This document shows, piece by piece, positions 1-64,000 of a DNA stretch of 64,000 nucleotides. Source of the stretch: Sediminibacterium sp. Lineage in GTDB: Bacteria > Bacteroidota > Bacteroidia > Chitinophagales > Chitinophagaceae. Below the pieces are notes generated by a model, which worked only from the letters and a program-made list of their open reading frames with translations, was not told the DNA's origin and made no database searches. The translations under genes were made by a program, and so were the position numbers. Location of the stretch: contig NZ_JAHVAA010000003.1 of assembly GCF_019264485.1 (NCBI RefSeq), forward strand, positions 2,355 to 66,354. Reading direction: 5' to 3'. Each line of letters begins with the position of its first letter. Within the stretch, counting starts at the first letter, position 1.

Positions 1-1
1 A

Positions 2-343
2 ACTATTGATACCGATCGTATTGAAAGGGTGTTGGGCAACCTGGTTATGAATGCCATTAAATTCAGCCCTGAGCATTCACAGATTATAGTAATAACCAGA
101 AAAGAACCCAATTTTGCACTTATCACTGTAACCGATCATGGTATTGGAATACCACATGAAAAACAGGACAGTATTTTTGATTTATTTGGCCATGGAAAAA
201 GGAGTGGTACGGCAGGGGAAAAAGGATTTGGTATGGGACTGTCTATTTGTAAACAGATTGTGGAACAGCACAAGGGGAAAATAACCGTCGAAAGTGAAGA
301 AGGAGAAGGCACTGTTTTTTCTGTAAGACTGCCCTTGGTCTGA
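2..343 (+). CDS. sensor histidine kinase, C-terminal HATPase fragment (5' end outside window)
   Basis: Frame is open to the window edge. N-box 'VLGNLVMNAIKFS', G1 'TDHGIGIP' and G2 'GFGMGLSICK' are present. Confidence 0.85.
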   Translation, partial: TIDTDRIERVLGNLVMNAIKFSPEHSQIIVITRKEPNFALITVTDHGIGIPHEKQDSIFDLFGHGKRSGTAGEKGFGMGLSICKQIVEQHKGKITVESEEGEGTVFSVRLPLV

Positions 344-356
344 TATAACTTAACAA

Positions 357-1241
357 TCAAGCCACTTCTTCACCAGTAGAGGCAGCTAATAATTTAAACC
401 AGTCTTCTCTTTCCAGTAATATACCTGCTGCATTTTTAGCCTGTATAAGCCGTTCAATTTTAGTAGTACCAATAACGGGTAAAATACCCGAAGGATGGCG
501 GTGCAACCAGGCTAATAGAATTTCATTCACTCCGGTCTCATATTTTTCTGCCAATAAGGTAGCTGTACTTACTATACTTCTGAATCTTGGATGACTATCG
601 TCATTCAGTATTCCTCCGCCAAGCGGGGCCCATGCCATGGGCACAATCTGGTATTGCATACAATGATCGAGCATACCATTGGTAAAAGGGGGCAGGTGAA
701 GAATGGAAATCTCAAGCTGGTTATATTCTATTCTGGTATATTTCAGTAATGTTTCTACCTGGTGAGGATGGAAATTAGATACACCAAACTGCAGAATTTT
801 ACCCTGCTGCTTTAAAAGTTCAATCGCTCCGGCAACTTCTACCGGGTTCATTAATGGATCTGGGCGATGTATAAGTAGAAGATCCAGGTGATCGGTTCCA
901 AAATGTTCTAACGATTGTTCTACAGAACTGATGATATGCTGAGCAGATGTATTGTAAGATTTTACCTGGTGGGCGGGTCTGTTCTCTGTAAGCATCTGTA
1001 TACCACATTTACTGATGATGCGCAGATGAGCTCTTAACGAAGGAGCTTCTTTTAAGGCGGCACCAAATTCTGCTTCTGTGGTATAATCGCCATATATATC
1101 GGCATGGTCGAAAGCTGTGATACCATTTTCGAGACAGTCTTCAATCATTTGCCGGTATTCTGCTGTTGAAAAACCGGCACCCCATTTCCCCCAACGCATA
1201 CAACCTGCAACAGGGGCTTTTATAACAGATGCTGTATTCAT
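357..1241 (-). CDS. aldo/keto reductase family oxidoreductase (YdhF-like)
   Basis: 294 aa with 'AFDHADIYG', 'LDLLLIHRPD' and 'FGVSNF' AKR signatures. Confidence 0.85.
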   Translation of the reverse strand: MNTASVIKAPVAGCMRWGKWGAGFSTAEYRQMIEDCLENGITAFDHADIYGDYTTEAEFGAALKEAPSLRAHLRIISKCGIQMLTENRPAHQVKSYNTSAQHIISSVEQSLEHFGTDHLDLLLIHRPDPLMNPVEVAGAIELLKQQGKILQFGVSNFHPHQVETLLKYTRIEYNQLEISILHLPPFTNGMLDHCMQYQIVPMAWAPLGGGILNDDSHPRFRSIVSTATLLAEKYETGVNEILLAWLHRHPSGILPVIGTTKIERLIQAKNAAGILLEREDWFKLLAASTGEEVA

Positions 1242-1292
1242 TGCTCCAAATTAAAGAATTGGCAACAATTGACAATAGTAAGTTCAGCACAT

Positions 1293-1326
1293 AAAAAAAC
1301 CCCGACGAGTTAAACTGCCGGGGTTT
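1293..1326 (-). terminator. rho-independent terminator after the RRM protein gene
   Basis: Stem aaaccccg / cggggttt. On the minus strand it is followed by a T-run (A-run 1293..1299 on plus). Confidence 0.7.
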
Positions 1327-1349
1327 CAAGATTGTGTAGTTGTAGTAGA

Positions 1350-1748
1350 TTAATACCTGTTGTATCCACCACCACCGCCGTTACCACGATCGCGGTTGTA
1401 TCCGCCACCGCCGCCACCACGGTTTCCGCCACCACCACCAAATCCGCCACGGCCACCGCCGCCGCCGAAGCTCTTCTTTTTGAAGCCGCCTCTTTCACCT
1501 TCAGGGCGTGGGGTAGATTCGTTTACCACGATCTTACGACCCAACACTTCTGTGTCGTGCAGGGCGCTGATTGCGGTACGGGCTGCCTCATCATCAGACA
1601 TTTCAACGAAACCGAAACCTTTGCTGCGGTCGTTATTGAATTTGTCGGTAACAATTTTGGCGCTCGTTACTTCACCATAGGGAGTAAACAGGTTCTGCAG
1701 ATCGTCACTGGTCATGTTCCAGTTCAGATTTCCAACGTAAATGTTCAT
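1350..1748 (-). CDS. RRM-type RNA-binding protein with Gly/Arg-rich tail
   Basis: RNP2 'IYVGNL', RNP1 'KGFGFVEM', and C-terminal GGGGRGGFGGGGGNRGG...YNRY. ATG at 1748 is preferred over the upstream ORF-track start. Confidence 0.9.
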   Translation of the reverse strand: MNIYVGNLNWNMTSDDLQNLFTPYGEVTSAKIVTDKFNNDRSKGFGFVEMSDDEAARTAISALHDTEVLGRKIVVNESTPRPEGERGGFKKKSFGGGGGRGGFGGGGGNRGGGGGGYNRDRGNGGGGGYNRY

Positions 1749-1927
1749 GTTCTTTTTAAAAATTAAGTGATCAAAAACCAATGAGAAACCAGTAACCAAA
1801 AACCCTGAAACATTTACGTAAAAACGTTCTGAGATATGGAAGACCTTTCATTGGACTATCGAAGATAGGGAATTTGGGGGATTGACAAGTTTTTTTCACC
1901 CCGGGGATTTTTTAGGTCAAAAACAGT

Positions 1928-1990
1928 AAAAAATACCGATTTATCGGTATAAAAAACCCCGATTTCCACCATGAAATGGAAATCGGGGTT
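1928..1990 (-). terminator. two tandem hairpin terminators downstream of rplI
   Basis: Hairpins ccccgatttcca/tggaaatcgggg (1957..1988) and ataccgat/atcggtat (1933..1950). Each is followed by a T-run on the minus strand. Confidence 0.65.
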
Positions 1991-2012
1991 GGAAAAACTT
2001 GTTCCAGGACGA

Positions 2013-2459
2013 TTATTCGCCTACAACTTCAAAATCAATCTCAGTAACATGGCCGTTACCAAAATCTATGGAAGCTTTATAAGCACCCAGTTCCTTTACA
2101 TCATCCACAATACTGATACGCTTACGGTCGATCTCATAACCTTTCTGGTCACGGATAGCACGGGCGATCTGCAGAGAAGTAATGGTTCCGAATATTTTAC
2201 CACTCGTACCGGTTTTGGCACCCAGTTTTACAGGAGCTGCTTTCAACACATCGATCACTTTATTGATCTCAGCGAGCATAGCTGCTTCTTTCTTCGACTG
2301 TACTTTCAAACGCTCTTCCAGTTGTTTGAGGTTAGAAGGGTTTGCTTCTACAGCGAATTTCTGTGGGATCAGAAAATTCCTGGCATAACCGTTTTTAACG
2401 TTTACCAGTTCATGACGACCACCCAGGTTGTCTACGTCCTGAATTAAAATTACTTGCAT
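2013..2459 (-). CDS. rplI: 50S ribosomal protein L9
   Basis: 'MQVILIQDVDNLGGRHELVNVKNGYARNFLIPQKFA' is a typical L9 N-terminus. ATG at 2459. Confidence 0.95.
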   Translation of the reverse strand: MQVILIQDVDNLGGRHELVNVKNGYARNFLIPQKFAVEANPSNLKQLEERLKVQSKKEAAMLAEINKVIDVLKAAPVKLGAKTGTSGKIFGTITSLQIARAIRDQKGYEIDRKRISIVDDVKELGAYKASIDFGNGHVTEIDFEVVGE

Positions 2460-2556
2460 GATTGTTTGTTTAGTTCCCAAGAGCCCAGTCTTGCCTGAGG
2501 CCAGACTGTCTCCCGATCTTGCCGGGATTAGGGAAGGTGACTAATTAATGATAATT

Positions 2557-2608
2557 CAAAAACCAAAATTCAAAAGTCAGAAAATGTTTTTTGGCTTTTG
2601 AATTTTGA
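2557..2608 (-). terminator. strong hairpin (attenuator or terminator) between rpsR and rplI
   Basis: ccaaaattcaaaag (2563..2576) pairs with cttttgaattttga (2595..2608). It starts 4 nt after the rpsR stop, and a T-run follows on the minus strand. Confidence 0.55.
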
Positions 2609-2611
2609 TTT

Positions 2612-2875
2612 TTATTTCAAAAGATCTGTTACATATGGTAAAAGCCCCATCTGGCGAGCTTTTTTAACTGCATCAGATACTTTACGCTGGTATTTCAGCG
2701 AGTTCCCGCTCAAACGGCGTGGTAATAATTTACCCTGCTCATTGATGAATTTTTTCAGGAAATCGATGTCTTTGTAGTCAACGTATTTAATGCCATATTT
2801 TTTGAAGCGACAGAATTTTTTCTTTGGCTTCTCCTGTTTGATAGCGGTCAGGTATTTTATTTCATTCTTTGCCAT
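2612..2875 (-). CDS. rpsR: 30S ribosomal protein S18
   Basis: 87 aa with '[18 protein letters not shown]...[16 protein letters not shown]', the S18 signature. Confidence 0.95.
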
Positions 2876-2877
2876 GA

Positions 2878-3231
2878 TTAACCCTCCGTTTTTTCAGTTA
2901 CAGCAAATCCGCCATTTCTTTTTCTGTAGTTATACTCGACGGCGTATTTATCGAGTTTGGTTACCATGTGACGCATTACCTGCTCGTCACGTAAAAGCTG
3001 GATCTTCAATTTTTCATTGAGATCGGTTGGTGCACTGTACTCCAGTATCCAGTAAATACCGGTTGTTTTTTTCTGGATTGGGTAAGCTAGTGATTTTAAA
3101 CCCCATGGGTTACTGAATACGGTAGACCCACCATTTTCTTTGATGAAGTCTTCGTACTTCTTCTGAGAAGCTTTGAAATCTTCCTCAGACAGTACCGGAG
3201 TGAAAATCACCATCAATTCGTAATTACTCAT
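2878..3231 (-). CDS. rpsF: 30S ribosomal protein S6
   Basis: '[18 protein letters not shown]...' from ATG 3231. The longer ORF-track extension reads through intergenic repeats. Confidence 0.9.
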
Positions 3232-3365
3232 TACCTGAATTTTTAGGTTTTTAAATTGGTTTTTCCCAGTGGATTCCCCCAACAATGCTGTCGGGAGGAA
3301 ATCTGCCAATAACAGATTTGGGGCTGCAAAGGTAAGGCATTGGAGGGAAATAATGAAAGGAAAAG

Positions 3366-3403
3366 TCCGGGACCCCGGGACTCCGGGACTCCGGGACTCC
3401 GGG
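3366..3403. repeat. 8-bp tandem repeat (TCCGGGAC x about 4.75)
   Basis: tccgggac cccgggac tccgggac tccgggac tccggg, read directly. A degenerate CNGACTTY-like 8-mer series follows at about 3432..3462. Confidence 0.85.
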
Positions 3404-3461
3404 TTAATTTTGCTTTGCAAAGGTATAATCTTCGGACTTTCCGACTTCCGGTCTTCCAGAC

Positions 3462-4511
3462 TCATTGATAATCAGCTATATGTCTCAAAAAAACCATATA
3501 AACCGGAAAATGGTCGCTATAGCCACCCCTATACCGGTTTCCTTCCCAGGTACGCATAGGGTAGCCTTTAAACCTTCCGCTGTATTCGGCCAGGTAGGGA
3601 GGATTAAAAATATGATCCCTGAAAAAATGGAAACCAGCACTGGTTTTATCGAGCCAGCTCTGAGAAAGCATGACCTGATCAAATAAACCCCAGCGATCTT
3701 TATGAGCGAGGGTACCCACTCCTTTTTGCAACCAGCTACCCCAGGGATTGAATAAATCACCCGGTTTTAATTCTTCTTTTTTTGCTTTGGCCCTCAATCC
3801 CTCCCTGATGCTTTCGTCGCCGGGGTCATCATTCATATCGCCCATCACAATCAGTTTAGCTGCAGGATTTTTTGCCTGGATCGAATCAATATGTTTTCTG
3901 CATACGCCAGCCGCCGCCATACGAGCCGGATCACTTCTTTCCTGACCACCTCTTCTGCTCGGCCAGTGACTTACATATATATGTACCGTATCTGTATGCA
4001 GTAGACCTTTACAGTATAAAATGTCTCTTGTAAAATATCCATCTTTACTATTGCTCGGTAAAGCCACAAATAATTTCTGTGCTTCAATCGGAATAAAATA
4101 GGCAGGGTTATAAATCAAAGCAACATCAACACCTCTTGCATCTTTCGATGAAGCATGTACAATATGATAATTCCTTTTCTGCAATACCGGATGCTGAACA
4201 AGAAACTGAAGTACGGTATCGTTTTCAATTTCAGCTACACCTAATATGCTCAAACCATTGTCTGTATAAGTAGTACCTATTTCACTAATCACTTTAGCTA
4301 ATTTAGTTAGCTTGTCTTTAAAAATAGCAGTACCATATTTTTTCACACCAGTTGGGGTGAAATCATCATCATTGATCAATGGGTTGTCGATGGTGTCGTA
4401 CAAATTCTCAAGGTTGTAAAAACCAATCACCGCTACCTGATATCTCTTTACTTGTGACGAAGCGCTTAGAGAGAATTGTAGTACGCTCAGAATGAAGAGT
4501 AGTTTTTTCAT
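3462..4511 (-). CDS. secreted endonuclease/exonuclease/phosphatase (EEP) family protein, probable extracellular nuclease
   Basis: Signal peptide 'MKKLLFILSVLQFSLSASSQ'. EEP motifs 'GFYNLENLYD', 'SHWPSRRGG', 'IVMGDMNDDP' and 'GYSDHFPVYM'. Confidence 0.75.
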   Translation of the reverse strand: MKKLLFILSVLQFSLSASSQVKRYQVAVIGFYNLENLYDTIDNPLINDDDFTPTGVKKYGTAIFKDKLTKLAKVISEIGTTYTDNGLSILGVAEIENDTVLQFLVQHPVLQKRNYHIVHASSKDARGVDVALIYNPAYFIPIEAQKLFVALPSNSKDGYFTRDILYCKGLLHTDTVHIYVSHWPSRRGGQERSDPARMAAAGVCRKHIDSIQAKNPAAKLIVMGDMNDDPGDESIREGLRAKAKKEELKPGDLFNPWGSWLQKGVGTLAHKDRWGLFDQVMLSQSWLDKTSAGFHFFRDHIFNPPYLAEYSGRFKGYPMRTWEGNRYRGGYSDHFPVYMVFLRHIADYQ

Positions 4512-4621
4512 GATAAAAGTTGAGTATTTATTACGCTAAATACATTTTTTCATGACCGTATTTCCCGCAAAAATGATCACTGGTAGTACAATTTGTTTTT
4601 GCACTTTCTATTTTGGAAGAA

Positions 4622-7183
4622 ATGATTTGTATGATCCGGTTTATTTTTTTTGTAGCCCATTTAGCATTTTGTTTAGAAGTAGCCGCCTCTCCATGCAAAA
4701 CGGATACACTTCCATCGAAATACGATAGCAGTTTACTACAGCTTTTACTCAGTCAGGAATCGGTAGAAGCAGATGCTATATTGATGAATGAACAGGAAAG
4801 AGGTACAACATCGGCTATTGTATCGGCATTATATGGTGAGAAAGATGTATTCCTGCAAATGGCCTCATTTCAGTTCAGCGCTATGCGTTACAGGTATCGA
4901 GGGTATGATGCATCTCTTTCAGGAGCACTCATTAATGGTTTATGGTTTAACGATCTTCAACAGGGTAATCCCGCATGGTCATTATGGAATGGTCTTTCAC
5001 CAGTAATGAGAAGCAGTATTGATTTTGCGGCTCATCGTTTCCAGGATAACTGGTTGGGCGATGCAGGCATTACTACCAGTAACGATTTGCGGACACTTGC
5101 ACAACGAAAACAGTTGCAGTGGGGTTATGCAAGATCCAATCGCAGCTACACCAACAGGTATCATTTTTCTTATGCTACAGAAACCAATAAAAAAGGCTGG
5201 TCATGGGCAGCATCAGCAAATATTCGGATGGCTACAGAAGGCTACAGAACAGGATGCGAATACCAGTCAGGAGCCTACTATGCAGCCATCGATAAACAAC
5301 TCAGAAAAGCAGGCTTATTATCACTCATCATTTTTGGCTCCATCCAACAATATGGAAAACAGGCTGCGGTAACTGCACCGGTAACAGATTTATTGGGTAT
5401 CAGGTATAATCCCAATTGGGGCTACCAACAAGGCCGGAAACGAAATGCTGCATTAACGGCTCAGCACATGCCTGTTGCTATTCTTTCTTATGAATGGAAC
5501 CCTGATAACCAGTCGGCATGGATTACCAGTATTGGTGCGGTAATGGGAACAAGAACAGATACAGGATTAGATTGGTACCAGGCTGCAGATCCGCGACCGG
5601 ATTATTATCGCTACCTGCCGGCACACCAAACAGATAGTTTATTACGCAATCAGGTAACTGATATGTTGTTAGGGAATAAAGAGCTGCAACAGATTAACTG
5701 GCAACAACTATATGCCATCAATAGTAACTCTTTTGAACGGATTGATGATGTAAACGGCACAGGTGAATCCATATCAGGGAAAAGAGCACATTATTTATTG
5801 GAACAAAGAGTAATAAATACAAAAAGATGGTTGCTGAGTAGTCATTATCAGGCAAGATGGAAAAATAATATGAGCATAGCTGCAGGATTTCAATTCAGTT
5901 ACCAGCAAAATCATCAGTATAAAACAGTGTATGATTTATTGGGTGCAGATTTTCATGTTAACTGGAACCAGTTTGCAGAAAATGATTTTCCTGCAAATCA
6001 GCAGGCTCTTCAATTTGATATCGATCAACCCAATCGCATACTTCGTAAAGGCGACCGATATGGGTATGATTACCTCTCAACCGTTGTATTAACCAGCCTA
6101 TGGACACAAACAGAATATGTTACAAAGAAAATTGATTATCTACTTGGTTTTCGTTTTTCAAAAACGGAGTTTAACCGGAAAGGGTTGGTTCGTAACGGTC
6201 TTTTCCCACGACATTCAAAAGGAGCGTCGGTAGCCAGTCATTTTTTTGATCCTACGCTAAAAATAGGCCTTAGGTTCAAACTGCATGCAAAACATACGCT
6301 TGGTTTTTTAGTTCATACACAAACCAAAGCGCCTTTGTTTGACAATGTATATATCGCCCCGCGTATGCGTGATACCAGACAGGAACAAGTAATGAGTGAA
6401 ACAATATTTAGTGTTGAAATGATGTATCAGTTACTATTACACAAGTTAAAAGCCAGGATAAGTCTTTACCATACTATTTCGCGAAATGGTATGAATGTGC
6501 TTACGTTTTATCATGACGGGTATAGAAATTTTGTGAACTATGCCATTCGCAATATAAACCGCCAATACGCAGGTATTGAATCGGCCATTTCCTGGGAATT
6601 GAATGAACGATGGGAGCTGAGCCTGGCTTTTGCAAAAGGGTTACACAGCTACACGAGCAGACAGGCAGTAACGGTAAGCCTGGATAACAATGAGGCCTTG
6701 CTGGATAAAATGGAAGTGTATGCTAAAAATTTCAGAATAGGAGGTTCCCCACAACAAGTAGCTGGTACAGGTATACGCTACCGTACAGCAAAAAGTTTTT
6801 TTCTTCAGGTGAATACGAATTTTTTTAATGAGCAGTGGCTTGAGTTTAATCCTGTACGCAGAACTTATGAAGCACTCGAAGGCATTCAAAAAGGAAGCGA
6901 GCAATGGTATAAGATTATTAACCAGGAACGGCTGCCTTCCGCCATGCTCCTGAATGTGTTTATAGGAAAAGGTTTCTCTATCCGTAATGTGTATAACAAA
7001 AAACCACTAAGGTTTTTCTGTACAGCAGGTATCAATAACCTGCTGAATGAGCAACGCATAATTACAGGAGGCTATGAACAACTCCGTTTCGATCAGGAAA
7101 CAAAGGACCCGGACCGCTTCCCTCCCAAATTATTTTATGGATACGGGTTGAATTATGCCCTGTCTGTTTCACTTAGTTTTTAA
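4622..7183 (+). CDS. TonB-dependent-receptor-like outer membrane beta-barrel (atypical N-terminus)
   Basis: Signal peptide, plug-like 'YRYRGYDASLSGALINGL', a long beta-rich body, and a C-terminal aromatic 'SVSLSF'. The start is uncertain (ATG 4622 or 4631). Confidence 0.6.
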   Translation: MICMIRFIFFVAHLAFCLEVAASPCKTDTLPSKYDSSLLQLLLSQESVEADAILMNEQERGTTSAIVSALYGEKDVFLQMASFQFSAMRYRYRGYDASLSGALINGLWFNDLQQGNPAWSLWNGLSPVMRSSIDFAAHRFQDNWLGDAGITTSNDLRTLAQRKQLQWGYARSNRSYTNRYHFSYATETNKKGWSWAASANIRMATEGYRTGCEYQSGAYYAAIDKQLRKAGLLSLIIFGSIQQYGKQAAVTAPVTDLLGIRYNPNWGYQQGRKRNAALTAQHMPVAILSYEWNPDNQSAWITSIGAVMGTRTDTGLDWYQAADPRPDYYRYLPAHQTDSLLRNQVTDMLLGNKELQQINWQQLYAINSNSFERIDDVNGTGESISGKRAHYLLEQRVINTKRWLLSSHYQARWKNNMSIAAGFQFSYQQNHQYKTVYDLLGADFHVNWNQFAENDFPANQQALQFDIDQPNRILRKGDRYGYDYLSTVVLTSLWTQTEYVTKKIDYLLGFRFSKTEFNRKGLVRNGLFPRHSKGASVASHFFDPTLKIGLRFKLHAKHTLGFLVHTQTKAPLFDNVYIAPRMRDTRQEQVMSETIFSVEMMYQLLLHKLKARISLYHTISRNGMNVLTFYHDGYRNFVNYAIRNINRQYAGIESAISWELNERWELSLAFAKGLHSYTSRQAVTVSLDNNEALLDKMEVYAKNFRIGGSPQQVAGTGIRYRTAKSFFLQVNTNFFNEQWLEFNPVRRTYEALEGIQKGSEQWYKIINQERLPSAMLLNVFIGKGFSIRNVYNKKPLRFFCTAGINNLLNEQRIITGGYEQLRFDQETKDPDRFPPKLFYGYGLNYALSVSLSF

Positions 7184-7193
7184 ATAATTAACT

Positions 7194-8537
7194 ATGAAAA
7201 TAAGAAACTGTTTTTATCTGCTGCTCTCTGTGCCCCTGTTAACAGGTATAACCAATTGTCATAAGCCATTTGATGAACCGCCTGCATATCATGGACCGAT
7301 GATCAGTTCAAATACAAGTATTGCAGAACTAAAGCGGCTACACCTGCTTAATAATTTTGAAAAAATAATGGATGACCTGGTGATTGAAGGAATCGTAATA
7401 GCCAACGACCAGACCGATAATTTTTATAAGTCGATTGTTGTACAGGATAGTACGGGAGGCATCACTATCCGGTTAGATGGTTATTCTCTTTTTAATGTGT
7501 ACCCGGTTGGTAGAAAAATATTTGTGAGACTGAAAGGTTTATGGATGGGCGATTATGCAGGTATGATTCAATTGGGTGCTGGTGTTGATCGTTCTGATCC
7601 ATTATCACCACAATTGTCTTCCATACCACAGCCATTATTCGACAGGGTACTAATTAAAGGACCAATGCAACAAAAACTGGTCCCCAAAAAACTTGCTATA
7701 AGTGAATTGGCCGATAGTCTGCAAAGTACACTGATTACATTAATCAATGTAGAGTTTGCCAGTTCCGATACGGGAAAACCTTATGCAGACGCGATTAATA
7801 AACAGGCAGTGAGTCATACAATGAGAACCTGTGGCATTGGTACTGTATATGTACGAACAGGAGGTTTTGCTCGTTTTGCATCTGCATTAACAGCAAGAGG
7901 AAATGGTGAAATAACGGGCGTGTATAGTATTTTCAGAACACAGAAACAATTATTGCTCAGAGATACCAATGATGTAAAACTGGATGGGTTAAGGTGCACA
8001 CAAACCGGTCCTAAGCAAATGTTTGCAGAAGATTTTACAGGTCAGCAAACAGATAGCAGCATACACTTAACTGATTGGAAAAATATTCCTGAAACCGGCG
8101 ATCGTTATTTCCTCGCGAAAACTTCGGCAGGAAATACTTATGCAGAAATCAGTGCGTTTGCTACAAAAGAACAGTCGGTCATCAGCTGGCTCATTCTGCC
8201 TCGTATTGATCTTGAGTACTCTTCAAATGAATTACTGCGTTTTCAAACAAGGGACGGATTTGATAATGGAGCGGTATTGCAGGTATTGTATTCCACCAAT
8301 TACGACGGAGGAGCTTCGCCATGGAAGGCAAAATGGAACAAGCTGGATGCAGTTATTGCAAAAGGCGCTGTTTCAGGATATGCAAAAGATTGGGTTGCTT
8401 CGGGAGACGTGAGCTTGCATGCACTCAAAGGAAAAGTATATATCGCATTTCGTTACGAAGGAAATGACCCGCCTGCACAAGTGGCCAAACTCACTACCAC
8501 TTTCAGAATTGATAATATTCAGGTATTGGGGAATTAA
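7194..8537 (+). CDS. lipoprotein with an OB-fold-like (DUF5689-like) N-domain and a choice-of-anchor-J-like C-domain
   Basis: Signal peptide ends in Cys ('LLTGITNC'). OB-like 'VIEGIVIANDQTDNFYKSIVVQDSTGGITIRL...KIFVRLKGLWMG'. The C-terminal module is paralogous to a module in the giant protein. The gene starts 10 nt after the barrel gene. Confidence 0.55.
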   Translation: MKIRNCFYLLLSVPLLTGITNCHKPFDEPPAYHGPMISSNTSIAELKRLHLLNNFEKIMDDLVIEGIVIANDQTDNFYKSIVVQDSTGGITIRLDGYSLFNVYPVGRKIFVRLKGLWMGDYAGMIQLGAGVDRSDPLSPQLSSIPQPLFDRVLIKGPMQQKLVPKKLAISELADSLQSTLITLINVEFASSDTGKPYADAINKQAVSHTMRTCGIGTVYVRTGGFARFASALTARGNGEITGVYSIFRTQKQLLLRDTNDVKLDGLRCTQTGPKQMFAEDFTGQQTDSSIHLTDWKNIPETGDRYFLAKTSAGNTYAEISAFATKEQSVISWLILPRIDLEYSSNELLRFQTRDGFDNGAVLQVLYSTNYDGGASPWKAKWNKLDAVIAKGAVSGYAKDWVASGDVSLHALKGKVYIAFRYEGNDPPAQVAKLTTTFRIDNIQVLGN

Positions 8538-8540
8538 ATA

Positions 8541-8570
8541 AAAACGCCCCGGTAAAACGGGGCGTTTTTA
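8541..8570. terminator. bidirectional terminator between convergent genes
   Basis: acgccccg / cggggcgt stem flanked by an A-run and a T-run. Confidence 0.8.
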
Positions 8571-8592
8571 TTTAATTATAAATGGAGAACCA

Positions 8593-9909
8593 TTACCTGA
8601 TTTTGATCAGTTGTACCACTTTTCTTTCTCTTCCCTGAACCAGTTCAGCATAATAAGTGCCGGGGTTCAGGCGATGTCCTACCTGAACGGTACTGTTAGC
8701 GTTCAGATTATTTCTGCTTTCAAGAGCTCGACCTGTAACATCAATAATGCGAAGTTGAACTGGTGCTTCTGTTTTACCTGAAATTTTCAGTGTAAAGAAT
8801 GTACGGCTTGGGTTTGGCATTACTGTTACATTTAATAAACCGGTAGTTTCAGTAGCAGGTTTTTCTTCTGCTATGATCTTACTGCTTATTACAGGCTGGT
8901 TATTACTAGCAGCCACAGTATTAACAGTGCAATTGTTATTGTTCCATGTAATATTGCCACCCTTGCTTTCTACCTGTTCTGCAATAAACAATCCTGTCAT
9001 GTAAATAGCTGAAGTATTGCTGTTCCATTTTCCATGACCCTTGTTTTCAGCAGTTACTTTCAGTTTGCCGTTTGGCATATACACGTTTGCATTTACACGT
9101 ACATCTTCACCTTTCACCTGGAATTTTTCATCATCGCATTTGGTATCACCCATGTAGAAAGTTACTTTATGGTTATCAGGGTTTAGTATCACGCGATTGC
9201 CAATACTTACTTTCTTACTTACCTTAAGTTGAGTGCCGCCATTGAACCTGATATTGCTGTAGGCTGTTTTACCGCCTTCTTCAACGATCAATTCTTCAAT
9301 GCTCACTGCAGCGGCAGTAAAGCGGATGTTAGCGCCTTTATCTGCTTTAATTACTCCGAAAACAGTACCATTTAGCGTAACTGTTGCATTTTCTTTGATA
9401 GTAATGTCATTATAATTACCACTTAATGTAACCGTCGTATTCTTCTGAACAGAAGTGTTTGGAAGGTTACGCGTGTTACTGGTATTATAGAACATGGTTG
9501 GTAAACTTACTGTTGCTGAACCATAAATTTTGTTCGGGATATTGATGCCCGATCCATCGAGGTCAATTCTTGGTGCTTTTACAAATGCGCCTGGGGCAGC
9601 TACAGAACTGTTTTTGTCAAAGGAAGCCTCGCCTCGTCTGTTCATTACACCTACACTACCACCAGCAACTGTATTCGATTCACCCAGTTTTACTTCTTCA
9701 TAAGCAAGTATGGTATAATTGCTTACAAGGTTTTGTTTCTGATAGGTGAACGATGTGTTGTTGGCACTACTGCAACCTGCTGCATCGGTAATAGTGAGTG
9801 AGTAGGCCCCATCTCCATTGCTAAGACCAAGGTTCAGTTGGGAACCAGTGCCTACAACAGTATTGTTATAGAACCATTTGTAGCTATAGTTGCCACTGTT
9901 TCCAGACAA
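8593..9909 (-). CDS. C-terminal fragment of the giant surface protein: Ig-like module, beta-helix-like region, T9SS C-terminal sorting domain
   Basis: T9SS CTD 'VMPNPSRTFFTL...PGTYYAELVQG...VQLIKIR'. No signal peptide, and the only available start is TTG. It is in the same frame as 10183..15135 (see findings). Confidence 0.6.
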   Translation of the reverse strand: MSGNSGNYSYKWFYNNTVVGTGSQLNLGLSNGDGAYSLTITDAAGCSSANNTSFTYQKQNLVSNYTILAYEEVKLGESNTVAGGSVGVMNRRGEASFDKNSSVAAPGAFVKAPRIDLDGSGINIPNKIYGSATVSLPTMFYNTSNTRNLPNTSVQKNTTVTLSGNYNDITIKENATVTLNGTVFGVIKADKGANIRFTAAAVSIEELIVEEGGKTAYSNIRFNGGTQLKVSKKVSIGNRVILNPDNHKVTFYMGDTKCDDEKFQVKGEDVRVNANVYMPNGKLKVTAENKGHGKWNSNTSAIYMTGLFIAEQVESKGGNITWNNNNCTVNTVAASNNQPVISSKIIAEEKPATETTGLLNVTVMPNPSRTFFTLKISGKTEAPVQLRIIDVTGRALESRNNLNANSTVQVGHRLNPGTYYAELVQGRERKVVQLIKIR

Positions 9910-10182
9910 TACAAACTGGTTACAGAAAGCATCAGGATTGCTGCTTGTAATGATTGCTGTTGGCGGAGTTGTAATTGTTACCGTGAAACTACAGGTATTG
10001 CTGTTGCCGTTTATATCTGTAACAGTTAATGTAATATTTGATACACCATTGTTGAAAACACCACTGATATTACCTCCACTTCCACTGCGAGTAGTAGCGC
10101 CTGTTATAGTGTAAACAATGCTAGCAATTCCGCAATTATCAGAAAAGCCAATTACTGGAACTGTATATTGGTTGTTGGCCGA

Positions 10183-10185
10183 CTA
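10183..10185 (-). other. in-frame TAG interrupting one long reading frame (8593..15135)
   Basis: Plus strand reads cta, which is TAG on minus. The frame stays open on both sides. Confidence 0.9.
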
Positions 10186-13100
10186 ACAGAATGAGAGATT
10201 GGCAGCACATGCAATTTGTGGAGCCTGGTTATCTGTTACTTGTACAATTTGAGTTGCGATACGAACATTACCGTTTACATCTGTAACCGTCCAGGTAATG
10301 GTTGTTGAGCCGGTTGGGAAAGCATCTGTTAATGGCAAACCATCGTTCCTTACTCCTGTAATGGTAGCAATACCACAATTGTCGTTTGTCTCAGGTTGAG
10401 TAATGCTGATGAATGCATCGCATCTGCCAGCCTGAGCAGACATGGATATTGCATTTACAACTACAACAGGCGGCTGGTTATCAATAACAGTTACTTCTTG
10501 TTTGGCCGTATCGGTAATATTGCCATGAATATCTGTTACTGTCCAGGTAACAATCGTAGTTCCAACCGGGAACTGTGCCGGTGCGTTATTGGTAACAGAT
10601 GCAATACCACAATTGTCTGCTACTGTTGCTGAACCAAGCGAGCTAATAGTGCCATAACAAACGCCATTATCGCTTACAATACTCACTGCTGCCGGAGCCT
10701 GAATGGTTGGTTTTTGGTTGTCTGTAACCGTAATCAACTGCTCTTTAGTATTGCTATTGCCATAAGTATCAACGGCGGTCCAGGTAACTTTCGTTACGCC
10801 CACTGGGAAAGTTTGCGGTGCATCGCTGGTAATGGATACGATATTATTGAATCCGGTAACAACGGGTGTTGGTAATGTTGTTGTTATTGAGCATACACCG
10901 GCATCTGTAAAGAAGCCAAGATCGGTAACCGATATTGTTGGTTTGCTGAAATAACGCCAGTCATATTTCGTAATGATTGGGAAGTGATCTGATGTTGTAC
11001 TGGCGAAACCATTAATCAGTGTGAGTACATCCCTGTAAACTTTTGCGGAGTTCTGTACATATGCAATACTCATTTCACTCGATGTAATAACGTGATCAAT
11101 CATATCGGGGAAAGAAGCAGTAGAGCTATTGCCAGTTAAACTCAATGGTAATGTAACAGGCGTATAATTGGCCGCATCATTCAGGAATGAACTGTAAGAG
11201 CTTGCTGTGATGGGGGCCATCTCTGTGGTAATGGTTTTGTCGAAGTCATCATTCATATCGCCGAGTATAATAATCCGGCTGTTCGGGAAAGCAGCGTCTA
11301 ATGAATCTTTCAATTCATCAGCTCCTGCTTTTCTTCGCTGGTATCCTTCAATCTTGTCGGCGGTATTACCTGTATTGGCTTTGGCATGTATTACAATAAA
11401 ATCAACAACACTTGTAGCTCCGTTTAGTGTTACCTCAGCCTGCATCAGGAAGGGGAAACGACCGCTGGCCCAACTGTTATAGGCATTGCCGGAACTGGCC
11501 TGCAACAGGGGCCGGCTGCTCAGTTTCTTCACTACATCTTTATTGTAAATAAAACCAAGCTTCTGTGCGCCTGCATAATCAGGATCATTTACATCATCGG
11601 CATAGGAACCATAAGTATTTACAACATATCCATAATTTCCAGGCAAAGACTCCGCCAGATTTTTAAATCGTAAAGTATCAACAATTTCAACCAGCGCATA
11701 CACATCTGCTTTCAGCGTGTTGAGCACCGTTGTTACATTTTGTTGCTGCAGATCTTTGTTGTTCGGACCCAGTCCGGCTTCGGTACTGCCAAACCATTCC
11801 AGGTTCCAGTTTACCACTTTTAAGGTTCTGAGAGAAGTGCCCGTAAAACTCATACCCTGAATGATGGTGCCGTTATTGGTAATTAAGGCATTCACCTGTC
11901 CGGAATAATTCTGGTCGGCTGCCAAAGGTCTGAAACGCGCATAAATAGTTTTACGTGTATTGGCATCAGCAGCAGGTATGGTAACAGAAGAACCAAAACT
12001 GTTGCCATCCATACTTATTTCAAATCCGGTTGGGGCAGTTACACTGATATCGTCTGATACATTATAACCTTCAACAGAGAATGTTCTGTTGGCAGAAGTT
12101 TGTCCGTTCGCTATATAATCAAAATCAATATTTCCGCCACGTATGTCAACGCCGGGTGCTGCAGGTACTGCAGAGTTCGTAACATTAAAATCGTCGAGTG
12201 TCCATCTTGCAGCGTTTAAAACAGGTGATGAAGTGTACACAAAAGCGATATATACATTCGCTGTTTTATAAGCCGACAAATCGATCTGATCGCTGGTAGT
12301 CCATACATCAGACTCTGCTTCAGCAAAGCGCCCATTAATCTCAGTCCACTGAGCGAGGTTTGGATCACCAGCTCCTGTATAGTTCGAAGATACCATGAGT
12401 TTTAAGGAAGGACCTGCAAAACGAACACGTGAAGCAAAGCTCAACAGCGGGTAATCAAACCCTGATAAATCGAAGGAGGGCGAAATGAGCCAGTCTTCAT
12501 TAGTCTGGGCACCACTAACAAAACCATTGATCTGAACACCATTACCTGTTTTGCCAAATGTGGTACAACCCCATACCTGTGCACCGGTAACACTGTACTG
12601 TGTAAAGCCACCCGGCAGATTACTTACACAATCGTTGAAATTAAAACTGGTAGGAGGTGCGCCTGTACTAAAGCTCCATGTGTTGGCCGCAATCCCTGCA
12701 AAAGCGTTGCCACCCAAATCAACCAAAGCTCCTGCATCTATTGTTACGTAATAAGATTTAAATGCAGAGAGGTTGGTATTCAGACTTAACGTTTCTGCAG
12801 CAATGCTAACGGCAGGGTCATTAATAGTAAAGACCTGACTTGTGCCATTGGTTGCATTGTGTAATGTAATATTTCCTGTTCCGGGAACGATGGTTTCGTT
12901 GAATGTAACAGCAATTGAACCTGCTGGCGTAATACCTGTTGAACCTGTAGCAGGGTTATAACTGGTCACGAGCGGGGCTGTTACATCACCGGGTGTATAA
13001 CCTCTCACTACCAGGTTGTCGATGCTGATTTTAGGTCTTGACCCTGTTGATCCGCCACTGCCATTATGATAATAGAAACGCAATCTGGCATTAGGGTTAT

Positions 13101-15135
13101 TACTGAAATTAGACGGTAATGCAATACCTGCTACTGTTCCGTTAGTAGGAGCGTTATTGGTAATATTCAGCACAGCTGCTGCTGTTATTTCTGTGAAATT
13201 TACACCATCGGTACTGCTGTATATGCGAAGAGAACCTTTCCTGTCGCCGGTACTGTTGTTAACAGATGCCCAGTTAAACGCAATGGTTCCTGCATTTACA
13301 CCCGTGAAATCAAGTAAGAGATCAACAGCTACTGCGGTGGTATTATCAGCAGCACCTGTTGCCAGTAAAACAAGGCTGCCGCTGCCACGTTGTACACCAC
13401 CCGAAGATCCGCTACTGAAGCTATTGGTAGCTGTTGTAGTGCGAATGCCGTTTGGAATAGTTCCATTAGCATTTACAGCAACGGGGCCGAAATTAATGGC
13501 ACCATTATCAGATGCAAAGCCATTTGACCAGCTGGAAATATTATCGAAATTCTGTGTATAAGCCAGTGCAGCTTGTTGTGCCATGATTACAGGCCGTGCA
13601 GTTGTAATAAATGATTGCTGCGGACCATAAGCTGTGCCGCCTGCATTGGTTACAAATGCTTTTACGTAATAAATAGTATTGGCATTTAAACCATTCAGTG
13701 GGGCACTGAAATTATTGCCCGACAAGTTATTTGCTGTAACTACTATACCTGTTCCATTGGCAAAATTATTAGTGGTACTGTATTCAAATCCGTATGCAGA
13801 AGCAGGAGAACAACCTGCATTGGTAATATCACCAGCCAGTGTTGCGGTTGTTGATCCGATATTACTGATGAGTTGTGTATTTACAGAAGCAGTGCTGTTA
13901 ACACCATTACCAATCGCTGGGTAAGAAAGAGTGGTTCCACCTCCAGAGAGGTTAAAATTGTTTTGATACGACTGAACTACAACAGGTGTAAAACGAACAT
14001 ATACAGTAGTTGCGTTTAAAGTGCTGCCAGAATAATTGAGTTGAATGCTACTTCCAAAACTACCGTTGGCAGTTGCAGCAACACTAAATCCATCAGGTGC
14101 AGTAATGGTAACCGGACTTCCATCTAAATCAGTTCCATTAACGGTGAAAGAAGTATTGGTGGTGGTATTGATACATTGATTGCCAAAATCAAAACTTGCG
14201 GGGTTGACAATCAGTAAAGGATTGCCTGGTACTTCGCGTGTAACCTGTATACTGTAAGTTGATACAGTTATACCATCCTGTGCTGTTACCTGTATGGTAA
14301 TATTGTTTACACCTGTATTTAAAGCAATTGCCTGCGAAACATTTCCGTTTGCAACTGGTAAATTGTTTACAGTAATGGCTGCCAGTACGTCTGTTGCAAC
14401 AGGTGTAAGCGTAATACTATTCACTGCAGCAGGAACTGTGCTGCTGTAAGAAAAATTGTTAGATGTAAATGAAGGCGTTAAAGAACCAGCGCTTAGCGCA
14501 AGTGATGATAGCGATGATATATTGGTAGGAACGCTTGCACTAACAGAAAGTGTAAGATCATCAATACGCCAGTTGGTGGTATTGGCAGCTGGGGAACCAG
14601 TGCCGTTATAACCGTAAATCCTGAAGGTTGTAGCAGAAGAAGCACTAAAGGTTAAGCCTGTATGGCTTTTCAAACTCCATGAGCTGTTATTACTAATCGA
14701 TCCCGATACAATATCAGTGGTAAAATTATCCGCACTCGATCTTATGGTATAAGCCTGGGGAGCGGTACTAGTGCTCCTTGTACCAAAACTAATTCCATTC
14801 AATGTAAAAGTATAACCATTGGCAGGAGTAAGTGTAAATTCAAAATAAGCACTACTGTTGGCCGCCAGGTTTAATGCTCCCGTCCTTGCAGCCACACCTG
14901 CATTGCCACCTGCTGAAAAACCAGGGTAGGTACTGGAAACAGATACAGTTGTTATTAGTTCGTTGGTAGTACCATTGTTATTACCCCTGCTTATATCTGA
15001 AGCGGTAATATTTGTGGTAGTTAAAGAGGGAGAAGCGGTGGTAAAGTTCCATCCGATGCTTTGTGCCTGGGTAATAAATGATATTACAACAAGGCAAAAA
15101 ACGCCGAAGAAACGGCTCAGGTACAGTTTTCTCAT
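10183..15135 (-). CDS. giant secreted multidomain protein: cadherin-like/Ig-like modules, choice-of-anchor-J-like module, EEP nuclease domain (about 10960..11835), HYR repeats. It ends at a premature-looking TAG.
   Basis: Signal peptide 'MRKLYLSRFFGVFCLVVISFITQAQS' (ATG 15135). EEP motifs 'VNWNLEWFG', 'IILGDMNDDF' and 'TSDHFPIITKY'. HYR-like repeats such as 'FPVGVTKVTWTAVDTYGN' and 'FPVGTTIVTWTVTDIHGN'. Confidence 0.75.
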   Translation of the reverse strand: MRKLYLSRFFGVFCLVVISFITQAQSIGWNFTTASPSLTTTNITASDISRGNNNGTTNELITTVSVSSTYPGFSAGGNAGVAARTGALNLAANSSAYFEFTLTPANGYTFTLNGISFGTRSTSTAPQAYTIRSSADNFTTDIVSGSISNNSSWSLKSHTGLTFSASSATTFRIYGYNGTGSPAANTTNWRIDDLTLSVSASVPTNISSLSSLALSAGSLTPSFTSNNFSYSSTVPAAVNSITLTPVATDVLAAITVNNLPVANGNVSQAIALNTGVNNITIQVTAQDGITVSTYSIQVTREVPGNPLLIVNPASFDFGNQCINTTTNTSFTVNGTDLDGSPVTITAPDGFSVAATANGSFGSSIQLNYSGSTLNATTVYVRFTPVVVQSYQNNFNLSGGGTTLSYPAIGNGVNSTASVNTQLISNIGSTTATLAGDITNAGCSPASAYGFEYSTTNNFANGTGIVVTANNLSGNNFSAPLNGLNANTIYYVKAFVTNAGGTAYGPQQSFITTARPVIMAQQAALAYTQNFDNISSWSNGFASDNGAINFGPVAVNANGTIPNGIRTTTATNSFSSGSSGGVQRGSGSLVLLATGAADNTTAVAVDLLLDFTGVNAGTIAFNWASVNNSTGDRKGSLRIYSSTDGVNFTEITAAAVLNITNNAPTNGTVAGIALPSNFSNNPNARLRFYYHNGSGGSTGSRPKISIDNLVVRGYTPGDVTAPLVTSYNPATGSTGITPAGSIAVTFNETIVPGTGNITLHNATNGTSQVFTINDPAVSIAAETLSLNTNLSAFKSYYVTIDAGALVDLGGNAFAGIAANTWSFSTGAPPTSFNFNDCVSNLPGGFTQYSVTGAQVWGCTTFGKTGNGVQINGFVSGAQTNEDWLISPSFDLSGFDYPLLSFASRVRFAGPSLKLMVSSNYTGAGDPNLAQWTEINGRFAEAESDVWTTSDQIDLSAYKTANVYIAFVYTSSPVLNAARWTLDDFNVTNSAVPAAPGVDIRGGNIDFDYIANGQTSANRTFSVEGYNVSDDISVTAPTGFEISMDGNSFGSSVTIPAADANTRKTIYARFRPLAADQNYSGQVNALITNNGTIIQGMSFTGTSLRTLKVVNWNLEWFGSTEAGLGPNNKDLQQQNVTTVLNTLKADVYALVEIVDTLRFKNLAESLPGNYGYVVNTYGSYADDVNDPDYAGAQKLGFIYNKDVVKKLSSRPLLQASSGNAYNSWASGRFPFLMQAEVTLNGATSVVDFIVIHAKANTGNTADKIEGYQRRKAGADELKDSLDAAFPNSRIIILGDMNDDFDKTITTEMAPITASSYSSFLNDAANYTPVTLPLSLTGNSSTASFPDMIDHVITSSEMSIAYVQNSAKVYRDVLTLINGFASTTSDHFPIITKYDWRYFSKPTISVTDLGFFTDAGVCSITTTLPTPVVTGFNNIVSITSDAPQTFPVGVTKVTWTAVDTYGNSNTKEQLITVTDNQKPTIQAPAAVSIVSDNGVCYGTISSLGSATVADNCGIASVTNNAPAQFPVGTTIVTWTVTDIHGNITDTAKQEVTVIDNQPPVVVVNAISMSAQAGRCDAFISITQPETNDNCGIATITGVRNDGLPLTDAFPTGSTTITWTVTDVNGNVRIATQIVQVTDNQAPQIACAANLSFC

Positions 15136-15157
15136 GGATTTGAGTTTGTTTGGATAA

Positions 15158-15165
15158 CAAATGTA
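15158..15165 (-). promoter_or_regulatory. candidate Bacteroidota -7 box (TACATTTG) for the giant protein gene
   Basis: caaatgta on plus gives TACATTTG on minus, matching TAnnTTTG, 22 nt upstream of ATG 15135. No clear -33 TTG. Confidence 0.35.
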
Positions 15166-15301
15166 GCATTCCAACTGAAATGACATTTTTTCCCTGGATC
15201 AATTGATCATTAAATTTTATTTAGGTGGATAACTTGTCAACCTGTCAGTTTTCTCCCCTTTGGTACTTTCTTTGTTCATATGCGCTGAAAACAAGAGAAC
15301 C

Positions 15302-17155
15302 ATGCAAAAAGGCCAGATTCGTGTTCAAACGGAGAATATCTTCCCCATTATTAAGAAATTCCTTTACAGCGATCATGAAATATTCCTTCGGGAACTGGTG
15401 AGTAATGCCGTCGATGCCTGTCAGAAACTAAAAACCCTCTCGTCTATCGGAGAGGCTAAAGGCGATATCGGCGAACTTAGAATAGACGTAATACTGGATG
15501 CCAAAGAGAAAACCCTGAGTATTATTGACCGTGGTGTGGGTATGACGGGAGAAGAAGTAGATAAATATATTAACCAGGTGGCATTCAGCGGTGCCGAAGA
15601 GTTTGTAAATAAATATAAAGACGCCAGCATCATCGGGCATTTCGGATTAGGTTTCTACAGTGCTTTTATGGTGAGTGATAAAGTAGATATTCATTCAAAG
15701 AGTTTTAAAGAGGGTAGTGGTGTTTTCTGGAGTTGTGACGGTAGCCCTGAGTTTGAGTTATATGAAACCGATTATAACGAACGCGGCACCAAAATTGTGC
15801 TCCATATTAATGAAGAGAGTAACGAATTCCTGGAAGCTTCACGTATAAAAGGTATCCTCGAAAGATTCTGTAAGTTCCTGCCAGTCTCTATTTATTTTAC
15901 AGATGCAGGAGAAGAGAAAAAAGAAGATTCAGCAGAAAACCCCATCAACAATACCAATCCCATCTGGATTAAAAAACCGGCCGAACTGACGAAAGAGGAT
16001 TATGAAAAATTCTATCGTGAGTTGTATCCGTTTGGTGAAACACCATTATTCTGGATACACCTGAATGTAGACTATCCATTTAATTTAACGGGTGTCTTGT
16101 ATTTCCCCAAAATAAAACAGAGTTACGAGATACAAAAAGATAAAATACAGTTGTACTGTAACCAGGTATTTGTAACAGATGAGGTAAAAGATATTGTTCC
16201 CGAGTTCCTCATGTTACTGCATGGTGTAATCGATAGCCCGGATATTCCGCTGAATGTAAGCCGTAGCTATTTGCAGGGTGATCCGAATGTGAAAAAAATC
16301 AATGCCCATATCACTAAAAAAGTAGCGGATAAACTGGAAGAAATTTTTCGTAACGAGAGAACTTCATTTGAAGAGAAATGGGAGAGCCTGGGATTATTTG
16401 TGAAATATGGGATGATGACTGACGACAAATTCCTAGAAAAAGCGAATAAGTTTTTAGTGATGGAAGATGTAGAAGGAAAATTCCATACACTGGAAGAATA
16501 TAAAACCGCTACGGAAGTATCGCAGAAAAATAAGGAAGGCAAGCATATCATTTTATACAGTACCAACCCTGTTCAGCAGGATGCCTATATACAGGCCTGC
16601 AAACAAAAAAGATATGTGGTAGTAAAAATGGAGACCCTTGTAGATGCTGCTTTTATTAACACGATGGAGATGAAGTGGGACAATGTCAGCTTTGTAAGAG
16701 TAGATGCTGATATTGTTGATAACCTGATTGATAAACAGGAAGGAAATGATACAGTATTAAGTAACGAAGAAACGGAACAATTAAGAGAATTGTTCAACCT
16801 GAGTTTTGCTGATCTGCATGTTACAACTGAAATCAAAGGCCTTAGTCCTGAAACCGCACCTGTTATTGCCACACGCCCAGAATTTATGAGACGTATGAAA
16901 GATATGGCCGGGGTAGGTGGGGGTATGACTGCTTTTTATGCACAAATGCCAGATGAGGTAACACTTACCATCAATGGTAATCACCCCATATATCAGCAAT
17001 TATTAAAAACAGAAAATGTGCCCCTGAAAGAAAAACAGGTAAGGAACCTGGCTGATCTTGCATTGTTGTCGCAGGGACTATTAAAAGGAAACGACCTCAC
17101 AAGTTTTATCAACAGAAGTGTTGAATTACTGCAGAGCGAAACGGAAAAAGTATAA
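15302..17155 (+). CDS. htpG: molecular chaperone HtpG (Hsp90)
   Basis: 'FLYSDHEIFLRELVSNAVDA', 'GHFGLGFYSAFMV' and 'LNVSRSYLQ'. ATG at 15302. Confidence 0.95.
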   Translation: MQKGQIRVQTENIFPIIKKFLYSDHEIFLRELVSNAVDACQKLKTLSSIGEAKGDIGELRIDVILDAKEKTLSIIDRGVGMTGEEVDKYINQVAFSGAEEFVNKYKDASIIGHFGLGFYSAFMVSDKVDIHSKSFKEGSGVFWSCDGSPEFELYETDYNERGTKIVLHINEESNEFLEASRIKGILERFCKFLPVSIYFTDAGEEKKEDSAENPINNTNPIWIKKPAELTKEDYEKFYRELYPFGETPLFWIHLNVDYPFNLTGVLYFPKIKQSYEIQKDKIQLYCNQVFVTDEVKDIVPEFLMLLHGVIDSPDIPLNVSRSYLQGDPNVKKINAHITKKVADKLEEIFRNERTSFEEKWESLGLFVKYGMMTDDKFLEKANKFLVMEDVEGKFHTLEEYKTATEVSQKNKEGKHIILYSTNPVQQDAYIQACKQKRYVVVKMETLVDAAFINTMEMKWDNVSFVRVDADIVDNLIDKQEGNDTVLSNEETEQLRELFNLSFADLHVTTEIKGLSPETAPVIATRPEFMRRMKDMAGVGGGMTAFYAQMPDEVTLTINGNHPIYQQLLKTENVPLKEKQVRNLADLALLSQGLLKGNDLTSFINRSVELLQSETEKV

Positions 17156-17174
17156 ACAGTGCTATTAGAAAGAA

Positions 17175-17207
17175 AAAGCTGTTCATATAAATTGAACAGC
17201 TTTTTTT
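17175..17207 (+). terminator. rho-independent terminator after htpG
   Basis: aaagctgttca / tgaacagcttt stem followed by a T-run. Confidence 0.8.
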
Positions 17208-17260
17208 ATGCTATGGCTGCCCGAATATGAGTATTTTCATATACTCACAAAAGCGTCATT

Positions 17261-18283
17261 ATGCAGTATCGTATTCTGTCTAAAATAAAGGAAACAGAGA
17301 ATGCCGCTTCTTTTGTATTAGAGCCCGTAAACACTGTGTTGAAATACGAGGCAGGTCAGTTTGTTACACTCATATTTAATAACAGGAATAATGAAGAGGA
17401 AAGAAGAAGTTATTCAATCTCATCATCTTCCATACTTAACGAGCCGCTCACTATTACGGTAAAAAAAGTGGTAAATGGCGCATACTCAAGAAAACTGGTT
17501 GATACTGCTCAGCCAGGCGATATATTAAATGGTCTGGCTCCGGCGGGCTTTTTCACTTTGCCTTCTGCAACAGAACAGCTCCAGTTTGCTTTTTTTGCGG
17601 CCGGTAGTGGTATCACACCTGTATATGCGCAGATCAAAACATTGCTGGCAATTTATGATACTATCAAAATAGTACTGGTCTACAGTAACCGTTCTCAAAA
17701 AGACACATTGTTTTATAAGGAACTGCAATCAATGGCCGAAAAATATGCAGACAGGTTAGTTATTCAGTTTTTATTTAACGATGCATCGCATTATAGTCAT
17801 GCAAGATTAAGTGCATCGATGGTGGAGAATATAATACGTTCGCATTTTCCGGAAAGAATGCAACTGTTATGGGTTTATTTATGTGGTCCTTTTCAATACA
17901 TGCTTATGATTACAATGGTGTTGAGGGGAATGGGTATCAGGGATACACAAATCAAAAAGGAACAATTTACAATACACAAATCAGCAGCACCACAAAAACC
18001 TGTTGATACTGCGCTTCATATGGTTCATGCCATGCTTGGGCAATCGGCTTATTCATGGCAAGTACAATACCCCGATACCATTTTGCAGGCGGCAAAAAAG
18101 CAACATATCGACTTGCCCTATAATTGTGAGAGTGGTCAGTGTGGCGCATGTGCCGCTGTTTGTGTAAGCGGGAAAGTGTGGATGTATAAAAATGAGGTGC
18201 TGATGGAAGATGAAATTAAAACGGGCCGCTTTCTTACCTGTACAGCTTATCCTATAGAAGGAGATGTGCAGATTCGTTACTGA
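17261..18283 (+). CDS. ferredoxin-NAD(P) reductase-like flavoprotein with a C-terminal plant-type 2Fe-2S domain
   Basis: FAD motif 'RRSYSISS', NAD motif 'FFAAGSGITP', and 2Fe-2S 'CESGQCGACAAVCVSGKV...LTC'. Confidence 0.75.
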   Translation: MQYRILSKIKETENAASFVLEPVNTVLKYEAGQFVTLIFNNRNNEEERRSYSISSSSILNEPLTITVKKVVNGAYSRKLVDTAQPGDILNGLAPAGFFTLPSATEQLQFAFFAAGSGITPVYAQIKTLLAIYDTIKIVLVYSNRSQKDTLFYKELQSMAEKYADRLVIQFLFNDASHYSHARLSASMVENIIRSHFPERMQLLWVYLCGPFQYMLMITMVLRGMGIRDTQIKKEQFTIHKSAAPQKPVDTALHMVHAMLGQSAYSWQVQYPDTILQAAKKQHIDLPYNCESGQCGACAAVCVSGKVWMYKNEVLMEDEIKTGRFLTCTAYPIEGDVQIRY

Positions 18284-19983
18284 ACAGGTTCACTGATGCG
18301 GAGATCGATCATTTTCAGTTGAATATTTTTTTCTCCGTTCCAGTCATTTTCATCCAGTGAGAATACCAGGTCAACGGGTTGCTGCTGCTGGAGCAGATGA
18401 AATTTGGAAGCCATATTAAAACCAATACCAGTAAAGCTGATGTTTTGCTGTTTAACTACAAACCGGATATGCTGTTCTTTTACAATCTTTGAAAACCCGG
18501 TATCGCTCACCCTCGATGCCATAAATACAGGACGCATATTATCGGGTCCGAAAGGTTCCATCTGGCATAGTATATTGAACATGGTAGGATTGATCTCTGA
18601 GAATTGTATTACCGAGTCGATATTAATTACAGGAATAAGTTGCTCGGGTTTAATTTGTGCCTGCACAACTTTTTCAAAAGCATTGGCAAAGTCAGTTACC
18701 TTCTCTGGTAATAAAGTCATACCGGCGGCGGCAAAATGCCCTCCATATCCCAGTAAATGTTCCTTGCACGCATGAATGGCTTCGTATAAATTAAAACCCG
18801 CCACGCTTCTTGCGCTACCAGCAACATAATCGCCACTTCGTGTTAAAACGATTGTTGGTCGGTAATGTTTTTCAATCAGCCTGCTGGCCACAATACCAAC
18901 CACACCTTTGTGCCAGTGTTCCTGATATACAACGGTTGACCTTTTACTGGCATGTTGAGGATCGGCTTCAATCAGTGCCAAAGCTTCTTCTGTAATAGAA
19001 CTGTCTGCCTCACGTCTGTCTGCATTATCGCTGTGTAACATTTCTGCGAAGGATAATGCTTTGCCGGGATCTTTTTCTACAAACAGTTGTACTGCTTTGC
19101 GCGCATCATCCATTCTTCCTGCTGCATTTACACGTGGCGCGATAATAAAAACAAGGTTGGTGATATGCATTGTTTTTTGCACAGCGGCAAGTTGCATCAG
19201 TGCTTTGATGCCCGGACAAGGGTTCTGGTTTACTTTCTCGAGGCCATAATAAGCCAATATTCTGTTTTCGCCTGTAATGGGTACAATGTCTGCAGCAATG
19301 GCGGTAGCAACCAGATCGAGATAGGCAAAATGGGTTTCTTCAGGTAATGAAAGTTTTTCACTCAGCGCCGTCATGAGTTTAAAACCAACACCACAACCAC
19401 ATAGTTCTTTATAAGGATACTGACAGTCGCTTTGTTTCGGATTCAAAATGGCAACAGCCGGTGGCAGGCTCAGATCGGGTAAGTGGTGATCGCATACAAT
19501 GAAATCAATCCCCAAAGTTTTGGCATAACCAATAAGGTCTGCCGATTTGATTCCACAGTCAAGTGAAACGATCAGCGTAAAACCATTTTCTTTAGCGTGA
19601 TCAATACCCATTTTTGAAATACCATACCCTTCTCGATAACGATGGGGTATATAGAAATCAACACTGTCGTAAATACTGCTGATGTACTGGTACATACCTG
19701 CAACAGCAGTGGTGCCGTCTACATCATAATCGCCAAAGACCAATATTTTTTCATGTTGCTGAAAGGCTGAGAGAAGGCGGTCAACAGCTTTATCCATGTC
19801 TTTCATCAGCCAGGGGCTGTGTAATTGTGCAAGCTGGGGCCGGAAATAATCTTTTGCCAGATCGTAAGTGTCAATACCTCTTTGAACAAGAATGGAACAA
19901 ATGGTTTTATTAATCTTCAGTTTCTCGTGAAGACTTTCAGTTTTGGTGGCATCTGTTGATAATATGTTCCAGCGTTTATCCAT
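18277..19983 (-). CDS. recJ: single-stranded-DNA-specific exonuclease RecJ
   Basis: DHH motifs 'FGDYDVDGTTA', 'SLDCGIKS' and 'VCDHH', plus the DHHA1 region 'GGHFAAAG'. Confidence 0.9.
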   Translation of the reverse strand: MDKRWNILSTDATKTESLHEKLKINKTICSILVQRGIDTYDLAKDYFRPQLAQLHSPWLMKDMDKAVDRLLSAFQQHEKILVFGDYDVDGTTAVAGMYQYISSIYDSVDFYIPHRYREGYGISKMGIDHAKENGFTLIVSLDCGIKSADLIGYAKTLGIDFIVCDHHLPDLSLPPAVAILNPKQSDCQYPYKELCGCGVGFKLMTALSEKLSLPEETHFAYLDLVATAIAADIVPITGENRILAYYGLEKVNQNPCPGIKALMQLAAVQKTMHITNLVFIIAPRVNAAGRMDDARKAVQLFVEKDPGKALSFAEMLHSDNADRREADSSITEEALALIEADPQHASKRSTVVYQEHWHKGVVGIVASRLIEKHYRPTIVLTRSGDYVAGSARSVAGFNLYEAIHACKEHLLGYGGHFAAAGMTLLPEKVTDFANAFEKVVQAQIKPEQLIPVINIDSVIQFSEINPTMFNILCQMEPFGPDNMRPVFMASRVSDTGFSKIVKEQHIRFVVKQQNISFTGIGFNMASKFHLLQQQQPVDLVFSLDENDWNGEKNIQLKMIDLRISEPVQ

Positions 19984-20945
19984 TAATAAGTCCGGTCTGT
20001 TGTATAGCGTACCAATTCTTCAAGGGCTTCTCTTTCGGGTGTTGGAGGAAATTCGTGTAGAATTGCCAGTGCCTCATCTCTGAAAGCAAACATTTTTTCC
20101 GTGGCGTATTGAATACCACCTGCTGTAGTAACAGCATCAATTACAAATTTCACTTTCTCCTTTTCCGTGTTTTCATTTTTTACGATGTACACAATTTTTC
20201 TTTTCAACTCGGAAGAGCAATTGTTAAGTGTATAGATAAGAGGTAGGGTCAATTTTTTTTCTTTGATATCATTACCTGTTGGTTTACCTATATCCATAGT
20301 GCCATAATCAAAGAGGTCATCTTTGATCTGAAAGGCCATTCCTACTTTTTCACCAAACTGTCTCATTTTTTCTACTTTATCCTGATCAGCAAAGGTAGTG
20401 GAAGCCCCTGCGGCACAGGCGGAGGCTAAAAGAGAGGCGGTTTTGCCATTAATTATTTCATAATAAATTGCTTCTTTGAGGTTCAGGTTACGGGCTTTTT
20501 CTATTTGTAATAGTTCTCCTTCGCTCATGAGGCGTACTGCTTCCGACAAAATCCTCAACACTTCATGGTCTTTATTATTAAGTGATAATAATAAACCTTT
20601 AGAGAGGAGGTAATCGCCTACGAGTACGGCAATCTTATTTTTCCAGAGTGCATTGATGGAAAAAAATCCGCGTCTTTCAAGTGCATCATCTACAACATCA
20701 TCATGTACCAGCGTAGCAGTATGTAATAGTTCTACCAGTGAAGCTGCCCGGTACGTGCTGTCGTTTACGGCGCCTCCCAGTCTGGCACTCAGCAGTACAA
20801 ACATGGGTCTGAGTTGCTTACCCTTGCGTTTAACAATGTACTGCATGATCCTGTCGAGCAGAGCTACCCGGCTCTTAACCGCTTCACGAAAATGCGATTC
20901 GAACTGGATTAATTCCTCTGATATTATTTTTTTTGCTAATTCCAT
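19983..20945 (-). CDS. polyprenyl diphosphate synthase (octaprenyl/solanesyl-type)
   Basis: 'LVHDDVVDD' and 'FQIKDDLFDY' aspartate-rich motifs. Confidence 0.85.
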   Translation of the reverse strand: MELAKKIISEELIQFESHFREAVKSRVALLDRIMQYIVKRKGKQLRPMFVLLSARLGGAVNDSTYRAASLVELLHTATLVHDDVVDDALERRGFFSINALWKNKIAVLVGDYLLSKGLLLSLNNKDHEVLRILSEAVRLMSEGELLQIEKARNLNLKEAIYYEIINGKTASLLASACAAGASTTFADQDKVEKMRQFGEKVGMAFQIKDDLFDYGTMDIGKPTGNDIKEKKLTLPLIYTLNNCSSELKRKIVYIVKNENTEKEKVKFVIDAVTTAGGIQYATEKMFAFRDEALAILHEFPPTPEREALEELVRYTTDRTY

Positions 20946-21074
20946 CGGTCAGAATATGCTGCAATATAGTCTGAGGAGGGCATAATAACGCCCACATATG
21001 CAGCGTTTTAGACTGAAATTGAGTCTGGTACGAAGATTGTTATAGAAAACCTTAAACAATATCCGGGCAGAAAA

Positions 21075-21105
21075 TTGGGTATTTGTATCATAAGACTTAA
21101 ATTTG
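21075..21105 (+). promoter_or_regulatory. candidate Bacteroidota promoter (-33 TTG, N20, -7 TAAATTTG) for the OmpA-family gene
   Basis: TTG at 21075..21077 and TAAATTTG at 21098..21105, 50 nt upstream of ATG 21156. Confidence 0.45.
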
Positions 21106-21155
21106 CAATGTTTTCTTAATATCAACAAGTTCTCATTAAATATCAATCAATTATT

Positions 21156-22694
21156 ATGGCAAGCAAAAAGAACATCTTAGCACTAGCGCTGATCGTACTG
21201 GTACAGTCGATCGGTATGGCTCAAACAGATTGGGGTTGGGATTGGAAAGACACATCCAAAATTTCAGTAAAGAAATTACCCCAGCATAATGAGTTTATCA
21301 ACAACCAGTATCCTTACCCTGCGCAACCACGCAGTCAGTGGGAATTAGGATTTGGTCTTGGTGCATCATCTATTACAGGTGATATCAAATCTAAATTAGG
21401 TTTCGGTGGTACGGTTTCTCTGCGTAAAGCATTGAACCACACTTTTTCTATCAGAACCGGTTTAACTGGTCTGTGGAACTCAGGTACCGCTAACGCTTTT
21501 CAAACAGCAGTTGGTCGTCCTGATTACAAAAACAGAACCTACCAGTTAGGTTTCGATGTAATCGCTTCACTCAATGCTGCAAGTCATTACCGCGGTAACC
21601 CTAAAACAAATGTGTATGTATTGATGGGTTATGCATTGAATGCATCGAATGTACTTTACAAAAGACCAGGTGGTGCTCAGCCAGGTGGTTACAGCTTCTT
21701 CTATGGTTATAACCAGAATGAAGTGTTCCCTAATAGCCAGGCAGGTACTATCACAACATTTGGTGGAGCTACCATCAATGGCAGACAGGCGTATACCCTT
21801 TATCATGGTATGAACCTTGGTGCTGGTATTGCGTTCAAACTGAGCAACAAAGTAAACATTGGTCTGGAGCATAAATATACTTTCACTGTTCCTGGATACG
21901 ATTTCCTCGACGGTGTTAGAGCTGGTAATAACAATGATTATATTGGCTTCACCAGTGCACGTGTAAACGTTAACATTGGTAATTCAGCTAAAAAAGTTCA
22001 ACCATTGTACTGGCTTAACCCAAACAACTTTGTGTACAGCGAGTTGAACTCTCCTTCACACATGAAGATGCCTAAAGTTGTACTGCCTGATGCCGATAAA
22101 GATGGCGTTACAGACCAGTTCGACCTCGAGCCAAACACACCAGCAGGTGCTCCTGTTGATTCTCATGGCCGTGCAAAAGATACTGATGGTGATGGTGTTC
22201 CTGATTACAAAGACAAAGAACTGCTGACTGCACAGAAATGTTTCCCTGTAAACAATGATGGTATCGGAACTTGTCCTGAGCCAGCTTGTTGCAAAGAGAT
22301 CAAAGACATGATCGCTAACATGAAGCCGGTTGAAGCAGCTCCTCAGTGTAATATCGGAAGCTTACCAAGCATCCAGTTCAAAGGAAAAGCTACACTGTCT
22401 AAAGATGCTCAGAATATCCTGAATGGTGTTGCTGCAAGAATCAATGCAAACCCAACCTGTAATATCAAAGTAATCGGTTACGGTGCTTCAAGCAAAGCTT
22501 CTCAGCAGTTAAGCTGGGATCGCGTTAATGCTGTAATCAAATACCTGGTTGAAAAACAAGGTGTTTCTGAAAGCCGTTTCATCTTTACTTATGGTCAGGA
22601 TGGAGATGCTAACACAGTAGATCTTCAGGGCACACTGGATGCGGGTCCAAACACAGTACCTGCTCCACACCCAAATCTGAAAAGCAGAAACTAA
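21156..22694 (+). CDS. OmpA-family outer membrane protein with thrombospondin type-3-like Ca-binding repeats
   Basis: Signal peptide and a beta-barrel-like N-half. 'DADKDGVTDQFD...DTDGDGVPDYKD' repeats. OmpA-like C-domain 'IQFKGKATLS...WDRVNAVIKYLV'. Confidence 0.8.
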   Translation: MASKKNILALALIVLVQSIGMAQTDWGWDWKDTSKISVKKLPQHNEFINNQYPYPAQPRSQWELGFGLGASSITGDIKSKLGFGGTVSLRKALNHTFSIRTGLTGLWNSGTANAFQTAVGRPDYKNRTYQLGFDVIASLNAASHYRGNPKTNVYVLMGYALNASNVLYKRPGGAQPGGYSFFYGYNQNEVFPNSQAGTITTFGGATINGRQAYTLYHGMNLGAGIAFKLSNKVNIGLEHKYTFTVPGYDFLDGVRAGNNNDYIGFTSARVNVNIGNSAKKVQPLYWLNPNNFVYSELNSPSHMKMPKVVLPDADKDGVTDQFDLEPNTPAGAPVDSHGRAKDTDGDGVPDYKDKELLTAQKCFPVNNDGIGTCPEPACCKEIKDMIANMKPVEAAPQCNIGSLPSIQFKGKATLSKDAQNILNGVAARINANPTCNIKVIGYGASSKASQQLSWDRVNAVIKYLVEKQGVSESRFIFTYGQDGDANTVDLQGTLDAGPNTVPAPHPNLKSRN

Positions 22695-22717
22695 TCATCT
22701 GATTAGTCAGAAATAAT

Positions 22718-22756
22718 AAAAGCCCCGGTCAGAAAATGATCGGGGCTTTGTTTTTT
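22718..22756 (+). terminator. rho-independent terminator after the OmpA-family gene
   Basis: aaagccccg / cggggcttt stem followed by gtttttt. Confidence 0.8.
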
Positions 22757-22791
22757 AGTCCATGGTCAATGGTCCATGGACTATGGACCAT
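22757..22791. repeat. tandem heptamer array (GGTCCAT-type, 5 units)
   Basis: agtccat ggtcaat ggtccat ggactat ggaccat. It contains the palindrome gtccatggac and shares its word with the hairpin at 47088..47136. Confidence 0.75.
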
Positions 22792-22797
22792 CGATTA

Positions 22798-23460
22798 TTA
22801 ACTATGAACCAAATTAAAATGCAACTCTCCAAAATTCTGTAATGAAGAAAGTTTGAGATCAGCAGCGCTCCATTTTTCATCTTTTAATTGTGATACATGA
22901 GGAACAACCACACATTTCATTCGGGCGGCTTTGGCAGCAATCATTCCATTGAAAGAATCTTCGAAACAAATACAGGAAGTAGGATTGCTGCCCAGTGAAC
23001 CGGCACAATCGAGATACACTTGTGGATGAGGTTTGCCATAGGCCAATGCTTCTGCCGATGCAGTAGCATGCAGGTATTTTTCAATTCCGCAGATATTCAC
23101 TACAAGGTCTATCAGTGCGGGTGGCGATGAAGTGGCCAGGCCAATTTTAAAAGATTTTCGGTGAAAGAAATCAAATATATAAGGTACACCGGGCATTACT
23201 TTTCCTTTTTGTTCAATCTTGCTTAAAACCAGCGCTACAATTTTCTGCTCGGCTCTTTTTAATTCACTGTCACCAATATTAAAATATTGAAACCACCACT
23301 GTACAAACTCTCTGGTACGTAAACCTGTAGTGGTTTTGTATTGTTCTTCTGTCATACTAACACCATATTCCAGGAATAACTCAGTGGCTGCTTCATTCCA
23401 CAGCGGCTCACTGTCGATCAGCAAACCATCAATATCAAATATCACCGTATCTAATTGCAT
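22798..23460 (-). CDS. HAD-IA family phosphatase (sugar-phosphate phosphatase-like)
   Basis: 'VIFDIDGLLIDSEPLW' motif I, 'GLATSS' motif II, and 'FEDSFNGMIAAKAARM' motif IV. ATG at 23460. Confidence 0.8.
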   Translation of the reverse strand: MQLDTVIFDIDGLLIDSEPLWNEAATELFLEYGVSMTEEQYKTTTGLRTREFVQWWFQYFNIGDSELKRAEQKIVALVLSKIEQKGKVMPGVPYIFDFFHRKSFKIGLATSSPPALIDLVVNICGIEKYLHATASAEALAYGKPHPQVYLDCAGSLGSNPTSCICFEDSFNGMIAAKAARMKCVVVPHVSQLKDEKWSAADLKLSSLQNFGELHFNLVHS

Positions 23461-23478
23461 GGATAATTTTTTACAGCG

Positions 23479-23486
23479 CAAATGTA
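23479..23486 (-). promoter_or_regulatory. candidate -7 box (TACATTTG) for the HAD phosphatase gene
   Basis: caaatgta on plus, 18 nt upstream of ATG 23460. Confidence 0.35.
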
Positions 23487-23591
23487 TTTCTCTGTCGTTG
23501 TTATTTGTGCCTGTATCCGGCATTTTTTAAACAATCACTTAACAATTTGATTACATTCCTTATTTTGCACGACTTGCCAACTCCAAGCTCT

Positions 23592-24359
23592 ATGCGAATA
23601 ACGGAACGTTTGAGACATATTAAAGTGGTTCGTTCAATCGTTTATGCCATCGTGGGATTGTTTTCTTATCCGGGTCTGACATGGATCAATAAAATAAAAA
23701 TTGAAGGGACTGAGCACCTGGTAAAACTGCCTAAAAAGAATGTGCTTTTTGTAAGTAACCACCAGACCTATTTTGCAGATGTCATTACTTTTATCCATAT
23801 TTTTTGTGCAGTAAAATGGAGACGACAAAACAGGCTTGGTCTTCCTTTTTATTTACTCAATCCGTTTACCAATGTGTATTTCGTTGCAGCAGAGGAAACC
23901 ATGAATGGAAACTGGTTGAGTCGGTTGTTTAAACTGGCAGGCGCCCTTACCATAAAACGTACCTGGCGTTCTGAAGGTCAGGATATCAGCAGAAACAGGG
24001 ATGAAGCCGACACACAAAAAATTGACCAGGCATTGAATAAAAGCTGGGTCATTACTTTTCCACAGGGAACCACCAAACCTTTTGCTCCGGGACGAAAAGG
24101 AACTGCCCATATCATTAAAAATAACCAGCCCATTGTAGTACCAGTGGTGATCAATGGATTTTGGCGGGCGTTTAATAAAAAGGGACTTAGTTTCAAGAAA
24201 AAGGGGTCAACCTTATCTATCAGGTTTAAAGAGCCGATGGTAATTGATTATACGCAGCCTGTAGAAGCCATACTGGACCAGATAATGGACGCAATAGAAC
24301 AAAGCAAGGATTACATGATGCGTGGCAGGCATCATATATTAACGAAACTGGATAAATAA
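23592..24359 (+). CDS. 1-acyl-sn-glycerol-3-phosphate acyltransferase family protein
   Basis: 'FVSNHQTYFAD' (HX4D) and 'FPQGTT' acyltransferase motifs. ATG at 23592. A TATTTTGC box lies at 23561..23568. Confidence 0.75.
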   Translation: MRITERLRHIKVVRSIVYAIVGLFSYPGLTWINKIKIEGTEHLVKLPKKNVLFVSNHQTYFADVITFIHIFCAVKWRRQNRLGLPFYLLNPFTNVYFVAAEETMNGNWLSRLFKLAGALTIKRTWRSEGQDISRNRDEADTQKIDQALNKSWVITFPQGTTKPFAPGRKGTAHIIKNNQPIVVPVVINGFWRAFNKKGLSFKKKGSTLSIRFKEPMVIDYTQPVEAILDQIMDAIEQSKDYMMRGRHHILTKLDK

Positions 24360-24365
24360 CCGGAT

Positions 24366-24881
24366 TTAGTCTTTAATAAATAATGCCTTTAATTCATTGG
24401 CATCATCGGGTTTCATTTTTCCCGCCAGTATCAGCCTGATCTGCCTTCTTCTCAGGGCACCATCAAATAATTTTTGCTCGTCCTCGGTTTCGGGAATCAA
24501 CTCCGGAACTTTTCTGGGTTTGCCGTTGGGATCGAGCGCTACAAAAGTGAAGAAAGCTTCATTGCTTTCATATTTGTATTGATGCAAGAGGTCTTCACCC
24601 CACACTTTAATATGAATTTCCATGGAGGTATTAAAAGCGCGACAAACTTTGGCTTCAATATGTACCACATTTCCCAGCTTAATGGGGTTTTTAAAACTCA
24701 GGTTATCAACCGAAGCTGTCATGCTGGGTGTGTTACAATGACGACCTGCAGCAATACCCGCAGCAATATCCATCCAATACATCAACCTGCCACCCATAAG
24801 ATTACCAAAAGTATTGGTATCATTCGGCAGTACCAGTTCGTTCATAATGGTAACACTCTCACTCACTTTTTTTCCTTCCAT
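24366..24881 (-). CDS. acyl-CoA thioesterase (hotdog fold, YciA-like)
   Basis: 'NELVLPNDTNTFGNLMGGRLMYWMDIAAGIAA...ASVDNLSFKNP'. ATG at 24881. Confidence 0.8.
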   Translation of the reverse strand: MEGKKVSESVTIMNELVLPNDTNTFGNLMGGRLMYWMDIAAGIAAGRHCNTPSMTASVDNLSFKNPIKLGNVVHIEAKVCRAFNTSMEIHIKVWGEDLLHQYKYESNEAFFTFVALDPNGKPRKVPELIPETEDEQKLFDGALRRRQIRLILAGKMKPDDANELKALFIKD

Positions 24882-24896
24882 CTGTATAAATTTTGA

Positions 24897-24904
24897 CAAA
24901 GATA
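24897..24904 (-). promoter_or_regulatory. candidate -7 box (TATCTTTG) for the thioesterase gene
   Basis: caaagata on plus, 15 nt upstream of ATG 24881. Confidence 0.35.
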
Positions 24905-24913
24905 AGAAAGAGG

Positions 24914-25022
24914 GAAACAGAAGAACAGAGAAACAGAGAAATGTCCAACTTCCAACTTCGACATTGGATATTCCCGAAGGGTCCCTCGGAGGACATTCCT
25001 CTGTTTCTCTGCTCTTCTGTTC
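24914..25022. repeat. long-range imperfect hairpin of purine-rich simple repeats (arms about 33 nt, about 44-nt spacer)
   Basis: gaaacagaagaacagagaaacagagaaatgtcc (24914..24946) pairs with ggacattcctctgtttctctgctcttctgttc (24991..25022). The right arm overlaps the epimerase stop codon. Confidence 0.75.
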
Positions 25023-26124
25023 ATACAATGCAGGTAACGCTATTGTGTTTGGCAAAGAACACCGGGTCAACATCGGCTCCAATACCGGGGCCATCATTTA
25101 GTATCAGCTCCATACCATTGTATTGAACACCACCTATAACAGGGTCTTCTTTATGTCCGAGTAAACAGGTATCCAGATCATAAAACTGGATATTATCGTG
25201 TGCCATGGCAAAGTGTACTTTGGCTGTAAGTGCCATCCTGCTTTCCAGCATACCACCCAGCATGCAGGGGATATTATTTTGTTCGGCTACCTGGTTAATC
25301 CTGATGGCTTCACGTATACCACCACTTTTAGCTAATTTGATATTGATGTAATCGCAGGCTTTATTTCTGATTAGCCTTTGCGCATCATGATGTGTAAACA
25401 CACTTTCGTCGGCCATTACAGGGATGCCTGATATTTCACAGAGTGAGGGTAATAGCTCATCGTTCCATTTTCTCATGGGTTGTTCGCAAAACTGTATCTG
25501 ATAGGTTTCAAGGGCTGTTAATGCGGTAATTGCATCGTCATAAGTCCAGCCCTGATTGGCATCTATTCTCAAAATAATATCGGAGCCAACTGCTTCACGA
25601 ATCAATTTAATCCTTTGTATATCGGTGAAAACTTCTTTACCTAATTTCACCTTGATCATTCTCACCCCTTTCTGTTTAAACTCTAATGCGGTAGCCGCCA
25701 TAGCAGCAGGATCGCTGATGCCAATGGTAAGATCGCTTTCAATTTTTTTCTTCTGTCCGCCTAAATATTGATACAAAGGAAGACCGGCCTTACGTGAAGC
25801 GATATCATAGAGTGCCATATCAAAAGCACTTTTGGCAGTATAATTACCAGCAGTAAATAAATCCAGCTCATTGAGCCGCTCTTCAATTTCAAGTGGATTT
25901 TTACCTTTCCATAGTCTTGCAAAATCTTTGGCCATTTCAAAACAGGTGGCCTGTGTTTCTGCAGCGATCATGGGAAAGGCAGAACATTCGCCCATACCGG
26001 TGATACCATCACTCGTATGAATACGGATGAAAATATTCTGTGCATATTCCATGGTACCGGTAGCTATGGTAAAAGGAACCATTGGAATAGAATACTTATA
26101 AATTTCGATGGATGAAATAGTCAT
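25021..26124 (-). CDS. dipeptide epimerase (L-Ala-D/L-Glu epimerase-like, enolase superfamily)
   Basis: 'KVKLG', 'RIDANQGW', 'FCEQP', 'MADES' and 'INIKLAKSGG', a catalytic pattern of the MLE subgroup. Confidence 0.8.
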   Translation of the reverse strand: MTISSIEIYKYSIPMVPFTIATGTMEYAQNIFIRIHTSDGITGMGECSAFPMIAAETQATCFEMAKDFARLWKGKNPLEIEERLNELDLFTAGNYTAKSAFDMALYDIASRKAGLPLYQYLGGQKKKIESDLTIGISDPAAMAATALEFKQKGVRMIKVKLGKEVFTDIQRIKLIREAVGSDIILRIDANQGWTYDDAITALTALETYQIQFCEQPMRKWNDELLPSLCEISGIPVMADESVFTHHDAQRLIRNKACDYINIKLAKSGGIREAIRINQVAEQNNIPCMLGGMLESRMALTAKVHFAMAHDNIQFYDLDTCLLGHKEDPVIGGVQYNGMELILNDGPGIGADVDPVFFAKHNSVTCIV

Positions 26125-26140
26125 GCGCGAATTTCAGGAA

Positions 26141-27238
26141 TTATCGCAAATACTTTTCACATTTCTTCCAGTAACTGAAAAAGGATGGGTAATAACCTGT
26201 TACTTCCGGAAACATCCAGCTTCTTGGTTCCGCTGTTCCTTTATAATGTTTGGTAAGCGGATGTTCTTTATAATAAATGCTGGATAGAGGAAATGCCTGA
26301 GAGAGCTTATCAAATGAACCTGCAAACAATTGAATATCCGGAATATTTTTCCGGGCAAGATCAATGATAAATTCAAGTACCCGTTTACTCACCGGGTACT
26401 TTTCAAAATGGGAGGGTTCCAACAGAAGTATACGAAGCCCTCTTTCGCCTGCATGCCAGGCCGGATCAAGTTGATAGCTGTTATAAACAAAAATAGTATC
26501 GTTTTTTTGATCTGCTTTATCAGGATCGGGCAACAGGGTAGATAATGATAATGAATTTTGAGCTTTGAGTATATCAGGAACTTCCATGTTTTCAAATGCA
26601 TCATATTCAACCGATAAAAAAGTAGATAGCTGTGTACTGCCTGTATACTTATTAATATTTTCCTGGTTGGCTACATATTTTTTACTGCTGAAACTACCTG
26701 CTACCCACTGCCAGCTAAGAGCATTACTGGCCAGATCGCCGTCTATTAAATGGTAATACATCCATTGGGCTGGAGCCAGCCAGTGTGCTCTTCCAATATT
26801 GCAACAGAGCATGGCAGTGTACATCCGGAGATGATTATGCATATAACCTGTTGCATACAATGTTGCTATGCCTTCATCAATAGATCTTATACCCGTTGCT
26901 CCTTTTACGACCGAATCGGGTACCTGATGATGATCAACCTGTGTTTGTGTCTGTTTCAGGTCTGTAAAAATCAAATCTCCTTTAGCCTGCCATACCCGTT
27001 GATAATATTCTCTCCAGGCTAATTCCTGTAATAGTTTTTCTGACTGATGTACTGAGTAATTCTCTAATAGCGTAGATTTTACCTGTGCTAAAGAAATAAC
27101 GCCTCTTGATAAGTAGGGAGAGAGCCTGGTTACAGCACCGGTCAGAAAATTACGCGTCTTACCATATGCAACCGGTTCTATGGCTGCTATACGTTCTCTG
27201 ATCTTTGACAGGTCTGTCGGAAAATCCATACTGTTCAT
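26141..27238 (-). CDS. photolyase/cryptochrome superfamily protein with inverted domain order (NewPHL-like)
   Basis: The FAD-binding catalytic domain is N-terminal ('WREYYQRVW', 'TGYMHNHLRMY', 'IDGDLASNALSWQWVAG'). It is followed by an alpha/beta-like C-domain of about 130 aa. Confidence 0.65.
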   Translation of the reverse strand: MNSMDFPTDLSKIRERIAAIEPVAYGKTRNFLTGAVTRLSPYLSRGVISLAQVKSTLLENYSVHQSEKLLQELAWREYYQRVWQAKGDLIFTDLKQTQTQVDHHQVPDSVVKGATGIRSIDEGIATLYATGYMHNHLRMYTAMLCCNIGRAHWLAPAQWMYYHLIDGDLASNALSWQWVAGSFSSKKYVANQENINKYTGSTQLSTFLSVEYDAFENMEVPDILKAQNSLSLSTLLPDPDKADQKNDTIFVYNSYQLDPAWHAGERGLRILLLEPSHFEKYPVSKRVLEFIIDLARKNIPDIQLFAGSFDKLSQAFPLSSIYYKEHPLTKHYKGTAEPRSWMFPEVTGYYPSFFSYWKKCEKYLR

Positions 27239-27717
27239 ATCCTGATGAGTTGGTGTTTTCTCAAAGTGTCTAAGGTGAGCGGCTCACCTTCATTCATATT
27301 TTTGTATTGTAATACTTCACAGAGGAAGCCGGTATGATCACCGCCGGGGAAACTGCTGATGGTTTTCAAATGCATCACAGCTAATGCATCTTTTAAAACC
27401 GGAAACTCATTCCAATGGGTGAGCAGTTTTCTTTTTTCCAACCGGGAAATTTTATCAGTATCATGTCCTGATTTTTTTCCAAGTAATTCAACCAACCTGT
27501 ATTGTTCTACAGATAATAATTGTAAAACAAATTTATTATGCGCTATGATATTCTCCAGCGTTTTAGTTCCTTCATAAATACCACATACATAACGTTTGGG
27601 ATACATACTAATCTGGCTTGCATAAGTAATGATATGCATATTGAATAAACCATTACCATCTGAACTGCAAATAGAGTAAACAGGTAAATTCACCCTGTTC
27701 CAAGGACGTTTTGACAT
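27235..27717 (-). CDS. flavin reductase-like (FMN-binding split-barrel) protein
   Basis: 160 aa with the size and pattern of the flavin reductase family. Its stop overlaps the downstream ATG (ATGA). Confidence 0.6.
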   Translation of the reverse strand: MSKRPWNRVNLPVYSICSSDGNGLFNMHIITYASQISMYPKRYVCGIYEGTKTLENIIAHNKFVLQLLSVEQYRLVELLGKKSGHDTDKISRLEKRKLLTHWNEFPVLKDALAVMHLKTISSFPGGDHTGFLCEVLQYKNMNEGEPLTLDTLRKHQLIRI

Positions 27718-27726
27718 ATCTTTTGT

Positions 27727-29226
27727 TTATTGACTAAGGGAAGACAGGAATTTTTCTGCGTGATTCAGGTGCTCCTGTTTTTTTTCATCTTTTAGTTTAT
27801 CAAAAGTTTTTACCAGCATACCCAGTCTTGGATTGCCAAGAAAAAAATGACGATGCACATGCATAAACCGCCAGAATAAACCATCCCATACCTGTTGCCA
27901 GTTTCCTTTTTCGTAATCACTCATTTTCATGATATAGTTACTGCCGCTGATATAGGGTTTGGTCGTCATTAGTCCCCCATCTGCAAACTGAGTCATCCCA
28001 TATACATTGGGAACCATCACCCAGTCATAAGCATCTACAAACATTTCCATGAACCAACGATATACTTCATCCGGATCAAATTCGCAGAGCAACATAAAAT
28101 TTCCCAATACCATCAGCCTTTCTATATGATGTGCATAGCCGCTTTGCAATACACGTTTGATGACAGTATCAACCGGTACAATACCTGTGGTGCCTGTCCA
28201 GAAGGAAGCGGGTATTTTTCTCTTAAAACCCCAGTAATTGCGTGTTCTTTGTGTAATATTTTCACGCTCATATACAGCCCTGATAAATTCGCGCCAACCC
28301 AGAACCTGTCTGGTAAATCCTTCCAGCGAGTTGAGCGGAATTTTTTGCTGTTTGGCAGCTTCCAATGCCCCCTCAATAATTGTGTTCGGATTCAATATGC
28401 CGATGTTCAGCATAGGGCTAAGTACGCTGTGGTGTAAAATGGAAGCCTCTTTTACCATGGCATCTTCATACGGACCGAATAAGGCAAATCTTTCCTGCAA
28501 AAAACGGTTCAGCCAGTTTTCTGCTTCCTGGTGTGTAACAGGATAAAAATGCGGATGTTTTCCAAAAGGATTTCCTGCCTTACCCGGGTTCTCAGGAAAA
28601 TGTTGCTGAACATAATCTATAGCTTCTGTTACATATTTATTCTGTGAAGGAAAAGGCTGATTGGGCTCAGGCTCATTTTTTGGAAATTTCTCTCTGTTAT
28701 CTGTGTCAAACGTCCACCTGCCACCCAATGGCTCATTCTCATCAGTGAGCAGTATGTTTCTTTGTTTTCTTTGCGAGGTATAAAAATCTGTCTGGAAATA
28801 ACGTTTTTTACCTGAGAAATACTGGTTTATTTCTTCGGATGTATTGATGAAGTTCGGATTACCGTACAAGTACAGGCTGATGTTATTTTTACTGCATGTT
28901 TTCTGCAATCTTTTCAGTAGCCATTCATCGGTTGGGTTGGCTACATGTATTTGCTGAACCCCTTTTTTTGCCAGAACGGTTATGAGGTGTCTGATATCGC
29001 AGACTGGTTTTACTGCATCAGCATATTCTACGGTGAAACCTTCTGCCAGTAGCCGACTGGCATATGCTTTCATGGAAGCCCGGTGTAAAATGAGTTTTTG
29101 TTTATGAAATGCATATTGATTGAAGAATAAAGTTTCCTCCACCAGCCATACCACCCTTTTTTTAGTCAGTGCCGGATGTGCTGTAAATAGCTGGTGCGGA
29201 AATATAATTGCAACTTCTTGGCTCAT
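27727..29226 (-). CDS. cryptochrome/photolyase family protein (COG3046 / FeS-BCP-related, probable (6-4) photolyase-like)
   Basis: 'GWREFIRAVY', 'YAHHIERLMVLGNF', 'DAYDWVMVPNVYGMTQFADGG' and 'KPYISGSNYIMKMSDY'. Confidence 0.75.
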   Translation of the reverse strand: MSQEVAIIFPHQLFTAHPALTKKRVVWLVEETLFFNQYAFHKQKLILHRASMKAYASRLLAEGFTVEYADAVKPVCDIRHLITVLAKKGVQQIHVANPTDEWLLKRLQKTCSKNNISLYLYGNPNFINTSEEINQYFSGKKRYFQTDFYTSQRKQRNILLTDENEPLGGRWTFDTDNREKFPKNEPEPNQPFPSQNKYVTEAIDYVQQHFPENPGKAGNPFGKHPHFYPVTHQEAENWLNRFLQERFALFGPYEDAMVKEASILHHSVLSPMLNIGILNPNTIIEGALEAAKQQKIPLNSLEGFTRQVLGWREFIRAVYERENITQRTRNYWGFKRKIPASFWTGTTGIVPVDTVIKRVLQSGYAHHIERLMVLGNFMLLCEFDPDEVYRWFMEMFVDAYDWVMVPNVYGMTQFADGGLMTTKPYISGSNYIMKMSDYEKGNWQQVWDGLFWRFMHVHRHFFLGNPRLGMLVKTFDKLKDEKKQEHLNHAEKFLSSLSQ

Positions 29227-29284
29227 GATGATTTTCTAAAACAAAACGGGCCGCTTATTGTTTATATGCGTATAAAATGATGTT

Positions 29285-29998
29285 ATGGAATCGCTTAAAG
29301 GGAAAAAAGTATTACTCATAGGGGCAACCGGAGGTATAGGCGCCAGTCTGGCAAAATTATTACATGGGTCAGGAGCAAATGTTTATATAACAGGACGTAA
29401 TGCCGAGAAACTTTCTGTAGCCGGCGAACAGACGGGCATTCCGGCAGGCCGGCAGTTTCAACTTGATATCACACATGAGTCATCAGTGTACGAAACAGTT
29501 GCTGCAGTTCAGCAGGATGGTGCAATTGATATACTGATCAATGCAGCGGGTATTGGTATCATTAAAACCATTGATACACTTACTACAGATGATTTTTTGA
29601 AAACCCTGCAGGTAAACCTGATCGGTAGTTTCTGGGTAACCAAAGCAGTATTACCGGCCATGAAAGAAACAAAAAAAGGGTTAATCATTCATATACCCGG
29701 GGTGCTTGGTAAAGTGCCCATGGCAGGTGCCGCTGCATACAGTGCCAGTAAATATGGACTCGTGGGTATGATGCAAAGTATAAGGGAGGAACTGAAGCGA
29801 ACAGAAATTCGTATTACGAATCTTTTTTTAGGGGGTGTGGATAGTTCTTTCTGGGACAATATCGACCTGCGTGTGCAACGCGATAAAATGGTGCAGGCAG
29901 AAGAAGCTGCCAAAGCCATCTGGTTTCTCTGCCAACAGCCGGTAAGTGGGGTGGTGAGTGAAATGGTGTTGCAGCCTTTCAATCATCAGGCGATATAA
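29285..29998 (+). CDS. SDR family oxidoreductase
   Basis: 'GATGGIGASLA' Rossmann motif, 'NAAGIG', and catalytic 'YSASKYGL'. Confidence 0.85.
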   Translation: MESLKGKKVLLIGATGGIGASLAKLLHGSGANVYITGRNAEKLSVAGEQTGIPAGRQFQLDITHESSVYETVAAVQQDGAIDILINAAGIGIIKTIDTLTTDDFLKTLQVNLIGSFWVTKAVLPAMKETKKGLIIHIPGVLGKVPMAGAAAYSASKYGLVGMMQSIREELKRTEIRITNLFLGGVDSSFWDNIDLRVQRDKMVQAEEAAKAIWFLCQQPVSGVVSEMVLQPFNHQAI

Positions 29999-30080
29999 AT
30001 AGAAATTTCACCCCGCTCCTGTAAAATCTTTTTTTTGAACGTTTCTGTACCGATATTCGCACTACGAACGAACGTTAGCA

Positions 30081-31268
30081 ATGAATATCTCCTTCGACAA
30101 TACAGAAAATGCTTTTGCTTATAAGTCAAGCAAAGAACTGAAAAGTGCCAAATTTCTCTTCAGTACCATGGGTTACCCCTGGTTTGTGCAGTTAGGTACC
30201 AGGTTAACACCTTTTATCATGAAAACCGGGTTGCCTGTACATGGTATTATCCGTAAAACCATTTTTAAACAATTTGTAGGAGGAGAAACACTGGCAGAAA
30301 CAGCAGGTGTTGGTGCCGTTTTAGGAAAGTATGGCGTACAGGTAATTCTCGATTATGGTGTAGAAGGAAAAGAAGGCGAGGACAGTTTTGATCATGCTAC
30401 AGAAGAGTTTATCCGTGTCATTAACTATGCAGCCACACAAAAAAACATTCCTTTTATCAGCATAAAAGTTACAGGACTGGCACGTTTTGCTTTGCTTCAG
30501 ACTTTAAATGAAGCACCACGTTTGCGCAGCGGTATCCACGATCATGAAATGGAAGTAGATGAATGGGATCGTGTTCGTGAAAGAATGTACACCATTTGTG
30601 AAGTAGCCGCTGAAAAAGGAGTAGGGGTTTTGATAGATGCGGAAGAAAGCTGGATTCAGGATCCTATCGACAGGCTCACCATGGAAATGATGGAGCTGTT
30701 TAATAAGGGAAAAGTAGTGGTGTATAATACCATTCAATTGTATCGTCACGACCGTTTGCATTTCCTGAAATTATCGCACCAGATTGCGCAGCAAAAAGGA
30801 TTTCTGCTGGGTGTGAAACTGGTGCGAGGGGCTTATATGGAAAAAGAAAGGGCCAGGGCCAGAGAAATGGGCTATCCTTCCCCCATCCAACCTGATAAAG
30901 CTGCTTCAGACAGGGATTATGATCTGGCTGTGCGTTATGCCCTTGAACATATCGATCAGTTGGCTGTCATCATTGCTTCGCACAATGAAGAAAGTAACCT
31001 GCTGGCGGCTCAGTTACTCGATCAGAAAGGACTGGCGCATAATCATCCGCATATTCATTTCTCGCAGTTATTTGGCATGAGTGACAATATTACCTTTAAC
31101 CTGGCCAAAGAAGGGTTTAGCGTAAGTAAATACCTGCCTTTTGGGCCCATTCGCGATGTAATTCCATACCTGATGCGCAGGGCGCAGGAAAACAGCAGTG
31201 TGAGCGGACAAACCGGCCGTGAACTTGCGCTGATAAAACGTGAACTGGAAAGAAGAAAATCAGCCTAA
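30081..31268 (+). CDS. proline dehydrogenase (monofunctional PRODH)
   Basis: 'GVKLVRGAYMEKERARA', 'IASHNEES', 'FSQLFGMSD' and 'YLMRRAQEN'. Confidence 0.85.
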   Translation: MNISFDNTENAFAYKSSKELKSAKFLFSTMGYPWFVQLGTRLTPFIMKTGLPVHGIIRKTIFKQFVGGETLAETAGVGAVLGKYGVQVILDYGVEGKEGEDSFDHATEEFIRVINYAATQKNIPFISIKVTGLARFALLQTLNEAPRLRSGIHDHEMEVDEWDRVRERMYTICEVAAEKGVGVLIDAEESWIQDPIDRLTMEMMELFNKGKVVVYNTIQLYRHDRLHFLKLSHQIAQQKGFLLGVKLVRGAYMEKERARAREMGYPSPIQPDKAASDRDYDLAVRYALEHIDQLAVIIASHNEESNLLAAQLLDQKGLAHNHPHIHFSQLFGMSDNITFNLAKEGFSVSKYLPFGPIRDVIPYLMRRAQENSSVSGQTGRELALIKRELERRKSA

Positions 31269-31337
31269 AAATTCACAGCTTCTCAACATTCTCAAGCCGG
31301 TGCTGTAACATCGGCCCGAGTGGCGTATTTTGCGCCC

Positions 31338-32132
31338 ATGCAGCAATATCATCAGCTTCTTCAGCATATTTTAGATCACGGGGTACAAAAAACCGATCGT
31401 ACTGGTACCGGCACCATCAGTTGTTTTGGTTACCAGATGCGTTTCGATCTGCAAAAAGGATTTCCACTGGTTACCACCAAAAAACTGCACCTGAAAAGTA
31501 TAGCCTACGAACTACTCTGGTTTCTGAAAGGCGAAACCAATATTCAATACCTCACCGATCATGGTGTAAGTATCTGGAACGAATGGGCCGATGAAAATGG
31601 AGAGTTGGGTCCGGTATATGGCAAACAATGGCGCAGTTGGGAAGGGGCCAATGGAGAAACCATCGACCAGATTACCGATCTTATCGAACAGATCAAAAAA
31701 AATCCCGACAGCCGTCGGCTTATTGTCAGTGCCTGGAATGTGGCAGAACTGCCGAAAATGGCATTGATGCCCTGTCATAGCCTGTTCCAGTTTTATGTGG
31801 CGGATGGTAAACTCAGTTGCCAGTTATACCAACGCAGTGCAGATGTATTTCTGGGTGTTCCTTTCAATATTGCTTCCTATGCATTACTTACTATGATGGT
31901 GGCGCAGGTATGCGGATTAGCCTATGGTGATTTTGTACATAGTTTTGGGGATGTGCATTTATACAACAACCACATTGAACAGGCCAGACTGCAACTCAGC
32001 AGAACACCATTTCCACTTCCGACCATGAAGATTAACCCGGATGTAAAAGATATTTTCAGTTTTCAGTTCGAAGATTTTACCCTCGAAAATTACCAGTGCC
32101 ATCCGCATATTAAAGCACCGGTAGCGGTTTAA
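31338..32132 (+). CDS. thyA: thymidylate synthase
   Basis: 'DRTGTGTIS', '[12 protein letters not shown]' and '[21 protein letters not shown]'. ATG at 31338. Confidence 0.95.
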
Positions 32133-32223
32133 GAAACAGAGAAATAAGAAATATGAAATAAAGAATGAGAAAGGAGGAGAAGTCAAGAATTAAATCAGAC
32201 ATCAGCCATCAGACATCAGCCAT
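32131..32223. repeat. two unpaired heptamer arrays between thyA and folA
   Basis: A purine-rich array (gaaataa gaaatat gaaataa agaatga gaaagga...) is followed by cagacat cagccat cagacat cagccat (32196..32223). Confidence 0.75.
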
Positions 32224-32233
32224 TAAAAGCCCC

Positions 32234-32241
32234 TATCTTTG
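32234..32241 (+). promoter_or_regulatory. candidate -7 box (TATCTTTG) 3 nt upstream of the folA ATG
   Basis: Matches TAnnTTTG. The 3-nt gap to the ATG suggests a leaderless mRNA. Confidence 0.4.
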
Positions 32242-32244
32242 ACT

Positions 32245-32739
32245 ATGCTCATTTCTCTCATTGTTGCAGCGGGAACGAATAATGCCATTGGTAAGGATAA
32301 CCAGTTGTTATGGCACCTGCCTAAGGACTTACAGTTTTTTAAAAAAACAACCTGGGCCATGCCTGTGATTATGGGGCGTAAAACATTTGAATCACTATCT
32401 GGTAAACCTTTGCAGGGTCGTTTAAATATTATCATCACCCGACAGAAGGACTGGCAGCCGGAAGGTGTTACGGTGGTAAACTCGTTGCGTGATGCTTTAT
32501 TTGTAGCCGCGTCTGCAGACTATAAGGAAGTATTTGTTGCTGGAGGCGGGGAGATATATAAAGAGGCAATGGGGCAGGCTGATAAAGTGTATCTCACAAG
32601 GGTACAAACAGCTCCGGATGCAGATACTTTTTTTCCTGAACTGTCGCCAGATGAATGGCAACTGGTAGCTGATGAAACTTTTCCAAAGAACGAAAAACAT
32701 GCTTACCCATACAGCTTCCAGTTATGGACGCGCAGGTAA
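32245..32739 (+). CDS. folA: dihydrofolate reductase
   Basis: 'ISLIVAAGTNNAIGKDNQLLWHLPKDLQFFKKTT...VIMGRKTFESL'. Confidence 0.95.
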   Translation: MLISLIVAAGTNNAIGKDNQLLWHLPKDLQFFKKTTWAMPVIMGRKTFESLSGKPLQGRLNIIITRQKDWQPEGVTVVNSLRDALFVAASADYKEVFVAGGGEIYKEAMGQADKVYLTRVQTAPDADTFFPELSPDEWQLVADETFPKNEKHAYPYSFQLWTRR

Positions 32740-32749
32740 ACTTCCTTCT

Positions 32750-33238
32750 ATGGCATTTATAGAACCAGCATTTGCTTTTACTGTTCCATTCTTATTGTTG
32801 TTTTCCTGGCTGGGTTACCGCTCGTATAAACGGTATGCGAAAGCATTATTAGCAGCCACCAATCTTATTTTTATTTTGTATTCGATTTTCCTGATCAAAC
32901 AGTTGATTGATTTGGCAAGGTTAGGTCAGGAACTGATGCGGCAGACAGGTATAAAACCAGAAGACCTTCCACCTTTTGAACCCGATGCTTATTTTTACAG
33001 ACTTACAATACTGATATTATTGCCCTGGTTGTTTTTGATACGACGGGTTCGAAATACTCCCTGGTTATCGATCATTATTCTTATTGTGATTGCTGCAGGA
33101 GGAACAGGCTCATGGAATTACTTTGATCTTATTTTCAAAGTTCTCCATTACGGTAGCCTGCTTTGTGCTGTGTATGCATTACTTTGGCTACTAAAAGAAT
33201 TACCCTTTCAAAGAAGAAACCGAAAGCTGTTTAAATAA
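32750..33238 (+). CDS. hypothetical integral membrane protein
   Basis: About 4 hydrophobic segments and no recognisable motif. ATG at 32750, just after the folA stop. Confidence 0.5.
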   Translation: MAFIEPAFAFTVPFLLLFSWLGYRSYKRYAKALLAATNLIFILYSIFLIKQLIDLARLGQELMRQTGIKPEDLPPFEPDAYFYRLTILILLPWLFLIRRVRNTPWLSIIILIVIAAGGTGSWNYFDLIFKVLHYGSLLCAVYALLWLLKELPFQRRNRKLFK

Positions 33239-33247
33239 TTGAATTGC

Positions 33248-34030
33248 ATGTATTCACCGGTTAAGATGGTAGTCAAATATGTGAGGTATTATATCACGGC
33301 ATCTAATGGAAAAGGCCATGGTGTTCATTCTCCTTTTGTATTTGATTTTATTGAGCGTGTATTAAATGATGACAGACAGTTTTATGCATATAAACAAATA
33401 GAAAACCTCCGGCAATTATTACTCAATAATCAGCGAACACTTGAAATAGATTTCCCGAAAAATGCATCTGCATCCGGTAAAGTAGCTGTAATAGCGCGCT
33501 CCGCTTTGATGCCTGTAAAGTTCGGCCAACTTTTATTTCGAATGGTTGACAGATATGCGCCTTCACAAATACTGGAGCTTGGAACATCACTCGGAATAAC
33601 AAGCAGTTACATGGCCATGGCCAATGAGAATGCTTCCGTTACTACCATGGAAGGATCGAAAGCACTCGCAAATAGTGCCAGGGAGCAGTTTAAAAAATTA
33701 GGTATCAGGAATTGCAGGCTGATGGAAGGTAATATTGATGAAATATTACCTGTATGGCTAAAGGAAGGCAGAGAACCTGATATGGTATTGATTGATGCAA
33801 GCCATTTTTATGCCCCAACAATGTATTATTTCAGGCAATTACTCGAACATATCAATGATAGTAGCATCCTTATTTTTACCGGAATCCACAAAAGTGCCGA
33901 AATGGAGCAGGCATGGAGGGAAATACAGAAGGATGAAGCTGTTACACTTTCTATTGATTTGTTTTTTATTGGGATCATTTTTTTCAGAAAAGAGTTCCGT
34001 ACCAAACAACATATCACCATCCGCTTCTAA
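33248..34030 (+). CDS. class I SAM-dependent methyltransferase (O-methyltransferase-like)
   Basis: 'ILELGTSLGITSSYMA' motif I and 'VLIDASH'. Confidence 0.6.
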   Translation: MYSPVKMVVKYVRYYITASNGKGHGVHSPFVFDFIERVLNDDRQFYAYKQIENLRQLLLNNQRTLEIDFPKNASASGKVAVIARSALMPVKFGQLLFRMVDRYAPSQILELGTSLGITSSYMAMANENASVTTMEGSKALANSAREQFKKLGIRNCRLMEGNIDEILPVWLKEGREPDMVLIDASHFYAPTMYYFRQLLEHINDSSILIFTGIHKSAEMEQAWREIQKDEAVTLSIDLFFIGIIFFRKEFRTKQHITIRF

Positions 34031-34182
34031 CTCCTCTCTCGGCTAAAGCTCCCCGTCTCATGTTCTCGTCGGTGAACCTGTAAAATGGGTAAAAAAATCG
34101 CCACTATCCCATCCCACCCCAATTATACCGATTGCACAAAGAAACCCTTGCCCCCTTAGAAAAAAACACCTAAATTGAAACC

Positions 34183-35301
34183 ATGATTCTTGGTATACTA
34201 AGTGAAAGAAATACAGACAAAAGAGTATCGCTCTTACCGGAACAGGCAGACGCACTGGTTAAAAAGAATGTAGCGGTATGGATGGAGAAAGGCGCAGGTG
34301 AAAATGCATTTGCAGCCGATACTGTTTATACAGACAAGCAGGTTGTTTTACAGGATCGTAATACGATCTTATCACAGAGCGATTTGCTGCTTTGTATTCA
34401 TCCGCTGTCAGCAGCAGAAATCAGTTTATTAAAACCCGGTCAGGTAATAGTAGGGGTGTTTCAACCCTTATTCAATATTACACTGATGCAGGAGCTGGCT
34501 GCAAAACAGGTAACATTATTCAGCCTCGATTTAATTCCACGTACCACCCGTGCACAAAGTATGGATGTGTTGAGCAGTCAGGCGAATATTGCAGGATACA
34601 GGGCCGTATTACTGGCAGCTACATTATTCCCCCGTTATTTCCCCATGTTTATGACGGCTGCAGGTAGTATACCTCCTGCAAAAGTATTAATCATCGGTGC
34701 CGGTGTAGCAGGTTTGCAAGCCATAGCAACGGCACGTAGACTGGGTGCAGTAGTGGAAGTGTCTGATACAAGACCTGCTGTAAAAGAAGAAGTGATGAGT
34801 CTGGGTGCGAAATTTATTGAAGTAGAAGGAGCCGCCGATGCATCAAAAGCAGGTGGTTATGCAGTGGAACAGTCAGAAGAGTTCAAACAAAGACAACAAC
34901 AAAGACTGGCAGAATCGGTGGCCAAATCTGATATCATTATCACCACTGCACAGATACCCGGTAAAAAAGCACCATTGCTGGTTACCGAATCTATGTTGAA
35001 CAGTATGAAACCTGGTAGTGTAATTATTGATCTTGCTGCTTCAACAGGCGGAAATGTATTTGCTACAAAAAATAATGAAACCATTGTTCATAACGGAGTA
35101 ACCATCATGGGTAACAGTAACCTGGCAGCCGATATGCCATGGGATGCCAGTAAACTATACGGAAAAAACGTACTCAACTTCCTGCAACTCATCATTGACA
35201 AAGAGGCGCAACTAAACCTCAACTTTGAAGATGACCTGGTGAAAGGATGCTGTATTACACATGGAGGAGAACTGGTGCATGAGAGGGTGAAGAAAGCGTG
35301 A
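34183..35301 (+). CDS. pntA: NAD(P) transhydrogenase subunit alpha, part 1
   Basis: 'VLIIGAGVAGLQAIATARRLGA' NAD-binding motif and an alanine dehydrogenase/PNT fold pattern. Confidence 0.9.
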   Translation: MILGILSERNTDKRVSLLPEQADALVKKNVAVWMEKGAGENAFAADTVYTDKQVVLQDRNTILSQSDLLLCIHPLSAAEISLLKPGQVIVGVFQPLFNITLMQELAAKQVTLFSLDLIPRTTRAQSMDVLSSQANIAGYRAVLLAATLFPRYFPMFMTAAGSIPPAKVLIIGAGVAGLQAIATARRLGAVVEVSDTRPAVKEEVMSLGAKFIEVEGAADASKAGGYAVEQSEEFKQRQQQRLAESVAKSDIIITTAQIPGKKAPLLVTESMLNSMKPGSVIIDLAASTGGNVFATKNNETIVHNGVTIMGNSNLAADMPWDASKLYGKNVLNFLQLIIDKEAQLNLNFEDDLVKGCCITHGGELVHERVKKA

Positions 35302-35362
35302 ATAGTCAGTAGTGAGTAGTGAGTAGAATATTTTGAATACTCACTATTCACTACTCACTATA
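35298..35362. repeat. heptamer-hairpin element (TRGTGAR family), copy 1
   Basis: The left arm gtgaatagtcagtagtgagtagtgagta overlaps the pntAA stop. The right arm is tactcactattcactactcactata. Confidence 0.85.
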
Positions 35363-35402
35363 CTGGTTGCCGATAAAAAAATCTATCTAAACTAACATAC
35401 AA

Positions 35403-35711
35403 ATGGAAGCCGTTTTAAACTGGATACAGGCGCATATCGAAATTATCTACATCGTACTCCTGTCAATTTTTTTAGGAATTGAAGTGATTGGACGTGTGCC
35501 GAGTGTATTACATACGCCGCTTATGAGTGGTGCCAATGCCATTCATGGAGTGGTAATTATTGGAGCCATTATTGTGATGGGGAAGGTAGAGCCGGGTAAT
35601 TATATTGCACTTGTAATCGGCTTTTTGGCGGTAGTACTTGGCACACTCAATGTGGTGGGCGGATTTGTAGTGACCGACCGGATGCTTGAAATGTTTAAAA
35701 AGAAAAAATAG
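35403..35711 (+). CDS. pntA: NAD(P) transhydrogenase subunit alpha, part 2 (membrane)
   Basis: 102 aa with 3 TM segments, located between pntAA and pntB. Confidence 0.85.
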   Translation: MEAVLNWIQAHIEIIYIVLLSIFLGIEVIGRVPSVLHTPLMSGANAIHGVVIIGAIIVMGKVEPGNYIALVIGFLAVVLGTLNVVGGFVVTDRMLEMFKKKK

Positions 35712-35747
35712 TATATCGCTCCCGAACAGGGATTGAAAAAAATAAGT

Positions 35748-37169
35748 ATGGAATTAAGTCTGCTCACTCTTTGTTACCTGATTGGTTCGTTGACATTTAT
35801 CATCGGACTAAAAATGCTGTCACACCCCGACTCTGCCAGGAAAGGTAATCTGGTGGCTGCTGTGGGTATGGCGGTTGCTATTTTCGGCACCATTTTTTTG
35901 TATGAAGAAGAAGGGAAGAAACTGGGTAATTACGAATGGATTTTTGGCGGACTTATTTTAGGTACCATCGTTGGTGTATTAGCAGCAAGAAAAGTAAAGA
36001 TGACTGCTATGCCCGAAATGGTGAGCCTGTTCAATGGAATGGGAGGAGCCTGCGCAGCGTTGATTTCTTTTATTGAATTTGATCATATTAAAGATGCTTT
36101 TGCCAAAGGGATAACTATTGAAATTCATGCCGGAACTTTAATAACCATATTTCTTGGGTTAATTATTGGCTCAGTTTCTTTTGCAGGAAGTGTGATTGCA
36201 TGGGGTAAACTGAATGGCAAAATCAAAGACTTTGCTTTTCCGGGTCAGCAAATATTTAACCTTGTTTTATTAGCGGCAACATTGGTAACAGCAGGTTATC
36301 TGGTGTTTAACCTCAATGCAGAAAATTACTGGCTCTTCTATGGTATTGCCATTGCTTCATTGATTTATGGTGTGTTATTTGTATTACCCATTGGTGGCGC
36401 CGATATGCCCGTGGTTATTTCATTACTCAACTCCTTTACCGGTGTAGCTGCTGCCTGTGGTGGTTTCCTTTACGATAACCAGGTAATGTTAACAGGAGGT
36501 ATACTTGTAGGTGCAGCAGGTACATTGCTCACCATACTCATGTGTAAAGCAATGAACAGAAGTCTTACCAATGTATTGATTGGGTCTTTTGGTGGTAATA
36601 AATTTAGTGGTGCCAGTGCTTCACAAGGCCCGCAGGGTAATTACAAAGAAATATCTATTTCCGACGCTGCTGTATGTATGTGTTATGCCAATAAAGTAAT
36701 TATTGTTCCGGGTTATGGACTGGCAGTGGCACAGGCACAACATACCTGTCATGAACTGGAGAAATTACTGGAAGAAAAAGGAGTTGCTGTTACTTATGCT
36801 ATTCACCCGGTAGCAGGTCGTATGCCGGGTCATATGAATGTGTTATTGGCGGAAGCAGATGTGAGCTACGATAAACTGCAGGAAATGGAACAGGCCAACG
36901 ATGAATTTAAAACTACTGATGTGGTACTCATACTGGGCGCCAATGATGTGGTAAATCCTGCAGCTAAAACCGATCCATCATCGCCCATTTATGGCATGCC
37001 CATTCTCGAAGTGGAACAGGCTAAAACAGTAATCGTAAATAAGCGTAGTATGAAACCCGGTTATGCGGGTATTGAAAATGAACTCTTCTTCCAGCCAAAA
37101 ACATCCATGTTATTTGGCGATGCAAAAGCGGCGTTACAAAAATTAGTTACGGAGATCAAAGCGTTATAA
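35748..37169 (+). CDS. pntB: NAD(P) transhydrogenase subunit beta
   Basis: A multi-TM N-half and an NADP(H)-binding C-half ('VPGYGLAVAQAQ', 'IHPVAGRMPGHMNVLLAEA', 'GANDVVNPAA'). Confidence 0.9.
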   Translation: MELSLLTLCYLIGSLTFIIGLKMLSHPDSARKGNLVAAVGMAVAIFGTIFLYEEEGKKLGNYEWIFGGLILGTIVGVLAARKVKMTAMPEMVSLFNGMGGACAALISFIEFDHIKDAFAKGITIEIHAGTLITIFLGLIIGSVSFAGSVIAWGKLNGKIKDFAFPGQQIFNLVLLAATLVTAGYLVFNLNAENYWLFYGIAIASLIYGVLFVLPIGGADMPVVISLLNSFTGVAAACGGFLYDNQVMLTGGILVGAAGTLLTILMCKAMNRSLTNVLIGSFGGNKFSGASASQGPQGNYKEISISDAAVCMCYANKVIIVPGYGLAVAQAQHTCHELEKLLEEKGVAVTYAIHPVAGRMPGHMNVLLAEADVSYDKLQEMEQANDEFKTTDVVLILGANDVVNPAAKTDPSSPIYGMPILEVEQAKTVIVNKRSMKPGYAGIENELFFQPKTSMLFGDAKAALQKLVTEIKAL

Positions 37170-37239
37170 TTCTTCATTTCATTTATTCTAGTCATAGCTC
37201 CGGGTTTAAAGCCGGAACTATGTGTTTCTGAGAATAGCA

Positions 37240-37247
37240 TATTTTTG
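37240..37247 (+). promoter_or_regulatory. candidate -7 box (TATTTTTG) 4 nt upstream of the methyltransferase ATG
   Basis: Matches TAnnTTTG, with ATG at 37252. Confidence 0.35.
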
Positions 37248-37251
37248 CGAT

Positions 37252-38607
37252 ATGCCAGTTCCGCACGATCTTATTCAATCTCTTCAGGATGTTCCGGGCT
37301 TTAATGAATCTTCATTCAAACAGGTACATGAATCTGGTGAACAGGTTACAGCCATTCGCTTTCATCCTCTAAAACAACAATGGACAAGCCTTGAGCGGTC
37401 AGGTGAAAAAATTCCCTGGTGCCTGCTGGGTTTATATCTTCCTGAAAGACCTTCTTTTACTTCTGATCCTTCTTTTCATGCAGGTGCTTATTATGTGCAG
37501 GATGCAAGCAGTATGTTTCTCTGGCAAATGCTGCAGCAATTAGTACCGGATGCTGAAGGTAAAAAAGTATTGGATCTCTGTGCCGCACCCGGAGGTAAGT
37601 CTACTTTACTCGCTTCTTATTTTCCGGAAGGCTTACTGGTAAGCAATGAAGTCATTAAATCACGTGCAGCCATCTTGGTGGAGAATATGACCAAGTGGGG
37701 GAATGATAATGTGGTGGTTACCAATAATGATCCTGCTCAGTTTCAGTCGCTGGGAAATTATTTTGATGTGATTGTAGTGGATGCTCCCTGTAGTGGAAGT
37801 GGTTTATTCAGAAAAGATCCTGATGCCATAAACGAATGGAGCCTTGATCATGTTCAGCTATGCAGCCAACGACAGCAGCGGATTTTATCTGATATTCTGC
37901 CTGTACTCAAAGAAGAAGGTATTTTAATCTATGCCACCTGCTCCTATTCAAAAGAAGAAGATGAAATGATTGCAGACTGGTTAGTAGATGAAATGGAAAT
38001 GGAATCTTTGCCTGTTCAGACAGATGATGCATGGGGTATTGTTCATTCCTTATCAGCAAAACAACAGGCAGCAGGTTACCGTTTTTACCCCGACCGTTTA
38101 AAAGGGGAAGGCTTTTTTATAGCTGCTTTTAAAAAGAAACAAACAGAGGCAAAACTGTCTTATGGAAAAAATGTAAGCATCACAAAACCTGGTAAACAAG
38201 AATTGGAGCAGGTATTGTCATTTTCCCCCCTGACAGATGAATATCATGTCTTTAAACAGGCTGATCAGTTCAGGGTAGTTCAACGAAAATGGCTGGATGA
38301 TATCAATATACTTGCCGGCTCGCTATATATCCGCAAAGCAGGTGTTGAAATCGGCACCATCAAAGGAAAAGATATTGTACCATCCCACGAACTGGCGATG
38401 AGTTTATTGCCCAAAGAATCTTTTAGTCAGACTGAGGTTGATCGTGAACAGGCGCTTCAGTACCTGCGCCGTCAGGATATTTCTTTGCAGGCACCTAAAG
38501 GATGGAATTTAATCACTTATCAAAACCTTTCCCTTGGCTGGATAAAAGCCCTTCCGAACCGTATCAACAACTATTACCCGCAGGAATGGAGAATACGAAA
38601 TAAATAA
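37252..38607 (+). CDS. RsmB/RsmF/NOP-family rRNA cytosine-C5 methyltransferase
   Basis: 'DLCAAPGGKST', 'DAPCSGSGLFRKDP' and 'YATCSYSKEEDE'. Confidence 0.85.
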   Translation: MPVPHDLIQSLQDVPGFNESSFKQVHESGEQVTAIRFHPLKQQWTSLERSGEKIPWCLLGLYLPERPSFTSDPSFHAGAYYVQDASSMFLWQMLQQLVPDAEGKKVLDLCAAPGGKSTLLASYFPEGLLVSNEVIKSRAAILVENMTKWGNDNVVVTNNDPAQFQSLGNYFDVIVVDAPCSGSGLFRKDPDAINEWSLDHVQLCSQRQQRILSDILPVLKEEGILIYATCSYSKEEDEMIADWLVDEMEMESLPVQTDDAWGIVHSLSAKQQAAGYRFYPDRLKGEGFFIAAFKKKQTEAKLSYGKNVSITKPGKQELEQVLSFSPLTDEYHVFKQADQFRVVQRKWLDDINILAGSLYIRKAGVEIGTIKGKDIVPSHELAMSLLPKESFSQTEVDREQALQYLRRQDISLQAPKGWNLITYQNLSLGWIKALPNRINNYYPQEWRIRNK

Positions 38608-38686
38608 GAAATAAGGAATAAGAAACAAGGAGTAAGAAAGTAGTGTGCTACTTTATTTTCTCATTTCATGTTTCTTATTTCTTATT
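38603..38686. repeat. imperfect hairpin of AATAAGR heptamers
   Basis: aataaga aataagg aataaga aacaagg agtaaga aagtag, then loop tgtg, then ctactttattttctcatttcatgtttcttatttcttatt. It overlaps the methyltransferase stop. Confidence 0.75.
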
Positions 38687-38702
38687 ACTCTGTTTAACTC
38701 CT

Positions 38703-38710
38703 TAAATTTG
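38703..38710 (+). promoter_or_regulatory. candidate -7 box (TAAATTTG) for the LysM protein gene
   Basis: Matches TAnnTTTG, 23 nt upstream of ATG 38734. Confidence 0.4.
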
Positions 38711-38733
38711 CCATTCTCATCCCCCCGAGGCCT

Positions 38734-39687
38734 ATGAAAAAATATTGCTTATTTATACTTGTATGTTTATTTGGGCTCACGGCTTTTGCTCAACAGAAAC
38801 TGTTGATCAAGGGTAAGGCCACAGCTATGTATATTGAGCATAAGGTTGGTGAGAAAGAATCACTTTCATCAGTGGGCAGGTTATACGATCTTACCGCTTC
38901 GCAACTGGCCCGCTTTAATGGTAAAAGCCCTTCCTCTCTTTTATCTAAAGGAAGTGTCATCAAAGTGCCATTGAAATTACAGGATATTCAGGCAACAGGG
39001 AACGGAAGAGCGGTGTATCATGTGGTGGGTAAAGGTGATAACCTGTTTAAAATTGCTCAGACCTATAATAAAGTTCCCCTCACTCAAATACGGAAATGGA
39101 ATAAACTGGGTAATAATGCTGTTAAAAACGGACAGCAAATTATAGTTGGTTATCTTAAAATAAATACAGAAGAAACAATTGCTGCTAAAACAGCACCAGC
39201 AGAAAATATAGTTGCTGAGAAAAATACAGATATTGTAACCATTGCTGAGAAACCGGTAACCATTGTGAATGAGCCCACAAAAAAAACCGAGGTTAAAACA
39301 GAAGCTGTTTTGCCTGTAACAGAAGTAAAAAAAGAAATTGTGCCGGCGGCAGGACAACAAGGCCCTGATGAAGGTTTTTTCGCATCTCTTTATGTAAAAA
39401 ATGATCTTACGCTGGTTCAGAAATCTTTTTCGGGCAGTGCTTCTACTTTTAAAACAATCAGCGGTTGGACAGACAGGAAATATTACGTACTAATCAATGA
39501 TATAACACCAGGTACCATTGTGCGTATTACGGCAGTTAATAATAAAAGTATTTGTGCAAGGGTACTGGGTCCTTTGCCGGAAACCAAGGGAGCGGAGGGT
39601 TTATTATTACGTATGAGCAATTCTGCCGCATCTGTTTTAGACATGAAGGACCAGCAGTTTATAATAACACTTACTTATTTTGAATAA
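38734..39687 (+). CDS. secreted protein with two LysM peptidoglycan-binding domains
   Basis: Signal peptide. LysM 'HKVGEKESLSSVGRLYDLTASQLARFNG' and 'HVVGKGDNLFKIAQTYNKVPLTQIRKWN'. Confidence 0.8.
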   Translation: MKKYCLFILVCLFGLTAFAQQKLLIKGKATAMYIEHKVGEKESLSSVGRLYDLTASQLARFNGKSPSSLLSKGSVIKVPLKLQDIQATGNGRAVYHVVGKGDNLFKIAQTYNKVPLTQIRKWNKLGNNAVKNGQQIIVGYLKINTEETIAAKTAPAENIVAEKNTDIVTIAEKPVTIVNEPTKKTEVKTEAVLPVTEVKKEIVPAAGQQGPDEGFFASLYVKNDLTLVQKSFSGSASTFKTISGWTDRKYYVLINDITPGTIVRITAVNNKSICARVLGPLPETKGAEGLLLRMSNSAASVLDMKDQQFIITLTYFE

Positions 39688-39694
39688 GACATTT

Positions 39695-40393
39695 ATGAAA
39701 CCGTTGATTCAATATGTATTTGTGGTGGTAATCGCTTTTTCATCCTGTGATAGTATTGCACAACAGAAATTGTCTATTACAGTGACCGAATTCGAATCAA
39801 AATGGCAAACAGGATCCTATCAGTTATTAGATGTAAGAACTACGGGTGAATACAAAGCTGGTCATCTTAAAAATTCCTTGCAAGCTGATTGGCTGAATAA
39901 ACAACAGTTTGAGGAGAGGACGAGGCATTTGGATAGATCGAAACCATTGCTGGTGTATTGCGCCTCAGGTGTAAGAAGTGAACAGGCTGCAAAATGGTTG
40001 CTTAAACAAGGCTTTGCTGAAGTATTCAATTTGAAAGGAGGTACATCAGCATGGCAAATAGAAGGCAGACAACTGGAGGCTGATGTGGTGACTCAGCAGA
40101 TGACAATAAGTATATTTCAACAGAAAATTCAGACAGAAGGGATAGTGTTGGTTGATATTGGTGCCGAATGGTGTCCACCCTGTAAAAAAATGGAACCTGT
40201 TCTTACGCAACTACAAAAAGAAATGGGTAATAAATATCAGTTGGTAAAAGTAGATGGCGGCACTGATATAGAAGTGATGAAAAGTATCAAAGCCAGCGTA
40301 CTACCTACTTTCATTGTTTATAAAGAGGGTAAAGAAATTTGGCGTAAGGAAGGAATTGTTGACCTCACAACGCTGAAATCGAAACTACAGTAA
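39695..40393 (+). CDS. exported rhodanese-thioredoxin fusion protein
   Basis: Lipoprotein-like signal 'VIAFSSC', rhodanese active-site loop 'VYCASGVRS', and thioredoxin 'WCPPC'. Confidence 0.8.
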   Translation: MKPLIQYVFVVVIAFSSCDSIAQQKLSITVTEFESKWQTGSYQLLDVRTTGEYKAGHLKNSLQADWLNKQQFEERTRHLDRSKPLLVYCASGVRSEQAAKWLLKQGFAEVFNLKGGTSAWQIEGRQLEADVVTQQMTISIFQQKIQTEGIVLVDIGAEWCPPCKKMEPVLTQLQKEMGNKYQLVKVDGGTDIEVMKSIKASVLPTFIVYKEGKEIWRKEGIVDLTTLKSKLQ

Positions 40394-40403
40394 CCCTGTA
40401 TAA

Positions 40404-41324
40404 TTATTGCTGGCGGTAACCTCGCAGAAAATCTTCAACAGCCATTCTTTTCTTTCCTTCCAGTTGCATATTCAGTACATAAATGTATCCATCAGTACAG
40501 GTGAAGCGCAGATAGGTTTTACCATCTGTGTGCATGGTGCCCGGTTGGTCTTTTACAATGTTGTATTCCTTTTTACTGCTGTATATTTTCAATACTTTAC
40601 CTTCTAATGTGGTTAACGCACCTGGATATGGCGATAATCCACGGATCAGGTTGTGAACCTGATCTGCTGTATTAGCCCAGTTTATTTTACAGGTTTCCGT
40701 GAAAATTTTTGGGGCATGCCTGATATCTGACTCGGTAAAAAGTTCGTCCTGTATTTTTTCTTTGAGAATGCCCTGTTGTAAACCTTCTACAGTTTGTACA
40801 AGAAGTCTGGCTCCGATTAATTTCATGCGGTCATGTACTTCTCCGGCTGTTTCATCGGGTCCAATTGTAAAACGATCCTGTAATAATATATTACCGGTAT
40901 CAATTTCATGTTTCAGTTTAAAAGTAGTTACGCCTGTTTCTTTCTCTCCATTTATTACGGCCCAGTTAATGGGAGCAGCTCCACGGTATTGTGGTAACAA
41001 TGAACCATGCAGGTTAATAGTACCCATTGGCGGCATGTTCCAGACAATCTCCGGTAACATACGAAATGCCACTACAATCTGCAGGTCTGCTTTTAACTCC
41101 TTTAATTGTGCAATAAATCCGGGGTCCTTTAATTTTTCGGGTTGCAGAACCGGAAGATTTTTTTCTGAGGCATATTTTTTTACAGCACTCTGCTGTAATT
41201 GCATACCCCTGCCTGCCGGTTTATCAGGTGCCGTAACAACTGCTGCAATAGTAAAGCCGGCATTCACCAAAGCATCTAATGACGCTACAGCAAACTCGGG
41301 AGTGCCCATGAAGATGATACGCAT
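40404..41324 (-). CDS. fmt: methionyl-tRNA formyltransferase
   Basis: 'MRIIFMGTPEFA', 'INLHGSLLPQYRGAAPINWA'. Confidence 0.95.
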   Translation of the reverse strand: MRIIFMGTPEFAVASLDALVNAGFTIAAVVTAPDKPAGRGMQLQQSAVKKYASEKNLPVLQPEKLKDPGFIAQLKELKADLQIVVAFRMLPEIVWNMPPMGTINLHGSLLPQYRGAAPINWAVINGEKETGVTTFKLKHEIDTGNILLQDRFTIGPDETAGEVHDRMKLIGARLLVQTVEGLQQGILKEKIQDELFTESDIRHAPKIFTETCKINWANTADQVHNLIRGLSPYPGALTTLEGKVLKIYSSKKEYNIVKDQPGTMHTDGKTYLRFTCTDGYIYVLNMQLEGKKRMAVEDFLRGYRQQ

Positions 41325-41325
41325 A

Positions 41326-41403
41326 GTGGTGAGTGGTGAGTAGTGAGTGGTGAGTGGTGAGTAGGTTAAAAAATTGACTCACTGCTCACTATTCACTACT
41401 CAC
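41326..41403. repeat. heptamer-hairpin element (TRGTGAR family), copy 2
   Basis: gtggtgag tggtgag tagtgag tggtgag tggtgag tag, a loop, then ctcactgctcactattcactactcac. Confidence 0.85.
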
Positions 41404-41411
41404 TTTCTTTG

Positions 41412-42716
41412 TTATTCAAAATCTAAATACAACAAATACTGTTTCCTGATTTTTTTAAAAGCTGCTATACCAGGTGCCCAGCTGTCGCGGATTTCTTTTT
41501 CTGTCTTCCCGGCTTTGATCTGGTTCATCAACTGATCGCTTCCGGCCAGTTTATTGAAAAAATAGTCGGTTGGTTTTTCGCTTTTTGGTTTGATAAAGAA
41601 ATTGTCCTTATCAGGAAAGAGTTTATAAGCTTCCAACAGGTATTTTAACTGAATCTTATTATCAACTTTTTTCAACACTTCATCTTTTGTGCCAAAAAGA
41701 TTCCAACCATAACTCTGTCTGTCTTTTAGTTTGGGTTCTTTTGCACCATCTCTGCTGGTTGGTGTAAATGCATACATATTTTTTGGCAGGTAAGGGTGGC
41801 CAAAAATTGAGAACGGATGATCGGTTCCTCTTCCTTCGCTTAAAACAGTGCCTTCAAAGAAACAGGTACTGGCATACCAGTAAATAGATGACATATCCGG
41901 CAGGTTGGGAGATGGTTTTGCCGGTAATTCATATTGACTTTTATGCGTATAATTCTGGTTTTTGATAACCTGAAAATGAAAGAGGGTATCGGGTGGAGAG
42001 TTTTTGGCGCGTCTGTAATATTCATAACGTTCATTGGCTTTTGGCGACAGCCATTTTTCACCAGCCAGCATCAGGGCATATTCACCCATCGTCATGCCAT
42101 ATACGATAGGAATGGGTTGCATGCCTACAAAACTTTTATAGGCAGTGTCGAGTATGGGGCCATCTACATAAAAGCCATTGGGGTTGGGGCGGTCGAGGAT
42201 CATGAGTGGCTTGCCATGTTCAAATGCCGCATCCATAAATTCCTGTAATGATGAGATATAGGTATAAAAACGGGTACCCACATCCTGAATATCAAACAAC
42301 AAGACGTCTACATCTGCCAGGTCTTCTGCACTTGGTTTTCTTTTCTTTCCATACAATGAAACAACGGGAATACCAGTATAAGGATCGACATAATTATCAA
42401 TTTTCTCACCTGCGTCTGCAGTACCCCTGAAACCATGTTCAGGACCGAAAGCCTTGGTAATCTTTACACCGAGTGTATACAAAGTATCTACCAGATGGCG
42501 GTCGCCAATAGTAGCAGTATGATTGGCAAAAATACCTACTCGTTTTCCTTTCAGCAATGGAAGATAAACCTGTGTTCTATGAGCTGCCGGAATGATTTTC
42601 AGCTCTTTCTCATCCTTTGGTGAGGCCGAATTAGCTTTCAGACCTTTTGCATCCTTAGGTTGGGCATTGACACTCAGTATAATAGCAAGTGAACATATAA
42701 GGGTAAATAACTTCAT
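41412..42716 (-). CDS. DUF1343 family protein (exo-beta-N-acetylmuramidase NamZ-like)
   Basis: Signal peptide. 'RVGIFANHTA', 'FGPEHGFRG' and 'LLFDIQDVGTRFYTYISS...ILDRPNPNG'. Confidence 0.7.
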   Translation of the reverse strand: MKLFTLICSLAIILSVNAQPKDAKGLKANSASPKDEKELKIIPAAHRTQVYLPLLKGKRVGIFANHTATIGDRHLVDTLYTLGVKITKAFGPEHGFRGTADAGEKIDNYVDPYTGIPVVSLYGKKRKPSAEDLADVDVLLFDIQDVGTRFYTYISSLQEFMDAAFEHGKPLMILDRPNPNGFYVDGPILDTAYKSFVGMQPIPIVYGMTMGEYALMLAGEKWLSPKANERYEYYRRAKNSPPDTLFHFQVIKNQNYTHKSQYELPAKPSPNLPDMSSIYWYASTCFFEGTVLSEGRGTDHPFSIFGHPYLPKNMYAFTPTSRDGAKEPKLKDRQSYGWNLFGTKDEVLKKVDNKIQLKYLLEAYKLFPDKDNFFIKPKSEKPTDYFFNKLAGSDQLMNQIKAGKTEKEIRDSWAPGIAAFKKIRKQYLLYLDFE

Positions 42717-42891
42717 ATAAGGGTCTTTAAAATGCGAAAGTTAACAAAAAATACTTGGCTGCACTTCCTTTGCAGGTTGTACTTTTGCGCTTCGGTTCGT
42801 TTTAATAACAACTTAACTTTTTCTTCCTGTTTTTCCGGATGTCAATGCTAAGCTACTACGTTCCGTATTCTTTATCACATAACAAAAAAGT

Positions 42892-43347
42892 ATGCAACAA
42901 GTAAAAAAAGGTGATACTGTAAAAGTGCATTATCACGGCAAATTAACCAATGGAACTACATTTGATTCATCTGAAGGAAGAGAGCCATTGGAGTTTGAAG
43001 TGGGTGGCGGAATGGTGATCCCAGGATTTGATGACGGTGTTACCGGTATGGCCATTGGCGAAAAGAAAACAATTCATATCCCTGCCGATCAGGCTTATGG
43101 ACCTAAACAGGAAGAAATGATTATGGAATTTCCCCGTGACCGTTTCCCTGCAGATATGGTTCCGGAAGTGGGAATGCAATTAAATATGAGTAATGGTTCA
43201 GGACAAAATTTTCCTGTAACCATTGCTGAAGTACGTGAAGCTGTGGTAGTACTCGATGCCAATCACCCACTGGCAGGAGAAGAACTGATCTTCGATCTGG
43301 AACTGGTTTCCATCGATGGCGGAACTCCGTTGATCATTATGCCTTAA
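42892..43347 (+). CDS. FKBP-type peptidyl-prolyl isomerase (SlyD-like)
   Basis: '[21 protein letters not shown]...[19 protein letters not shown]', with an IF-domain insert. Confidence 0.85.
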
Positions 43348-43369
43348 TACAGATAAACAACGAATAAAA

Positions 43370-43403
43370 AGGTCGCAGTAACAATTACTGTGACCTTTCT
43401 TTT
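43370..43403 (+). terminator. rho-independent terminator after the FKBP gene
   Basis: aggtcgcagtaa / ttactgtgacct stem followed by tttctttt. Confidence 0.7.
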
Positions 43404-43447
43404 ATAGTGAAATGGGATGAATGAGCAGTGAATATCGTTGTATGATA

Positions 43448-43993
43448 TTATTTTCTTCTTAACCACCATCCCAGCCATATACCTGCAAGACCCCATGATG
43501 CAATAGCGTCAATTAAATAAGCCATAAGGTCTCGGGTCTGGAACCAGATATGATTGGTATAAGGGCCATTTAAGAAACCAATTATTCCAATCACAATACT
43601 GGCTGAAAGAATTGTCATAAAAGGAGGTGAGCCCATCTGTTTAAAGAGCCAGCAAACCAGTAAGAGTATAACAATATTTATGGCGAACCCTCTTGCCATA
43701 TTCATACCCATATTCATATCCATCGATTTATGATAATGAATTTGGGCCCAGGGCTTACCATCCATGGTTTCATACAGTTTTTCCTGTTCTTCTTTTGATG
43801 CACCATCAGGAGTAGTAGGCAGGAAATAACTGCCATCTTCAGAAAATTGTGTGCTCAGGTATTGAAGGATACTATCCTGCTTTGGCGTGTATGCTTCAGC
43901 AGACCTGTGCAATTGTACCATAGTCCATGAAAGAAATTGCCAGAGAAAGAGAATGATGGCTCCTACAAGTGAGCCAATCAGTGTTTTTTTCAT
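43448..43993 (-). CDS. hypothetical integral membrane protein
   Basis: Four hydrophobic segments and no recognisable motif. ATG at 43993. Confidence 0.5.
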   Translation of the reverse strand: MKKTLIGSLVGAIILFLWQFLSWTMVQLHRSAEAYTPKQDSILQYLSTQFSEDGSYFLPTTPDGASKEEQEKLYETMDGKPWAQIHYHKSMDMNMGMNMARGFAINIVILLLVCWLFKQMGSPPFMTILSASIVIGIIGFLNGPYTNHIWFQTRDLMAYLIDAIASWGLAGIWLGWWLRRK

Positions 43994-44084
43994 AAGGTTG
44001 TTTTTGGTTGTATACAAAATAGAAAAGAGAATCGGTAAATGCAAGTATTACGTTATACAGTAACTGATTTCTGTATTTTGCAGC

Positions 44085-45323
44085 ATGTTTCATGAATATA
44101 AATTTACCGTAGCAGAACGTTTTATGCGTTATGTACAGATCGATACACAAAGCGATCCGCATAGTATAAGTTTCCCAAGCACTGAAAAACAGAAAACCCT
44201 TTCTGTATTACTTGCTGCGGAATTGAAAGCAATAGGTATTATGGATGTGGAAACAGATGAATATGGATATGTATATGCGACTATACCTGCTACCAGTAAT
44301 GAACCGCTGCCGGTGATCTGCTTTTGCAGTCATATTGATACCGCCCCCGATTGTAGTGGCACGGATGTAAAACCTATACTGCATAAAAACTATCATGGTC
44401 AGGATATCGTTTTACCCGATGATCATAACCAGGTAATCAGCGTTGATGCCTACCCTTATTTGCAAGAACAGATGGGTAAAGATATTATTACAGCCAGTGG
44501 ACTTACTTTACTGGGAGCTGATGATAAAAGTGGAGTAGCCATTATTATGGATATGGCTCATTATCTGATGCAACATCCTGAATTGGCACATGGCACCATC
44601 AAAATATTATTTACACCCGATGAAGAGGTAGGCAGGGGAACAGATAAACTTGATATGCAAAAACTCGGAGCCGATTTTGGGTATACATTGGATGGAGGGG
44701 AGTTGGGTACTTATGAAGATGAAACATTCAGTGCAGATGGTGTAACCATCAGCTTTTATGGAATCAGTGCGCACCCCGGTTATGCAAAAGGAAAAATGGT
44801 GAATGCATTAAAACTGGTATCGGCTTTACTTGCAGCTTTGCCAACAACAGCGTGGTGCCCGGAAGCAACCGAGAAAAGAGAAGGTTTTGTTCATCCCGTT
44901 CATATGGAAGGAATTGCAGAAAAAGCAAGTGTTGAATTTATTATCCGCGATTTTATTACAGACCAACTCACCGTTTATGAAGACCAGTTGCGCAATTTAT
45001 GTGAACAGCTCATTCAGCAATACCCGGGGGTTACTTATACGTTTGAAGTAAAGGAACAATACAGAAATATGAAACTGGTATTGGATCAGCATCCACAGGT
45101 AAATGAGCGTGCGGCAAAAGCATATAAAGCTGCCGGACTTATTTTGCGTAAAGAACCCATTCGCGGAGGTACAGACGGTAGCCGGTTGAGTTTTATGGGG
45201 TTACCCTGTGCCAATATTTTCACAGGTATGCAGGCCATTCACAGCAAACATGAATGGGTGAGTGTATATGATATGCAGAAAGCTGTGGAAGTGCTCGTAA
45301 AATTGGCTTGTAATATGGATTGA
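44085..45323 (+). CDS. pepT: peptidase T (tripeptide aminopeptidase)
   Basis: 'ERFMRYVQIDTQSD', 'SHIDTAPD', 'GADDKSGVA' and 'FTPDEEVG', a PepT/M20B pattern. Confidence 0.9.
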   Translation: MFHEYKFTVAERFMRYVQIDTQSDPHSISFPSTEKQKTLSVLLAAELKAIGIMDVETDEYGYVYATIPATSNEPLPVICFCSHIDTAPDCSGTDVKPILHKNYHGQDIVLPDDHNQVISVDAYPYLQEQMGKDIITASGLTLLGADDKSGVAIIMDMAHYLMQHPELAHGTIKILFTPDEEVGRGTDKLDMQKLGADFGYTLDGGELGTYEDETFSADGVTISFYGISAHPGYAKGKMVNALKLVSALLAALPTTAWCPEATEKREGFVHPVHMEGIAEKASVEFIIRDFITDQLTVYEDQLRNLCEQLIQQYPGVTYTFEVKEQYRNMKLVLDQHPQVNERAAKAYKAAGLILRKEPIRGGTDGSRLSFMGLPCANIFTGMQAIHSKHEWVSVYDMQKAVEVLVKLACNMD

Positions 45324-45373
45324 ATCGCTTAACTTAAATGGCTTTTCCGTTTGCTCACAAGAAAAAAAATGCC

Positions 45374-47086
45374 ATGTCAGATACGCTTCACCTGAATACA
45401 AAAGCAACTGCTCAGAATAGTTTTGATGCCATTGTTGTTGGCTCTGGTATCAGTGGTGGCTGGGCCGCCAAGGAACTCACTGAGAAAGGGTTAAAAGTTT
45501 TGATGCTTGAAAGAGGCAGACCCTATGAGCATATTAAAGATTATACAACAGCAAATAAAAATCCATGGGAACTGTCACACAGGGGAAGAACCACAGCTCA
45601 GCAAAAAAATGATTATCCTGTAATACACAGAGGCTGGGCCGCAAGTGAAGTAGTAATGGATGACTGGGCCAGTGAAAAAGACTGTCCATATACAGAAATA
45701 AAACCTTTTACCTGGTGGAGAAGCTATCAGCTGGGTGGACGCTCTATTTTATGGGGCAGGCAGAGCTATCGCCTGAGTGATCTTGATTTTGAAGCCAATC
45801 TCAAAGAAGGTATTGGAGTTGACTGGCCTATTCGTTATAAAGATATAGCGTCATGGTATGACTATGTAGAACGTTTTGCCGGTATTAGTGGATCAAAAGA
45901 AGGATTACAGCATTTGCCCGACGGACAATTTCTTCCTCCCATGGAACTCAACTGTGTAGAGAAAGATGTAGCTGCAAGAATAAAAAAAGCATTCAACGGG
46001 AACAGGCATCTTATTATTGGCCGCGTGGCCAACCTTACTGCTCCCATTGAAGGAAGAACACAGTGTCAGTTCAGGAACCGATGCTGGGAGGGATGTCCTT
46101 TTGGTGGCTATTTCAGTACACAGTCATCTACCTTACCTGCTGCCATGAAAACGGGTAACCTAACTGTAAGGCCATTCTCTATCGTAACAAAACTTATTTA
46201 TGATAAAGACACAAAAAAAGCAACAGGTGTAGAAGTGCTTGATGCAGAAACCAATCAGACTTATGAATACTATGCAAAAATTGTTTTCCTGAATGCATCG
46301 GCCTTAAATTCTACCTGGGTATTGTTTAACAGCGCAACAGAAATATGGCCCGGTGGATTGGGAAGCAGCAGTGGAGAGCTGGGACATAATGTGATGGATC
46401 ATCATTACAATATTGGTGCATCGGGTAAAGTAGATGGTTATACAGATAAGTATTATTCCGGAAGAAGAGCGAATGGTTTTTATATCCCACGCTTTGTAAA
46501 TATGGGTAAGGACAAGCGTAATTACCTGCGTGGTTTTGGTTATCAGGGCAGTGCAAGCAGGGAAGGCTGGTCGAGAGATGTAGCAGAATTATCTATAGGA
46601 GCCGGTTTGAAAGACACACTCACCGAACCTGGTGAGTGGAGTATCGGTGCAACCGGATTTGGGGAGATATTGCCTTACCATGAAAACAAAATCATGCTCG
46701 ATAAAGAGAAAAAAGATAAATGGGGTTTACCGGTATTGGCAATGGATTGTGAGATGAAAGAAAATGAACTGAACATGCGTAAAGACATCATCACTGAACT
46801 ACAGCTTATGCTGGAAGCATCCGGTATAAAGAATATCAGAACCTGGGATGCCGGGCATGCACTGGGGCATGGTATTCATGAAATGGGAACGGCGAGAATG
46901 GGACTTGATCCAAAAACATCGGTACTCAATGGTTTTAATCAGGTATGGGATGCAAAGAATGTGTTTGTAACCGATGGTGCCTGTATGACTTCTTCTGCCT
47001 GTCAAAATCCATCACTTACTTATATGGCACTTACAGCGAGAGCTGCTAATCACGCAGTGGAAGAAATGAAAAAAGGAAATTTGTGA
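45374..47086 (+). CDS. GMC family FAD-dependent oxidoreductase
   Basis: 'DAIVVGSGISGGWAAKEL' FAD motif and a C-terminal GMC region 'HEMGTARMG...NVFVTDGA'. An alternative ATG lies at 45338. Confidence 0.8.
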   Translation: MSDTLHLNTKATAQNSFDAIVVGSGISGGWAAKELTEKGLKVLMLERGRPYEHIKDYTTANKNPWELSHRGRTTAQQKNDYPVIHRGWAASEVVMDDWASEKDCPYTEIKPFTWWRSYQLGGRSILWGRQSYRLSDLDFEANLKEGIGVDWPIRYKDIASWYDYVERFAGISGSKEGLQHLPDGQFLPPMELNCVEKDVAARIKKAFNGNRHLIIGRVANLTAPIEGRTQCQFRNRCWEGCPFGGYFSTQSSTLPAAMKTGNLTVRPFSIVTKLIYDKDTKKATGVEVLDAETNQTYEYYAKIVFLNASALNSTWVLFNSATEIWPGGLGSSSGELGHNVMDHHYNIGASGKVDGYTDKYYSGRRANGFYIPRFVNMGKDKRNYLRGFGYQGSASREGWSRDVAELSIGAGLKDTLTEPGEWSIGATGFGEILPYHENKIMLDKEKKDKWGLPVLAMDCEMKENELNMRKDIITELQLMLEASGIKNIRTWDAGHALGHGIHEMGTARMGLDPKTSVLNGFNQVWDAKNVFVTDGACMTSSACQNPSLTYMALTARAANHAVEEMKKGNL

Positions 47087-47087
47087 G

Positions 47088-47136
47088 GATAGTACATGGT
47101 CCATAGCAGATGGGTTACTATGGACCATGTACTATC
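47088..47136. repeat. perfect 19-bp hairpin between convergent genes (GGTCCAT word family)
   Basis: gatagtacatggtccatag (47088..47106) pairs with ctatggaccatgtactatc (47118..47136). There is no U-tract. Confidence 0.85.
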
Positions 47137-47148
47137 AACTATAGGCTA

Positions 47149-48339
47149 CTAAATAATCTGTTCACTGATTTTGCCTGTCTGCTTATGTTTCAGGATTAAT
47201 TTTTTAGTGCCGAAATGTGTCATCTCTTCTTTTATAAGATAATGTTGATCATCATAGGAAACAAGATGACTTCCTTTGGTAAGTCCGGTTTGTCCTCTCC
47301 AGATATCTAACTGAACAGGTTCCCATTGTTTGCTTTTGGCCGATTTGTATGCGGCATCAAGAATTGAGTTTACCACATAGCCATCATAAAATGTTTCTTT
47401 AGGGTCAACACCTTTTTCCATGGCGTTAAACATATCCATGAACATATGGTTATAACCAAGTTCATTTAACTCGTCACCCACCGGGAAGAGCCAGCCAGTG
47501 TTGCTTTCTGCTTTTTCTGCCACATAATCTGCGCCTTTGCCCGTGGTAAACATATCGAAACCAGTGCGGAGAAAACTGTTGATCCAGATAGTACCTTCAC
47601 TACCCATTACTTCATCGCGCAGATCAAGTCCGCCACGAAAAGTCCAGCTTACTTCAAACTGACCAATAGCACCGTTTTCATATTTTACCAGACCGATCGC
47701 ATGGTCTTCAGCATCAATGGGTTTTACCTGTGTATCGGCCCAGCACATGACTTCTACAGGTTTAATATCTTTACCAATATAACTTCTGGTAATTTCAACA
47801 CAATGACAACCGAGATCGAGAATACAACCTCCACCGGCCTGTTCAATATCCCAGAACCATTCGCTGTGCGGGCCAGGATGCGTTTCTCTCGATTTAGCCC
47901 AAAGTATCCTTCCCAGAGCACCATTCTTTACACTTTCCATGGCCTTGATAAATTTTGGTGTGTAAACCAAGTCTTCGAGATAACCATTAAAAATACCTGC
48001 TTCTTCTACTGCCAGTAACATCCGTTTGGCTTCTGCTGCATTACGCCCCAGGGGTTTGGTGGTCATCACTGCTTTTTTATGTTTGCAGCATAACATTACA
48101 GCAGCTTCGTGAAGATTATTGGGGAGAGAGATACATACTATATCTACATCAGGATGCGCTATGGCTTCTTCCATATCAATAGTCCAATGTTCGCAATGAT
48201 AATCTTCAGCGAATTTTTTTGCACTTTCTTCTCTGCGGGAATAAATACTGATGATTTTATCCCTGCTTCTGTAACCCTGTAAAGAATCGGCATAAAACCG
48301 GCCAATAAAACCGGAACCGAGCATAGCAATTTTTTTCAT
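47149..48339 (-). CDS. Gfo/Idh/MocA family oxidoreductase
   Basis: 'KKIAMLGSGFIGRFY' Rossmann motif and 'EKP-like' 'TTKPLG'. ATG at 48339. Confidence 0.8.
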   Translation of the reverse strand: MKKIAMLGSGFIGRFYADSLQGYRSRDKIISIYSRREESAKKFAEDYHCEHWTIDMEEAIAHPDVDIVCISLPNNLHEAAVMLCCKHKKAVMTTKPLGRNAAEAKRMLLAVEEAGIFNGYLEDLVYTPKFIKAMESVKNGALGRILWAKSRETHPGPHSEWFWDIEQAGGGCILDLGCHCVEITRSYIGKDIKPVEVMCWADTQVKPIDAEDHAIGLVKYENGAIGQFEVSWTFRGGLDLRDEVMGSEGTIWINSFLRTGFDMFTTGKGADYVAEKAESNTGWLFPVGDELNELGYNHMFMDMFNAMEKGVDPKETFYDGYVVNSILDAAYKSAKSKQWEPVQLDIWRGQTGLTKGSHLVSYDDQHYLIKEEMTHFGTKKLILKHKQTGKISEQII

Positions 48340-48351
48340 ATGTGTTGTTAT

Positions 48352-48425
48352 GGTGAGTAGTGAATAGTCAGTAGTGAGTGATTTAAGTGCATAAAAATAC
48401 TCACTATTCACTACTGACTACTCAC
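48352..48425. repeat. heptamer-hairpin element (TRGTGAR family), copy 3
   Basis: ggtgagtagtgaatagtcagtagtgagtg, a loop, then tactcactattcactactgactactcac. Confidence 0.85.
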
Positions 48426-48431
48426 TTCTTC

Positions 48432-49607
48432 TTATTTCTTTTCCTTAAAAAATAACAGAAAATATACCAGCACTGCCATGGCAATATAAGCTGGCACATA
48501 CCAGATGTTGAGCCAGTTATGTGTTTCTCCTGTTTTGTAGAGATCCACAATATAACCGCTGAACCAGGTGCCGATAAACATACCTACACCATAGGTGGCA
48601 AATGTAAAGAGCCCCTGTGCCGCATTTTTAATTTTAGCACCGGCTTTTTTCTCCGTGTACATATAACCTGTTACAAAAAAGAAATCATAACAAATGCCGT
48701 GTAAGATGATACCGGCATATAACATCCAGTTGTTTACCCCGGCATCTCCATAGGCAAAGAATATATAACGCAGAATCCATGCACTCATGCCCAGCAGTAA
48801 CATATTCTTTACACCAATTCTGTTAAACAGGAATGGAATAGCGAGTATGAATACAGCTTCCGAAACCTGGCCAAGTGTCATTTTACTTGCTGCATTTTCA
48901 AAATTCATTTCATTGAGAAATGGATTGGCAAATCCGTAGTAAAAGGAGAGTGGAATACAAACCAGTATGGCAGCAATAAAGAAAATGAGGTAAGGCTTTT
49001 CTTTAAACAGTACGAATGCTTCTGTTCCTATGGCTTTAGATGCAGAACTGTCTGCGCCATTCGGAGGCGTATTGGGCAATACAAAACTCAGTAAACCAAG
49101 TCCTACAGAAACGGCCGCCGCCATATAAAAAGTAGAAGCTGTTTTTTCAATCCCTAATTGCCCTATTAATACACCGGCTACAATCCAGCCCAGTGTTCCA
49201 AACACACGTATCCAGGGGAATTGTTTACCAGGATCAGTCATTTGTGAAAAAGCAACACTGTTACTCAATGCAATGGTGGGCATGTATAACAAAGAATAGC
49301 CCAGAATGACCCAGTAAAACAGGGTACTATCTGTAATTTTTGTAGCAAGAAAAAGCAGAACGGCACCCAGCAGGTGTAATACACCCATAATTTTCTGTGC
49401 GGCAAAAAAACGGTCAGCTATCATACCTACAAAAAACGGGGAGATCATAGTGGCGATGGCCAGCGCACTGTAAGCCGCCCCAATTTCAACGCCGGTTGCC
49501 TGTAAATGGGTTCCCATATAGGTTCCCATGGTAACATACCAGGCACCCCAGATAAAGTATTCGAAAAACATCATGGAAGCCAACAAAGAGCCTGTTTTGT
49601 TGTTCAT
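48432..49607 (-). CDS. NupG/XapB-type nucleoside:H+ symporter (MFS)
   Basis: 'MMFFEYFIWGAWYVTMGTYM' N-terminus, typical of the nucleoside permease family. 12 TM-like segments. Confidence 0.75.
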   Translation of the reverse strand: MNNKTGSLLASMMFFEYFIWGAWYVTMGTYMGTHLQATGVEIGAAYSALAIATMISPFFVGMIADRFFAAQKIMGVLHLLGAVLLFLATKITDSTLFYWVILGYSLLYMPTIALSNSVAFSQMTDPGKQFPWIRVFGTLGWIVAGVLIGQLGIEKTASTFYMAAAVSVGLGLLSFVLPNTPPNGADSSASKAIGTEAFVLFKEKPYLIFFIAAILVCIPLSFYYGFANPFLNEMNFENAASKMTLGQVSEAVFILAIPFLFNRIGVKNMLLLGMSAWILRYIFFAYGDAGVNNWMLYAGIILHGICYDFFFVTGYMYTEKKAGAKIKNAAQGLFTFATYGVGMFIGTWFSGYIVDLYKTGETHNWLNIWYVPAYIAMAVLVYFLLFFKEKK

Positions 49608-49696
49608 ATAGCAGTTGGTTTTTGTATGGTTTCAAAAATGGAACTAAAAAAAATCAGTTATTATTTAATTCAACAAGTTTAAGACCACTAAAGATA

Positions 49697-50275
49697 ATGG
49701 AAGCACTTTATAAGGCCATACAATCCATGATCAATATTTCAGGTACAGAATGGGAGCGTTTTGCAGAAAACTGTATCGAAAAAAAATTTCCAAGACATGC
49801 TTTTTTAAGTAAACCCTTAGCAGTACCCAATGAAATCTTTTTTATTGCAAATGGACTTGTAAGGGTATTGGTTACAGATGAAGAGGGTATTGATCACTCT
49901 ATTCATTTCGCGATGGAAAACCAGTTCATCTGCGACTATGCCTCTTTTCTGCAAAGAAAATCTTCCATATACACCATACAGACATTGGAGGAAAGCGAAA
50001 TAATTGTAATGCCAAGATCACTGATAGAATGGGGGTATAAACATTTGCAGGAAGGGAATAAACTTGGCAGACTCATAGCTGAATATTATTTTATTTACCA
50101 GGATAACCGGATTAAGAATATGATAGCACTCTCACCCAAAGAGCGCTATGATTCCATTACTGAAGTATTTCCGGATATTCACAACAGAATACCACAACAC
50201 ATGATTGCCTCCTACCTTGGTATTACGCCTGTTCACCTCAGCAGGCTGAAGAAAGGGGGTAAAAGAAAAAACTAA
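49697..50275 (+). CDS. Crp/Fnr family transcriptional regulator
   Basis: A cNMP-binding-like N-domain and a C-terminal HTH 'QHMIASYLGITPVHLSRL'. Confidence 0.75.
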   Translation: MEALYKAIQSMINISGTEWERFAENCIEKKFPRHAFLSKPLAVPNEIFFIANGLVRVLVTDEEGIDHSIHFAMENQFICDYASFLQRKSSIYTIQTLEESEIIVMPRSLIEWGYKHLQEGNKLGRLIAEYYFIYQDNRIKNMIALSPKERYDSITEVFPDIHNRIPQHMIASYLGITPVHLSRLKKGGKRKN

Positions 50276-50347
50276 ACATTTGTTATCGCTTTAAGCAAAT
50301 GGTCTTCTGACATTTGGCAGATAGTTAATTATACTAAAATCTGTCAA

Positions 50348-51175
50348 ATGCTTACACAGGTTGAAAAACAAAGACTCAAAACAAAATATGGACCCTGGGC
50401 ACTGGTTACCGGTGCTTCATCTGGGATTGGTCTGGAATTGACTGAACACCTGGCTTCTGCTGGACTGAATCTCGTAATATGTTCAAGAAGTATCAGCAAA
50501 CTTGAGTATGTACAACACCAGATGCTTAGAAAATATGATGTTGAAATCATGCTGGTACCAGCCGATATGTCGGAAACAGCAGACATAGATAAACTGGTTC
50601 AACAAATTCAACACCTTGATATCGGACTGGTGGTTTTGTCTGCGGGTTATGGTACATCAGGTCTGTTTAAAGATGCTTCCGTGCACACAGAAATCAATAT
50701 GCTGAGGGTAAACTGCGAATCGGTATTAACACTTACTCATTATTATACACAGCGAATGTTGGCAAGAGGCGGGGGTGGTATTATTTTGATGAGTTCAATG
50801 GTTGCTTTTCAGGGGGTTCCCTATGCCGCTCATTATGCCGCTACCAAAGCATATGTTCAGTCATTGGCAGAAGCTTTGGCCGTTGAACTAAAACCTTTTG
50901 GGGTGGATATACTGGCAGCAGCCCCCGGCCCCGTGCAAACAGGTTTTGGTAAAAGGGCCAATATGACAATGGGCAAATCTCTCCGGCCTTCTGAGATAGG
51001 GGTGCCCATTTTGAAAGGATTGGGAAGAAAAAATACGGTTTTGCCGGGCAGACTTACCAAATTGCTGGTATATGCTTTACGAACGGTTCCACGAGGGATG
51101 AAAATTCAGATCATGAAAAAAGTAATGTCGGGTATGACCAACCTACAGGGCATTGCTCGTGATCGGATAAAATGA
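50348..51175 (+). CDS. SDR family oxidoreductase
   Basis: 'VTGASSGIGLEL' and 'YAATKAYV'. Confidence 0.85.
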   Translation: MLTQVEKQRLKTKYGPWALVTGASSGIGLELTEHLASAGLNLVICSRSISKLEYVQHQMLRKYDVEIMLVPADMSETADIDKLVQQIQHLDIGLVVLSAGYGTSGLFKDASVHTEINMLRVNCESVLTLTHYYTQRMLARGGGGIILMSSMVAFQGVPYAAHYAATKAYVQSLAEALAVELKPFGVDILAAAPGPVQTGFGKRANMTMGKSLRPSEIGVPILKGLGRKNTVLPGRLTKLLVYALRTVPRGMKIQIMKKVMSGMTNLQGIARDRIK

Positions 51176-51927
51176 GTAAATTGAGGCAAAAGAAATGTAT
51201 GAAAGCATATAGGAAATTAGTCTTGTTACTATCTTTTTTGATATCACTGAGTATGCTTTCCATGCGACCGGCAGAGAAAAGGATCCTTGTTTTTTTTGAA
51301 ACAAAAGGATATTATCATGAGTCCATTCCAACGGGCGTTGCGGCGTTGCAATTACTGGGTCGGCAAAATGGGTTTGGAGTAGATACTTCGAGAACATCAG
51401 ACCCTTTTACCGACGAAAAATTATCGGTGTATGATGCTGTTGTTTTTTTGAGTACCACCATGGATGTATTGAATGAAGAGGAACAAACCGCATTTCAAAA
51501 ATTTATCAGAAAAGGAAAAGGATTTGTAGGTGTTCATGCAGCTACCGATACAGAGTATGCCTGGCCCTGGTTTAATCAACTGGTGGGAGCTTATTTTAAA
51601 AGTCATCCCAAACAACAGGATGCAGTTTTGCACATCAAAAACTCAAAACACCTTTCAACTAAACATTTACCCAAAACATGGAAACGATGGGATGAGTGGT
51701 ACAATTTTAAAAATATTCAGCCCGGCTTAAATGTCTTGATCACACTGGATGAATCGAGTTATACCGGGGGAGAAAATGGAACTGACCATCCCATTAGCTG
51801 GTACCATGAATTTGATGGCGGTAGGGCATTTTATACCGGATTAGGACATACCCATGAATCCTATTCCGATCCATTATTTCTCAAACATTTACTGGGTGGC
51901 ATCAAATATGCGATGAAAATAAAGTAG
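51172..51927 (+). CDS. ThuA domain-containing protein
   Basis: 'RILVFFETKGYYHESIP', 'GFVGVHAATDT' and 'PISWYHEFDGGRAFYTGLGH'. Its start overlaps the SDR stop (ATGA). Confidence 0.75.
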   Translation: MSKLRQKKCMKAYRKLVLLLSFLISLSMLSMRPAEKRILVFFETKGYYHESIPTGVAALQLLGRQNGFGVDTSRTSDPFTDEKLSVYDAVVFLSTTMDVLNEEEQTAFQKFIRKGKGFVGVHAATDTEYAWPWFNQLVGAYFKSHPKQQDAVLHIKNSKHLSTKHLPKTWKRWDEWYNFKNIQPGLNVLITLDESSYTGGENGTDHPISWYHEFDGGRAFYTGLGHTHESYSDPLFLKHLLGGIKYAMKIK

Positions 51928-52041
51928 GGAATACCCAGAAAGAGGTATTTTAAGTGAACTTATTATTTTATACATTGTTGCAGAAATGGAGTTGTAGTTT
52001 CAAAGTGCCAGTAATTATTGAAAACGGTACAATTACTATTC

Positions 52042-53379
52042 ATGCCGAGTAAATTATTGTTTCGTACTACTATAGTATCCCTCATACTTTGCTGGATATG
52101 TATTCACTCGAATGCACAGCAGGTAAACCCAAACCTCAAAGCAGGGTTGAAAGCCTATTATAATTCCAATAATGAACAGGCTTTGCAATATTTTAAAGCT
52201 GCAGGAGATGATCCGGAAGCACTCTGCTTACTGGCCAGAATGTATTACAGGGGCGATGGTGTAAAGGCAGATTATGTTACCGCCAAAACTTATGCAGAAA
52301 ATGCTTTAAATAAAGGCAACGGAATGGGTAATATAATCCTGCATTTTATTTATGAAAGCGGAGATGCTAATATCAAAAAAGATAAAACACTCTCAGACCA
52401 ATACCTTGAACGGGCATTACCTGCATTAAATCAACTCCGCCGGCAGATCATTCAGCAAATTGAGCGGGTATATGAAATTGAAGTAACAGACAGCAATAGT
52501 CTTCGTATGCAGGAACTTGAACCATCATTTTATTATGGGTTCGATAAAAATATATTTGATGTGAGAAGACTTACCTGGGCACAGGGAATAGCGTATGGTG
52601 CCATTGATGATAATGTTTTACTGAATGCAGCCTATATTCATATGTATGCTTATTTAATGGATAATAAGCGTATAGCTGCTGATAAAGTATTTACAGGAAT
52701 TTCACTGTATTTCCTTGGTCATTATATTGGATATGTACAGTCTACTGTTGCTGTAGCCAACTACTTTTATGAAAGAAAAGGCTACAGAAGTGCGTCGGAT
52801 TATTATGATAAGGCATATAAGAGAAATAATATCCGCTCTTTTCTTTCGGTAGTGAATTGTATGAAACAATTAAACGAGTCGAAGTATAAAATATTGGATA
52901 CACTGAAAAGTGAAATGAGTAAGAAGAATGAAATCCTGCCTGAATGTATAGGCCTATTTGTAGAACAGGCAATTGATGATAAAGCTTTTTTTAGTGGGAA
53001 ACAGATTTATGAATGGGCCATGGTTGGGTATAAATTGAAATCAACTATCTGTGCCTATTACCTGGGGTATATGTATGAAAAGGGATATTATGTTTTCCAG
53101 GATATGGATAAAGCCATCCGGTATTATGAGGAGGCAGGTAAATTAAGCACAACCAGTTATGGACCTTTCGAGGCGGCCAGACTCAAAATTACGATGAAGA
53201 AAGCAGATTCAACTGCTTCCTGGCAATTGATCCGTAATGCAGCAGCAGCAGGTAATGAAAGAGCCAGAGTATATAATATTGATCTTGCCAGATCGGTCGT
53301 TAATTTCAATTCGAATGGATTGATGGGAACTATTAAACCCGTAGTTGATTTTTATCCGTATTCCCCTAATTTTATTTAA
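52042..53379 (+). CDS. secreted Sel1-like/TPR repeat protein
   Basis: Signal peptide. Sel1-type repeats 'LARMYYRGDGVKADYVTAKTYAENA' and 'LGYMYEKGYYVFQDMDKAIRYYEEA'. Confidence 0.6.
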   Translation: MPSKLLFRTTIVSLILCWICIHSNAQQVNPNLKAGLKAYYNSNNEQALQYFKAAGDDPEALCLLARMYYRGDGVKADYVTAKTYAENALNKGNGMGNIILHFIYESGDANIKKDKTLSDQYLERALPALNQLRRQIIQQIERVYEIEVTDSNSLRMQELEPSFYYGFDKNIFDVRRLTWAQGIAYGAIDDNVLLNAAYIHMYAYLMDNKRIAADKVFTGISLYFLGHYIGYVQSTVAVANYFYERKGYRSASDYYDKAYKRNNIRSFLSVVNCMKQLNESKYKILDTLKSEMSKKNEILPECIGLFVEQAIDDKAFFSGKQIYEWAMVGYKLKSTICAYYLGYMYEKGYYVFQDMDKAIRYYEEAGKLSTTSYGPFEAARLKITMKKADSTASWQLIRNAAAAGNERARVYNIDLARSVVNFNSNGLMGTIKPVVDFYPYSPNFI

Positions 53380-53398
53380 ACGGGATCATGAGTTTCCG

Positions 53399-54379
53399 AT
53401 GCGGTTTCAGGTGAATTATCAAAACAATAGTGGAAGTAATATTCAGGTGTTTCCAACGAAAGTATGGAACATTCCTCACGATTTGTATGCACCTTCTTCA
53501 CCAAAAGGGGCAGGTGCTCAGGAACACGAAACATATATTATACCAGAGGAGATTGGTACTTTGTTTGGAAACCTGCCCATTGCATTTCGGACGAGAAATA
53601 CCAATAATACTTTCAGAACAGTTCTTACTGTGAATGTACCCGTTGCAGTTGCTTTTTTGAGTCAGAATTATGAAAAAAACATTACCCTTAATGTATTGAG
53701 AGAAAGTAGTGCCAATAAAGTACAGGTAGACGATTTACTGAATCTACCCGCGCTTGATGATGCTGGTAATTATTTTGCTTCAAAAGCGGAAACACCACGT
53801 ACTAACCTGCAAATCACCAAACAGCTAAATCAGTATGAAATAGCCAACTGGATGAAAATACAATTACCCGCCTACCTGGGAATCAATGAATATAAAAGCC
53901 AGCTCATCAACCTGAATAATAAACAGTTTGCTCACAGTTCTCAGCAATATGGTGTAGCTGTGTCTAAAATTTCTTCCAGTAACATCTATAATTATACTAA
54001 CAACTTCGAAAAAATGCTGGATAATGATGACTCATTGAAGTTGACCATCAGAAAATTTTTATTTTCTGATAATACCATTAAAACTGATCAACCCTATATA
54101 CAAATCAGACAAACAAATTCAAGTAAAACCTCCAGAGGAGATCAATACAGGCATGTAGCTGCAATGATACGCTTTGGGAAGGCCGATCTGATTAATGAGT
54201 TCAAATATTGTAATATCGTCTTACTGCAATCTGAAGCCAGCTACTATATGATCCTGCTGCAAAGATCATCTTATCCGAAGCCCTTAAATGAAAATAGTGC
54301 AAGCCTGAGTACTGCAGAAGAAAATGCTTTATATGAGCAGATGAAAGTGATCATACAAAATATTGAATGCTATGAGTAA
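53399..54379 (+). CDS. hypothetical protein (no signal peptide, no recognisable motif)
   Basis: Long ORF in an AT-rich block, 19 nt after the Sel1-like gene. Its stop overlaps the next ATG. Confidence 0.5.
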   Translation: MRFQVNYQNNSGSNIQVFPTKVWNIPHDLYAPSSPKGAGAQEHETYIIPEEIGTLFGNLPIAFRTRNTNNTFRTVLTVNVPVAVAFLSQNYEKNITLNVLRESSANKVQVDDLLNLPALDDAGNYFASKAETPRTNLQITKQLNQYEIANWMKIQLPAYLGINEYKSQLINLNNKQFAHSSQQYGVAVSKISSSNIYNYTNNFEKMLDNDDSLKLTIRKFLFSDNTIKTDQPYIQIRQTNSSKTSRGDQYRHVAAMIRFGKADLINEFKYCNIVLLQSEASYYMILLQRSSYPKPLNENSASLSTAEENALYEQMKVIIQNIECYE

Positions 54380-54896
54380 ACATGCCCGTCGAGTGAGGTA
54401 TTTTATACTGCCTCTGCTGCTTGTATTATTCAATACACAAACTTTGCATGCACAAAAACAGGAACTGAGTAATATACCAGGGAGAATAAATGGTAAAAAA
54501 CAGGTTTTTACAGAGGTGGTTGCAAAAATGGATAAATTTTCTCCTTTTTATTCAATTGCATTTTCATTCTATGTGGGAAGTAGTAGTGACGAAGACTATG
54601 ATGGCATACGTCCTTATTTGTATTTTATTTTCAGAAGTTCAAAAAGACAGTTCTTAAATAAATTGCCCTGGCCACAGACCTATTCCAAATTCCTGTTTTT
54701 AACAGCTGATCATATGGGTATTGGTCAGGGAATTGCATATTATGATGAAAATGCAAAGCGGGATATTCAACTGGTTATTGAAAAAATCGAGAAAAGAAGC
54801 GATGGCGCCAATATCATTGTAGGAACCATTGACTATAAAATGAATAACGATAATCAACTGAAAGGTCCGTTCAGGGCTGTTCTCAGTGCTTATTAA
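54372..54896 (+). CDS. hypothetical secreted protein
   Basis: Signal peptide 'RYFILPLLLVLFNTQTLHAQ'. Overlaps the upstream gene by 8 nt. Confidence 0.5.
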   Translation: MSKHARRVRYFILPLLLVLFNTQTLHAQKQELSNIPGRINGKKQVFTEVVAKMDKFSPFYSIAFSFYVGSSSDEDYDGIRPYLYFIFRSSKRQFLNKLPWPQTYSKFLFLTADHMGIGQGIAYYDENAKRDIQLVIEKIEKRSDGANIIVGTIDYKMNNDNQLKGPFRAVLSAY

Positions 54897-55549
54897 TCAA
54901 AGAAGTCAATCGTATTATTGTATTTGATATCCCTTATAGCCGACCATTCATAAATACTGGCCAGCCTTTTCCATTCACCCTCGATCTTTTCGTAAATCCA
55001 GAAAGTACCTTCTTTTGAGAAAATACTGCTTTTACCGAGATAGAAAAAACAGAGTGTATTGTTGCGGAGAAAAAAAGGAGCAGTAAAATGCTGTACTTCC
55101 ATACAGATTTTCTGCTGTGGTTTTGCTTTGCTGTTATCTGTTTTGGTGAGCAGTGGTTCAACTGAATTCAATGGAATCATATAAGCAAAAGGAAACATTT
55201 TAGCCGGCCAGCTTATTTTTTTTACAGCATCTAACTGGCTCACTATATAACGTCTCTCTTCCAGTGTAAACCGGGTTTTTCTTTTTACATACACAGCCTG
55301 ATCGGGGTCCCATTCCTTGAATTCTTTGTCTGATAAAAAAGCCTGTTTTACTTTATTGATAATATTGGTATCTACCCTGTCTGAATAAAAAAAAGTATCA
55401 CATTCCTGGTAAGCAAAGGGGCGGTCATTAAACCAATTACTGTAAATATCCCTGATCAGCGATGCCGACGACGAACTCTCCTGAGCCCTTAGCTGAAGAG
55501 AAATAATAAGAATCGCCAATAAAAAAATGGATCGTTTATACAACCGCAT
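54893..55549 (-). CDS. hypothetical secreted protein
   Basis: Signal peptide 'SIFLLAILIISLQLRAQ'. Its stop overlaps the convergent gene's stop within TTAA. Confidence 0.5.
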   Translation of the reverse strand: MRLYKRSIFLLAILIISLQLRAQESSSSASLIRDIYSNWFNDRPFAYQECDTFFYSDRVDTNIINKVKQAFLSDKEFKEWDPDQAVYVKRKTRFTLEERRYIVSQLDAVKKISWPAKMFPFAYMIPLNSVEPLLTKTDNSKAKPQQKICMEVQHFTAPFFLRNNTLCFFYLGKSSIFSKEGTFWIYEKIEGEWKRLASIYEWSAIRDIKYNNTIDFFD

Positions 55550-55621
55550 GCAATGAGATTACAGAATCCTTAAAGATATTCAGGATTTGAATACGAAATA
55601 CAGACGAAGATTAGAAGCTGG

Positions 55622-56785
55622 TTAAAGCAGTGCCTGTAAGATATCCGCCAGTATATCATCTTTATGCTCCAGTCCTACAGAAATACGGATAAGTCCGGGT
55701 GTAATATTAACGGCTTGTCTTTCCTCTTCTGTAAGTTTGGCATGCGTGGTGCTTGCAGGGTGCGAGGCAATACTTCTCGTATCTCCGAGGTTGGCGGTAA
55801 GAGAAAGCATTTTCAGTTTATTCAAAAAATTCCTGCCAGCTTCCAATCCTCCCTTTAATTCAAAACATACAATGCCACCTCCGTTTTGCATCTGTTTTTG
55901 TGCAATGGTGAACTGCGGATGCGATTTTAGGTATGGGTATTTCAGCCAACTAATAGCAGCATGTCCTTCCAGTGCCGAAGCTATATGCAAGGCGTTGGCT
56001 GCATGCCGTTCCATTCTTACATCGAGGGTCTCAAGGCTTTTGCTCAGTACCCAAGCATTAAAAGGAGATAAAGCAGGCCCTGTACTTCTGCAGAACAGGT
56101 AAATATCTTTAATAAGTTCTTTTTTTCCTACCACCACACCACCCAATACCCGGCCCTGTCCGTCAAGCCATTTGGTAGCAGAATGCACCACCAGATCGGC
56201 GCCGTATTCAATGGGTTGCTGGTTAACAGGTGTGGCAAAACAATTGTCGACGTTCAGGATAATACCATGTTTTCGAGACAGTTTTCCAATCATCTCCAGA
56301 TCCAGCAAATCAAGCCCCGGATTGGTAGGTGTTTCCAGGTAAATCATTTTGGTATTGGGTTGAATAGCAGTTTCCCAGGCAGCAGCGTCTGCTGTTGCAG
56401 GTACATACGAATATTCAATGCCATATTTCGGCAGGTATTTGGAAATGACGGTATGGGTACTGCCAAATATGGAATTGCAGGACAACAGGTGATCGCCCTG
56501 TTTCATCAACGCCATAAAAGAACCAAAAACGGCGCTCATTCCCGAAGCAGTGGCATAACCGGCTTCAGCACCCTCCAGCTCACATACCCTGTCTACAAAT
56601 TCCTGCACATTCGGATTGCTGAAACGGCTGTAAATATTGTCATCTGTTTCATCTGCAAAGGCCGCACGCATCGATTCTGCATCCTCAAAACAAAAACTGC
56701 TGGTAAGGAACAGAGGGGAAGAATGTTCCATTTCACTGGTTCTGTTGACCTGGGTACGGATGGCACGGGTAATTTTATCGGACAT
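55622..56785 (-). CDS. PLP-dependent O-acyl-homoserine sulfhydrylase / cystathionine gamma-synthase family enzyme (MetZ-like)
   Basis: 'YSRFSNPNV', PLP-lysine context 'HSATKWLDGQG', and 'IRISVGLE'. Confidence 0.8.
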   Translation of the reverse strand: MSDKITRAIRTQVNRTSEMEHSSPLFLTSSFCFEDAESMRAAFADETDDNIYSRFSNPNVQEFVDRVCELEGAEAGYATASGMSAVFGSFMALMKQGDHLLSCNSIFGSTHTVISKYLPKYGIEYSYVPATADAAAWETAIQPNTKMIYLETPTNPGLDLLDLEMIGKLSRKHGIILNVDNCFATPVNQQPIEYGADLVVHSATKWLDGQGRVLGGVVVGKKELIKDIYLFCRSTGPALSPFNAWVLSKSLETLDVRMERHAANALHIASALEGHAAISWLKYPYLKSHPQFTIAQKQMQNGGGIVCFELKGGLEAGRNFLNKLKMLSLTANLGDTRSIASHPASTTHAKLTEEERQAVNITPGLIRISVGLEHKDDILADILQALL

Positions 56786-56844
56786 GATGAAGATTTGAAG
56801 ATGTCGAATCCCTGATGGCTGATTTGCCTTTTCAAAGATTTTTA

Positions 56845-56852
56845 CAAATGTA
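56845..56852 (-). promoter_or_regulatory. candidate -7 box (TACATTTG) for the metZ-like gene
   Basis: caaatgta on plus, 59 nt upstream of ATG 56785. Confidence 0.3.
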
Positions 56853-56882
56853 ATTCACTCCTGCCCTTATTTTGCTGTTGAA

Positions 56883-57926
56883 ATGAGGAATAATCAGTTG
56901 AAATATTTTGAATACAAACAGGTGTTTGCATTAGAATCGGGTTTGTCGCTGCCCGCCCTCACCATTGCTTATCATACCTATGGTGAGTGGAAAGGAAGCG
57001 AATCGAAAGTGGTTTGGGTTTGCCATGCATTAACAGCCAGTGCAGATTGTGCCGATTGGTGGAAAGGGTTGATAGGAGAGGATTCACTGATTAATCCTGA
57101 TGATTATTTTATTGTTTGTGCCAATATACTGGGGTCCTGTTATGGTACAACGGGCCCGTTAAGCAAGAACCCGATAACAGACACACCCTATTTTTCAACC
57201 TTCCCCAATATCACCATTCGCGATATGGTACAGGCACATATACTGCTGCGCGAACATCTGGGTATCAAAAAAATCAGTTTACTGATGGGTGGAAGTATGG
57301 GCGGTTACCAGGCACTCGAATGGGCGCTCATGGAACCTTTCGTTATTCAACGTTTATTTTTAATTGCTACATCGCCATCGGAGAGTGCCTGGGGAGTTGC
57401 GGTACATACTGCACAAAGATTGGCCATTGAAGCAGACGATAGCTGGAAAGATGCAAATGAGAAAGCCGGTGCTAAAGGTTTAAAAGCGGCACGCGCCATT
57501 GGCATGCTCACCTATCGGAATTATGGAATTTTTCAACAGGCACAAACCGATCCTGATCCGGAGAAAATCGATGATTTTCGCGCCGCTTCTTATATAAACT
57601 ATCAGGGAGAAAAACTGGTGAACCGCTTCAATGCCTATTCATACTGGTTACTTACCAAATCGATGGACAGTCACCACCTTGGGCGGGGAAGGGGAGGTAA
57701 TCTGATTGAAACACTGAACCTGGTACAGCAACCCGTATTAATTATTGGTATTGACAGTGATATTCTCTGTCCTTTAGACGAACAGCGGTTTATGCAGGAA
57801 CACCTGCCTAATGCTACACTGATAGAAATAGGGTCAACCTATGGGCATGATGGGTTTATTATTGAAACCAGGCAGATTACCCGGCACCTGGGACCCTGGC
57901 TTGAACAGAACCAAACTGGCGGATAA
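56883..57926 (+). CDS. metX: homoserine O-acetyltransferase
   Basis: 'VVWVCHALTASAD', nucleophile elbow 'GGSMGGYQALEW', and 'YGHDGFI'. Confidence 0.9.
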   Translation: MRNNQLKYFEYKQVFALESGLSLPALTIAYHTYGEWKGSESKVVWVCHALTASADCADWWKGLIGEDSLINPDDYFIVCANILGSCYGTTGPLSKNPITDTPYFSTFPNITIRDMVQAHILLREHLGIKKISLLMGGSMGGYQALEWALMEPFVIQRLFLIATSPSESAWGVAVHTAQRLAIEADDSWKDANEKAGAKGLKAARAIGMLTYRNYGIFQQAQTDPDPEKIDDFRAASYINYQGEKLVNRFNAYSYWLLTKSMDSHHLGRGRGGNLIETLNLVQQPVLIIGIDSDILCPLDEQRFMQEHLPNATLIEIGSTYGHDGFIIETRQITRHLGPWLEQNQTGG

Positions 57927-57930
57927 CTGT

Positions 57931-57938
57931 TATTTTTG
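57931..57938 (+). promoter_or_regulatory. candidate -7 box (TATTTTTG) for the small membrane protein gene
   Basis: Matches TAnnTTTG, 15 nt upstream of ATG 57954. Confidence 0.3.
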
Positions 57939-57953
57939 TATAAATGGATTTTT

Positions 57954-58130
57954 ATGGGCATCCTCAGACAATTAGCAGAATACCTCTACATTAAAAAGAA
58001 AGACCCCGATCAGCCACGTACACAGTGGATGAAATATATGCATGGCATGAACCGCATTTCGTTGATCATGTTTATGGCAGCGTTACTGATTATTATTTTT
58101 AAACTGGTGATACTACCCATGTTCCGATAA
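57954..58130 (+). CDS. small hypothetical membrane protein
   Basis: 58 aa with one C-terminal TM segment, 'ISLIMFMAALLIIIFKLVILPMF'. Confidence 0.4.
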   Translation: MGILRQLAEYLYIKKKDPDQPRTQWMKYMHGMNRISLIMFMAALLIIIFKLVILPMFR

Positions 58131-58167
58131 AATTTGTCCCCTCTATGTATTTGCATAAATTACATAG

Positions 58168-58728
58168 ATGAAAATCGGGGTATCTATTGTCGTTTTACTT
58201 TGTGCTGTTTGTATGCATTCTGTTCATGCACAGGTAGCAGATACATTGTTATGGCAACCTGAACGAACGTTGAATTGGATGGATTATAAAGGGGTGCCAG
58301 ATCAGCAATCACATTATACAGCGCTTACACATGCAGAAATAAGGTATCAGGTATCCATGCAGCGCTCTTTTGCAAAATTTGATTTCGCAACCCTTTTTCT
58401 CAAAAAAACTTCCTGGACCAAACATACCCGGGACCCGCTTCTATTGAAACACGAGCAGGTTCATTTTAATATTGCGGAGCTACATAAAAGAGTATTCATT
58501 GAAATACTATATACCCGGCATCTCTCCTATACAGGGTTTGAAACAGAAGTGAAAAGACTGGGCGATTCTGTAAATGTGGCCAGACACCGGATGGATGATG
58601 CATTTGATGCAGATGTATCGAATATGCGTGATAATATGAAAATCAATAAATGGTACAGGCAGATCGAAGAAATGTTGAATCGGTTAAAAGCCTATGACCG
58701 AAACAGTATTCTCATTGCGTTGAAATAA
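58168..58728 (+). CDS. DUF922-like putative zinc metallopeptidase, secreted
   Basis: Signal peptide and 'HEQVHFNIAELH' (an HExxH-type motif). Confidence 0.5.
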   Translation: MKIGVSIVVLLCAVCMHSVHAQVADTLLWQPERTLNWMDYKGVPDQQSHYTALTHAEIRYQVSMQRSFAKFDFATLFLKKTSWTKHTRDPLLLKHEQVHFNIAELHKRVFIEILYTRHLSYTGFETEVKRLGDSVNVARHRMDDAFDADVSNMRDNMKINKWYRQIEEMLNRLKAYDRNSILIALK

Positions 58729-58733
58729 ACGTT

Positions 58734-59855
58734 CTATTTTTTTATCAGGCTGATCACCTGTTGCGCCGCTAAAGAAGATGCGTTTCCACTCTCCGATAAA
58801 CGCTCCCATAAAACAGCATAATCAGACATTATTTGTTGCCGGTGTTGTTTATTCTCCAGAATAAGATGTAACTCGTGTACCAGGTTCTTTGTATTCAGTT
58901 CCTGTTGTATCAGTTCCTTCACCACCAGTTTATCCATGATCAGGTTGACTAATGAAATATATTTTATACTGATTAATCGTTTGGCAATCTGGTAGCTGAT
59001 ATTACTTCCTTTGTAACACACGATCTCAGGCACTTTCAAAAGTGCTGTTTCCAAAGTAGCGGTTCCGCTTGTTACCAATGCTGCATCAGACTGCATCAGA
59101 AGCTCATAAGTCTGGTTACTCACACTGCTTACATTGGGTGCTGATGCTAAAAAAGGCTGATAAAATGCATCATCCAGACCCGGTGCTTTGGCCACCACAA
59201 AATGGTAATCCGGAAAAAGCGGAGCCACGCTCAGCATAATGGGTAATTTTTTACTGATCTCCTGCTTACGGCTGCCTGGTAGTAACGCAATAATGGCTTT
59301 ATGATGATCACCTGCTTCTTGTTTCTTGTTGCCTGATTCTTTTATTTTCCTGTCTATCACTTCTACCAGTGGATGACCAACATATTCTACATTCCAGTTC
59401 CATTTGGTTTTGTAATAATCTTTTTCAAAGGGAAGTATGCAAAGCATTTTATCGATGCATTGTTTCATTTTCTTCACCCTGTTTTCTTTCCAGGCCCAAA
59501 CCTGGGGTGAAATATAATAAGCTACTTTAAATCCTTGCTTTTTGGCCCATTCAGCGATACGCAGGTTAAATCCGGGATAATCAATTAACACTAAAACATT
59601 GGGTTGCCAGTTTTGTATATCAGCTTTGCAGTATCTGATATTGCGAAGAATGACAGGTAAATTTTTCACTACTTCGGCAAAACCCATAAAAGCCAGATCG
59701 CGGAAGTGTTTAACCAGTGTACCACCTGCAGCTTCCATTAAATCGCCACCCCAGCAGCGTATATCCGCTTCAGGGTCCTGTTGTTTCAATGCTTTAATAA
59801 GGTTGCTGCCGTGCAGGTCACCGCTGGCTTCACCTGATATGAGGTAGTATTTCAT
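58734..59855 (-). CDS. lpxB: lipid-A-disaccharide synthase
   Basis: 'MKYYLISGEASGDLHG', 'LIDYPGFNL' and 'ATLETALL'. ATG at 59855. Confidence 0.9.
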   Translation of the reverse strand: MKYYLISGEASGDLHGSNLIKALKQQDPEADIRCWGGDLMEAAGGTLVKHFRDLAFMGFAEVVKNLPVILRNIRYCKADIQNWQPNVLVLIDYPGFNLRIAEWAKKQGFKVAYYISPQVWAWKENRVKKMKQCIDKMLCILPFEKDYYKTKWNWNVEYVGHPLVEVIDRKIKESGNKKQEAGDHHKAIIALLPGSRKQEISKKLPIMLSVAPLFPDYHFVVAKAPGLDDAFYQPFLASAPNVSSVSNQTYELLMQSDAALVTSGTATLETALLKVPEIVCYKGSNISYQIAKRLISIKYISLVNLIMDKLVVKELIQQELNTKNLVHELHLILENKQHRQQIMSDYAVLWERLSESGNASSLAAQQVISLIKK

Positions 59856-59933
59856 AGTGAATGGTGAGTAATGAGTAGTCAGTAGTGAATAGCAAGGAGT
59901 ATTCCACTCACTATTCACTACCGACTACTCACT
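59856..59933. repeat. heptamer-hairpin element (TRGTGAR family), copy 4
   Basis: agtgaatggtgagtaatgagtagtcagtagtgaatag, a loop, then cactcactattcactaccgactactcact. It abuts the lpxB start codon. Confidence 0.85.
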
Positions 59934-59999
59934 AAAAATCCCCCGCAAAATACACCCATCCAAACGCTTTCAAGAGAATAGCGAACTTTTTTTCAGAAT

Positions 60000-60044
60000 A
60001 ACTAAAAAAATAGTTGTAAAACTAAAAAATTAGTTTTAGGTTTG
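60000..60044 (+). promoter_or_regulatory. candidate blaI promoter (-33 TTG 60014..60016, N20, -7 TAGGTTTG 60037..60044) overlaid by two tandem palindromes
   Basis: AACTA-A6-TAGTT (60000..60015) and TAAAACTAA-A4-TTAGTTTTA (60017..60038), with centres about 20 bp apart. Confidence 0.5.
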
Positions 60045-60067
60045 TTCTGAGTTTAAATCATCCCCCC

Positions 60068-60430
60068 ATGAAGCCATTAACAAAAGCCGAAGAACAGATC
60101 ATGCACAGCATCTGGAAACTGGGTGAAGCATTTTTAAAAGACATACTCGAACAGCAGCCTGAACCCAAGCCACATTCCAATACAGTGGCCACTATTTTAA
60201 AAATATTGGTAGACAAAGGATTTGTGGGTATTACACCAATTGGAAGGATGCACCGTTATTATCCCCTGGTATCAAAAGAAGAATATTCATCGAGCAGTAT
60301 CCGCAACCTGGTAGAGGGCTATTTTGAAGGATCGTTCAGTGAAGCAGTGACTTTTATGGTAAAACAGAAAGATATCAGTGTGCGTGAGCTGGAATTATTG
60401 TTACAGGAAATTAAAAACGCCAAAAAATAA
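60068..60430 (+). CDS. BlaI/MecI/CopY family transcriptional repressor
   Basis: 120 aa winged-helix protein, 'LTKAEEQIMHSIWKLGEAFLKDI...SNTVATILKILVDKGFV'. Confidence 0.85.
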   Translation: MKPLTKAEEQIMHSIWKLGEAFLKDILEQQPEPKPHSNTVATILKILVDKGFVGITPIGRMHRYYPLVSKEEYSSSSIRNLVEGYFEGSFSEAVTFMVKQKDISVRELELLLQEIKNAKK

Positions 60431-60434
60431 ACGC

Positions 60435-63335
60435 ATGCTGAGTACTGCTTATTATTTTCTGCAGGTGATACTTTGTAGTGCCATTATGATGGGGTATTAC
60501 TGGATCGCTTTGCGAAACAAAAAGTTTCATCAGTATAATCGTTTTTACCTGCTGGCCGTGGCTTTGTTTTCGTGGACAGTTCCGCTGATTAAAATTCAAT
60601 GGGTAACTGCATATGCGAACCAGCAACAGGTAATTCGTTTTTTATCGGTAGTGGCCGATAATAATTCCGAGATAGAAGCAGTGATTGGCAGCAAAGGCTT
60701 TCACTGGAGCATGGAGAGAATTATGAGTGTTGTTTATGTATTGGTGGCCACCTGTTTACTGGCTGCTTTAATCAGTGCTTTTTACAGGATTTATCAGTTA
60801 CTCAAAACACATTCCTGTAAAAAAGTAGGAGAGGTATTCCTTATCATCACCCAGGCAAAGGGGACGCCCTTTTCCTTTTTCCGGTATATTTTCTGGAATG
60901 AAGAGATCGATATCCGAAGCGCATCGGGTAAACAGATCCTTCAACATGAGCTGACGCATGTACAACAGAAACACTCTGTTGATAAACTGCTGATTCAGGT
61001 TATGTTGATTCCCGGATGGCTCAATCCATTTTTCTGGTTACTCAAAAAAGAAATGGACATGATTCATGAATTCATTGCAGATAAAAAAGCGGTACAGGAT
61101 GGTGACACGGCTGCATTGGCGCAAATGCTGTTAACGGCAGTTTATCCGAAACATCATTTCGAGCTAACGCACCCGTTCTTTTTTTCACCCATAAAAAGGA
61201 GGTTGCAAATGTTAACCAATCATAAAAACCCAAGATTCAGTTATATCCGTCGTCTGGTTATATTACCCTTGCTGGCGGTTGTAATCGTATTGTTTGCCTT
61301 TCGTAACAAAGAATACAGGGCTAAACATCCTATTTCTGTCAAAAATGTACTGGAAAGTGTAATTAACGATGTAAATACATCACAACAATCGGGCGTTACT
61401 ATAAAAGATATTGATCTCGAAGATTTGGCCCCGATGAAACTCAGTAAAACCTATCGTATCGTTATCAATCCGGGTCATGGTGGAGAAGATGTTGGGGCAA
61501 GAGCTGTTGATGGAACAACAGAATCTGCACTAACACTTCAATTGGCAAAAATGCTGAAAGAGAAAAATACAAATCCGCAGTTAGAGATTGTTCTGACCCG
61601 AAATGCAGATGAATTTCACACAGTGGTGCAGGTAGCAGAAAAAACAAACGCTTTGTCTCCCGATTTGTTTATCTCACTACACATGAACAGCGCAGCAACT
61701 GTTCGCAGAAAAGGGGAAGCTCCAGTGAGTAATCCCGCAAAAGGAACTGAAATTTACCTGGCTGATAAAACAAAAACCTTTGATTACAATAAAAGTTATC
61801 AGCTGGCCAACTGGATGGGTAATTTTCTAACCCAGGCAGGCACTTCATTTCAGGGAATAAAAAGCAGGAATAAGGGTATCTATGTTTTGCAAACAATTAA
61901 GTGCCCTTCGGTATTATTGGAAGCAGGCTATATGACCAATAAGGACGAGGCTTTACTCCTTAAAAGCGAAGCATACCAGGCAAAAATAGCCATGGCTATT
62001 TTACATGGTATTGAACAATACCTGGCAGCTGTTGAAGGAAAAACAGCTGATACAAACGGGGAACCGTCAAGCAAAACAAATCCTTCATTTGAGTTCGGTG
62101 CAAAAACGGCAGTAGTGATGAATGATAAAGCAGGTAATATTCAATCGATAAAACTGGAGGGAAATCCCTATTTCAAATTCCCTGAACAATACCAGTCGAT
62201 GGATGGCTTATTATATTTCCTGAATGGCGAGAAAATAAGCTATAATCAGTTGAATGATTTAGAACCTAATACAATCCAAAAGATTAATATCATTAAAGAT
62301 CCGGCAGCATTAAAAATATTCACCGATGAAGATGTGAAGGGAGTGGTGTTGATTACTACCAAGCAGGCAGTAAACGTTAAAGCGCATAATGAAGATAATA
62401 CAGAACGTAAAGAACCTGTTAATTACATAATTACGGTAGTAAATGATCGACCAATAATTAATGAAATAAAAGTATTGTATTTACATAATGATCTGCCGAC
62501 GGTTGAAGGATATGACCTGAAAGATCCTGTTAAAAGAAGTGCGTTTGCGAAAAAATTTGCAGGTGAAAACGGCGTTGATAAAATAGTTAAGGATGCAGAG
62601 AATTATTATTCTGGAATAAAGGGTATAAAAAATACTAAACCAGCTGTATTATCAATGCAGGTTGAATATCCAGCCGATTTTCCGGGAGGGGAACTCGCTT
62701 GGCAAAAATACCTGGTAAAAAACCTGAATAGAGATATACCGGTTGAGAAAGGGGCTGGTCCGGGTACTTATGTAGTAAAAGTAACTTTCGTAGTTGAGCC
62801 AACTGGGATTATCAAAGATGTGAAAGTAAAACAAGATCCTGGTTTTGGTACTGCTGCTGAAGTAGTAAGAATTATTACCAAAGGTCCGAACTGGCGCCCA
62901 GCACTCTATAAACAAAAGGCTGTAGCTTCGCTAATAGAGAAAAAAGTTACGTTTGTTATTTCTGATGAAAGTGATGAACCAGTACAAAAAGAGCAGGTAA
63001 AAGATGTTGTTCTTGAAACTGTTTATGTTGATCCGCAAATTCCACCTTCTTTCCCCGGGGGATTAGCTGCCTGGGCAAAATATCTTGAAAGAAACCTGGA
63101 TGCTAATCTTGTCAAGAAAAAAGGTGGCCCTCCCGGAAAGTACACCGTTGTTCTGAATTTTGTAGTGGATGAAAATGGAAAGATCAGTAATGTTAGATCA
63201 AATAATCCGGGCTACGGTACAAGGGAAGAAGCAGTTCGAATAATTGAAAAAGGGCCTAACTGGAAACCTGCTATCAATAAAGGAAAGCCAGTTAAGGCAG
63301 AGCACAAACTAAGTATCACATTTAATCATGCATAA
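60435..63335 (+). CDS. BlaR1/M56-type membrane metalloprotease sensor fused to an amidase_3 domain and two TonB C-terminal domains
   Basis: TM segments and 'HELTHVQQKH'. Amidase_3 spans about 61452..62025 ('NPGHGGED', 'ESALTL', 'SLHMNS', 'LLEAGYMTN'). TonB_C-like modules lie at about 62660..62960 and about 63025..63320 ('FPGG...W.KYL'). Confidence 0.75.
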   Translation: MLSTAYYFLQVILCSAIMMGYYWIALRNKKFHQYNRFYLLAVALFSWTVPLIKIQWVTAYANQQQVIRFLSVVADNNSEIEAVIGSKGFHWSMERIMSVVYVLVATCLLAALISAFYRIYQLLKTHSCKKVGEVFLIITQAKGTPFSFFRYIFWNEEIDIRSASGKQILQHELTHVQQKHSVDKLLIQVMLIPGWLNPFFWLLKKEMDMIHEFIADKKAVQDGDTAALAQMLLTAVYPKHHFELTHPFFFSPIKRRLQMLTNHKNPRFSYIRRLVILPLLAVVIVLFAFRNKEYRAKHPISVKNVLESVINDVNTSQQSGVTIKDIDLEDLAPMKLSKTYRIVINPGHGGEDVGARAVDGTTESALTLQLAKMLKEKNTNPQLEIVLTRNADEFHTVVQVAEKTNALSPDLFISLHMNSAATVRRKGEAPVSNPAKGTEIYLADKTKTFDYNKSYQLANWMGNFLTQAGTSFQGIKSRNKGIYVLQTIKCPSVLLEAGYMTNKDEALLLKSEAYQAKIAMAILHGIEQYLAAVEGKTADTNGEPSSKTNPSFEFGAKTAVVMNDKAGNIQSIKLEGNPYFKFPEQYQSMDGLLYFLNGEKISYNQLNDLEPNTIQKINIIKDPAALKIFTDEDVKGVVLITTKQAVNVKAHNEDNTERKEPVNYIITVVNDRPIINEIKVLYLHNDLPTVEGYDLKDPVKRSAFAKKFAGENGVDKIVKDAENYYSGIKGIKNTKPAVLSMQVEYPADFPGGELAWQKYLVKNLNRDIPVEKGAGPGTYVVKVTFVVEPTGIIKDVKVKQDPGFGTAAEVVRIITKGPNWRPALYKQKAVASLIEKKVTFVISDESDEPVQKEQVKDVVLETVYVDPQIPPSFPGGLAAWAKYLERNLDANLVKKKGGPPGKYTVVLNFVVDENGKISNVRSNNPGYGTREEAVRIIEKGPNWKPAINKGKPVKAEHKLSITFNHA

Positions 63336-63336
63336 A

Positions 63337-63395
63337 TTTTAGCCACAGATTCACAGATTGCTTCTTACATCATCTGTGAATCTGTGGCTAAAAAA
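63337..63395. terminator. bidirectional terminator between convergent genes
   Basis: tttagccacagattcacagat / atctgtgaatctgtggctaaa, a 21-bp stem flanked by T- and A-runs. Confidence 0.8.
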
Positions 63396-63701
63396 TCATA
63401 CAAACCATTTAAAAGACAGCGCTATCAATGCATAAATACAGGTAGCAATAAAAATACCCCTTGCTGTTTTATCTTTCTGTTGATTAATATAAATCGTGAA
63501 TACCACAGCATTGGTAATTAACGAAAGGCTGATAATACCCGTTAGCATAGAAGGGTTTGACCGGATGATGTGTAAAAATTCCTGAAAACTGAATAACCTG
63601 AACTTTACCAGATAGTAGATAAAGAAGCCAAGTACAGGCGACAAGAACCCAAGTATCAGACCCAGTCGGAGATTATCCTTTTTAAGCATCAGAATTTCCA
63701 T
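63396..63701 (-). CDS. hypothetical small membrane protein
   Basis: Three hydrophobic segments. Start is ATG 63701 or ATG 63689; the latter overlaps the surE stop as TGATG. Confidence 0.45.
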   Translation of the reverse strand: MEILMLKKDNLRLGLILGFLSPVLGFFIYYLVKFRLFSFQEFLHIIRSNPSMLTGIISLSLITNAVVFTIYINQQKDKTARGIFIATCIYALIALSFKWFV

Positions 63702-64000
63702 TTGGTTTCGAGTTGCTGTTTCAGTTTGTAATTGGTAAGGTCAAACTGAACAGGCACCACGCTTACATAATTATTTTTGAGGGCCCATACATCGGTATCT
63801 TTTCCTTTGTCGAAATTTACAAACTCGCCTGTGAGCCAGTAATATTTTTTACCATGCGGATCTTTTCTTTCATCAAACTCTTCTTCATATTTGGCATAAG
63901 CCTGTCTGCATATTTTAATTCCCTTGATCAGCTTTTCCTGAACAGCCGGAATATTTACATTCAGACATAAATGTTTGTCGAGGCTTTTACCACTCAATAA
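63689..64000 (-). CDS. surE: 5'/3'-nucleotidase SurE, C-terminal part (5' end outside window)
   Basis: 'KYYWLTGEFVNF...DTDVWALKNNYVSVVPVQFDLT', a typical SurE C-terminus. The frame is open to the window end. Confidence 0.8.
   Translation of the reverse strand, partial: LLSGKSLDKHLCLNVNIPAVQEKLIKGIKICRQAYAKYEEEFDERKDPHGKKYYWLTGEFVNFDKGKDTDVWALKNNYVSVVPVQFDLTNYKLKQQLETKWKF

What the first reader, a model, noticed from the sequence alone, without database searches (positions are those of the whole stretch)
3462..15135. Nuclease-centred outer-membrane locus: EEP nuclease, atypical TonB-dependent-like barrel, OB-fold lipoprotein and giant T9SS EEP protein
Four adjacent genes look like one functional unit. 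They share paralogous modules:
- EEP catalytic motif sets occur in both the small secreted enzyme ('NLENLYD', 'MGDMNDDP', 'YSDHFPV') and the giant protein ('NWNLEWFG', 'LGDMNDDF', 'TSDHFPI').
- A choice-of-anchor-J-like module occurs in both the lipoprotein C-terminus ('ISWLILPRIDL...LQVLYSTNYDGGASPWKAKW...VYIAFRYEG') and the giant protein ('DWLISPSFDL...KLMVSSNYTGAGDPNLAQW...VYIAFVYTS').

The barrel gene is followed after 10 nt by the lipoprotein gene. That resembles a SusC/SusD pair, but the partner is an OB-fold-like protein rather than a SusD.

My inference is a capture, degradation and import system for extracellular nucleic acid or another phosphodiester polymer. I do not know of a characterised system with this composition.
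Basis: partly seen in the sequence, partly recalled or inferred. Interest (0 to 1): 0.75.

Follow-up and report, generated by a model that had tools for sequence, protein, structure and literature searches.

The report
Outer-membrane DNA uptake locus, Ddb type

Summary
They are an EEP nuclease (3462-4511, -), a barrel (4622/4631-7183, +), a DUF5689 plus choice-of-anchor-J lipoprotein 10 nt downstream (7194-8537, +), and a giant T9SS EEP gene (8593-15135, -).

The barrel matches no Pfam or NCBIfam model. Its AlphaFold model nevertheless matches TonB-dependent transporters (Foldseek E=7e-26).

The nuclease, barrel and lipoprotein form a conserved core:
- A DUF5689 gene follows the barrel in 77 of 77 related loci.
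- A divergent PF19580 nuclease lies upstream in 60 of 79.
- All three proteins are homologous to a Bacteroides finegoldii TBDR-DUF5689-EEP cluster (31%, 25% and 41% identity).

This composition is already characterised:
- ddbABCDEF DNA-utilization loci (PNAS 2025).
- The Riemerella anatipestifer natural-transformation pair RA0C_RS04915/04920 (2021).

The giant gene is accessory:
- It is present in some Sediminibacterium relatives (1389-2181 aa) and absent from one at 80% barrel identity.
- Elsewhere it is split into two T9SS cargo genes.
- Here one in-frame TAG (10183-10185, Gln in two orthologs) separates the nuclease from its T9SS sorting domain.

Verdict: a new member of a known kind, with a T9SS-coupled twist. 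Interest is low to moderate.

The parts
3462..4511 (-). 349-aa EEP-fold nuclease with a cleavable SPI-type signal peptide and no lipobox Cys. It is predicted to be periplasmic and resembles DdbB.
   Evidence: PF19580 Exo_endo_phos_3, E=4e-106. 41% identity over the full length to the EEP of the B. finegoldii TBDR-DUF5689-EEP cluster, which is also PF19580. Catalytic positions N33, E35, H182, D225, N227, D278, D333 and H334 are kept in 63-65 of 65 homologs. It lies divergent and upstream of the barrel in 60 of 79 related loci.
4512..4621 (.). Divergent intergenic region between the nuclease and barrel genes. Its sequence is conserved in close relatives, so it is a presumed shared promoter or operator.
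   Evidence: Conserved 'TTACGCTAAATACA...GACCGTATTTCCCGCAAAAATGAT' in L001, L003, L004 and L018. The sigma-70 and terminator scans were at chance level. Function not tested.
4622..7183 (+). Outer-membrane barrel of about 850 aa. The ATG at 4631 gives 850 aa, as in the 92%-identical relative. It is a divergent TonB-dependent-transporter fold with a short plug and no SusC-type N-terminal extension. It resembles DdbC.
   Evidence: No Pfam, NCBIfam or PDB sequence hit. AF2 model: pLDDT 84.8, pTM 0.82. Foldseek matches PqqU, YncD, PiuA, FhuA and FecA, with E down to 7e-26. 31% identity over 835 aa (E=1e-120) to the B. finegoldii TBDR that sits next to a DUF5689 gene, and 34% (E=6e-147) to the Aureibacter CarboxypepD_reg protein. 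The family has 1503 clusters at 50% identity.
7194..8537 (+). 447-aa surface lipoprotein with an invariant Cys22. The N-terminal DUF5689 region is two OB-like beta units. The C-terminal region is a choice-of-anchor-J jelly-roll. It resembles DdbD and RA0C_RS04920 and is the predicted DNA-binding lid.
   Evidence: DUF5689 E=7e-61, DUF5017 weak, NF038128 E=1.5e-17; NF052645 scores 210 bits, below its 475 cutoff. AF2 pLDDT 86.2. The C-terminal domain matches gingipain adhesin, MAM and CBM folds. A DUF5689 gene lies immediately downstream of the barrel in 77 of 77 loci. Cys22 is invariant in 49 sequences.
10186..15135 (-). N-part (1650 aa) of the giant T9SS nuclease gene. In order it holds a signal peptide, an N-terminal module, cadherin-like (14233-14508), Big_5 (12664-12987), a choice-of-anchor-J-like module (12181-12615), the EEP nuclease domain (10984-11811), and then HYR repeats.
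   Evidence: Pfam and NCBIfam hits. Weak matches to the MnuA and ExeM/NucH nuclease families. EEP motifs are kept in 8 of 8 relatives. 79% identity to the intact 2181-aa S. goheungense ortholog.
10183..10185 (-). In-frame TAG nonsense codon inside the fourth HYR repeat. It separates the nuclease from its T9SS sorting domain.
   Evidence: The same codon is Gln in S. goheungense and in P0416, which is 84% identical. The 1650-aa product is in the protein collection, marked as encoded by this window (P0418).
8593..10182 (-). C-part of the giant gene, in the same frame and no longer translated with the N-part. It holds the end of the HYR repeat, a beta-rich region and the T9SS type-A C-terminal sorting domain (8602-8823).
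   Evidence: TIGR04183 scores 29.3 against a cutoff of 23. Por_Secre_tail scores 30.5 against 27 when the C-terminal part is scanned alone. Identity to the ortholog downstream of the stop (71-83%) is the same as upstream.

Best explanation
The locus is a Chitinophagaceae member of the Bacteroidota outer-membrane DNA capture and import systems typified by DdbBCD of Bacteroides and RA0C_RS04915/04920 of Riemerella.

**Proposed mechanism**
1. The DUF5689 plus choice-of-anchor-J lipoprotein sits on the cell surface as the lid of the barrel and binds DNA.
2. The barrel, a divergent TonB-dependent transporter with a short plug, moves DNA fragments into the periplasm.
3. The SPI-signal PF19580 EEP nuclease, transcribed divergently, cuts them further in the periplasm.
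4. Outside the cell, a T9SS-exported multidomain EEP nuclease pre-digests and tethers DNA. It plays the part that lipoprotein nucleases DdbA and DdbF play in Bacteroides.
5. In this genome a nonsense codon separates that exported nuclease from its sorting signal, so it is probably inactive. The three-gene core is intact.

The most likely physiological role is scavenging environmental DNA for phosphorus, nitrogen and nucleotides.

**Shown here:** gene content, folds, homology, conserved gene order and intact catalytic motifs.
**Inferred:** DNA as the substrate, the location of each protein, dependence on TonB, and the physiological role.
For: **Domain content**
- PF19580, DUF5689, choice-of-anchor J, EEP, HYR and the T9SS sorting domain are all present.

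**Barrel fold**
- It matches TonB-dependent transporters: AF2 pLDDT 84.8, Foldseek E=7e-26.

**Gene order**
- A DUF5689 gene follows the barrel in 77 of 77 loci. A divergent PF19580 nuclease is upstream in 60 of 79.

**Homology to annotated Bacteroidota clusters**
- The trio matches B. finegoldii TBDR-DUF5689-EEP and the Aureibacter cluster.

**Published experiments on homologous systems**
- The ddb locus is required for DNA depletion. DdbA, DdbB and DdbF are nucleases in vitro. DdbC/DdbD are predicted to form a complex, and DdbD resembles the dsDNA-binding p202 HIN domain (PMC12478041).
- RA0C_RS04915/04920 are essential for natural transformation (PMC8459023).

**Domain fusions that tie DUF5689 to DNA**
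- Flammeovirga encodes DUF5689+Endonuclease_1 and DUF5689+DUF6359+LTD proteins.

**The exported nuclease belongs with the core**
- Related genomes hold intact T9SS EEP proteins in the same slot.
- In other Chitinophagaceae, separate T9SS cargo genes for the N-part and for the EEP lie beside the DUF5689 gene.

**Active sites**
- Catalytic motifs are invariant.
Against: - Nothing was tested in this organism.
- I could not compare directly with DdbA-F or with the Riemerella proteins because their sequences were not retrievable. The link runs through a B. finegoldii cluster and through Pfam family identity.
- The barrel lacks the N-terminal CarboxypepD_reg/SusC-type extension found in RA0C_RS04915 and in most relatives.
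- No Pfam Plug hit and no clear TonB box were found.
- The OB/HIN-like fold of the DUF5689 half was not confirmed. Foldseek hits for the whole model were dominated by the C-terminal jelly-roll.
- RNA or other phosphodiester polymers are not excluded.
Confidence: 0.8

Rival explanations
1. The same machine serves natural transformation rather than feeding. The lipoprotein and barrel form the outer-membrane DNA entry gate, as in Riemerella anatipestifer. They deliver long DNA to a periplasmic and ComEC pathway for recombination.
For: - RA0C_RS04915/04920 have the same barrel plus DUF5689/choice-of-anchor-J architecture, with a ddbB-like nuclease next door. They are essential for transformation (PMC8459023; PMC12478041).
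- The window lipoprotein aligns end to end with the Riemerella-named NCBIfam model NF052645 (E=5e-62).
- The external nuclease is inactivated here, which would spare incoming DNA.
Against: - The window holds no ComEC, DprA or ComF gene.
- To my knowledge, competence has not been reported in Chitinophagaceae.
- Related genomes keep intact exported nucleases beside the transporter, which fits degradation better.
- NF052645 scores 210 bits, below its 475 cutoff.
- The barrel lacks the N-terminal domain of RA0C_RS04915.
- The two roles are not mutually exclusive.
Confidence: 0.2
2. It is an ordinary nutrient transporter for something other than nucleic acid, such as a SusC/SusD-like glycan system or a phosphoester or phospholipid system. 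On this reading the EEP proteins act as phosphatases or sphingomyelinase-like enzymes.
For: - EEP is a broad superfamily.
- PF19580 has no solved or assayed member that I could find by sequence.
- The C-terminal jelly-roll of the lipoprotein resembles carbohydrate-binding and adhesin modules.
- The N-part homologs in other loci show fn3 and purple-acid-phosphatase-N-like domains.
Against: - There is no SusD/RagB partner, no CAZyme and no SusC signature.
- The top structural matches are classical TonB-dependent transporters.
- The only weak NCBIfam matches of the giant's EEP domain are to nuclease families, MnuA and ExeM/NucH.
- DUF5689 is fused to Endonuclease I in Flammeovirga, and Endonuclease I genes sit in the Aureibacter cluster.
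- The homologous Bacteroides locus is experimentally a DNA system (PMC12478041).
Confidence: 0.07
3. The giant T9SS protein is an unrelated adhesin-type cargo gene that merely lies beside a three-gene DNA transporter, and it is decaying in this strain.
For: - It is absent from a relative with 80% barrel identity. There the DUF5689 gene is followed directly by htpG.
- Its length varies from 1389 to 2181 aa.
- It is interrupted by a stop codon here.
- HYR and Ig-like repeats are typical of adhesins.
- Only 17 of 53 loci have an N-part homolog and 7 of 53 have a giant-type EEP.
Against: - It carries an EEP nuclease domain with intact catalytic motifs.
- It shares the choice-of-anchor-J module with the transporter's lipoprotein.
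- Its two halves occur as separate T9SS genes directly next to DUF5689 genes in other Chitinophagaceae genera.
- It keeps the same slot in at least five Sediminibacterium-like genomes: L001, L006, L018, L089 and L090.
Confidence: 0.2

Closest known systems
ddbABCDEF DNA-utilization locus of Bacteroides thetaiotaomicron (Sharan et al., PNAS 2025, PMC12478041)
   Same: - A TonB-dependent-type barrel is followed directly by a DUF5689 lipoprotein (DdbC/DdbD).
- An SPI-signal nuclease lies beside them (DdbB).
- Additional extracellular nucleases and an extra surface protein sit in the same locus.
- The logic resembles a polysaccharide-utilization locus.
- The window trio is 31%, 25% and 41% identical to a B. 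finegoldii TBDR-DUF5689-PF19580 cluster.
   Different: - The extracellular nuclease is T9SS cargo, not an SPII lipoprotein. It is fused to binding modules and HYR repeats in one protein of about 2180 aa, and it is interrupted here.
- The barrel lacks the N-terminal extension.
- The nuclease gene is divergent rather than co-directional.
- The host is an environmental Chitinophagaceae, not a gut Bacteroidales.
- Direct identity to DdbA-F was not measured.
Riemerella anatipestifer natural-transformation genes RA0C_RS04915 and RA0C_RS04920 (Huang et al. 2021, PMC8459023)
   Same: - Adjacent barrel and lipoprotein.
- The lipoprotein has the same DUF5689 + DUF5017/choice-of-anchor-J architecture.
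- A ddbB-like nuclease is the neighbour, according to PMC12478041.
   Different: - RA0C_RS04915 carries a CarboxypepD_reg N-terminal domain that is missing here.
- The window lipoprotein scores below the cutoff of the Riemerella-named NCBIfam subfamily (210 against 475 bits).
- The role shown in Riemerella is transformation. No competence genes lie in this window.
SusC/SusD polysaccharide-utilization pairs
   Same: - A barrel gene is followed within 10 nt by a surface lipoprotein gene.
- Degradative enzymes are encoded alongside.
- Relatives of the barrel carry a SusC-type N-terminal extension (9hfj, E=9e-5).
   Different: - The partner is DUF5689, not a SusD/RagB TPR protein.
- There are no CAZymes.
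- The barrel hits no SusC model, and its closest structures are classical TonB-dependent transporters.
ExeM/NucH and MnuA extracellular or membrane EEP nucleases
   Same: - The EEP domain of the giant protein gives weak matches to both NCBIfam models (E=6e-5 and 1e-5).
- The choice-of-anchor-J-like module of the lipoprotein also matches a region annotated as an ExeM/NucH family endonuclease in Ponticoccus.
   Different: - Scores are far below the family cutoffs.
- Export is by T9SS.
- The surrounding domain set (cadherin-like, Big_5, HYR) differs.

Membership tests
Ddb-type DNA-utilization locus (DdbBCD core) | DUF5689 lipoprotein encoded directly downstream of the barrel | tested here: met
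   DUF5689 E=7e-61. The gap is 10 nt. The arrangement holds in 77 of 77 related loci.
Ddb-type DNA-utilization locus (DdbBCD core) | Barrel homologous to the DdbC-type transporter of Bacteroides | tested here: inconclusive
   31% identity over 835 aa, E=1e-120, to the B. finegoldii TBDR that sits next to a DUF5689 gene. DdbC itself (WP_008762511.1) could not be retrieved for comparison.
Ddb-type DNA-utilization locus (DdbBCD core) | SPI-signal nuclease encoded beside the transporter (DdbB-like) | tested here: met
   PF19580 with a signal peptide and no lipobox. 41% identity to the B. finegoldii cluster EEP. Present in 60 of 79 loci.
Ddb-type DNA-utilization locus (DdbBCD core) | Extracellular nucleases that are SPII lipoproteins (DdbA, DdbF) | tested here: not met
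   The extracellular nuclease candidate has an SPI-type signal and a T9SS sorting domain instead. It is interrupted by TAG.
Ddb-type DNA-utilization locus (DdbBCD core) | Locus required for depletion of exogenous DNA; nuclease activity in vitro | not testable with these tools
   This needs genetics and enzyme assays.
Riemerella RA0C_RS04915/04920 transformation pair | Lipoprotein with DUF5689 + DUF5017/choice-of-anchor J | tested here: met
   The architecture is as described in PMC8459023.
Riemerella RA0C_RS04915/04920 transformation pair | Barrel with N-terminal CarboxypepD_reg domain | tested here: not met
   The window barrel starts about 65-70 residues later than the B. finegoldii and Aureibacter homologs. 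The extension in relatives matches the SusC N-terminal extension.
Riemerella RA0C_RS04915/04920 transformation pair | Membership of NCBIfam NF052645 (M949_1556 family lipoprotein) | tested here: not met
   End-to-end match at E=5e-62, but 210 bits against a cutoff of 475. It is homologous but outside the subfamily.
Riemerella RA0C_RS04915/04920 transformation pair | Required for natural transformation | not testable with these tools
   The window holds no ComEC, DprA or ComF gene. The rest of the genome was not seen.
TonB-dependent transporter | Large beta-barrel with an N-terminal plug | tested here: met
   AF2 pLDDT 84.8, pTM 0.82. Foldseek hits PqqU, YncD, FhuA and FecA with E from 7e-26 to 1e-19 and TM-score up to 0.72, normalised by target length. 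The plug segment is short, about residues 72-160.
TonB-dependent transporter | Pfam Plug / TonB_dep_Rec or NCBIfam TBDR models | tested here: not met
   No hit for the whole protein (E limit 0.01) or for the N-terminal 191 aa scanned alone (E limit 10). A few relatives carry PF00593.
TonB-dependent transporter | TonB box | tested here: inconclusive
   Residues 16-71 are disordered. The only candidate is a weakly conserved 'DAILMNE' / 'P.I..NE' stretch.
SusC/SusD PUL | SusD/RagB partner and glycan-active enzymes | tested here: not met
   The four genes give no SusD or CAZyme hit.
EEP (DNase I/ExoIII-fold) nuclease | Catalytic N-x-E, H, G-D-x-N, D and S-D-H motifs | tested here: met
   Both proteins carry them. 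They are kept in 63-65 of 65 small-enzyme homologs and 8 of 8 giant-type homologs. Assignment to a nuclease clade, rather than a phosphatase clade, rests on context and on weak MnuA and ExeM/NucH matches.
T9SS type-A cargo | C-terminal sorting domain on the same polypeptide as the functional domains | tested here: not met
   The sorting domain is present (TIGR04183, 29.3 against 23). It lies downstream of the in-frame TAG. Orthologs have it on one intact protein.

The most novel reading that the evidence does not exclude
The barrel and lipoprotein pair is the outer-membrane entry gate for natural transformation in Chitinophagaceae, a family in which competence has not been reported to my knowledge. 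On this reading, the short plug and the missing N-terminal extension are adaptations of a TonB-dependent-type barrel for passing long DNA. Loss of the exported nuclease in this strain would then spare incoming DNA.
Probability: 0.12. Interest if true: 0.6.

Novelty: new member of a known kind. Interest (0 to 1): 0.3.

Why it matters
- **Reach of the system.** The Ddb/Riemerella type of DNA uptake system extends well beyond gut Bacteroidales and Flavobacteriaceae into freshwater and soil Chitinophagales. At least 600 genome loci match, and the barrel family has about 1500 clusters at 50% identity.
- **Annotation gap.** Pfam and NCBIfam do not recognise this barrel, so pipelines call it hypothetical.
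- **T9SS coupling.** In bacteria that have T9SS, the extracellular nuclease role seems to be taken by T9SS cargo. In Sediminibacterium that cargo is fused into one giant protein. This gives a testable picture of how environmental Bacteroidota consume extracellular DNA, which is a large phosphorus and nitrogen pool in water, sludge and soil.

Tried and rejected
- **PDB sequence searches.** The barrel and both EEP domains gave no hits. The lipoprotein gave only insignificant ones (E about 1).
- **Fold of the DUF5689 half.** Foldseek of the whole lipoprotein model returned only matches to the C-terminal jelly-roll.
- **Pfam on subsequences.** Lenient scans of the barrel N-terminus, the giant N-terminus and the 540-720 region gave nothing useful.
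- **Extra jelly-roll modules in the giant protein.** Pairwise BLAST gave only E of about 0.02-0.05, so I do not claim them.
- **Exact-sequence look-ups.** Neither the window barrel nor the 1650-aa product is on record. The only other contig of the same species is 1.9 kb and stops short of the TAG, so the stop codon could not be checked in an independent assembly.
- **Promoter and terminator scan.** Results were at chance level.
- **Competence genes.** A search of the window found none.
- **SusC/SusD glycan reading.** Rejected, because there is no SusD and no CAZyme.
- **Recoding of the TAG.** I considered a programmed readthrough. I set it aside because two orthologs have plain CAG (Gln) at that codon, and I saw no evidence for recoding.

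Full report
**1. What is in the sequence**

The ORF scan finds these genes:
- A 349-aa gene on the minus strand at 3462-4511.
- An ORF of about 850 aa on the plus strand ending at 7183. The listed TTG start is 4613, with ATGs at 4622 and 4631. The 4631 start gives 850 aa, the same as the 92%-identical relative P0001.
- A 447-aa gene at 7194-8537, which starts 10 nt after the barrel stop codon.
- On the minus strand, two ORFs in the same frame, 10183-15186 and 8593-9909.

Translating across the gap shows one continuous reading frame from 15135 to 8593. A single TAG at 10183-10185 breaks it, inside an HYR repeat ('...AANLSFC*SANNQYTVP...'). The 'giant T9SS EEP protein' is therefore, as encoded, two pieces:
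- A 1650-aa N-part that carries the nuclease.
- An untranslated 529-codon C-part that carries the T9SS sorting domain.

The protein collection holds the 1650-aa product as a protein this window encodes (P0418).

**2. Domain content**

| Gene | Result |
|---|---|
| Small enzyme | PF19580 Exo_endo_phos_3, E=4e-106 |
| Lipoprotein | DUF5689 (E=7e-61) plus choice-of-anchor J (NF038128, E=1.5e-17) |
| Lipoprotein | End-to-end alignment with NF052645 'M949_1556 family lipoprotein', but 210 bits against a 475 cutoff |
| Giant N-part | Cadherin-like, Big_5, choice-of-anchor-J-like stretch (residues 841-985), EEP domain (PF03372, 29.7 bits against 24.5), HYR repeats |
| Giant N-part | Weak hits to the MnuA and ExeM/NucH nuclease families |
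| Giant C-part | T9SS type-A sorting domain: TIGR04183 29.3 against 23; Por_Secre_tail 30.5 against 27 when scanned alone |
| Barrel | No Pfam or NCBIfam model for the whole protein (E limit 0.01) or its N-terminal 191 residues scanned alone (E limit 10); no PDB sequence |

The choice-of-anchor-J module really is shared between the lipoprotein and the giant protein (33% identity over 105 aa, E=1e-11). The two EEP domains share only the GDMNDD motif (E=1e-4). They are superfamily relatives, not recent paralogs.

Both EEP domains carry the full set of catalytic motifs. These are essentially invariant in 65 homologs of the small enzyme and 8 homologs of the giant-type domain.

**3. The barrel**

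An AlphaFold2 model built on 59 homologs is confident (pLDDT 84.8, pTM 0.82).
- Residues 16-71 are disordered.
- A short N-terminal globular segment (about 72-160) precedes the long beta-strands.

Foldseek against the PDB returns only TonB-dependent transporters: PqqU at 7e-26, then YncD, PiuA, Fiu, FhuA, FecA and OprC, with TM-scores up to 0.72 when normalised by target length.

The family is large. It has 1503 clusters at 50% identity with E<=1e-3 and 593 with E<=1e-30.

Many members are 70-80 residues longer at the N-terminus. That extension matches the SusC N-terminal (CarboxypepD_reg-like) domain (9hfj, E=9e-5). The window protein lacks it.

A TonB box could not be identified with confidence. 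The only candidate is a weakly conserved 'DAILMNE' stretch.

**4. The lipoprotein**

The model is confident (pLDDT 86.2).
- The N-terminal half shows two beta-rich units, about residues 63-132 and 165-255.
- The C-terminal half is a jelly-roll (274-446).

Foldseek on the whole model returned only relatives of the C-terminal domain: gingipain cleaved-adhesin domains, MAM, Eph ligand-binding domains and CBMs. I could not test the OB/HIN-like nature of the DUF5689 half.

Cys22 is invariant in 49 homologs, which fits lipidation.

**5. Conservation of the neighbourhood**

Among close relatives:
- Sediminibacterium goheungense has the same order: L9, S18, S6, EEP, barrel, DUF5689, an intact 2181-aa giant, HtpG.
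- Two other Sediminibacterium-like contigs have intact T9SS EEP proteins of 1692 and 1389 aa in the same slot.
- A relative with 80% barrel identity lacks the giant gene entirely. There the DUF5689 gene is followed directly by htpG.

I also scanned one genome per species, selecting loci only by similarity to the barrel. More than 600 loci matched, and the best 80 were examined together with three non-duplicate loci fetched earlier.

| Feature | Loci with it / loci with enough flanking sequence |
|---|---|
| DUF5689 gene directly after the barrel | 77 / 77 |
| Divergent PF19580 gene directly upstream | 60 / 79 |
| Homolog of the giant N-part downstream | 17 / 53 |
| Giant-type EEP downstream | 7 / 53 |
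| Both fused in one protein | 3 (all Sediminibacterium) |

In other Chitinophagaceae the two halves are separate genes. One is a 960-1380-aa protein and the other a 415-446-aa EEP. Each has an SPI signal and a C-terminal tail that looks like a T9SS sorting domain. That domain was confirmed by Pfam for one of the stand-alone EEPs.

So the conserved unit is three genes. The exported nuclease and its binding protein are frequent but optional additions. The Sediminibacterium giant is a fusion of the two.

**6. The stop codon**

The TAG aligns with Gln in S. goheungense (79% identical overall) and in P0416 (84% identical). This is a single CAG-to-TAG change.

Identity to the ortholog is the same downstream of the stop (71-83%) as upstream, and there are no frameshifts. 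The change is therefore either recent or an assembly error.

I could not check it in an independent assembly. If it is real, the nuclease part is made without its sorting domain and should not be exported by T9SS.

**7. Comparison with what is known**

A full-text search for DUF5689 found two directly relevant papers.

- **Huang et al. 2021 (PMC8459023).** The adjacent R. anatipestifer genes RA0C_RS04915 and RA0C_RS04920 are essential for natural transformation. RA0C_RS04915 is an outer-membrane barrel with a CarboxypepD_reg domain. RA0C_RS04920 is a choice-of-anchor-J protein with DUF5689 and DUF5017. The authors proposed that the pair binds DNA and carries it across the outer membrane.
- **Sharan et al. 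2025 (PMC12478041).** The B. thetaiotaomicron locus ddbABCDEF is required for depletion of exogenous DNA and for production of uracil and xanthine from it, both in culture and in mice. Its parts are:
  - nucleases DdbA, DdbB and DdbF, all active in vitro;
  - the TonB-dependent transporter DdbC;
  - the DUF5689 protein DdbD, which is predicted to dock on DdbC and to resemble the dsDNA-binding HIN domain of p202.

  That paper draws the SusC/SusD analogy and the link to the Riemerella genes explicitly.

I could not retrieve the Ddb or Riemerella sequences. A tblastn search of annotated plasmid and chromid records gave Bacteroidota clusters of the same make-up:
- B. finegoldii: TBDR, DUF5689, PF19580 EEP.
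- Aureibacter: CarboxypepD_reg barrel, two DUF5689 proteins, Endonuclease I, two EEPs.
- Flammeovirga: EEP, TBDR, a DUF5689+DUF6359+LTD protein, and a DUF5689+Endonuclease I fusion.

Identity of the window proteins to these clusters:

| Window protein | Match | Identity | E-value |
|---|---|---|---|
| Barrel | B. finegoldii TBDR | 31% over 835 aa | 1e-120 |
| Barrel | Aureibacter CarboxypepD_reg protein | 34% over 825 aa | 6e-147 |
| Lipoprotein | B. finegoldii DUF5689 | 25% over 351 aa | 3e-24 |
| Small EEP | B. finegoldii EEP | 41% over the full length | 1e-86 |

The fusions of DUF5689 to Endonuclease I and to a lamin-tail domain are independent hints that DUF5689 works on DNA.

**8. Mechanism and rivals**

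The best-supported reading has four steps:
1. The surface DUF5689/choice-of-anchor-J lipoprotein captures DNA at the mouth of the barrel.
2. The barrel imports fragments.
3. The SPI-signal PF19580 nuclease degrades them in the periplasm.
4. Where it is intact, a T9SS-exported EEP nuclease with binding modules pre-digests DNA outside the cell.

Shown here are the folds, the homology, the gene order and the intact active sites. Substrate, protein locations, TonB dependence and physiological role are inferred.

Whether the system feeds the cell or supplies DNA for transformation cannot be decided from the window. No ComEC, DprA or ComF gene lies within the 64 kb. The frequent exported nucleases favour degradation.

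A glycan or other non-nucleic-acid role is unlikely, because there is no SusD or CAZyme and every contextual link is to nucleases.

**9. Verdict**

The functional interpretation is right.

The system is not uncharacterised. It is a new member, in Chitinophagaceae, of the Ddb/Riemerella kind of outer-membrane DNA uptake system. Its modest new features are:
- The extracellular nuclease is T9SS cargo rather than a lipoprotein.
- The nuclease and its binding protein are fused into one giant protein in Sediminibacterium.
- The barrel subfamily has no N-terminal extension and is invisible to current Pfam and NCBIfam models.

Interest is 0.3.

Noticed in passing
window 41412-42716 (-): NamZ/DUF1343 protein (PF07075, E=4e-74). 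A gene of this Pfam family, RA0C_RS09020, was one of the genes required for natural transformation in R. anatipestifer (PMC8459023). It lies 33 kb from the locus and is probably a housekeeping muramidase.
   Followed up: no
window 60378-63335 (+): A 985-aa protein that combines a BlaR1-type M56 peptidase region, an N-acetylmuramoyl-L-alanine amidase domain and a C-terminal TonB_C domain. This is an unusual fusion.
   Followed up: no
window 17261-18283 (+): A FAD/NAD-binding reductase with a 2Fe-2S domain sits between htpG and recJ in the window. The three related contigs whose neighbourhood was listed (L004, L089, L090) lack it. It looks like a strain-specific insertion.
   Followed up: partly
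window 18277-19983 (-): RecJ single-strand DNA exonuclease lies two genes from the locus. The htpG-recJ-polyprenyl synthase-OmpA order is conserved in relatives. Nothing links it functionally to the locus.
   Followed up: partly
window 48432-49607 (-): Nucleoside:H+ symporter (PF03825, E=7e-118). It could take up the end products of DNA breakdown, but it is 40 kb away and next to unrelated oxidoreductases.
   Followed up: no
window 4512-4621: The intergenic region between the divergent nuclease and barrel genes keeps a long conserved stretch in relatives with 66-92% barrel identity ('TTACGCTAAATACA...GACCGTATTTCCCGCAAAAATGAT'). It may be a shared promoter or operator.
   Followed up: partly
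L014, L017, L019, L021, L022, L029, L033, L035, L046 (between barrel and DUF5689 genes): Nine related loci have a spacer of about 640-790 nt between the barrel and the DUF5689 gene, instead of a few bases. They may hold an extra small gene.
   Followed up: no
L091 3628-9061 (Flammeovirga kamogawensis plasmid p1): Two DUF5689 fusion proteins sit next to an EEP gene and a TBDR gene. One is DUF5689+DUF6359+lamin-tail domain (1041 aa). The other is DUF5689+Endonuclease I (731 aa).
   Followed up: partly
window 26141-29226 (-): A cluster of a photolyase-related DPRP protein, a second FAD_binding_7 protein and a flavin reductase.
   Followed up: no

What the first reader, a model, noticed from the sequence alone, without database searches (positions are those of the whole stretch)
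8593..15135. One in-frame TAG splits a roughly 2,180-codon T9SS surface nuclease inside an HYR repeat
ORFs 10183..15186 and 8593..9909 are in the same frame. Reading the minus strand through the TAG at 10183..10185 gives '...TDNQAPQIACAANLSFC*SANNQYTVPVIGFSDNCGIASIVYTITGATTRSGSGGNISGVFNNGVSNITLTVTDINGNSNTCSFTVTITTPPTAIITSSNPDAFCNQFVLSGNSGNYSYKW...', with no other stop.

The stop sits in the middle of the fourth HYR-like repeat. Compare the second repeat, '...AAVSIVSDNGVCYGTISSLGSATVADNCGIASV...'.

The Sec signal peptide is only on the upstream piece. The T9SS C-terminal sorting domain is only on the downstream piece. Neither piece alone has a complete export route.

TAG is a genuine stop elsewhere in the window (e.g. 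35709..35711). The options are therefore a recent nonsense mutation, a sequencing error, low-level readthrough, or a deliberately truncated periplasmic form.
Basis: seen in the sequence. Interest (0 to 1): 0.7.

Follow-up and report, generated by a model that had tools for sequence, protein, structure and literature searches.

The report
Recent nonsense mutation in surface protein gene
A single C-to-T change has put a stop codon into one strain's copy of a very large secreted enzyme gene that is intact in all its relatives, so this is an ordinary fresh pseudogene (or a base-calling error), not a special coding mechanism.

Summary
On the minus strand, one TAG (10183..10185) is the only interruption of a 2,180-codon frame (15135..8593). 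That frame encodes a signal peptide, several beta-sandwich domains, a DNase I-like EEP domain, four HYR repeats and a T9SS type A sorting domain.

More than ten relatives from Sediminibacterium and other Chitinophagaceae carry one intact gene of 2,180-2,182 aa at the same syntenic locus. One of them is a conspecific contig that is 98.6% identical over 17.7 kb. Where DNA was read, the codon at this position is CAG in six loci and CAA in two. Two more distant proteins have Lys. The TAG is therefore a strain-specific C>T transition.

The 529 codons after it still show strong purifying selection (dN/dS 0.06; 37 synonymous against 8 non-synonymous window-specific changes) and have no further defects. 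The change is thus very recent or a consensus error.

TAG ends at least four real genes in the window. The window holds no tRNA, and the nearest other differences from the conspecific contig lie 26 nt upstream and 39 nt downstream of the TAG. Programmed readthrough and a designed two-gene arrangement are not supported.

The predicted result is a 1,650-aa periplasmic protein that cannot use the T9SS. This is ordinary and of low interest.

The parts
8593..15135 (-). Ancestral single gene of 2,180 codons plus the TAA stop at 8593..8595: a giant multidomain T9SS cargo protein, interrupted here by one TAG
   Evidence: It is collinear over 99% of its length with intact proteins of 2180-2182 aa at the syntenic locus.
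10183..10185 (-). Premature TAG at codon 1651. Relatives have CAG or CAA (Gln). The change is C>T on the coding strand, which is G>A on the + strand at 10185.
   Evidence: L001, L002, L003, L005, L007 and L025 have CAG. L004 and L008 have CAA.
10186..15135 (-). Upstream piece of 1,650 codons. It carries the signal peptide, the beta-sandwich domains, the EEP domain and HYR repeats 1-3 plus 13 residues of repeat 4.
   Evidence: it is in the protein collection as P0010.
15064..15135 (-). Predicted Sec signal peptide, MRKLYLSRFFGVFCLVVISFITQA
   Evidence: Read directly from the sequence. The N-terminus is conserved in all orthologues. No predictor was run.
14233..14508 (-). Cadherin-like beta-sandwich domain (PF12733)
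   Evidence: 59.7 bits. Coordinates.
12664..12987 (-). Bacterial Ig-like domain Big_5 (PF13205)
   Evidence: 54.8 bits. Coordinates.
10984..11811 (-). Endonuclease/exonuclease/phosphatase (EEP) catalytic domain with a DNase I-like fold
   Evidence: PF03372, 29.7 bits against a cut-off of 24.5. (invariant N, E, H, D-N-D-D and D-H motifs). (pLDDT 88; best PDB matches are DNase I, with a target-normalised TM-score of 0.77-0.78).
9964..10944 (-). Four tandem HYR-like repeats (10714..10944, 10474..10713, 10225..10473, 9964..10224). The TAG lies in the fourth.
8596..10182 (-). Downstream 529 codons, now untranslated or orphaned: the rest of HYR repeat 4, an Ig-like domain, a beta-rich region of about 300 aa, and the sorting domain
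   Evidence: dN/dS is 0.06 against L001. Window-specific changes are 37 synonymous against 8 non-synonymous.
8593..9909 (-). The 438-aa ORF from the first in-frame TTG, 92 codons after the TAG. It is probably a gene-caller artefact, with no signal peptide.
   Evidence: (P0122).
8602..8823 (-). T9SS type A C-terminal sorting domain
   Evidence: TIGR04183, 29.3 bits against a cut-off of 23. (PF18962, 26.6 bits against 27). Coordinates.

Best explanation
This is one ancestral gene for a 2,180-aa T9SS cargo protein. Its order of parts is: Sec signal peptide, several beta-sandwich or Ig-like domains, a DNase I-like EEP catalytic domain, four HYR repeats, a beta-rich stalk and a type A sorting domain.

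In this strain the gene carries a very recent, lineage-specific CAG(Gln)>TAG nonsense substitution at codon 1651. Translation ends there.

The 1,650-aa product keeps its signal peptide and its catalytic domain. It should therefore be exported to the periplasm by Sec. Because it lacks the C-terminal sorting domain, the T9SS cannot recognise it, and it should not be secreted or attached to the cell surface (inferred). The remaining 529 codons are a fresh gene remnant, not a second gene.

Shown here: the gene is a single gene in relatives, the change is a single base, it is confined to this sequence, and it is recent. Inferred: the fate of the truncated protein, and that the base call is real.
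For: 1. Nine or more full-length orthologues (2180-2182 aa, 76-94% identity, 99% coverage) span the stop position.

2. These orthologues sit at the same syntenic locus, between htpG/fer2-reductase/recJ on one side and DUF5689/856-aa protein/EEP_3/rpsF on the other.

3. All eight full-length orthologous loci whose DNA was read have no internal stop. One is from an isolate, Sediminibacterium goheungense DSM 28323.

4. The codon at the site is CAG in six loci and CAA in two. Two more distant proteins have Lys.

5. The conspecific contig L025 is 98.6% identical over 17,702 nt with no gaps. It reads CAG, and its nearest other differences lie 26 nt upstream and 39 nt downstream of the TAG.

6. Selection has not relaxed downstream of the stop. 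dN/dS against L001 is 0.061 downstream and 0.145 upstream. Window-specific changes downstream are 37 synonymous against 8 non-synonymous, where neutrality would predict about 1:3.4. There are no further stops or frameshifts in the 529 codons.

7. TAG is an ordinary stop in this genome. It ends at least four real genes in the window.

8. Both pieces (P0010, P0122) are recorded with NCBI and Logan among their sources. This suggests that more than one assembly has the TAG.

9. The CTD is described as necessary and sufficient for T9SS secretion (PMC10202324).
Against: No reads are available, so a wrong consensus base cannot be excluded. The NCBI and Logan records may derive from the same read set.

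The complete lack of decay downstream fits an error as well as it fits a very recent mutation.

The TAG allele was seen in no other sequence. The 90% clusters of both pieces contain only one other member each, and both of those are intact.

The periplasmic fate of the truncated product is extrapolated from other T9SS cargos and was not tested.
Confidence: 0.62

Rival explanations
1. The TAG is a sequencing, consensus or assembly error. The organism actually has CAG and one ordinary intact 2,180-aa gene.
For: The difference from conspecific L025 is a single base. The downstream 529 codons are flawless and look fully constrained. No other sequence among about 15 billion proteins shows the same truncation. 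Another MAG in the family (L009) has a frameshift in the HYR region while a 99% identical protein is intact, so assembly defects may occur in this repetitive gene.
Against: A substitution error in a consensus is uncommon at normal coverage, and the site is not in a homopolymer. Both pieces are listed with both NCBI and Logan as sources, which suggests two assemblies agree. The rest of the window shows no other broken genes.
Confidence: 0.3
2. The TAG is real but leaky. A suppressor tRNA or context-dependent readthrough yields some full-length, surface-displayed protein alongside the truncated form.
For: The downstream part is still perfectly intact. A one-step suppressor inserting Gln at UAG would restore the ancestral residue (inference).
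Against: The stop is not conserved in any relative. The nearest other differences from CAG-bearing L025 lie 26 nt upstream and 39 nt downstream of the TAG, so no co-evolved signal is evident. The window has no tRNA gene. TAG ends at least four normal genes. The next base is U, and from my own knowledge of E. coli tetranucleotide stop signals (Poole, Brown and Tate 1995) that is an efficient termination context. The intactness is explained equally well by recency.
Confidence: 0.04
3. The truncation is a selected arrangement. Either it is a periplasmic enzyme plus a separately translated C-terminal gene, or it is an adaptive loss of a surface-exposed, strain-variable module (for example escape from phage or grazers).
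For: The TAG lies inside the segment (8824..10473) that is exchanged as a cassette between conspecific strains. That points to diversifying pressure on this part of the protein. The enzyme domain is retained upstream.
Against: The downstream piece has no in-frame ATG, GTG or TTG for 91 codons and no signal peptide, so its sorting domain would be useless. Relatives never have two genes here, apart from one frameshifted MAG. The allele is seen only once. Nothing distinguishes selection from drift for a single recent mutation.
Confidence: 0.04

Closest known systems
Nonsense-mutation pseudogenes / truncated alleles of bacterial surface proteins
   Same: A single-base premature stop in one strain. 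Orthologues at the syntenic locus are intact. There is no secondary decay yet. The secretion or anchoring signal is separated from the passenger.
   Different: Nothing distinctive. The only particulars are the size of the gene (6.5 kb) and that the stop falls within a strain-variable cassette.
T9SS type A CTD cargo proteins of Bacteroidota (e.g. gingipains of P. gingivalis, large multidomain adhesins and enzymes of Flavobacterium and Chitinophagaceae)
   Same: An N-terminal Sec signal peptide, a modular passenger of Ig-like and HYR domains, and a C-terminal TIGR04183 sorting domain. [quoted passage not shown]
   Different: In this window the CTD is no longer part of the same polypeptide because of the TAG. 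T9SS machinery genes were not looked for.
Extracellular EEP / DNase I-like nucleases (ExeM/NucH family, mycoplasma MnuA, proteins combining a lamin-tail domain with an EEP domain)
   Same: An EEP catalytic domain with conserved metal-binding and catalytic residues. The best fold match is DNase I. More distant relatives are named 'lamin tail domain-containing' or 'choice-of-anchor J' proteins.
   Different: Scores against NF033681 (22 bits against 300) and NF045851 (26 bits against 185) are far below the family cut-offs. There is no sequence-level PDB relative. The substrate is unknown: the EEP fold also includes phosphatases and sphingomyelinases.

Membership tests
Pseudogene / truncated allele by recent nonsense mutation | Orthologues at the syntenic locus are single intact genes spanning the stop | tested here: met
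   Proteins of 2180-2182 aa cover 99% of the read-through, with the same flanking genes.
Pseudogene / truncated allele by recent nonsense mutation | The stop is one mutational step from the ancestral sense codon and is lineage-specific | tested here: met
   CAG in six loci, including the conspecific L025, and CAA in two. TAG occurs only in the window.
Pseudogene / truncated allele by recent nonsense mutation | The base is really present in the organism (not an error) | not testable with these tools
   No reads are available. The only indirect hint is that both pieces are listed from NCBI and Logan.
Programmed stop-codon readthrough / TAG recoding (suppression, pyrrolysine, reassigned code) | The in-frame stop is conserved among orthologues | tested here: not met
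   All relatives have Gln or Lys codons.
Programmed stop-codon readthrough / TAG recoding (suppression, pyrrolysine, reassigned code) | TAG is not used, or is depleted, as a terminator of ordinary genes | tested here: not met
   TAG ends the pntA small subunit, a GFO/IDH/MocA oxidoreductase, ThuA and LpxB.
Programmed stop-codon readthrough / TAG recoding (suppression, pyrrolysine, reassigned code) | A cognate tRNA(CUA) or recoding machinery is present | tested here: inconclusive
   There is no tRNA in the 64-kb window. The rest of the genome was not available.
T9SS type A cargo protein | A C-terminal sorting domain matching TIGR04183 / PF18962 | tested here: met
   29.3 bits against a cut-off of 23. 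PF18962 scores 26.6 bits against 27. The domain lies at 8602..8823.
T9SS type A cargo protein | An N-terminal Sec signal peptide on the same polypeptide as the CTD | tested here: not met
   The signal peptide is present at 15064..15135 (by inspection), but the TAG at codon 1651 separates it from the CTD in this sequence. The feature is met in all orthologues.
T9SS type A cargo protein | The host encodes the T9SS machinery | not tested
   This was not searched. It is expected for Chitinophagaceae from general knowledge.
EEP (DNase I-like) superfamily | Pfam PF03372 above the gathering score, and conserved catalytic residues | tested here: met
   29.7 bits against 24.5; invariant N22, E61, H161, D204/N206/D207 and D294-H295 (domain numbering) across 30 sequences.
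EEP (DNase I-like) superfamily | A four-layer alpha/beta sandwich fold | tested here: met
   Model pLDDT is 88. DNase I structures are the top matches (E 1.6e-14, target-normalised TM-score 0.77).
ExeM/NucH or MnuA extracellular nuclease families | The NCBIfam model score reaches the family cut-off | tested here: not met
   NF033681 scores 22.1 bits against 300, and NF045851 scores 25.6 bits against 185.
HYR domain repeats | PF02494 above the gathering score | tested here: met
   (51.6 and 45.5 bits against 21.7). Four repeats are aligned.

The most novel reading that the evidence does not exclude
The nonsense mutation is real and was favoured by selection. It removes from the cell surface a module (HYR3 to the stalk, 8824..10473) that conspecific strains exchange as a cassette exactly at domain boundaries. 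That would make it a quick escape from a phage, predator or other agent that recognises this surface protein, while an active EEP enzyme is kept in the periplasm.
Probability: 0.05. Interest if true: 0.35.

Novelty: already known. Interest (0 to 1): 0.1.

Why it matters
It matters little beyond annotation. The two database entries (1,650 aa and 438 aa) should be treated as one disrupted gene, and the 438-aa 'protein' is almost certainly not real.

If the base is genuine, this strain has lost surface display of a giant DNase I-like enzyme that all its relatives keep. That is a natural knockout, and it could be used to ask what the protein does.

The more interesting biology lies next to the finding. 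The C-terminal part of this gene exists as alternative cassettes, exchanged at domain boundaries, within one species.

Tried and rejected
**Alternative genetic code or TAG reassignment.** Rejected: TAG ends at least four bona fide genes in the window.

**Suppressor tRNA nearby.** None found in the window.

**Other split genes in the window, as a sign of poor assembly or recoding.** The three other same-frame adjacent ORF pairs are unrelated genes: Pro_dh and ThyA, an unknown protein and a methyltransferase, and a cNMP-binding protein and an SDR.

**Independent downstream gene.** Rejected: the first in-frame start is a TTG 92 codons after the stop, and there is no signal peptide.

**The source contig or other carriers of the TAG allele.** Exact look-ups of both pieces returned nothing. 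The metagenome scan around the junction gave only one more distant locus (L024, 76% identity). The genome scan did not return the window's own genome.

**Sequence-level PDB relatives.** None for the EEP domain and none for the neighbouring 856-aa protein. One call failed because I gave the wrong frame.

**Not attempted.** RNA folding around the stop was not run, because the nearest other differences from the CAG-bearing conspecific contig lie 26 nt upstream and 39 nt downstream of the TAG.
Full report
**Observation.** The ORF list shows 10183..15186(-) (1,667 aa) and 8593..9909(-) (438 aa) in the same frame. The DNA reads ...TTC TGT TAG TCG GCC..., with the TAG at 10185..10183.

All orthologues start at MRKLYLS, the ATG at 15135. 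This is 17 codons inside the mechanical ORF. From there the frame is 1,650 codons, the TAG, then 529 codons. The total of 2,180 is exactly the length of the closest intact relatives.

**What the gene encodes.** Pfam and NCBIfam find the following on the upstream piece:
- a cadherin-like beta-sandwich domain
- Big_5
- a region resembling choice-of-anchor J
- an EEP domain (PF03372, 29.7 bits against a cut-off of 24.5)
- HYR repeats

The downstream piece begins with the last third of an HYR model (positions 53-81). It continues with an Ig-like domain and a beta-rich stretch of about 300 aa. It ends with a T9SS type A sorting domain (TIGR04183, 29.3 bits against 23).

Aligning the four HYR-like repeats puts the stop at residue 14 of the fourth. 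The N-terminus, MRKLYLSRFFGVFCLVVISFITQA|QS, looks like a Sec signal peptide. This was judged by inspection, because no predictor was available.

The EEP domain keeps the invariant N/E, H, D-N-D-D and D-H motifs across 30 homologues. A confident model (pLDDT 88) matches DNase I structures best (E 1.6e-14, target-normalised TM-score 0.77-0.78). Matches to the named nuclease families ExeM/NucH and MnuA are far below their cut-offs, and no PDB sequence relative exists. 'Nuclease' is therefore a sensible inference and not a demonstrated membership.

**Relatives.** A search with the read-through protein returned nine proteins of 2,180-2,182 aa at 76-94% identity, each covering 99% of the query. It also returned the window's own 1,650-aa piece, P0010.

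At the stop position, eight of the nine have Gln and one has Lys. A tenth, more distant protein also has Lys.

Contigs encoding the closest relatives have the same neighbours on both sides:
- one side: htpG, a Fer2 reductase, recJ and a polyprenyl synthase
- other side: a DUF5689 lipoprotein, an unknown protein of about 850 aa, an Exo_endo_phos_3 protein and rpsF/rpsR/rplI

These are therefore true orthologues.

A scan of species-representative genomes places the family in Sediminibacterium and other Chitinophagaceae. It includes the isolate S. goheungense DSM 28323. Every full-length locus I translated has no internal stop. At the DNA level the codon is CAG in L001, L002, L003, L005 and L007, and CAA in L004 and L008.

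**A conspecific comparison.** The 90% cluster of the downstream piece contains a 2,180-aa protein, P0123. Its contig, L025 (a Logan assembly seen in four samples), aligns with the window over 17,702 nt at 98.6% identity without a gap.

In L025 the codon is CAG. The nearest other differences lie 26 nt upstream and 39 nt downstream of the TAG. The event is thus a single C>T transition on the coding strand, which is G>A at + strand position 10185.

**Age of the change.** Between the window and L001, dN/dS is 0.145 upstream of the stop and 0.061 downstream. I polarised the differences from L025 with L001. The window-specific changes downstream of the stop are 37 synonymous and 8 non-synonymous. 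With about 360 synonymous and 1,226 non-synonymous sites, neutral evolution would give roughly 1:3.4.

A stricter polarisation, with L001 as sister and L002 and L003 as outgroups, gives 12 synonymous and 3 non-synonymous. No second stop or frameshift has accumulated in the 529 codons. The downstream part was therefore under purifying selection for essentially all of its divergence. The TAG is either very young or not real.

**Alternatives examined.**
- *Code reassignment* is excluded.
- *Programmed readthrough* requires conservation of the stop, which is absent. No tRNA lies in the window. No nearby sequence change accompanies the stop.
- *A second gene* is implausible. The first in-frame ATG, GTG or TTG is 92 codons downstream, and the product would have a sorting domain but no signal peptide.
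- *Polar effects* do not arise, because the next gene is convergent.
- *A consensus error* cannot be excluded without reads. The only counter-hint is that both pieces are recorded from NCBI and from Logan, an independent assembly resource. Those records may rest on the same reads. Exact look-ups for other carriers returned nothing.

**Consequence (inferred).** The T9SS CTD is described as necessary and sufficient for secretion across the outer membrane (PMC10202324). A 1,650-aa product with a signal peptide and no CTD should therefore stay in the periplasm, or be degraded there, and should not reach the surface. In effect this is a loss of the extracellular function.

**Seen in passing.** A conspecific MAG contig, L026 (GCA_030157325.1), is 98.4-98.6% identical in the flanks but carries an 1,877-aa allele. 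Homology with the window stops exactly at 10474, the end of HYR repeat 2. It resumes exactly at 8823, the first codon of the sorting domain. The segment containing the TAG is therefore a cassette exchanged at domain boundaries.

Both cassette types occur in several Sediminibacterium species. The window and L025 are identical over the first 2.7 kb of the gene. After that they differ in dense patches of 38-40 differences per 300 nt, which is a recombination mosaic.

One other MAG, L009, has a frameshift in the HYR region, while a 99% identical protein, P0021, is intact.

**Verdict.** This is one gene, broken by a single strain-specific base change. It is an ordinary fresh nonsense allele (about 0.6) or a base-calling error (about 0.3). 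Recoding and a designed split are each below 0.05. Novelty: already known. Interest: low.

Noticed in passing
window 8824..10473 (-), compared with L026:10663-11403: Conspecific strains (98.4-98.6% identical flanks) carry alternative C-terminal cassettes in this gene, giving a 2,180-aa and an 1,877-aa allele. The breakpoints fall exactly at the end of HYR repeat 2 and at the first codon of the T9SS sorting domain. Both cassette types recur in several Sediminibacterium species.
   Followed up: partly
window 8593..15135 compared with L025:6001-12543: Divergence from the conspecific contig is mosaic. There are no differences in the first 2.7 kb of the gene, then patches of 38-40 differences per 300 nt. 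This suggests recombination tracts within the gene.
   Followed up: partly
L009:3001-8618: The orthologue in MAG SCNH_1 is split by a frameshift near residues 1462-1470, also in the HYR region. P0021, which is 99% identical, is intact. This is either a second independent disruption or an assembly defect in this repetitive gene.
   Followed up: partly
window 3462..8537: The neighbourhood is conserved in synteny: a DUF5689 / choice-of-anchor-J lipoprotein (7194..8537 +), an 856-aa protein with no family match that ends ...LSVSLSF like an outer-membrane barrel (4613..7183 +), and a second EEP protein (Exo_endo_phos_3, 3462..4511 -). Together with the giant EEP protein, this may be an extracellular nucleic-acid or phosphate scavenging locus.
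   Followed up: partly
window 15136..15186 (-): The mechanical ORF starts at an ATG 17 codons upstream of the conserved start (MRKLYLS at 15135) that all orthologues use. The extra MSFQLECYICYPNKLKS is probably not translated.
   Followed up: yes
window 34183..37169 (+): A three-gene pntAA / pntAB (102 aa, ends in TAG) / pntB transhydrogenase operon. It serves as a clean example of TAG used as a normal stop. The pnt names are my reading of the sequences and gene order; no family search was run on them.
   Followed up: yes

What the first reader, a model, noticed from the sequence alone, without database searches (positions are those of the whole stretch)
35298..59933. Family of intergenic hairpins built from tandem heptamers (TRGTGAR / YTCACYA), four full copies in 25 kb
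The elements at 35298..35362, 41326..41403, 48352..48425 and 59856..59933 share one architecture:
- an array of 3-5 heptamers such as 'tggtgag tggtgag tagtgag tggtgag tggtgag tag';
- a loop of about 11-17 nt;
- an array of the complementary heptamers, 'ctcact gctcact attcact actcac'.

The result is a 25-39 nt imperfect stem. A half element lies at 43404..43437.

Three copies sit between co-directional genes: pntAA|pntAB, DUF1343|fmt, and permease|Gfo oxidoreductase. The fourth abuts the lpxB start codon in a divergent intergenic region, so simple termination cannot explain all of them. None has a clear U-tract.

The unit length of 7 rules out coding. The elements nevertheless generate spurious N-terminal ORF extensions ('MNSEY...LLTTHYS'). 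This looks like a REP/BIME-style family with an unusual simple-repeat construction.
Basis: seen in the sequence. Interest (0 to 1): 0.65.

Follow-up and report, generated by a model that had tools for sequence, protein, structure and literature searches.

The report
Gene-less heptamer-armed palindromic insertion elements
The four hairpins built from runs of the 7-base word TAGTGAG are real. They belong to a repeat class found in many bacterial phyla, and in close relatives the same arms enclose a small four-helix-bundle gene, so they are best read as gene-less copies of an undescribed insertion element, not as terminators or REP sequences.

Summary
Four hairpins, (TRGTGAR)n-loop-(YTCACYA)n, lie at 35298, 41325, 48351 and 59856. 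The word occurs 20 times against 0.27 expected, and fold z-scores are -5 to -10. The "half element" at 43404 is weak.

The hairpins are one word family within a broader period-7 pattern in this Sediminibacterium-like genome. GTGA-first heptamer hairpins occur in at least ten phyla. In IMG/VR they are 7-10 times more frequent than the mirror arrangement or composition-matched words. They lie on or just after stop codons (median 2-6 nt), often run up to the next start codon, sit inside operons, and lack U-tracts.

The hairpins persist at orthologous sites in relatives about 77% identical, with arms conserved and loops unrelated. They are absent from outgroups and vary by whole units.

The key result is that in close relatives the same TAGTGAG/CTCACTA arms bracket a PF05635/TIGR02436 four-helix-bundle gene, the family found in 23S rRNA intervening sequences. 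There, gene lineage follows arm word and not position.

The REP/BIME reading is partly right: this is a dispersed palindromic family, but not a REP.

RNA processing and the mobility mechanism are inferred.

The parts
35298..35362 (.). Copy 1: left arm 35298-35326, loop, right arm 35338-35362. Overlaps the pntAA stop (TGA 35299-35301). The pntAB ATG is at 35403.
   Evidence: Orthologous hairpins in L233, L289, L290 and, decayed, in L287.
41325..41404 (.). Copy 2: left arm 41325-41364 (TGGTGAG/TAGTGAG x5.4), right arm 41377-41404. Abuts the fmt start codon (CAT 41322-41324) and lies 7 nt from the NamZ stop (41412).
   Evidence: The same site in L289/L290 has GTGAAAA-type arms.
48351..48426 (.). 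Copy 3: left arm 48351-48381, right arm 48398-48426. Lies between the nucleoside symporter stop (48432) and the GFO oxidoreductase ATG (48339).
   Evidence: Present in strain L195 with one transition.
59856..59934 (.). Copy 4: left arm 59856-59892, right arm 59906-59934. Abuts the lpxB start codon (CAT 59853-59855) in a divergent intergenic region.
   Evidence: Orthologous hairpins in L202 and L278.
43404..43437 (.). Claimed 'half element': degenerate GTGA-like units with no partner arm, just after a canonical terminator (43368-43398). Membership is doubtful.
38599..38689 (.). Same class, other word: AATAAGR/YCTTATT heptamer hairpin on the rsmF-like gene stop. Strain L195 lacks two units (14 nt) in the left arm only.
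47088..47136 (.). Same class, other word: GGTCCAT/ATGGACC hairpin between convergent genes.
22747..22813 (.). Same class, other word: GTCCATG hairpin directly after a canonical terminator. Relative L233 has a GCTTATA-word heptamer hairpin at this site.
24916..25021 (.). Same class, other word: AACAGAG-type arms with a 44-nt spacer. Relative L233 has only a plain 8-bp hairpin here.
2547..2613 (.). Same class, other word: AATTCAA-type hairpin.
63337..63393 (.). Same class with an 8-nt unit: CACAGATT hairpin with a perfect 22-bp stem, just after the stop of the 985-aa ORF.
32130..32223 (.). Unpaired heptamer arrays (TAAGAAA, ATCAGAC) in the thyA|folA spacer. Relative L290 has a full TTTGATC-word hairpin in this spacer.

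Best explanation
The TAGTGAG hairpins are gene-less members of a family of small palindromic insertion elements. The two arms of these elements are inward-facing tandem arrays of a 7-nt unit (GT[G/C]A plus three variable bases). The full-length form carries a PF05635/TIGR02436 four-helix-bundle gene in the loop; this is the protein family found in 23S rRNA intervening sequences and is distantly Avd-like.

**Shown**
- The elements occupy the spacer between a stop codon and the next start codon, often inside operons.
- The 5' arm has stop codons in all three frames on either strand, so an element can sit on, or replace, the end of the upstream ORF.
- Copies within the genome are homologous to each other.
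- The arms change by whole-unit slippage and by transitions, while loops diverge freely.
- In close relatives the same arms enclose the gene, and gene lineage follows arm word and not genomic site. The same arm pair also exists with and without the gene.

**Inferred**
- The elements are co-transcribed with the host operon.
- Their 25-39 bp stem is then a substrate for RNase III, as shown for PF05635-bearing rRNA intervening sequences. Cleavage would cut the polycistronic RNA between cistrons, leave a stem stub at the upstream 3' end, and leave a G-free, unstructured leader on the downstream gene.
- Spread is by an unknown mechanism, possibly involving the PF05635 protein.
- Whether the gene-less forms arose by loss of the gene, or whether the gene cassette enters pre-existing hairpins, is not resolved.
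For: **Reality and homology of copies.**

**A general period-7 hairpin class.**
- 18 of 47 TRF rows in the window have period 7.
- In 866 kb from unrelated genomes, arrays away from the seed match number 86 for period 7 against 13, 21, 4 and 4 for periods 5, 6, 8 and 9.
- 74 of those 86 are paired into hairpins and 35 of 86 are GTGA-type, against 5.7% expected.

**Word and orientation are non-random.** IMG/VR gives 33 stretches for the real pattern, 5 for the mirror arrangement, and 5 and 3 for control words.

**Position.**
- Distance to the upstream stop codon: median 6 nt in the genome set, 4 in the viral set and 2 in the metagenome set. It is 0 or less in 29-45% of cases.
- Divergent contexts are rare.

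**Evolution.**
- Orthologous hairpins are present at pntAA|pntAB and at the lpxB 5' end in relatives about 77% identical. Arms are about 90% conserved and loops are unrelated.
- Outgroups have empty 2-26 nt spacers, and at the fmt site the word has drifted to GTGAAAA.
- A 14-nt unit indel and a net +7 nt variant occur between strains.

**Link to the PF05635 gene.**
- Every PF05635 gene in the 2.2 Mb held is bracketed by inverted tandem arrays. Of 897 other small genes, 14 are bracketed, and the ten checked with Pfam include ordinary genes such as rpsK, pth and YceI and no PF05635 gene.
- TAGTGAG/CTCACTA arms enclose PF05635 genes in L300 (same contig as the window's close relative L289) and in Sediminibacterium goheungense (L301), at different sites. 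The two elements are 68% identical in DNA and 72% in protein over the whole element.
- The gene at the same site but with GTGAATT arms is only 56% identical in protein.
- TTTGATC arms occur with the gene (L241, L300, L301, L303) and without it (L290); the arms are 30/36 and 30/34 identical.

**Family names.** TIGR02436; nearest solved structure 2GSC.

**Literature.**
- The Coxiella intervening sequence has a PF05635-family ORF in the loop of a 28-bp stem that RNase III cuts (PMC4990558).
- Xanthomonas GGGAATC repeat #15 abuts XCC0516, the protein of 2GSC.
Against: - None of the four window copies contains any gene remnant; the loops are only 11-20 nt. No PF05635 gene lies in the 64-kb window. 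The link therefore rests on relatives.
- The gene-carrying TAGTGAG elements number only two, so 'gene lineage follows arm word' rests on few data points.
- No target-site duplication, transposase or defined ends were found.
- One PF05635 locus is stably inherited across Mucilaginibacter, so movement must be rare.
- There is no sense-strand excess of G·U-tolerant stems (32 against 22, p = 0.14), so selection at the RNA level is not shown.
- No RNA data were available, so transcription, RNase III cleavage and any effect on the flanking genes are untested.
- ORFs that read into a 5' arm must stop there, which inflates the 'distance 0 or less' class if any called ORF is spurious.
Confidence: 0.65

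Rival explanations
1. The hairpins are ordinary long simple-sequence repeats. Heptamer arrays arise independently at each locus by polymerase slippage (Mrazek 2007). They become palindromic through quasi-palindrome template switching, are neutral, and have nothing to do with any gene.
For: - Period 7 dominates all tandem repeats here and in unrelated genomes.
- Whole-unit indels occur between strains, including one confined to a single arm.
- Arms can be unequal, 6-9 units against 3.
- Other-word hairpins turn over between relatives.
Against: - Copies at different loci share 15-20 nt multi-unit blocks with the same order of variant units.
- The same word and orientation recur across phyla, 7-10 times above the mirror and control patterns.
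- The arms are conserved at orthologous sites while the loops are randomised.
- Identical arm families occur with a PF05635 gene inside, at different loci.
Confidence: 0.15
2. The hairpins are host-selected RNA elements, such as intercistronic mRNA stabilisers, RNase III processing sites, translational-coupling hairpins or U-less terminators. The host keeps them for gene expression, and the PF05635 genes are secondary guests that lodge in their loops.
For: - The hairpins persist at the same operon junctions across roughly genus-level divergence.
- They lie tightly between the stop codon and the next start codon.
- They occur next to highly expressed genes, including ribosomal protein genes and phage tail genes.
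- The Xanthomonas repeats are transcribed.
Against: - There is no sense-strand bias in stem stability.
- Presence is polymorphic: a strain about 91% identical has another 99-nt sequence at the copy 1 site, and outgroups manage with 2-26 nt spacers.
- Canonical U-tract terminators exist in the same genome, and one is followed directly by a heptamer hairpin.
- A stem of -43 kcal/mol abutting the lpxB ATG would be expected to hinder initiation, not help it.
Confidence: 0.15
3. This is a REP/BIME (REPIN) family mobilised by a RAYT tyrosine transposase.
For: - It is a dispersed intergenic palindromic family, mostly at the 3' ends of genes.
- The units contain GTAG/GTGG, which resembles the REP head tetranucleotide (by direct reading; the resemblance is recalled from memory and is only a lead).
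Against: - The arms are tandem heptamers and are not themselves palindromes, so the element is not a pair of REP hairpins.
- The same word occurs in many phyla, whereas REP sequences are lineage-specific.
- No RAYT was seen in any held locus, although the genome could not be searched.
Confidence: 0.04
4. The hairpins are an assembly artefact of low-complexity reads.
For: Most carriers are metagenome-assembled genomes, and the short unitigs of the arm have elevated depth.
Against: - The same hairpins, with small differences, are present in independent assemblies and in isolate genomes: Sediminibacterium goheungense, Mucilaginibacter and Mesorhizobium.
- They sit in conserved positions, and the flanks align cleanly.
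Confidence: 0.01

Closest known systems
Inverted pairs of heptameric SSRs in Xanthomonas (GGGAATC) and Nostoc (GGGGAYT), Rehm et al. 2015 (PMC4692102); heptanucleotide long SSRs, Mrazek et al. 2007
   Same: - Both are intergenic tandem 7-nt units.
- Most Xanthomonas copies form convergent (G-rich-first) inverted pairs, 70 pairs among 186 repeats.
- Length varies between relatives while position is kept.
- One Xanthomonas repeat abuts XCC0516, a PF05635-family gene.
   Different: - The word is different and has no G3 tracts, so the G-quadruplex reading does not apply.
- Here the word family spans many phyla.
- The link to a PF05635 gene was not noted in that work.
Protein-coding 23S rRNA intervening sequences (Coxiella, Leptospira; S23p/PF05635 ORF), excised by RNase III
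   Same: - Both have a PF05635-family ORF in the loop of a long terminal-inverted-repeat stem.
- The stem lengths are similar, 28 bp there and 25-39 bp here.
- The intervening sequence is regarded as a selfish insertion (PMC4990558).
   Different: - The elements here lie between protein-coding genes, not in rRNA.
- The window copies have no ORF.
- The arms are tandem heptamers, which has not been reported for intervening sequences.
- RNase III cleavage has not been tested here.
TAACTGA direct heptamer repeats of Beggiatoaceae, Cyanobacteria and some Bacteroidetes (MacGregor 2015, PMC4679880); cyanobacterial STRR
   Same: - Both are intergenic heptamer arrays with stop codons in all three frames.
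- Both often overlap the upstream stop codon and end within a few nt of the next start codon.
- Both have a patchy cross-phylum distribution.
   Different: - Those are almost all direct arrays: 169 direct sets and one inverted.
- Here the arrays are paired into hairpins and the word is different.
REP/BIME/REPIN elements
   Same: Both are high-copy intergenic palindromic repeats at gene 3' ends and inside operons, and both are likely to affect mRNA ends.
   Different: - The unit is not a palindrome and the arms are simple repeats.
- No RAYT is known for these elements.
- The word is shared across phyla.
MITEs (non-autonomous derivatives of larger elements)
   Same: Short gene-less copies share their inverted ends with rarer gene-carrying copies.
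   Different: - No transposase and no target-site duplication were seen.
- The ends are tandem arrays whose unit number changes.

Membership tests
Heptanucleotide long simple-sequence repeats (Mrazek 2007; STRR-like) | Tandem head-to-tail units of 7 nt, at least 3 copies, mainly intergenic | tested here: met
   TRF gives period 7 with 3-5.4 copies in all eight arms. All arms are intergenic or overlap only a stop codon.
Heptanucleotide long simple-sequence repeats (Mrazek 2007; STRR-like) | Unit-number polymorphism between close relatives | tested here: met
   Net +7 nt at copy 1 in runs X3 and X29. A 14-nt deletion in the AATAAGR hairpin of L195. 3 against 6-9 units at the fmt site.
Inverted heptamer-repeat pairs (Rehm 2015) | Two arrays in convergent orientation, with the purine/G-rich word 5' on each strand | tested here: met
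   The orientation bias is 33 against 5 in IMG/VR.
Inverted heptamer-repeat pairs (Rehm 2015) | G3+ tracts able to form G-quadruplexes | tested here: not met
   The units TAGTGAG and TGGTGAG have no GGG.
PF05635-bearing palindromic (IVS-like) elements | A PF05635/TIGR02436 ORF between the two arms | tested here: not met
   The window copies have 11-20 nt loops, and no PF05635 ORF was found in the window. They can only be gene-less relatives of such elements.
PF05635-bearing palindromic (IVS-like) elements | The same arm word encloses the gene elsewhere in the lineage | tested here: met
   L300 5382-5843 and L301 7223-7739 have TAGTGAG/CTCACTA arms around PF05635 genes.
PF05635-bearing palindromic (IVS-like) elements | Stem cleaved by RNase III | not testable with these tools
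   No RNA data for a carrier were available; the RNA runs held under 10% of the sampled words. Cleavage is shown only for the Coxiella intervening sequence (PMC4990558).
PF05635-bearing palindromic (IVS-like) elements | Located in helix 25 or 45 of 23S rRNA | tested here: not met
   All copies lie between protein-coding genes.
REP/REPIN | Each repeat unit is itself an imperfect palindrome of about 20-40 nt | tested here: not met
   The arms are purine-rich or pyrimidine-rich arrays with no self-complementarity.
REP/REPIN | An associated RAYT (Y1 transposase) gene in the genome | not testable with these tools
Intrinsic (Rho-independent) terminator | G+C-rich stem with a short loop, followed by a U-tract | tested here: not met
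   None of the four copies is flagged, whereas a canonical terminator at 43368-43398 is. The tails read directly show no T run.
MITE | Terminal inverted repeats with a target-site duplication and a transposase-encoding parent | tested here: inconclusive
   Inverted ends and a gene-carrying counterpart exist. No duplication is visible at the four copies or in the filled-against-empty comparison, and the gene is not a known transposase.
Rfam RNA families | Match to a curated covariance model | tested here: not met
   Only sub-threshold matches to miRNA-precursor models, which are typical of any long hairpin.

The most novel reading that the evidence does not exclude
Heptad-armed palindromes with or without a PF05635 gene are one undescribed, phylum-spanning class of mobile DNA. 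The four-helix-bundle protein, a relative of the DGR accessory factor Avd, would be its maintenance or mobility factor.

The fixed 'GTGA-first on both strands' polarity would arise because repeats are added to both 3' ends at a break or insertion site by a templated or reiterative polymerase step.

On this reading, three long-known but unexplained features would be facets of the same element: 23S rRNA intervening sequences, the excess of heptanucleotide repeats in bacteria, and the multi-copy 'four helix bundle protein' genes.
Probability: 0.22. Interest if true: 0.85.

Novelty: new variant of a known kind. Interest (0 to 1): 0.68.

Why it matters
Bacterial heptanucleotide repeats have been known since 1990 (STRR) and were shown to be the commonest long SSR class in 2007, yet they have no accepted origin or function. 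The PF05635/TIGR02436 "four helix bundle" genes and the protein-coding rRNA intervening sequences are equally unexplained.

Finding that one arm family occurs both as bare hairpins and around this gene, inside housekeeping operons of cultivable bacteria, turns these puzzles into one testable question.

There is also a practical side. These elements create false N-terminal ORF extensions, supply stop codons and C-terminal residues to real genes, break assemblies, and place very stable stems directly against the start codons of essential genes such as fmt and lpxB.

Tried and rejected
- **Rfam.** Only spurious matches to miRNA-precursor models.
- **RNA evidence.** The RNA runs hold under 10% of the sampled words and gave no coverage over the hairpin.
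- **Sense-strand G·U bias as a test of RNA-level selection.** Not significant.
- **'Stops-first' as a general design rule.** Other-word hairpins such as ATTTCAG/CTGAAAT carry their stop codons in the exiting arm. A control word that does contain stop codons (GGTARTR) is as rare as the other controls. Stop codons alone therefore do not explain the preferred word.
- **Small genes bracketed by GTGA/TCAC arrays as possible alternative cargo.** Those that matched a Pfam family are ordinary genes (rpsK, pth, YceI, a response regulator, a cupin), each lying between two complete hairpins.
- **Identical PF05635 proteins on many contigs as evidence of hopping.** They turned out to be one orthologous locus.
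- **Ideas considered from memory and dropped for lack of fit in spacing or word:** CRP half-sites, parS half-sites, DnaA boxes, HutP/TRAP-type triplet repeats, and pairing with the 16S rRNA 3' end.
- **Literature search for the words themselves.** This found only unrelated primer sequences.

Full report
**1. The observation**

Each has a purine-rich left arm of 3-5.4 units TRGTGAR (with TAGTCAG and TAATGAG variants), a loop of 11-20 nt, and a right arm of the complementary units.

- TRGTGARTRGTGAR with up to one mismatch occurs 20 times in the window against 0.27 expected; no shuffle reaches that.
- All four fold on both strands at -29 to -50 kcal/mol, with z-scores of -5.3 to -10.
- The 'half element' at 43404 does not fold (z +1.4). 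It lies next to a canonical U-tract terminator (43368-43398) and is absent from relatives, so it is doubtful.
- Pfam confirms the neighbouring genes: pntAA|pntAB, NamZ(DUF1343)|fmt, nucleoside symporter|GFO oxidoreductase, and lpxB.
- Copy 1 overlaps the pntAA TGA. Copies 2 and 4 end 0-1 nt from the fmt and lpxB ATGs. Copy 3 fills the 92-nt spacer apart from 5 and 12 nt.
- The false ORF extensions are seen.
- The copies share more than a word. All four right arms contain CTCACTATTCACTAC, and copies 1 and 3 share a 20-mer made of three different unit variants in the same order. The copies are therefore homologous and not independent slippage products.

**2. One family within a wider pattern**

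- 18 of 47 tandem-repeat rows in the window have period 7.
- Inverted-repeat search finds further hairpins with other 7- or 8-nt words at 2547, 22747, 24916, 38599, 47088 and 63337. Earlier notes on this genome pointed to some of them.

**3. Distribution**

Carriers include Acidobacteriota, Planctomycetota, Gemmatimonadota, Alpha-, Beta- and Gammaproteobacteria, Bacteroidota, Chloroflexota, Vulcanimicrobiota, Melainabacteria and others, at 29-71% G+C.
- In those 866 kb, away from the seed match, period-7 arrays number 86 against 13, 21, 4 and 4 for periods 5, 6, 8 and 9. 74 of the 86 are paired into hairpins, and 35 of the 86 contain GTGA/TCAC against 5.7% expected.
- (TAGTGAG)n-loop-(CTCACTA)n reads the same on both strands, so the mirror arrangement is a physically different element. 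In IMG/VR the real arrangement gives 33 stretches, the mirror 5, and two composition-matched words 5 and 3. Both the word and its polarity are therefore non-random.
- No paper in the searchable library contains these words, and there is no Rfam match.

**4. Position**

- Across the three collections, the distance from the element to the stop codon of the gene reading into it has a median of 6, 4 and 2 nt. The stop lies inside the array in 29-45% of cases.
- Distances to start codons are longer, with medians of 27-55 nt.
- Divergent contexts are the rarest.
- Canonical terminators exist in this genome, and one is followed directly by a heptamer hairpin. None of the four copies has a U-tract, and one sits inside the pnt operon. 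They are not ordinary terminators.

**5. Evolution**

- A strain 97-98% identical (L195, L202) has copies 2-4 with single transitions at the R/Y positions. It also has a two-unit deletion in one arm of the AATAAGR hairpin.
- Other strains show a net +7 nt at copy 1.
- A strain about 91% identical has a different 99-nt sequence at the copy 1 site.
- Relatives about 77% identical (L233, L278) and three Sediminibacterium-like genomes keep TAGTGAG-type hairpins at pntAA|pntAB and in front of lpxB. Their arms are about 90% conserved and their loops unrelated. In these relatives the array encodes the last residues and the stop codon of pntAA.
- S. ginsengisoli, Chitinophaga and another outgroup have empty 2-26 nt spacers.
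- At the fmt site the relatives have GTGAAAA/TTTTCAC arms of unequal length: the GTGA core is kept and the 3-nt tail changed.
- Hairpins with other words turn over. The same site has GTCCATG in the window and GCTTATA in L233, and another site has only a plain 8-bp hairpin in L233.
- Stem stability shows no sense-strand bias (32 against 22, p = 0.14).

**6. The link to a gene**

Earlier agents' notes (leads, not evidence) claimed that such hairpins are gene-less forms of an element carrying a PF05635 gene. I tested this.

- Every PF05635 gene in the 2.2 Mb held is bracketed by inverted tandem arrays that start at the upstream stop codon: L006, L049, L219 and L241, confirmed by Pfam at E of about 1e-24 to 4e-25 for the first two.
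- The same holds for five Mucilaginibacter orthologues with 8-nt units.
- Of 897 other small genes only 14 are bracketed. Ten of them were checked with Pfam; those with a family match are housekeeping genes lying between two complete hairpins, and none is PF05635.
- In the window's own clade the hem operon holds one to three PF05635 genes in its spacers.
- In L300, which is on the same 3.63-Mb contig as the close relative L289, the order is: hemB stop inside TAGTCAG TAGTGAA TAGTGAG TAGTGAG, then a leader and a 108-aa PF05635 gene, then ACTGACTA CTCACTA CTGACTA CTCACT, then 5 nt, then the hemL ATG.
- S. goheungense has the same kind of element one spacer further on. The two elements are 68% identical in DNA and 72% in protein over their whole length, including an internal leader.
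- The PF05635 gene at the same site as the L300 element, but with GTGAATT arms, is only 56% identical in protein. Arms and gene therefore go together.
- Bare TAGTGAG hairpins fill the neighbouring hemD|hemE and hemE|hemF spacers.
- A second arm family (TTTGATC/GATCAAA) occurs with the gene at hemF|hemB and without it in the thyA|folA spacer of L290, with 30/36 and 30/34 identity.
- The protein is TIGR02436 and weakly Avd-like. Its nearest solved structure is 2GSC, Xanthomonas XCC0516.
- In the supplementary table of Rehm et al., GGGAATC repeat #15 abuts XCC0516. The same paper reports 70 convergent inverted pairs among 186 repeats.

**7. Mechanism**

*Shown:*
- the anatomy of the elements;
- all-frame stop codons in the entering arm on both strands;
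- placement between a stop and the next start codon;
- homology among copies;
- evolution by whole units;
- shared arms with and without the gene.

*Inferred:* the element is transcribed with its host operon, and its 25-39 bp stem is cut by RNase III. This has been demonstrated for the 28-bp stem of the PF05635-bearing Coxiella intervening sequence (PMC4990558). How the elements spread, what fixes the GTGA-first polarity, and what the protein does all remain unknown.

**8. Comparison and verdict**

- The general facts are published: an excess of heptanucleotide repeats, intergenic arrays that carry stop codons and abut start codons, and inverted pairs in Xanthomonas.
- I could not find in the literature the GTGA-type hairpin family, its cross-phylum polarity, or its tie to PF05635 genes.
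- I therefore rate this a new variant of a known kind, with a real chance (about 0.2) that it marks an undescribed class of mobile element.
- The REP/BIME label is only an analogy.

Noticed in passing
window 59990-60067: A non-coding stretch almost 100% conserved with a relative that is only about 77% identical elsewhere. It holds two AACTAAAAAA(A/T)TAGTT palindromes directly upstream of a BlaI/Penicillinase_R-family repressor gene (60068-60430). This is probably its operator pair.
   Followed up: partly
L301 (Sediminibacterium goheungense SNWP01000010.1) 4001-7696; L300; L303: The heme-biosynthesis operon carries three, two and one PF05635 genes respectively in its intergenic spacers. Each gene has a different arm word (TTTGATC, GTGAATT, TAGTGAG). 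Chitinophaga (L292) has none.
   Followed up: yes
L297/L299 1354-2108; L294 1339-1500: In Mucilaginibacter the PF05635 locus shows nested gene-less hairpins and a fragment resembling the 3' end of a second PF05635 gene between extra (TTCAATAA)n arrays. This suggests repeated insertion into the same arms.
   Followed up: no
window 22712-22813: A canonical U-tract terminator is followed immediately by a heptamer hairpin (GTCCATG). The relative L233 has the same terminator followed by a hairpin with a different word (GCTTATA).
   Followed up: partly
window 47088-47136 versus L195: Both partners of one base pair differ between strains (A-T to T·G). The change also makes the right arm a cleaner CATGGAC repeat, which looks like unit homogenisation.
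   Followed up: no
L132, L134, L150 (IMG/VR contigs): GTGA-type hairpins flank phage or GTA-like structural genes, probably major tail proteins, on both sides. The class therefore also lives in viral or prophage DNA.
   Followed up: no
L110 1-183: A very long (AATGGTC)x17 array faces a short CCATTCAC-type arm. GTCA and GTGA units mix within arrays, as with the TAGTCAG units in the window.
   Followed up: no
window 35290-35374 in run X30: The dominant strain in this sample, about 91% identical in the flanks, has a 99-nt replacement beginning AGCCCCTGTCCCACCTAAAGGGGAAC instead of the TAGTGAG hairpin. I could read only its first 30 nt.
   Followed up: no
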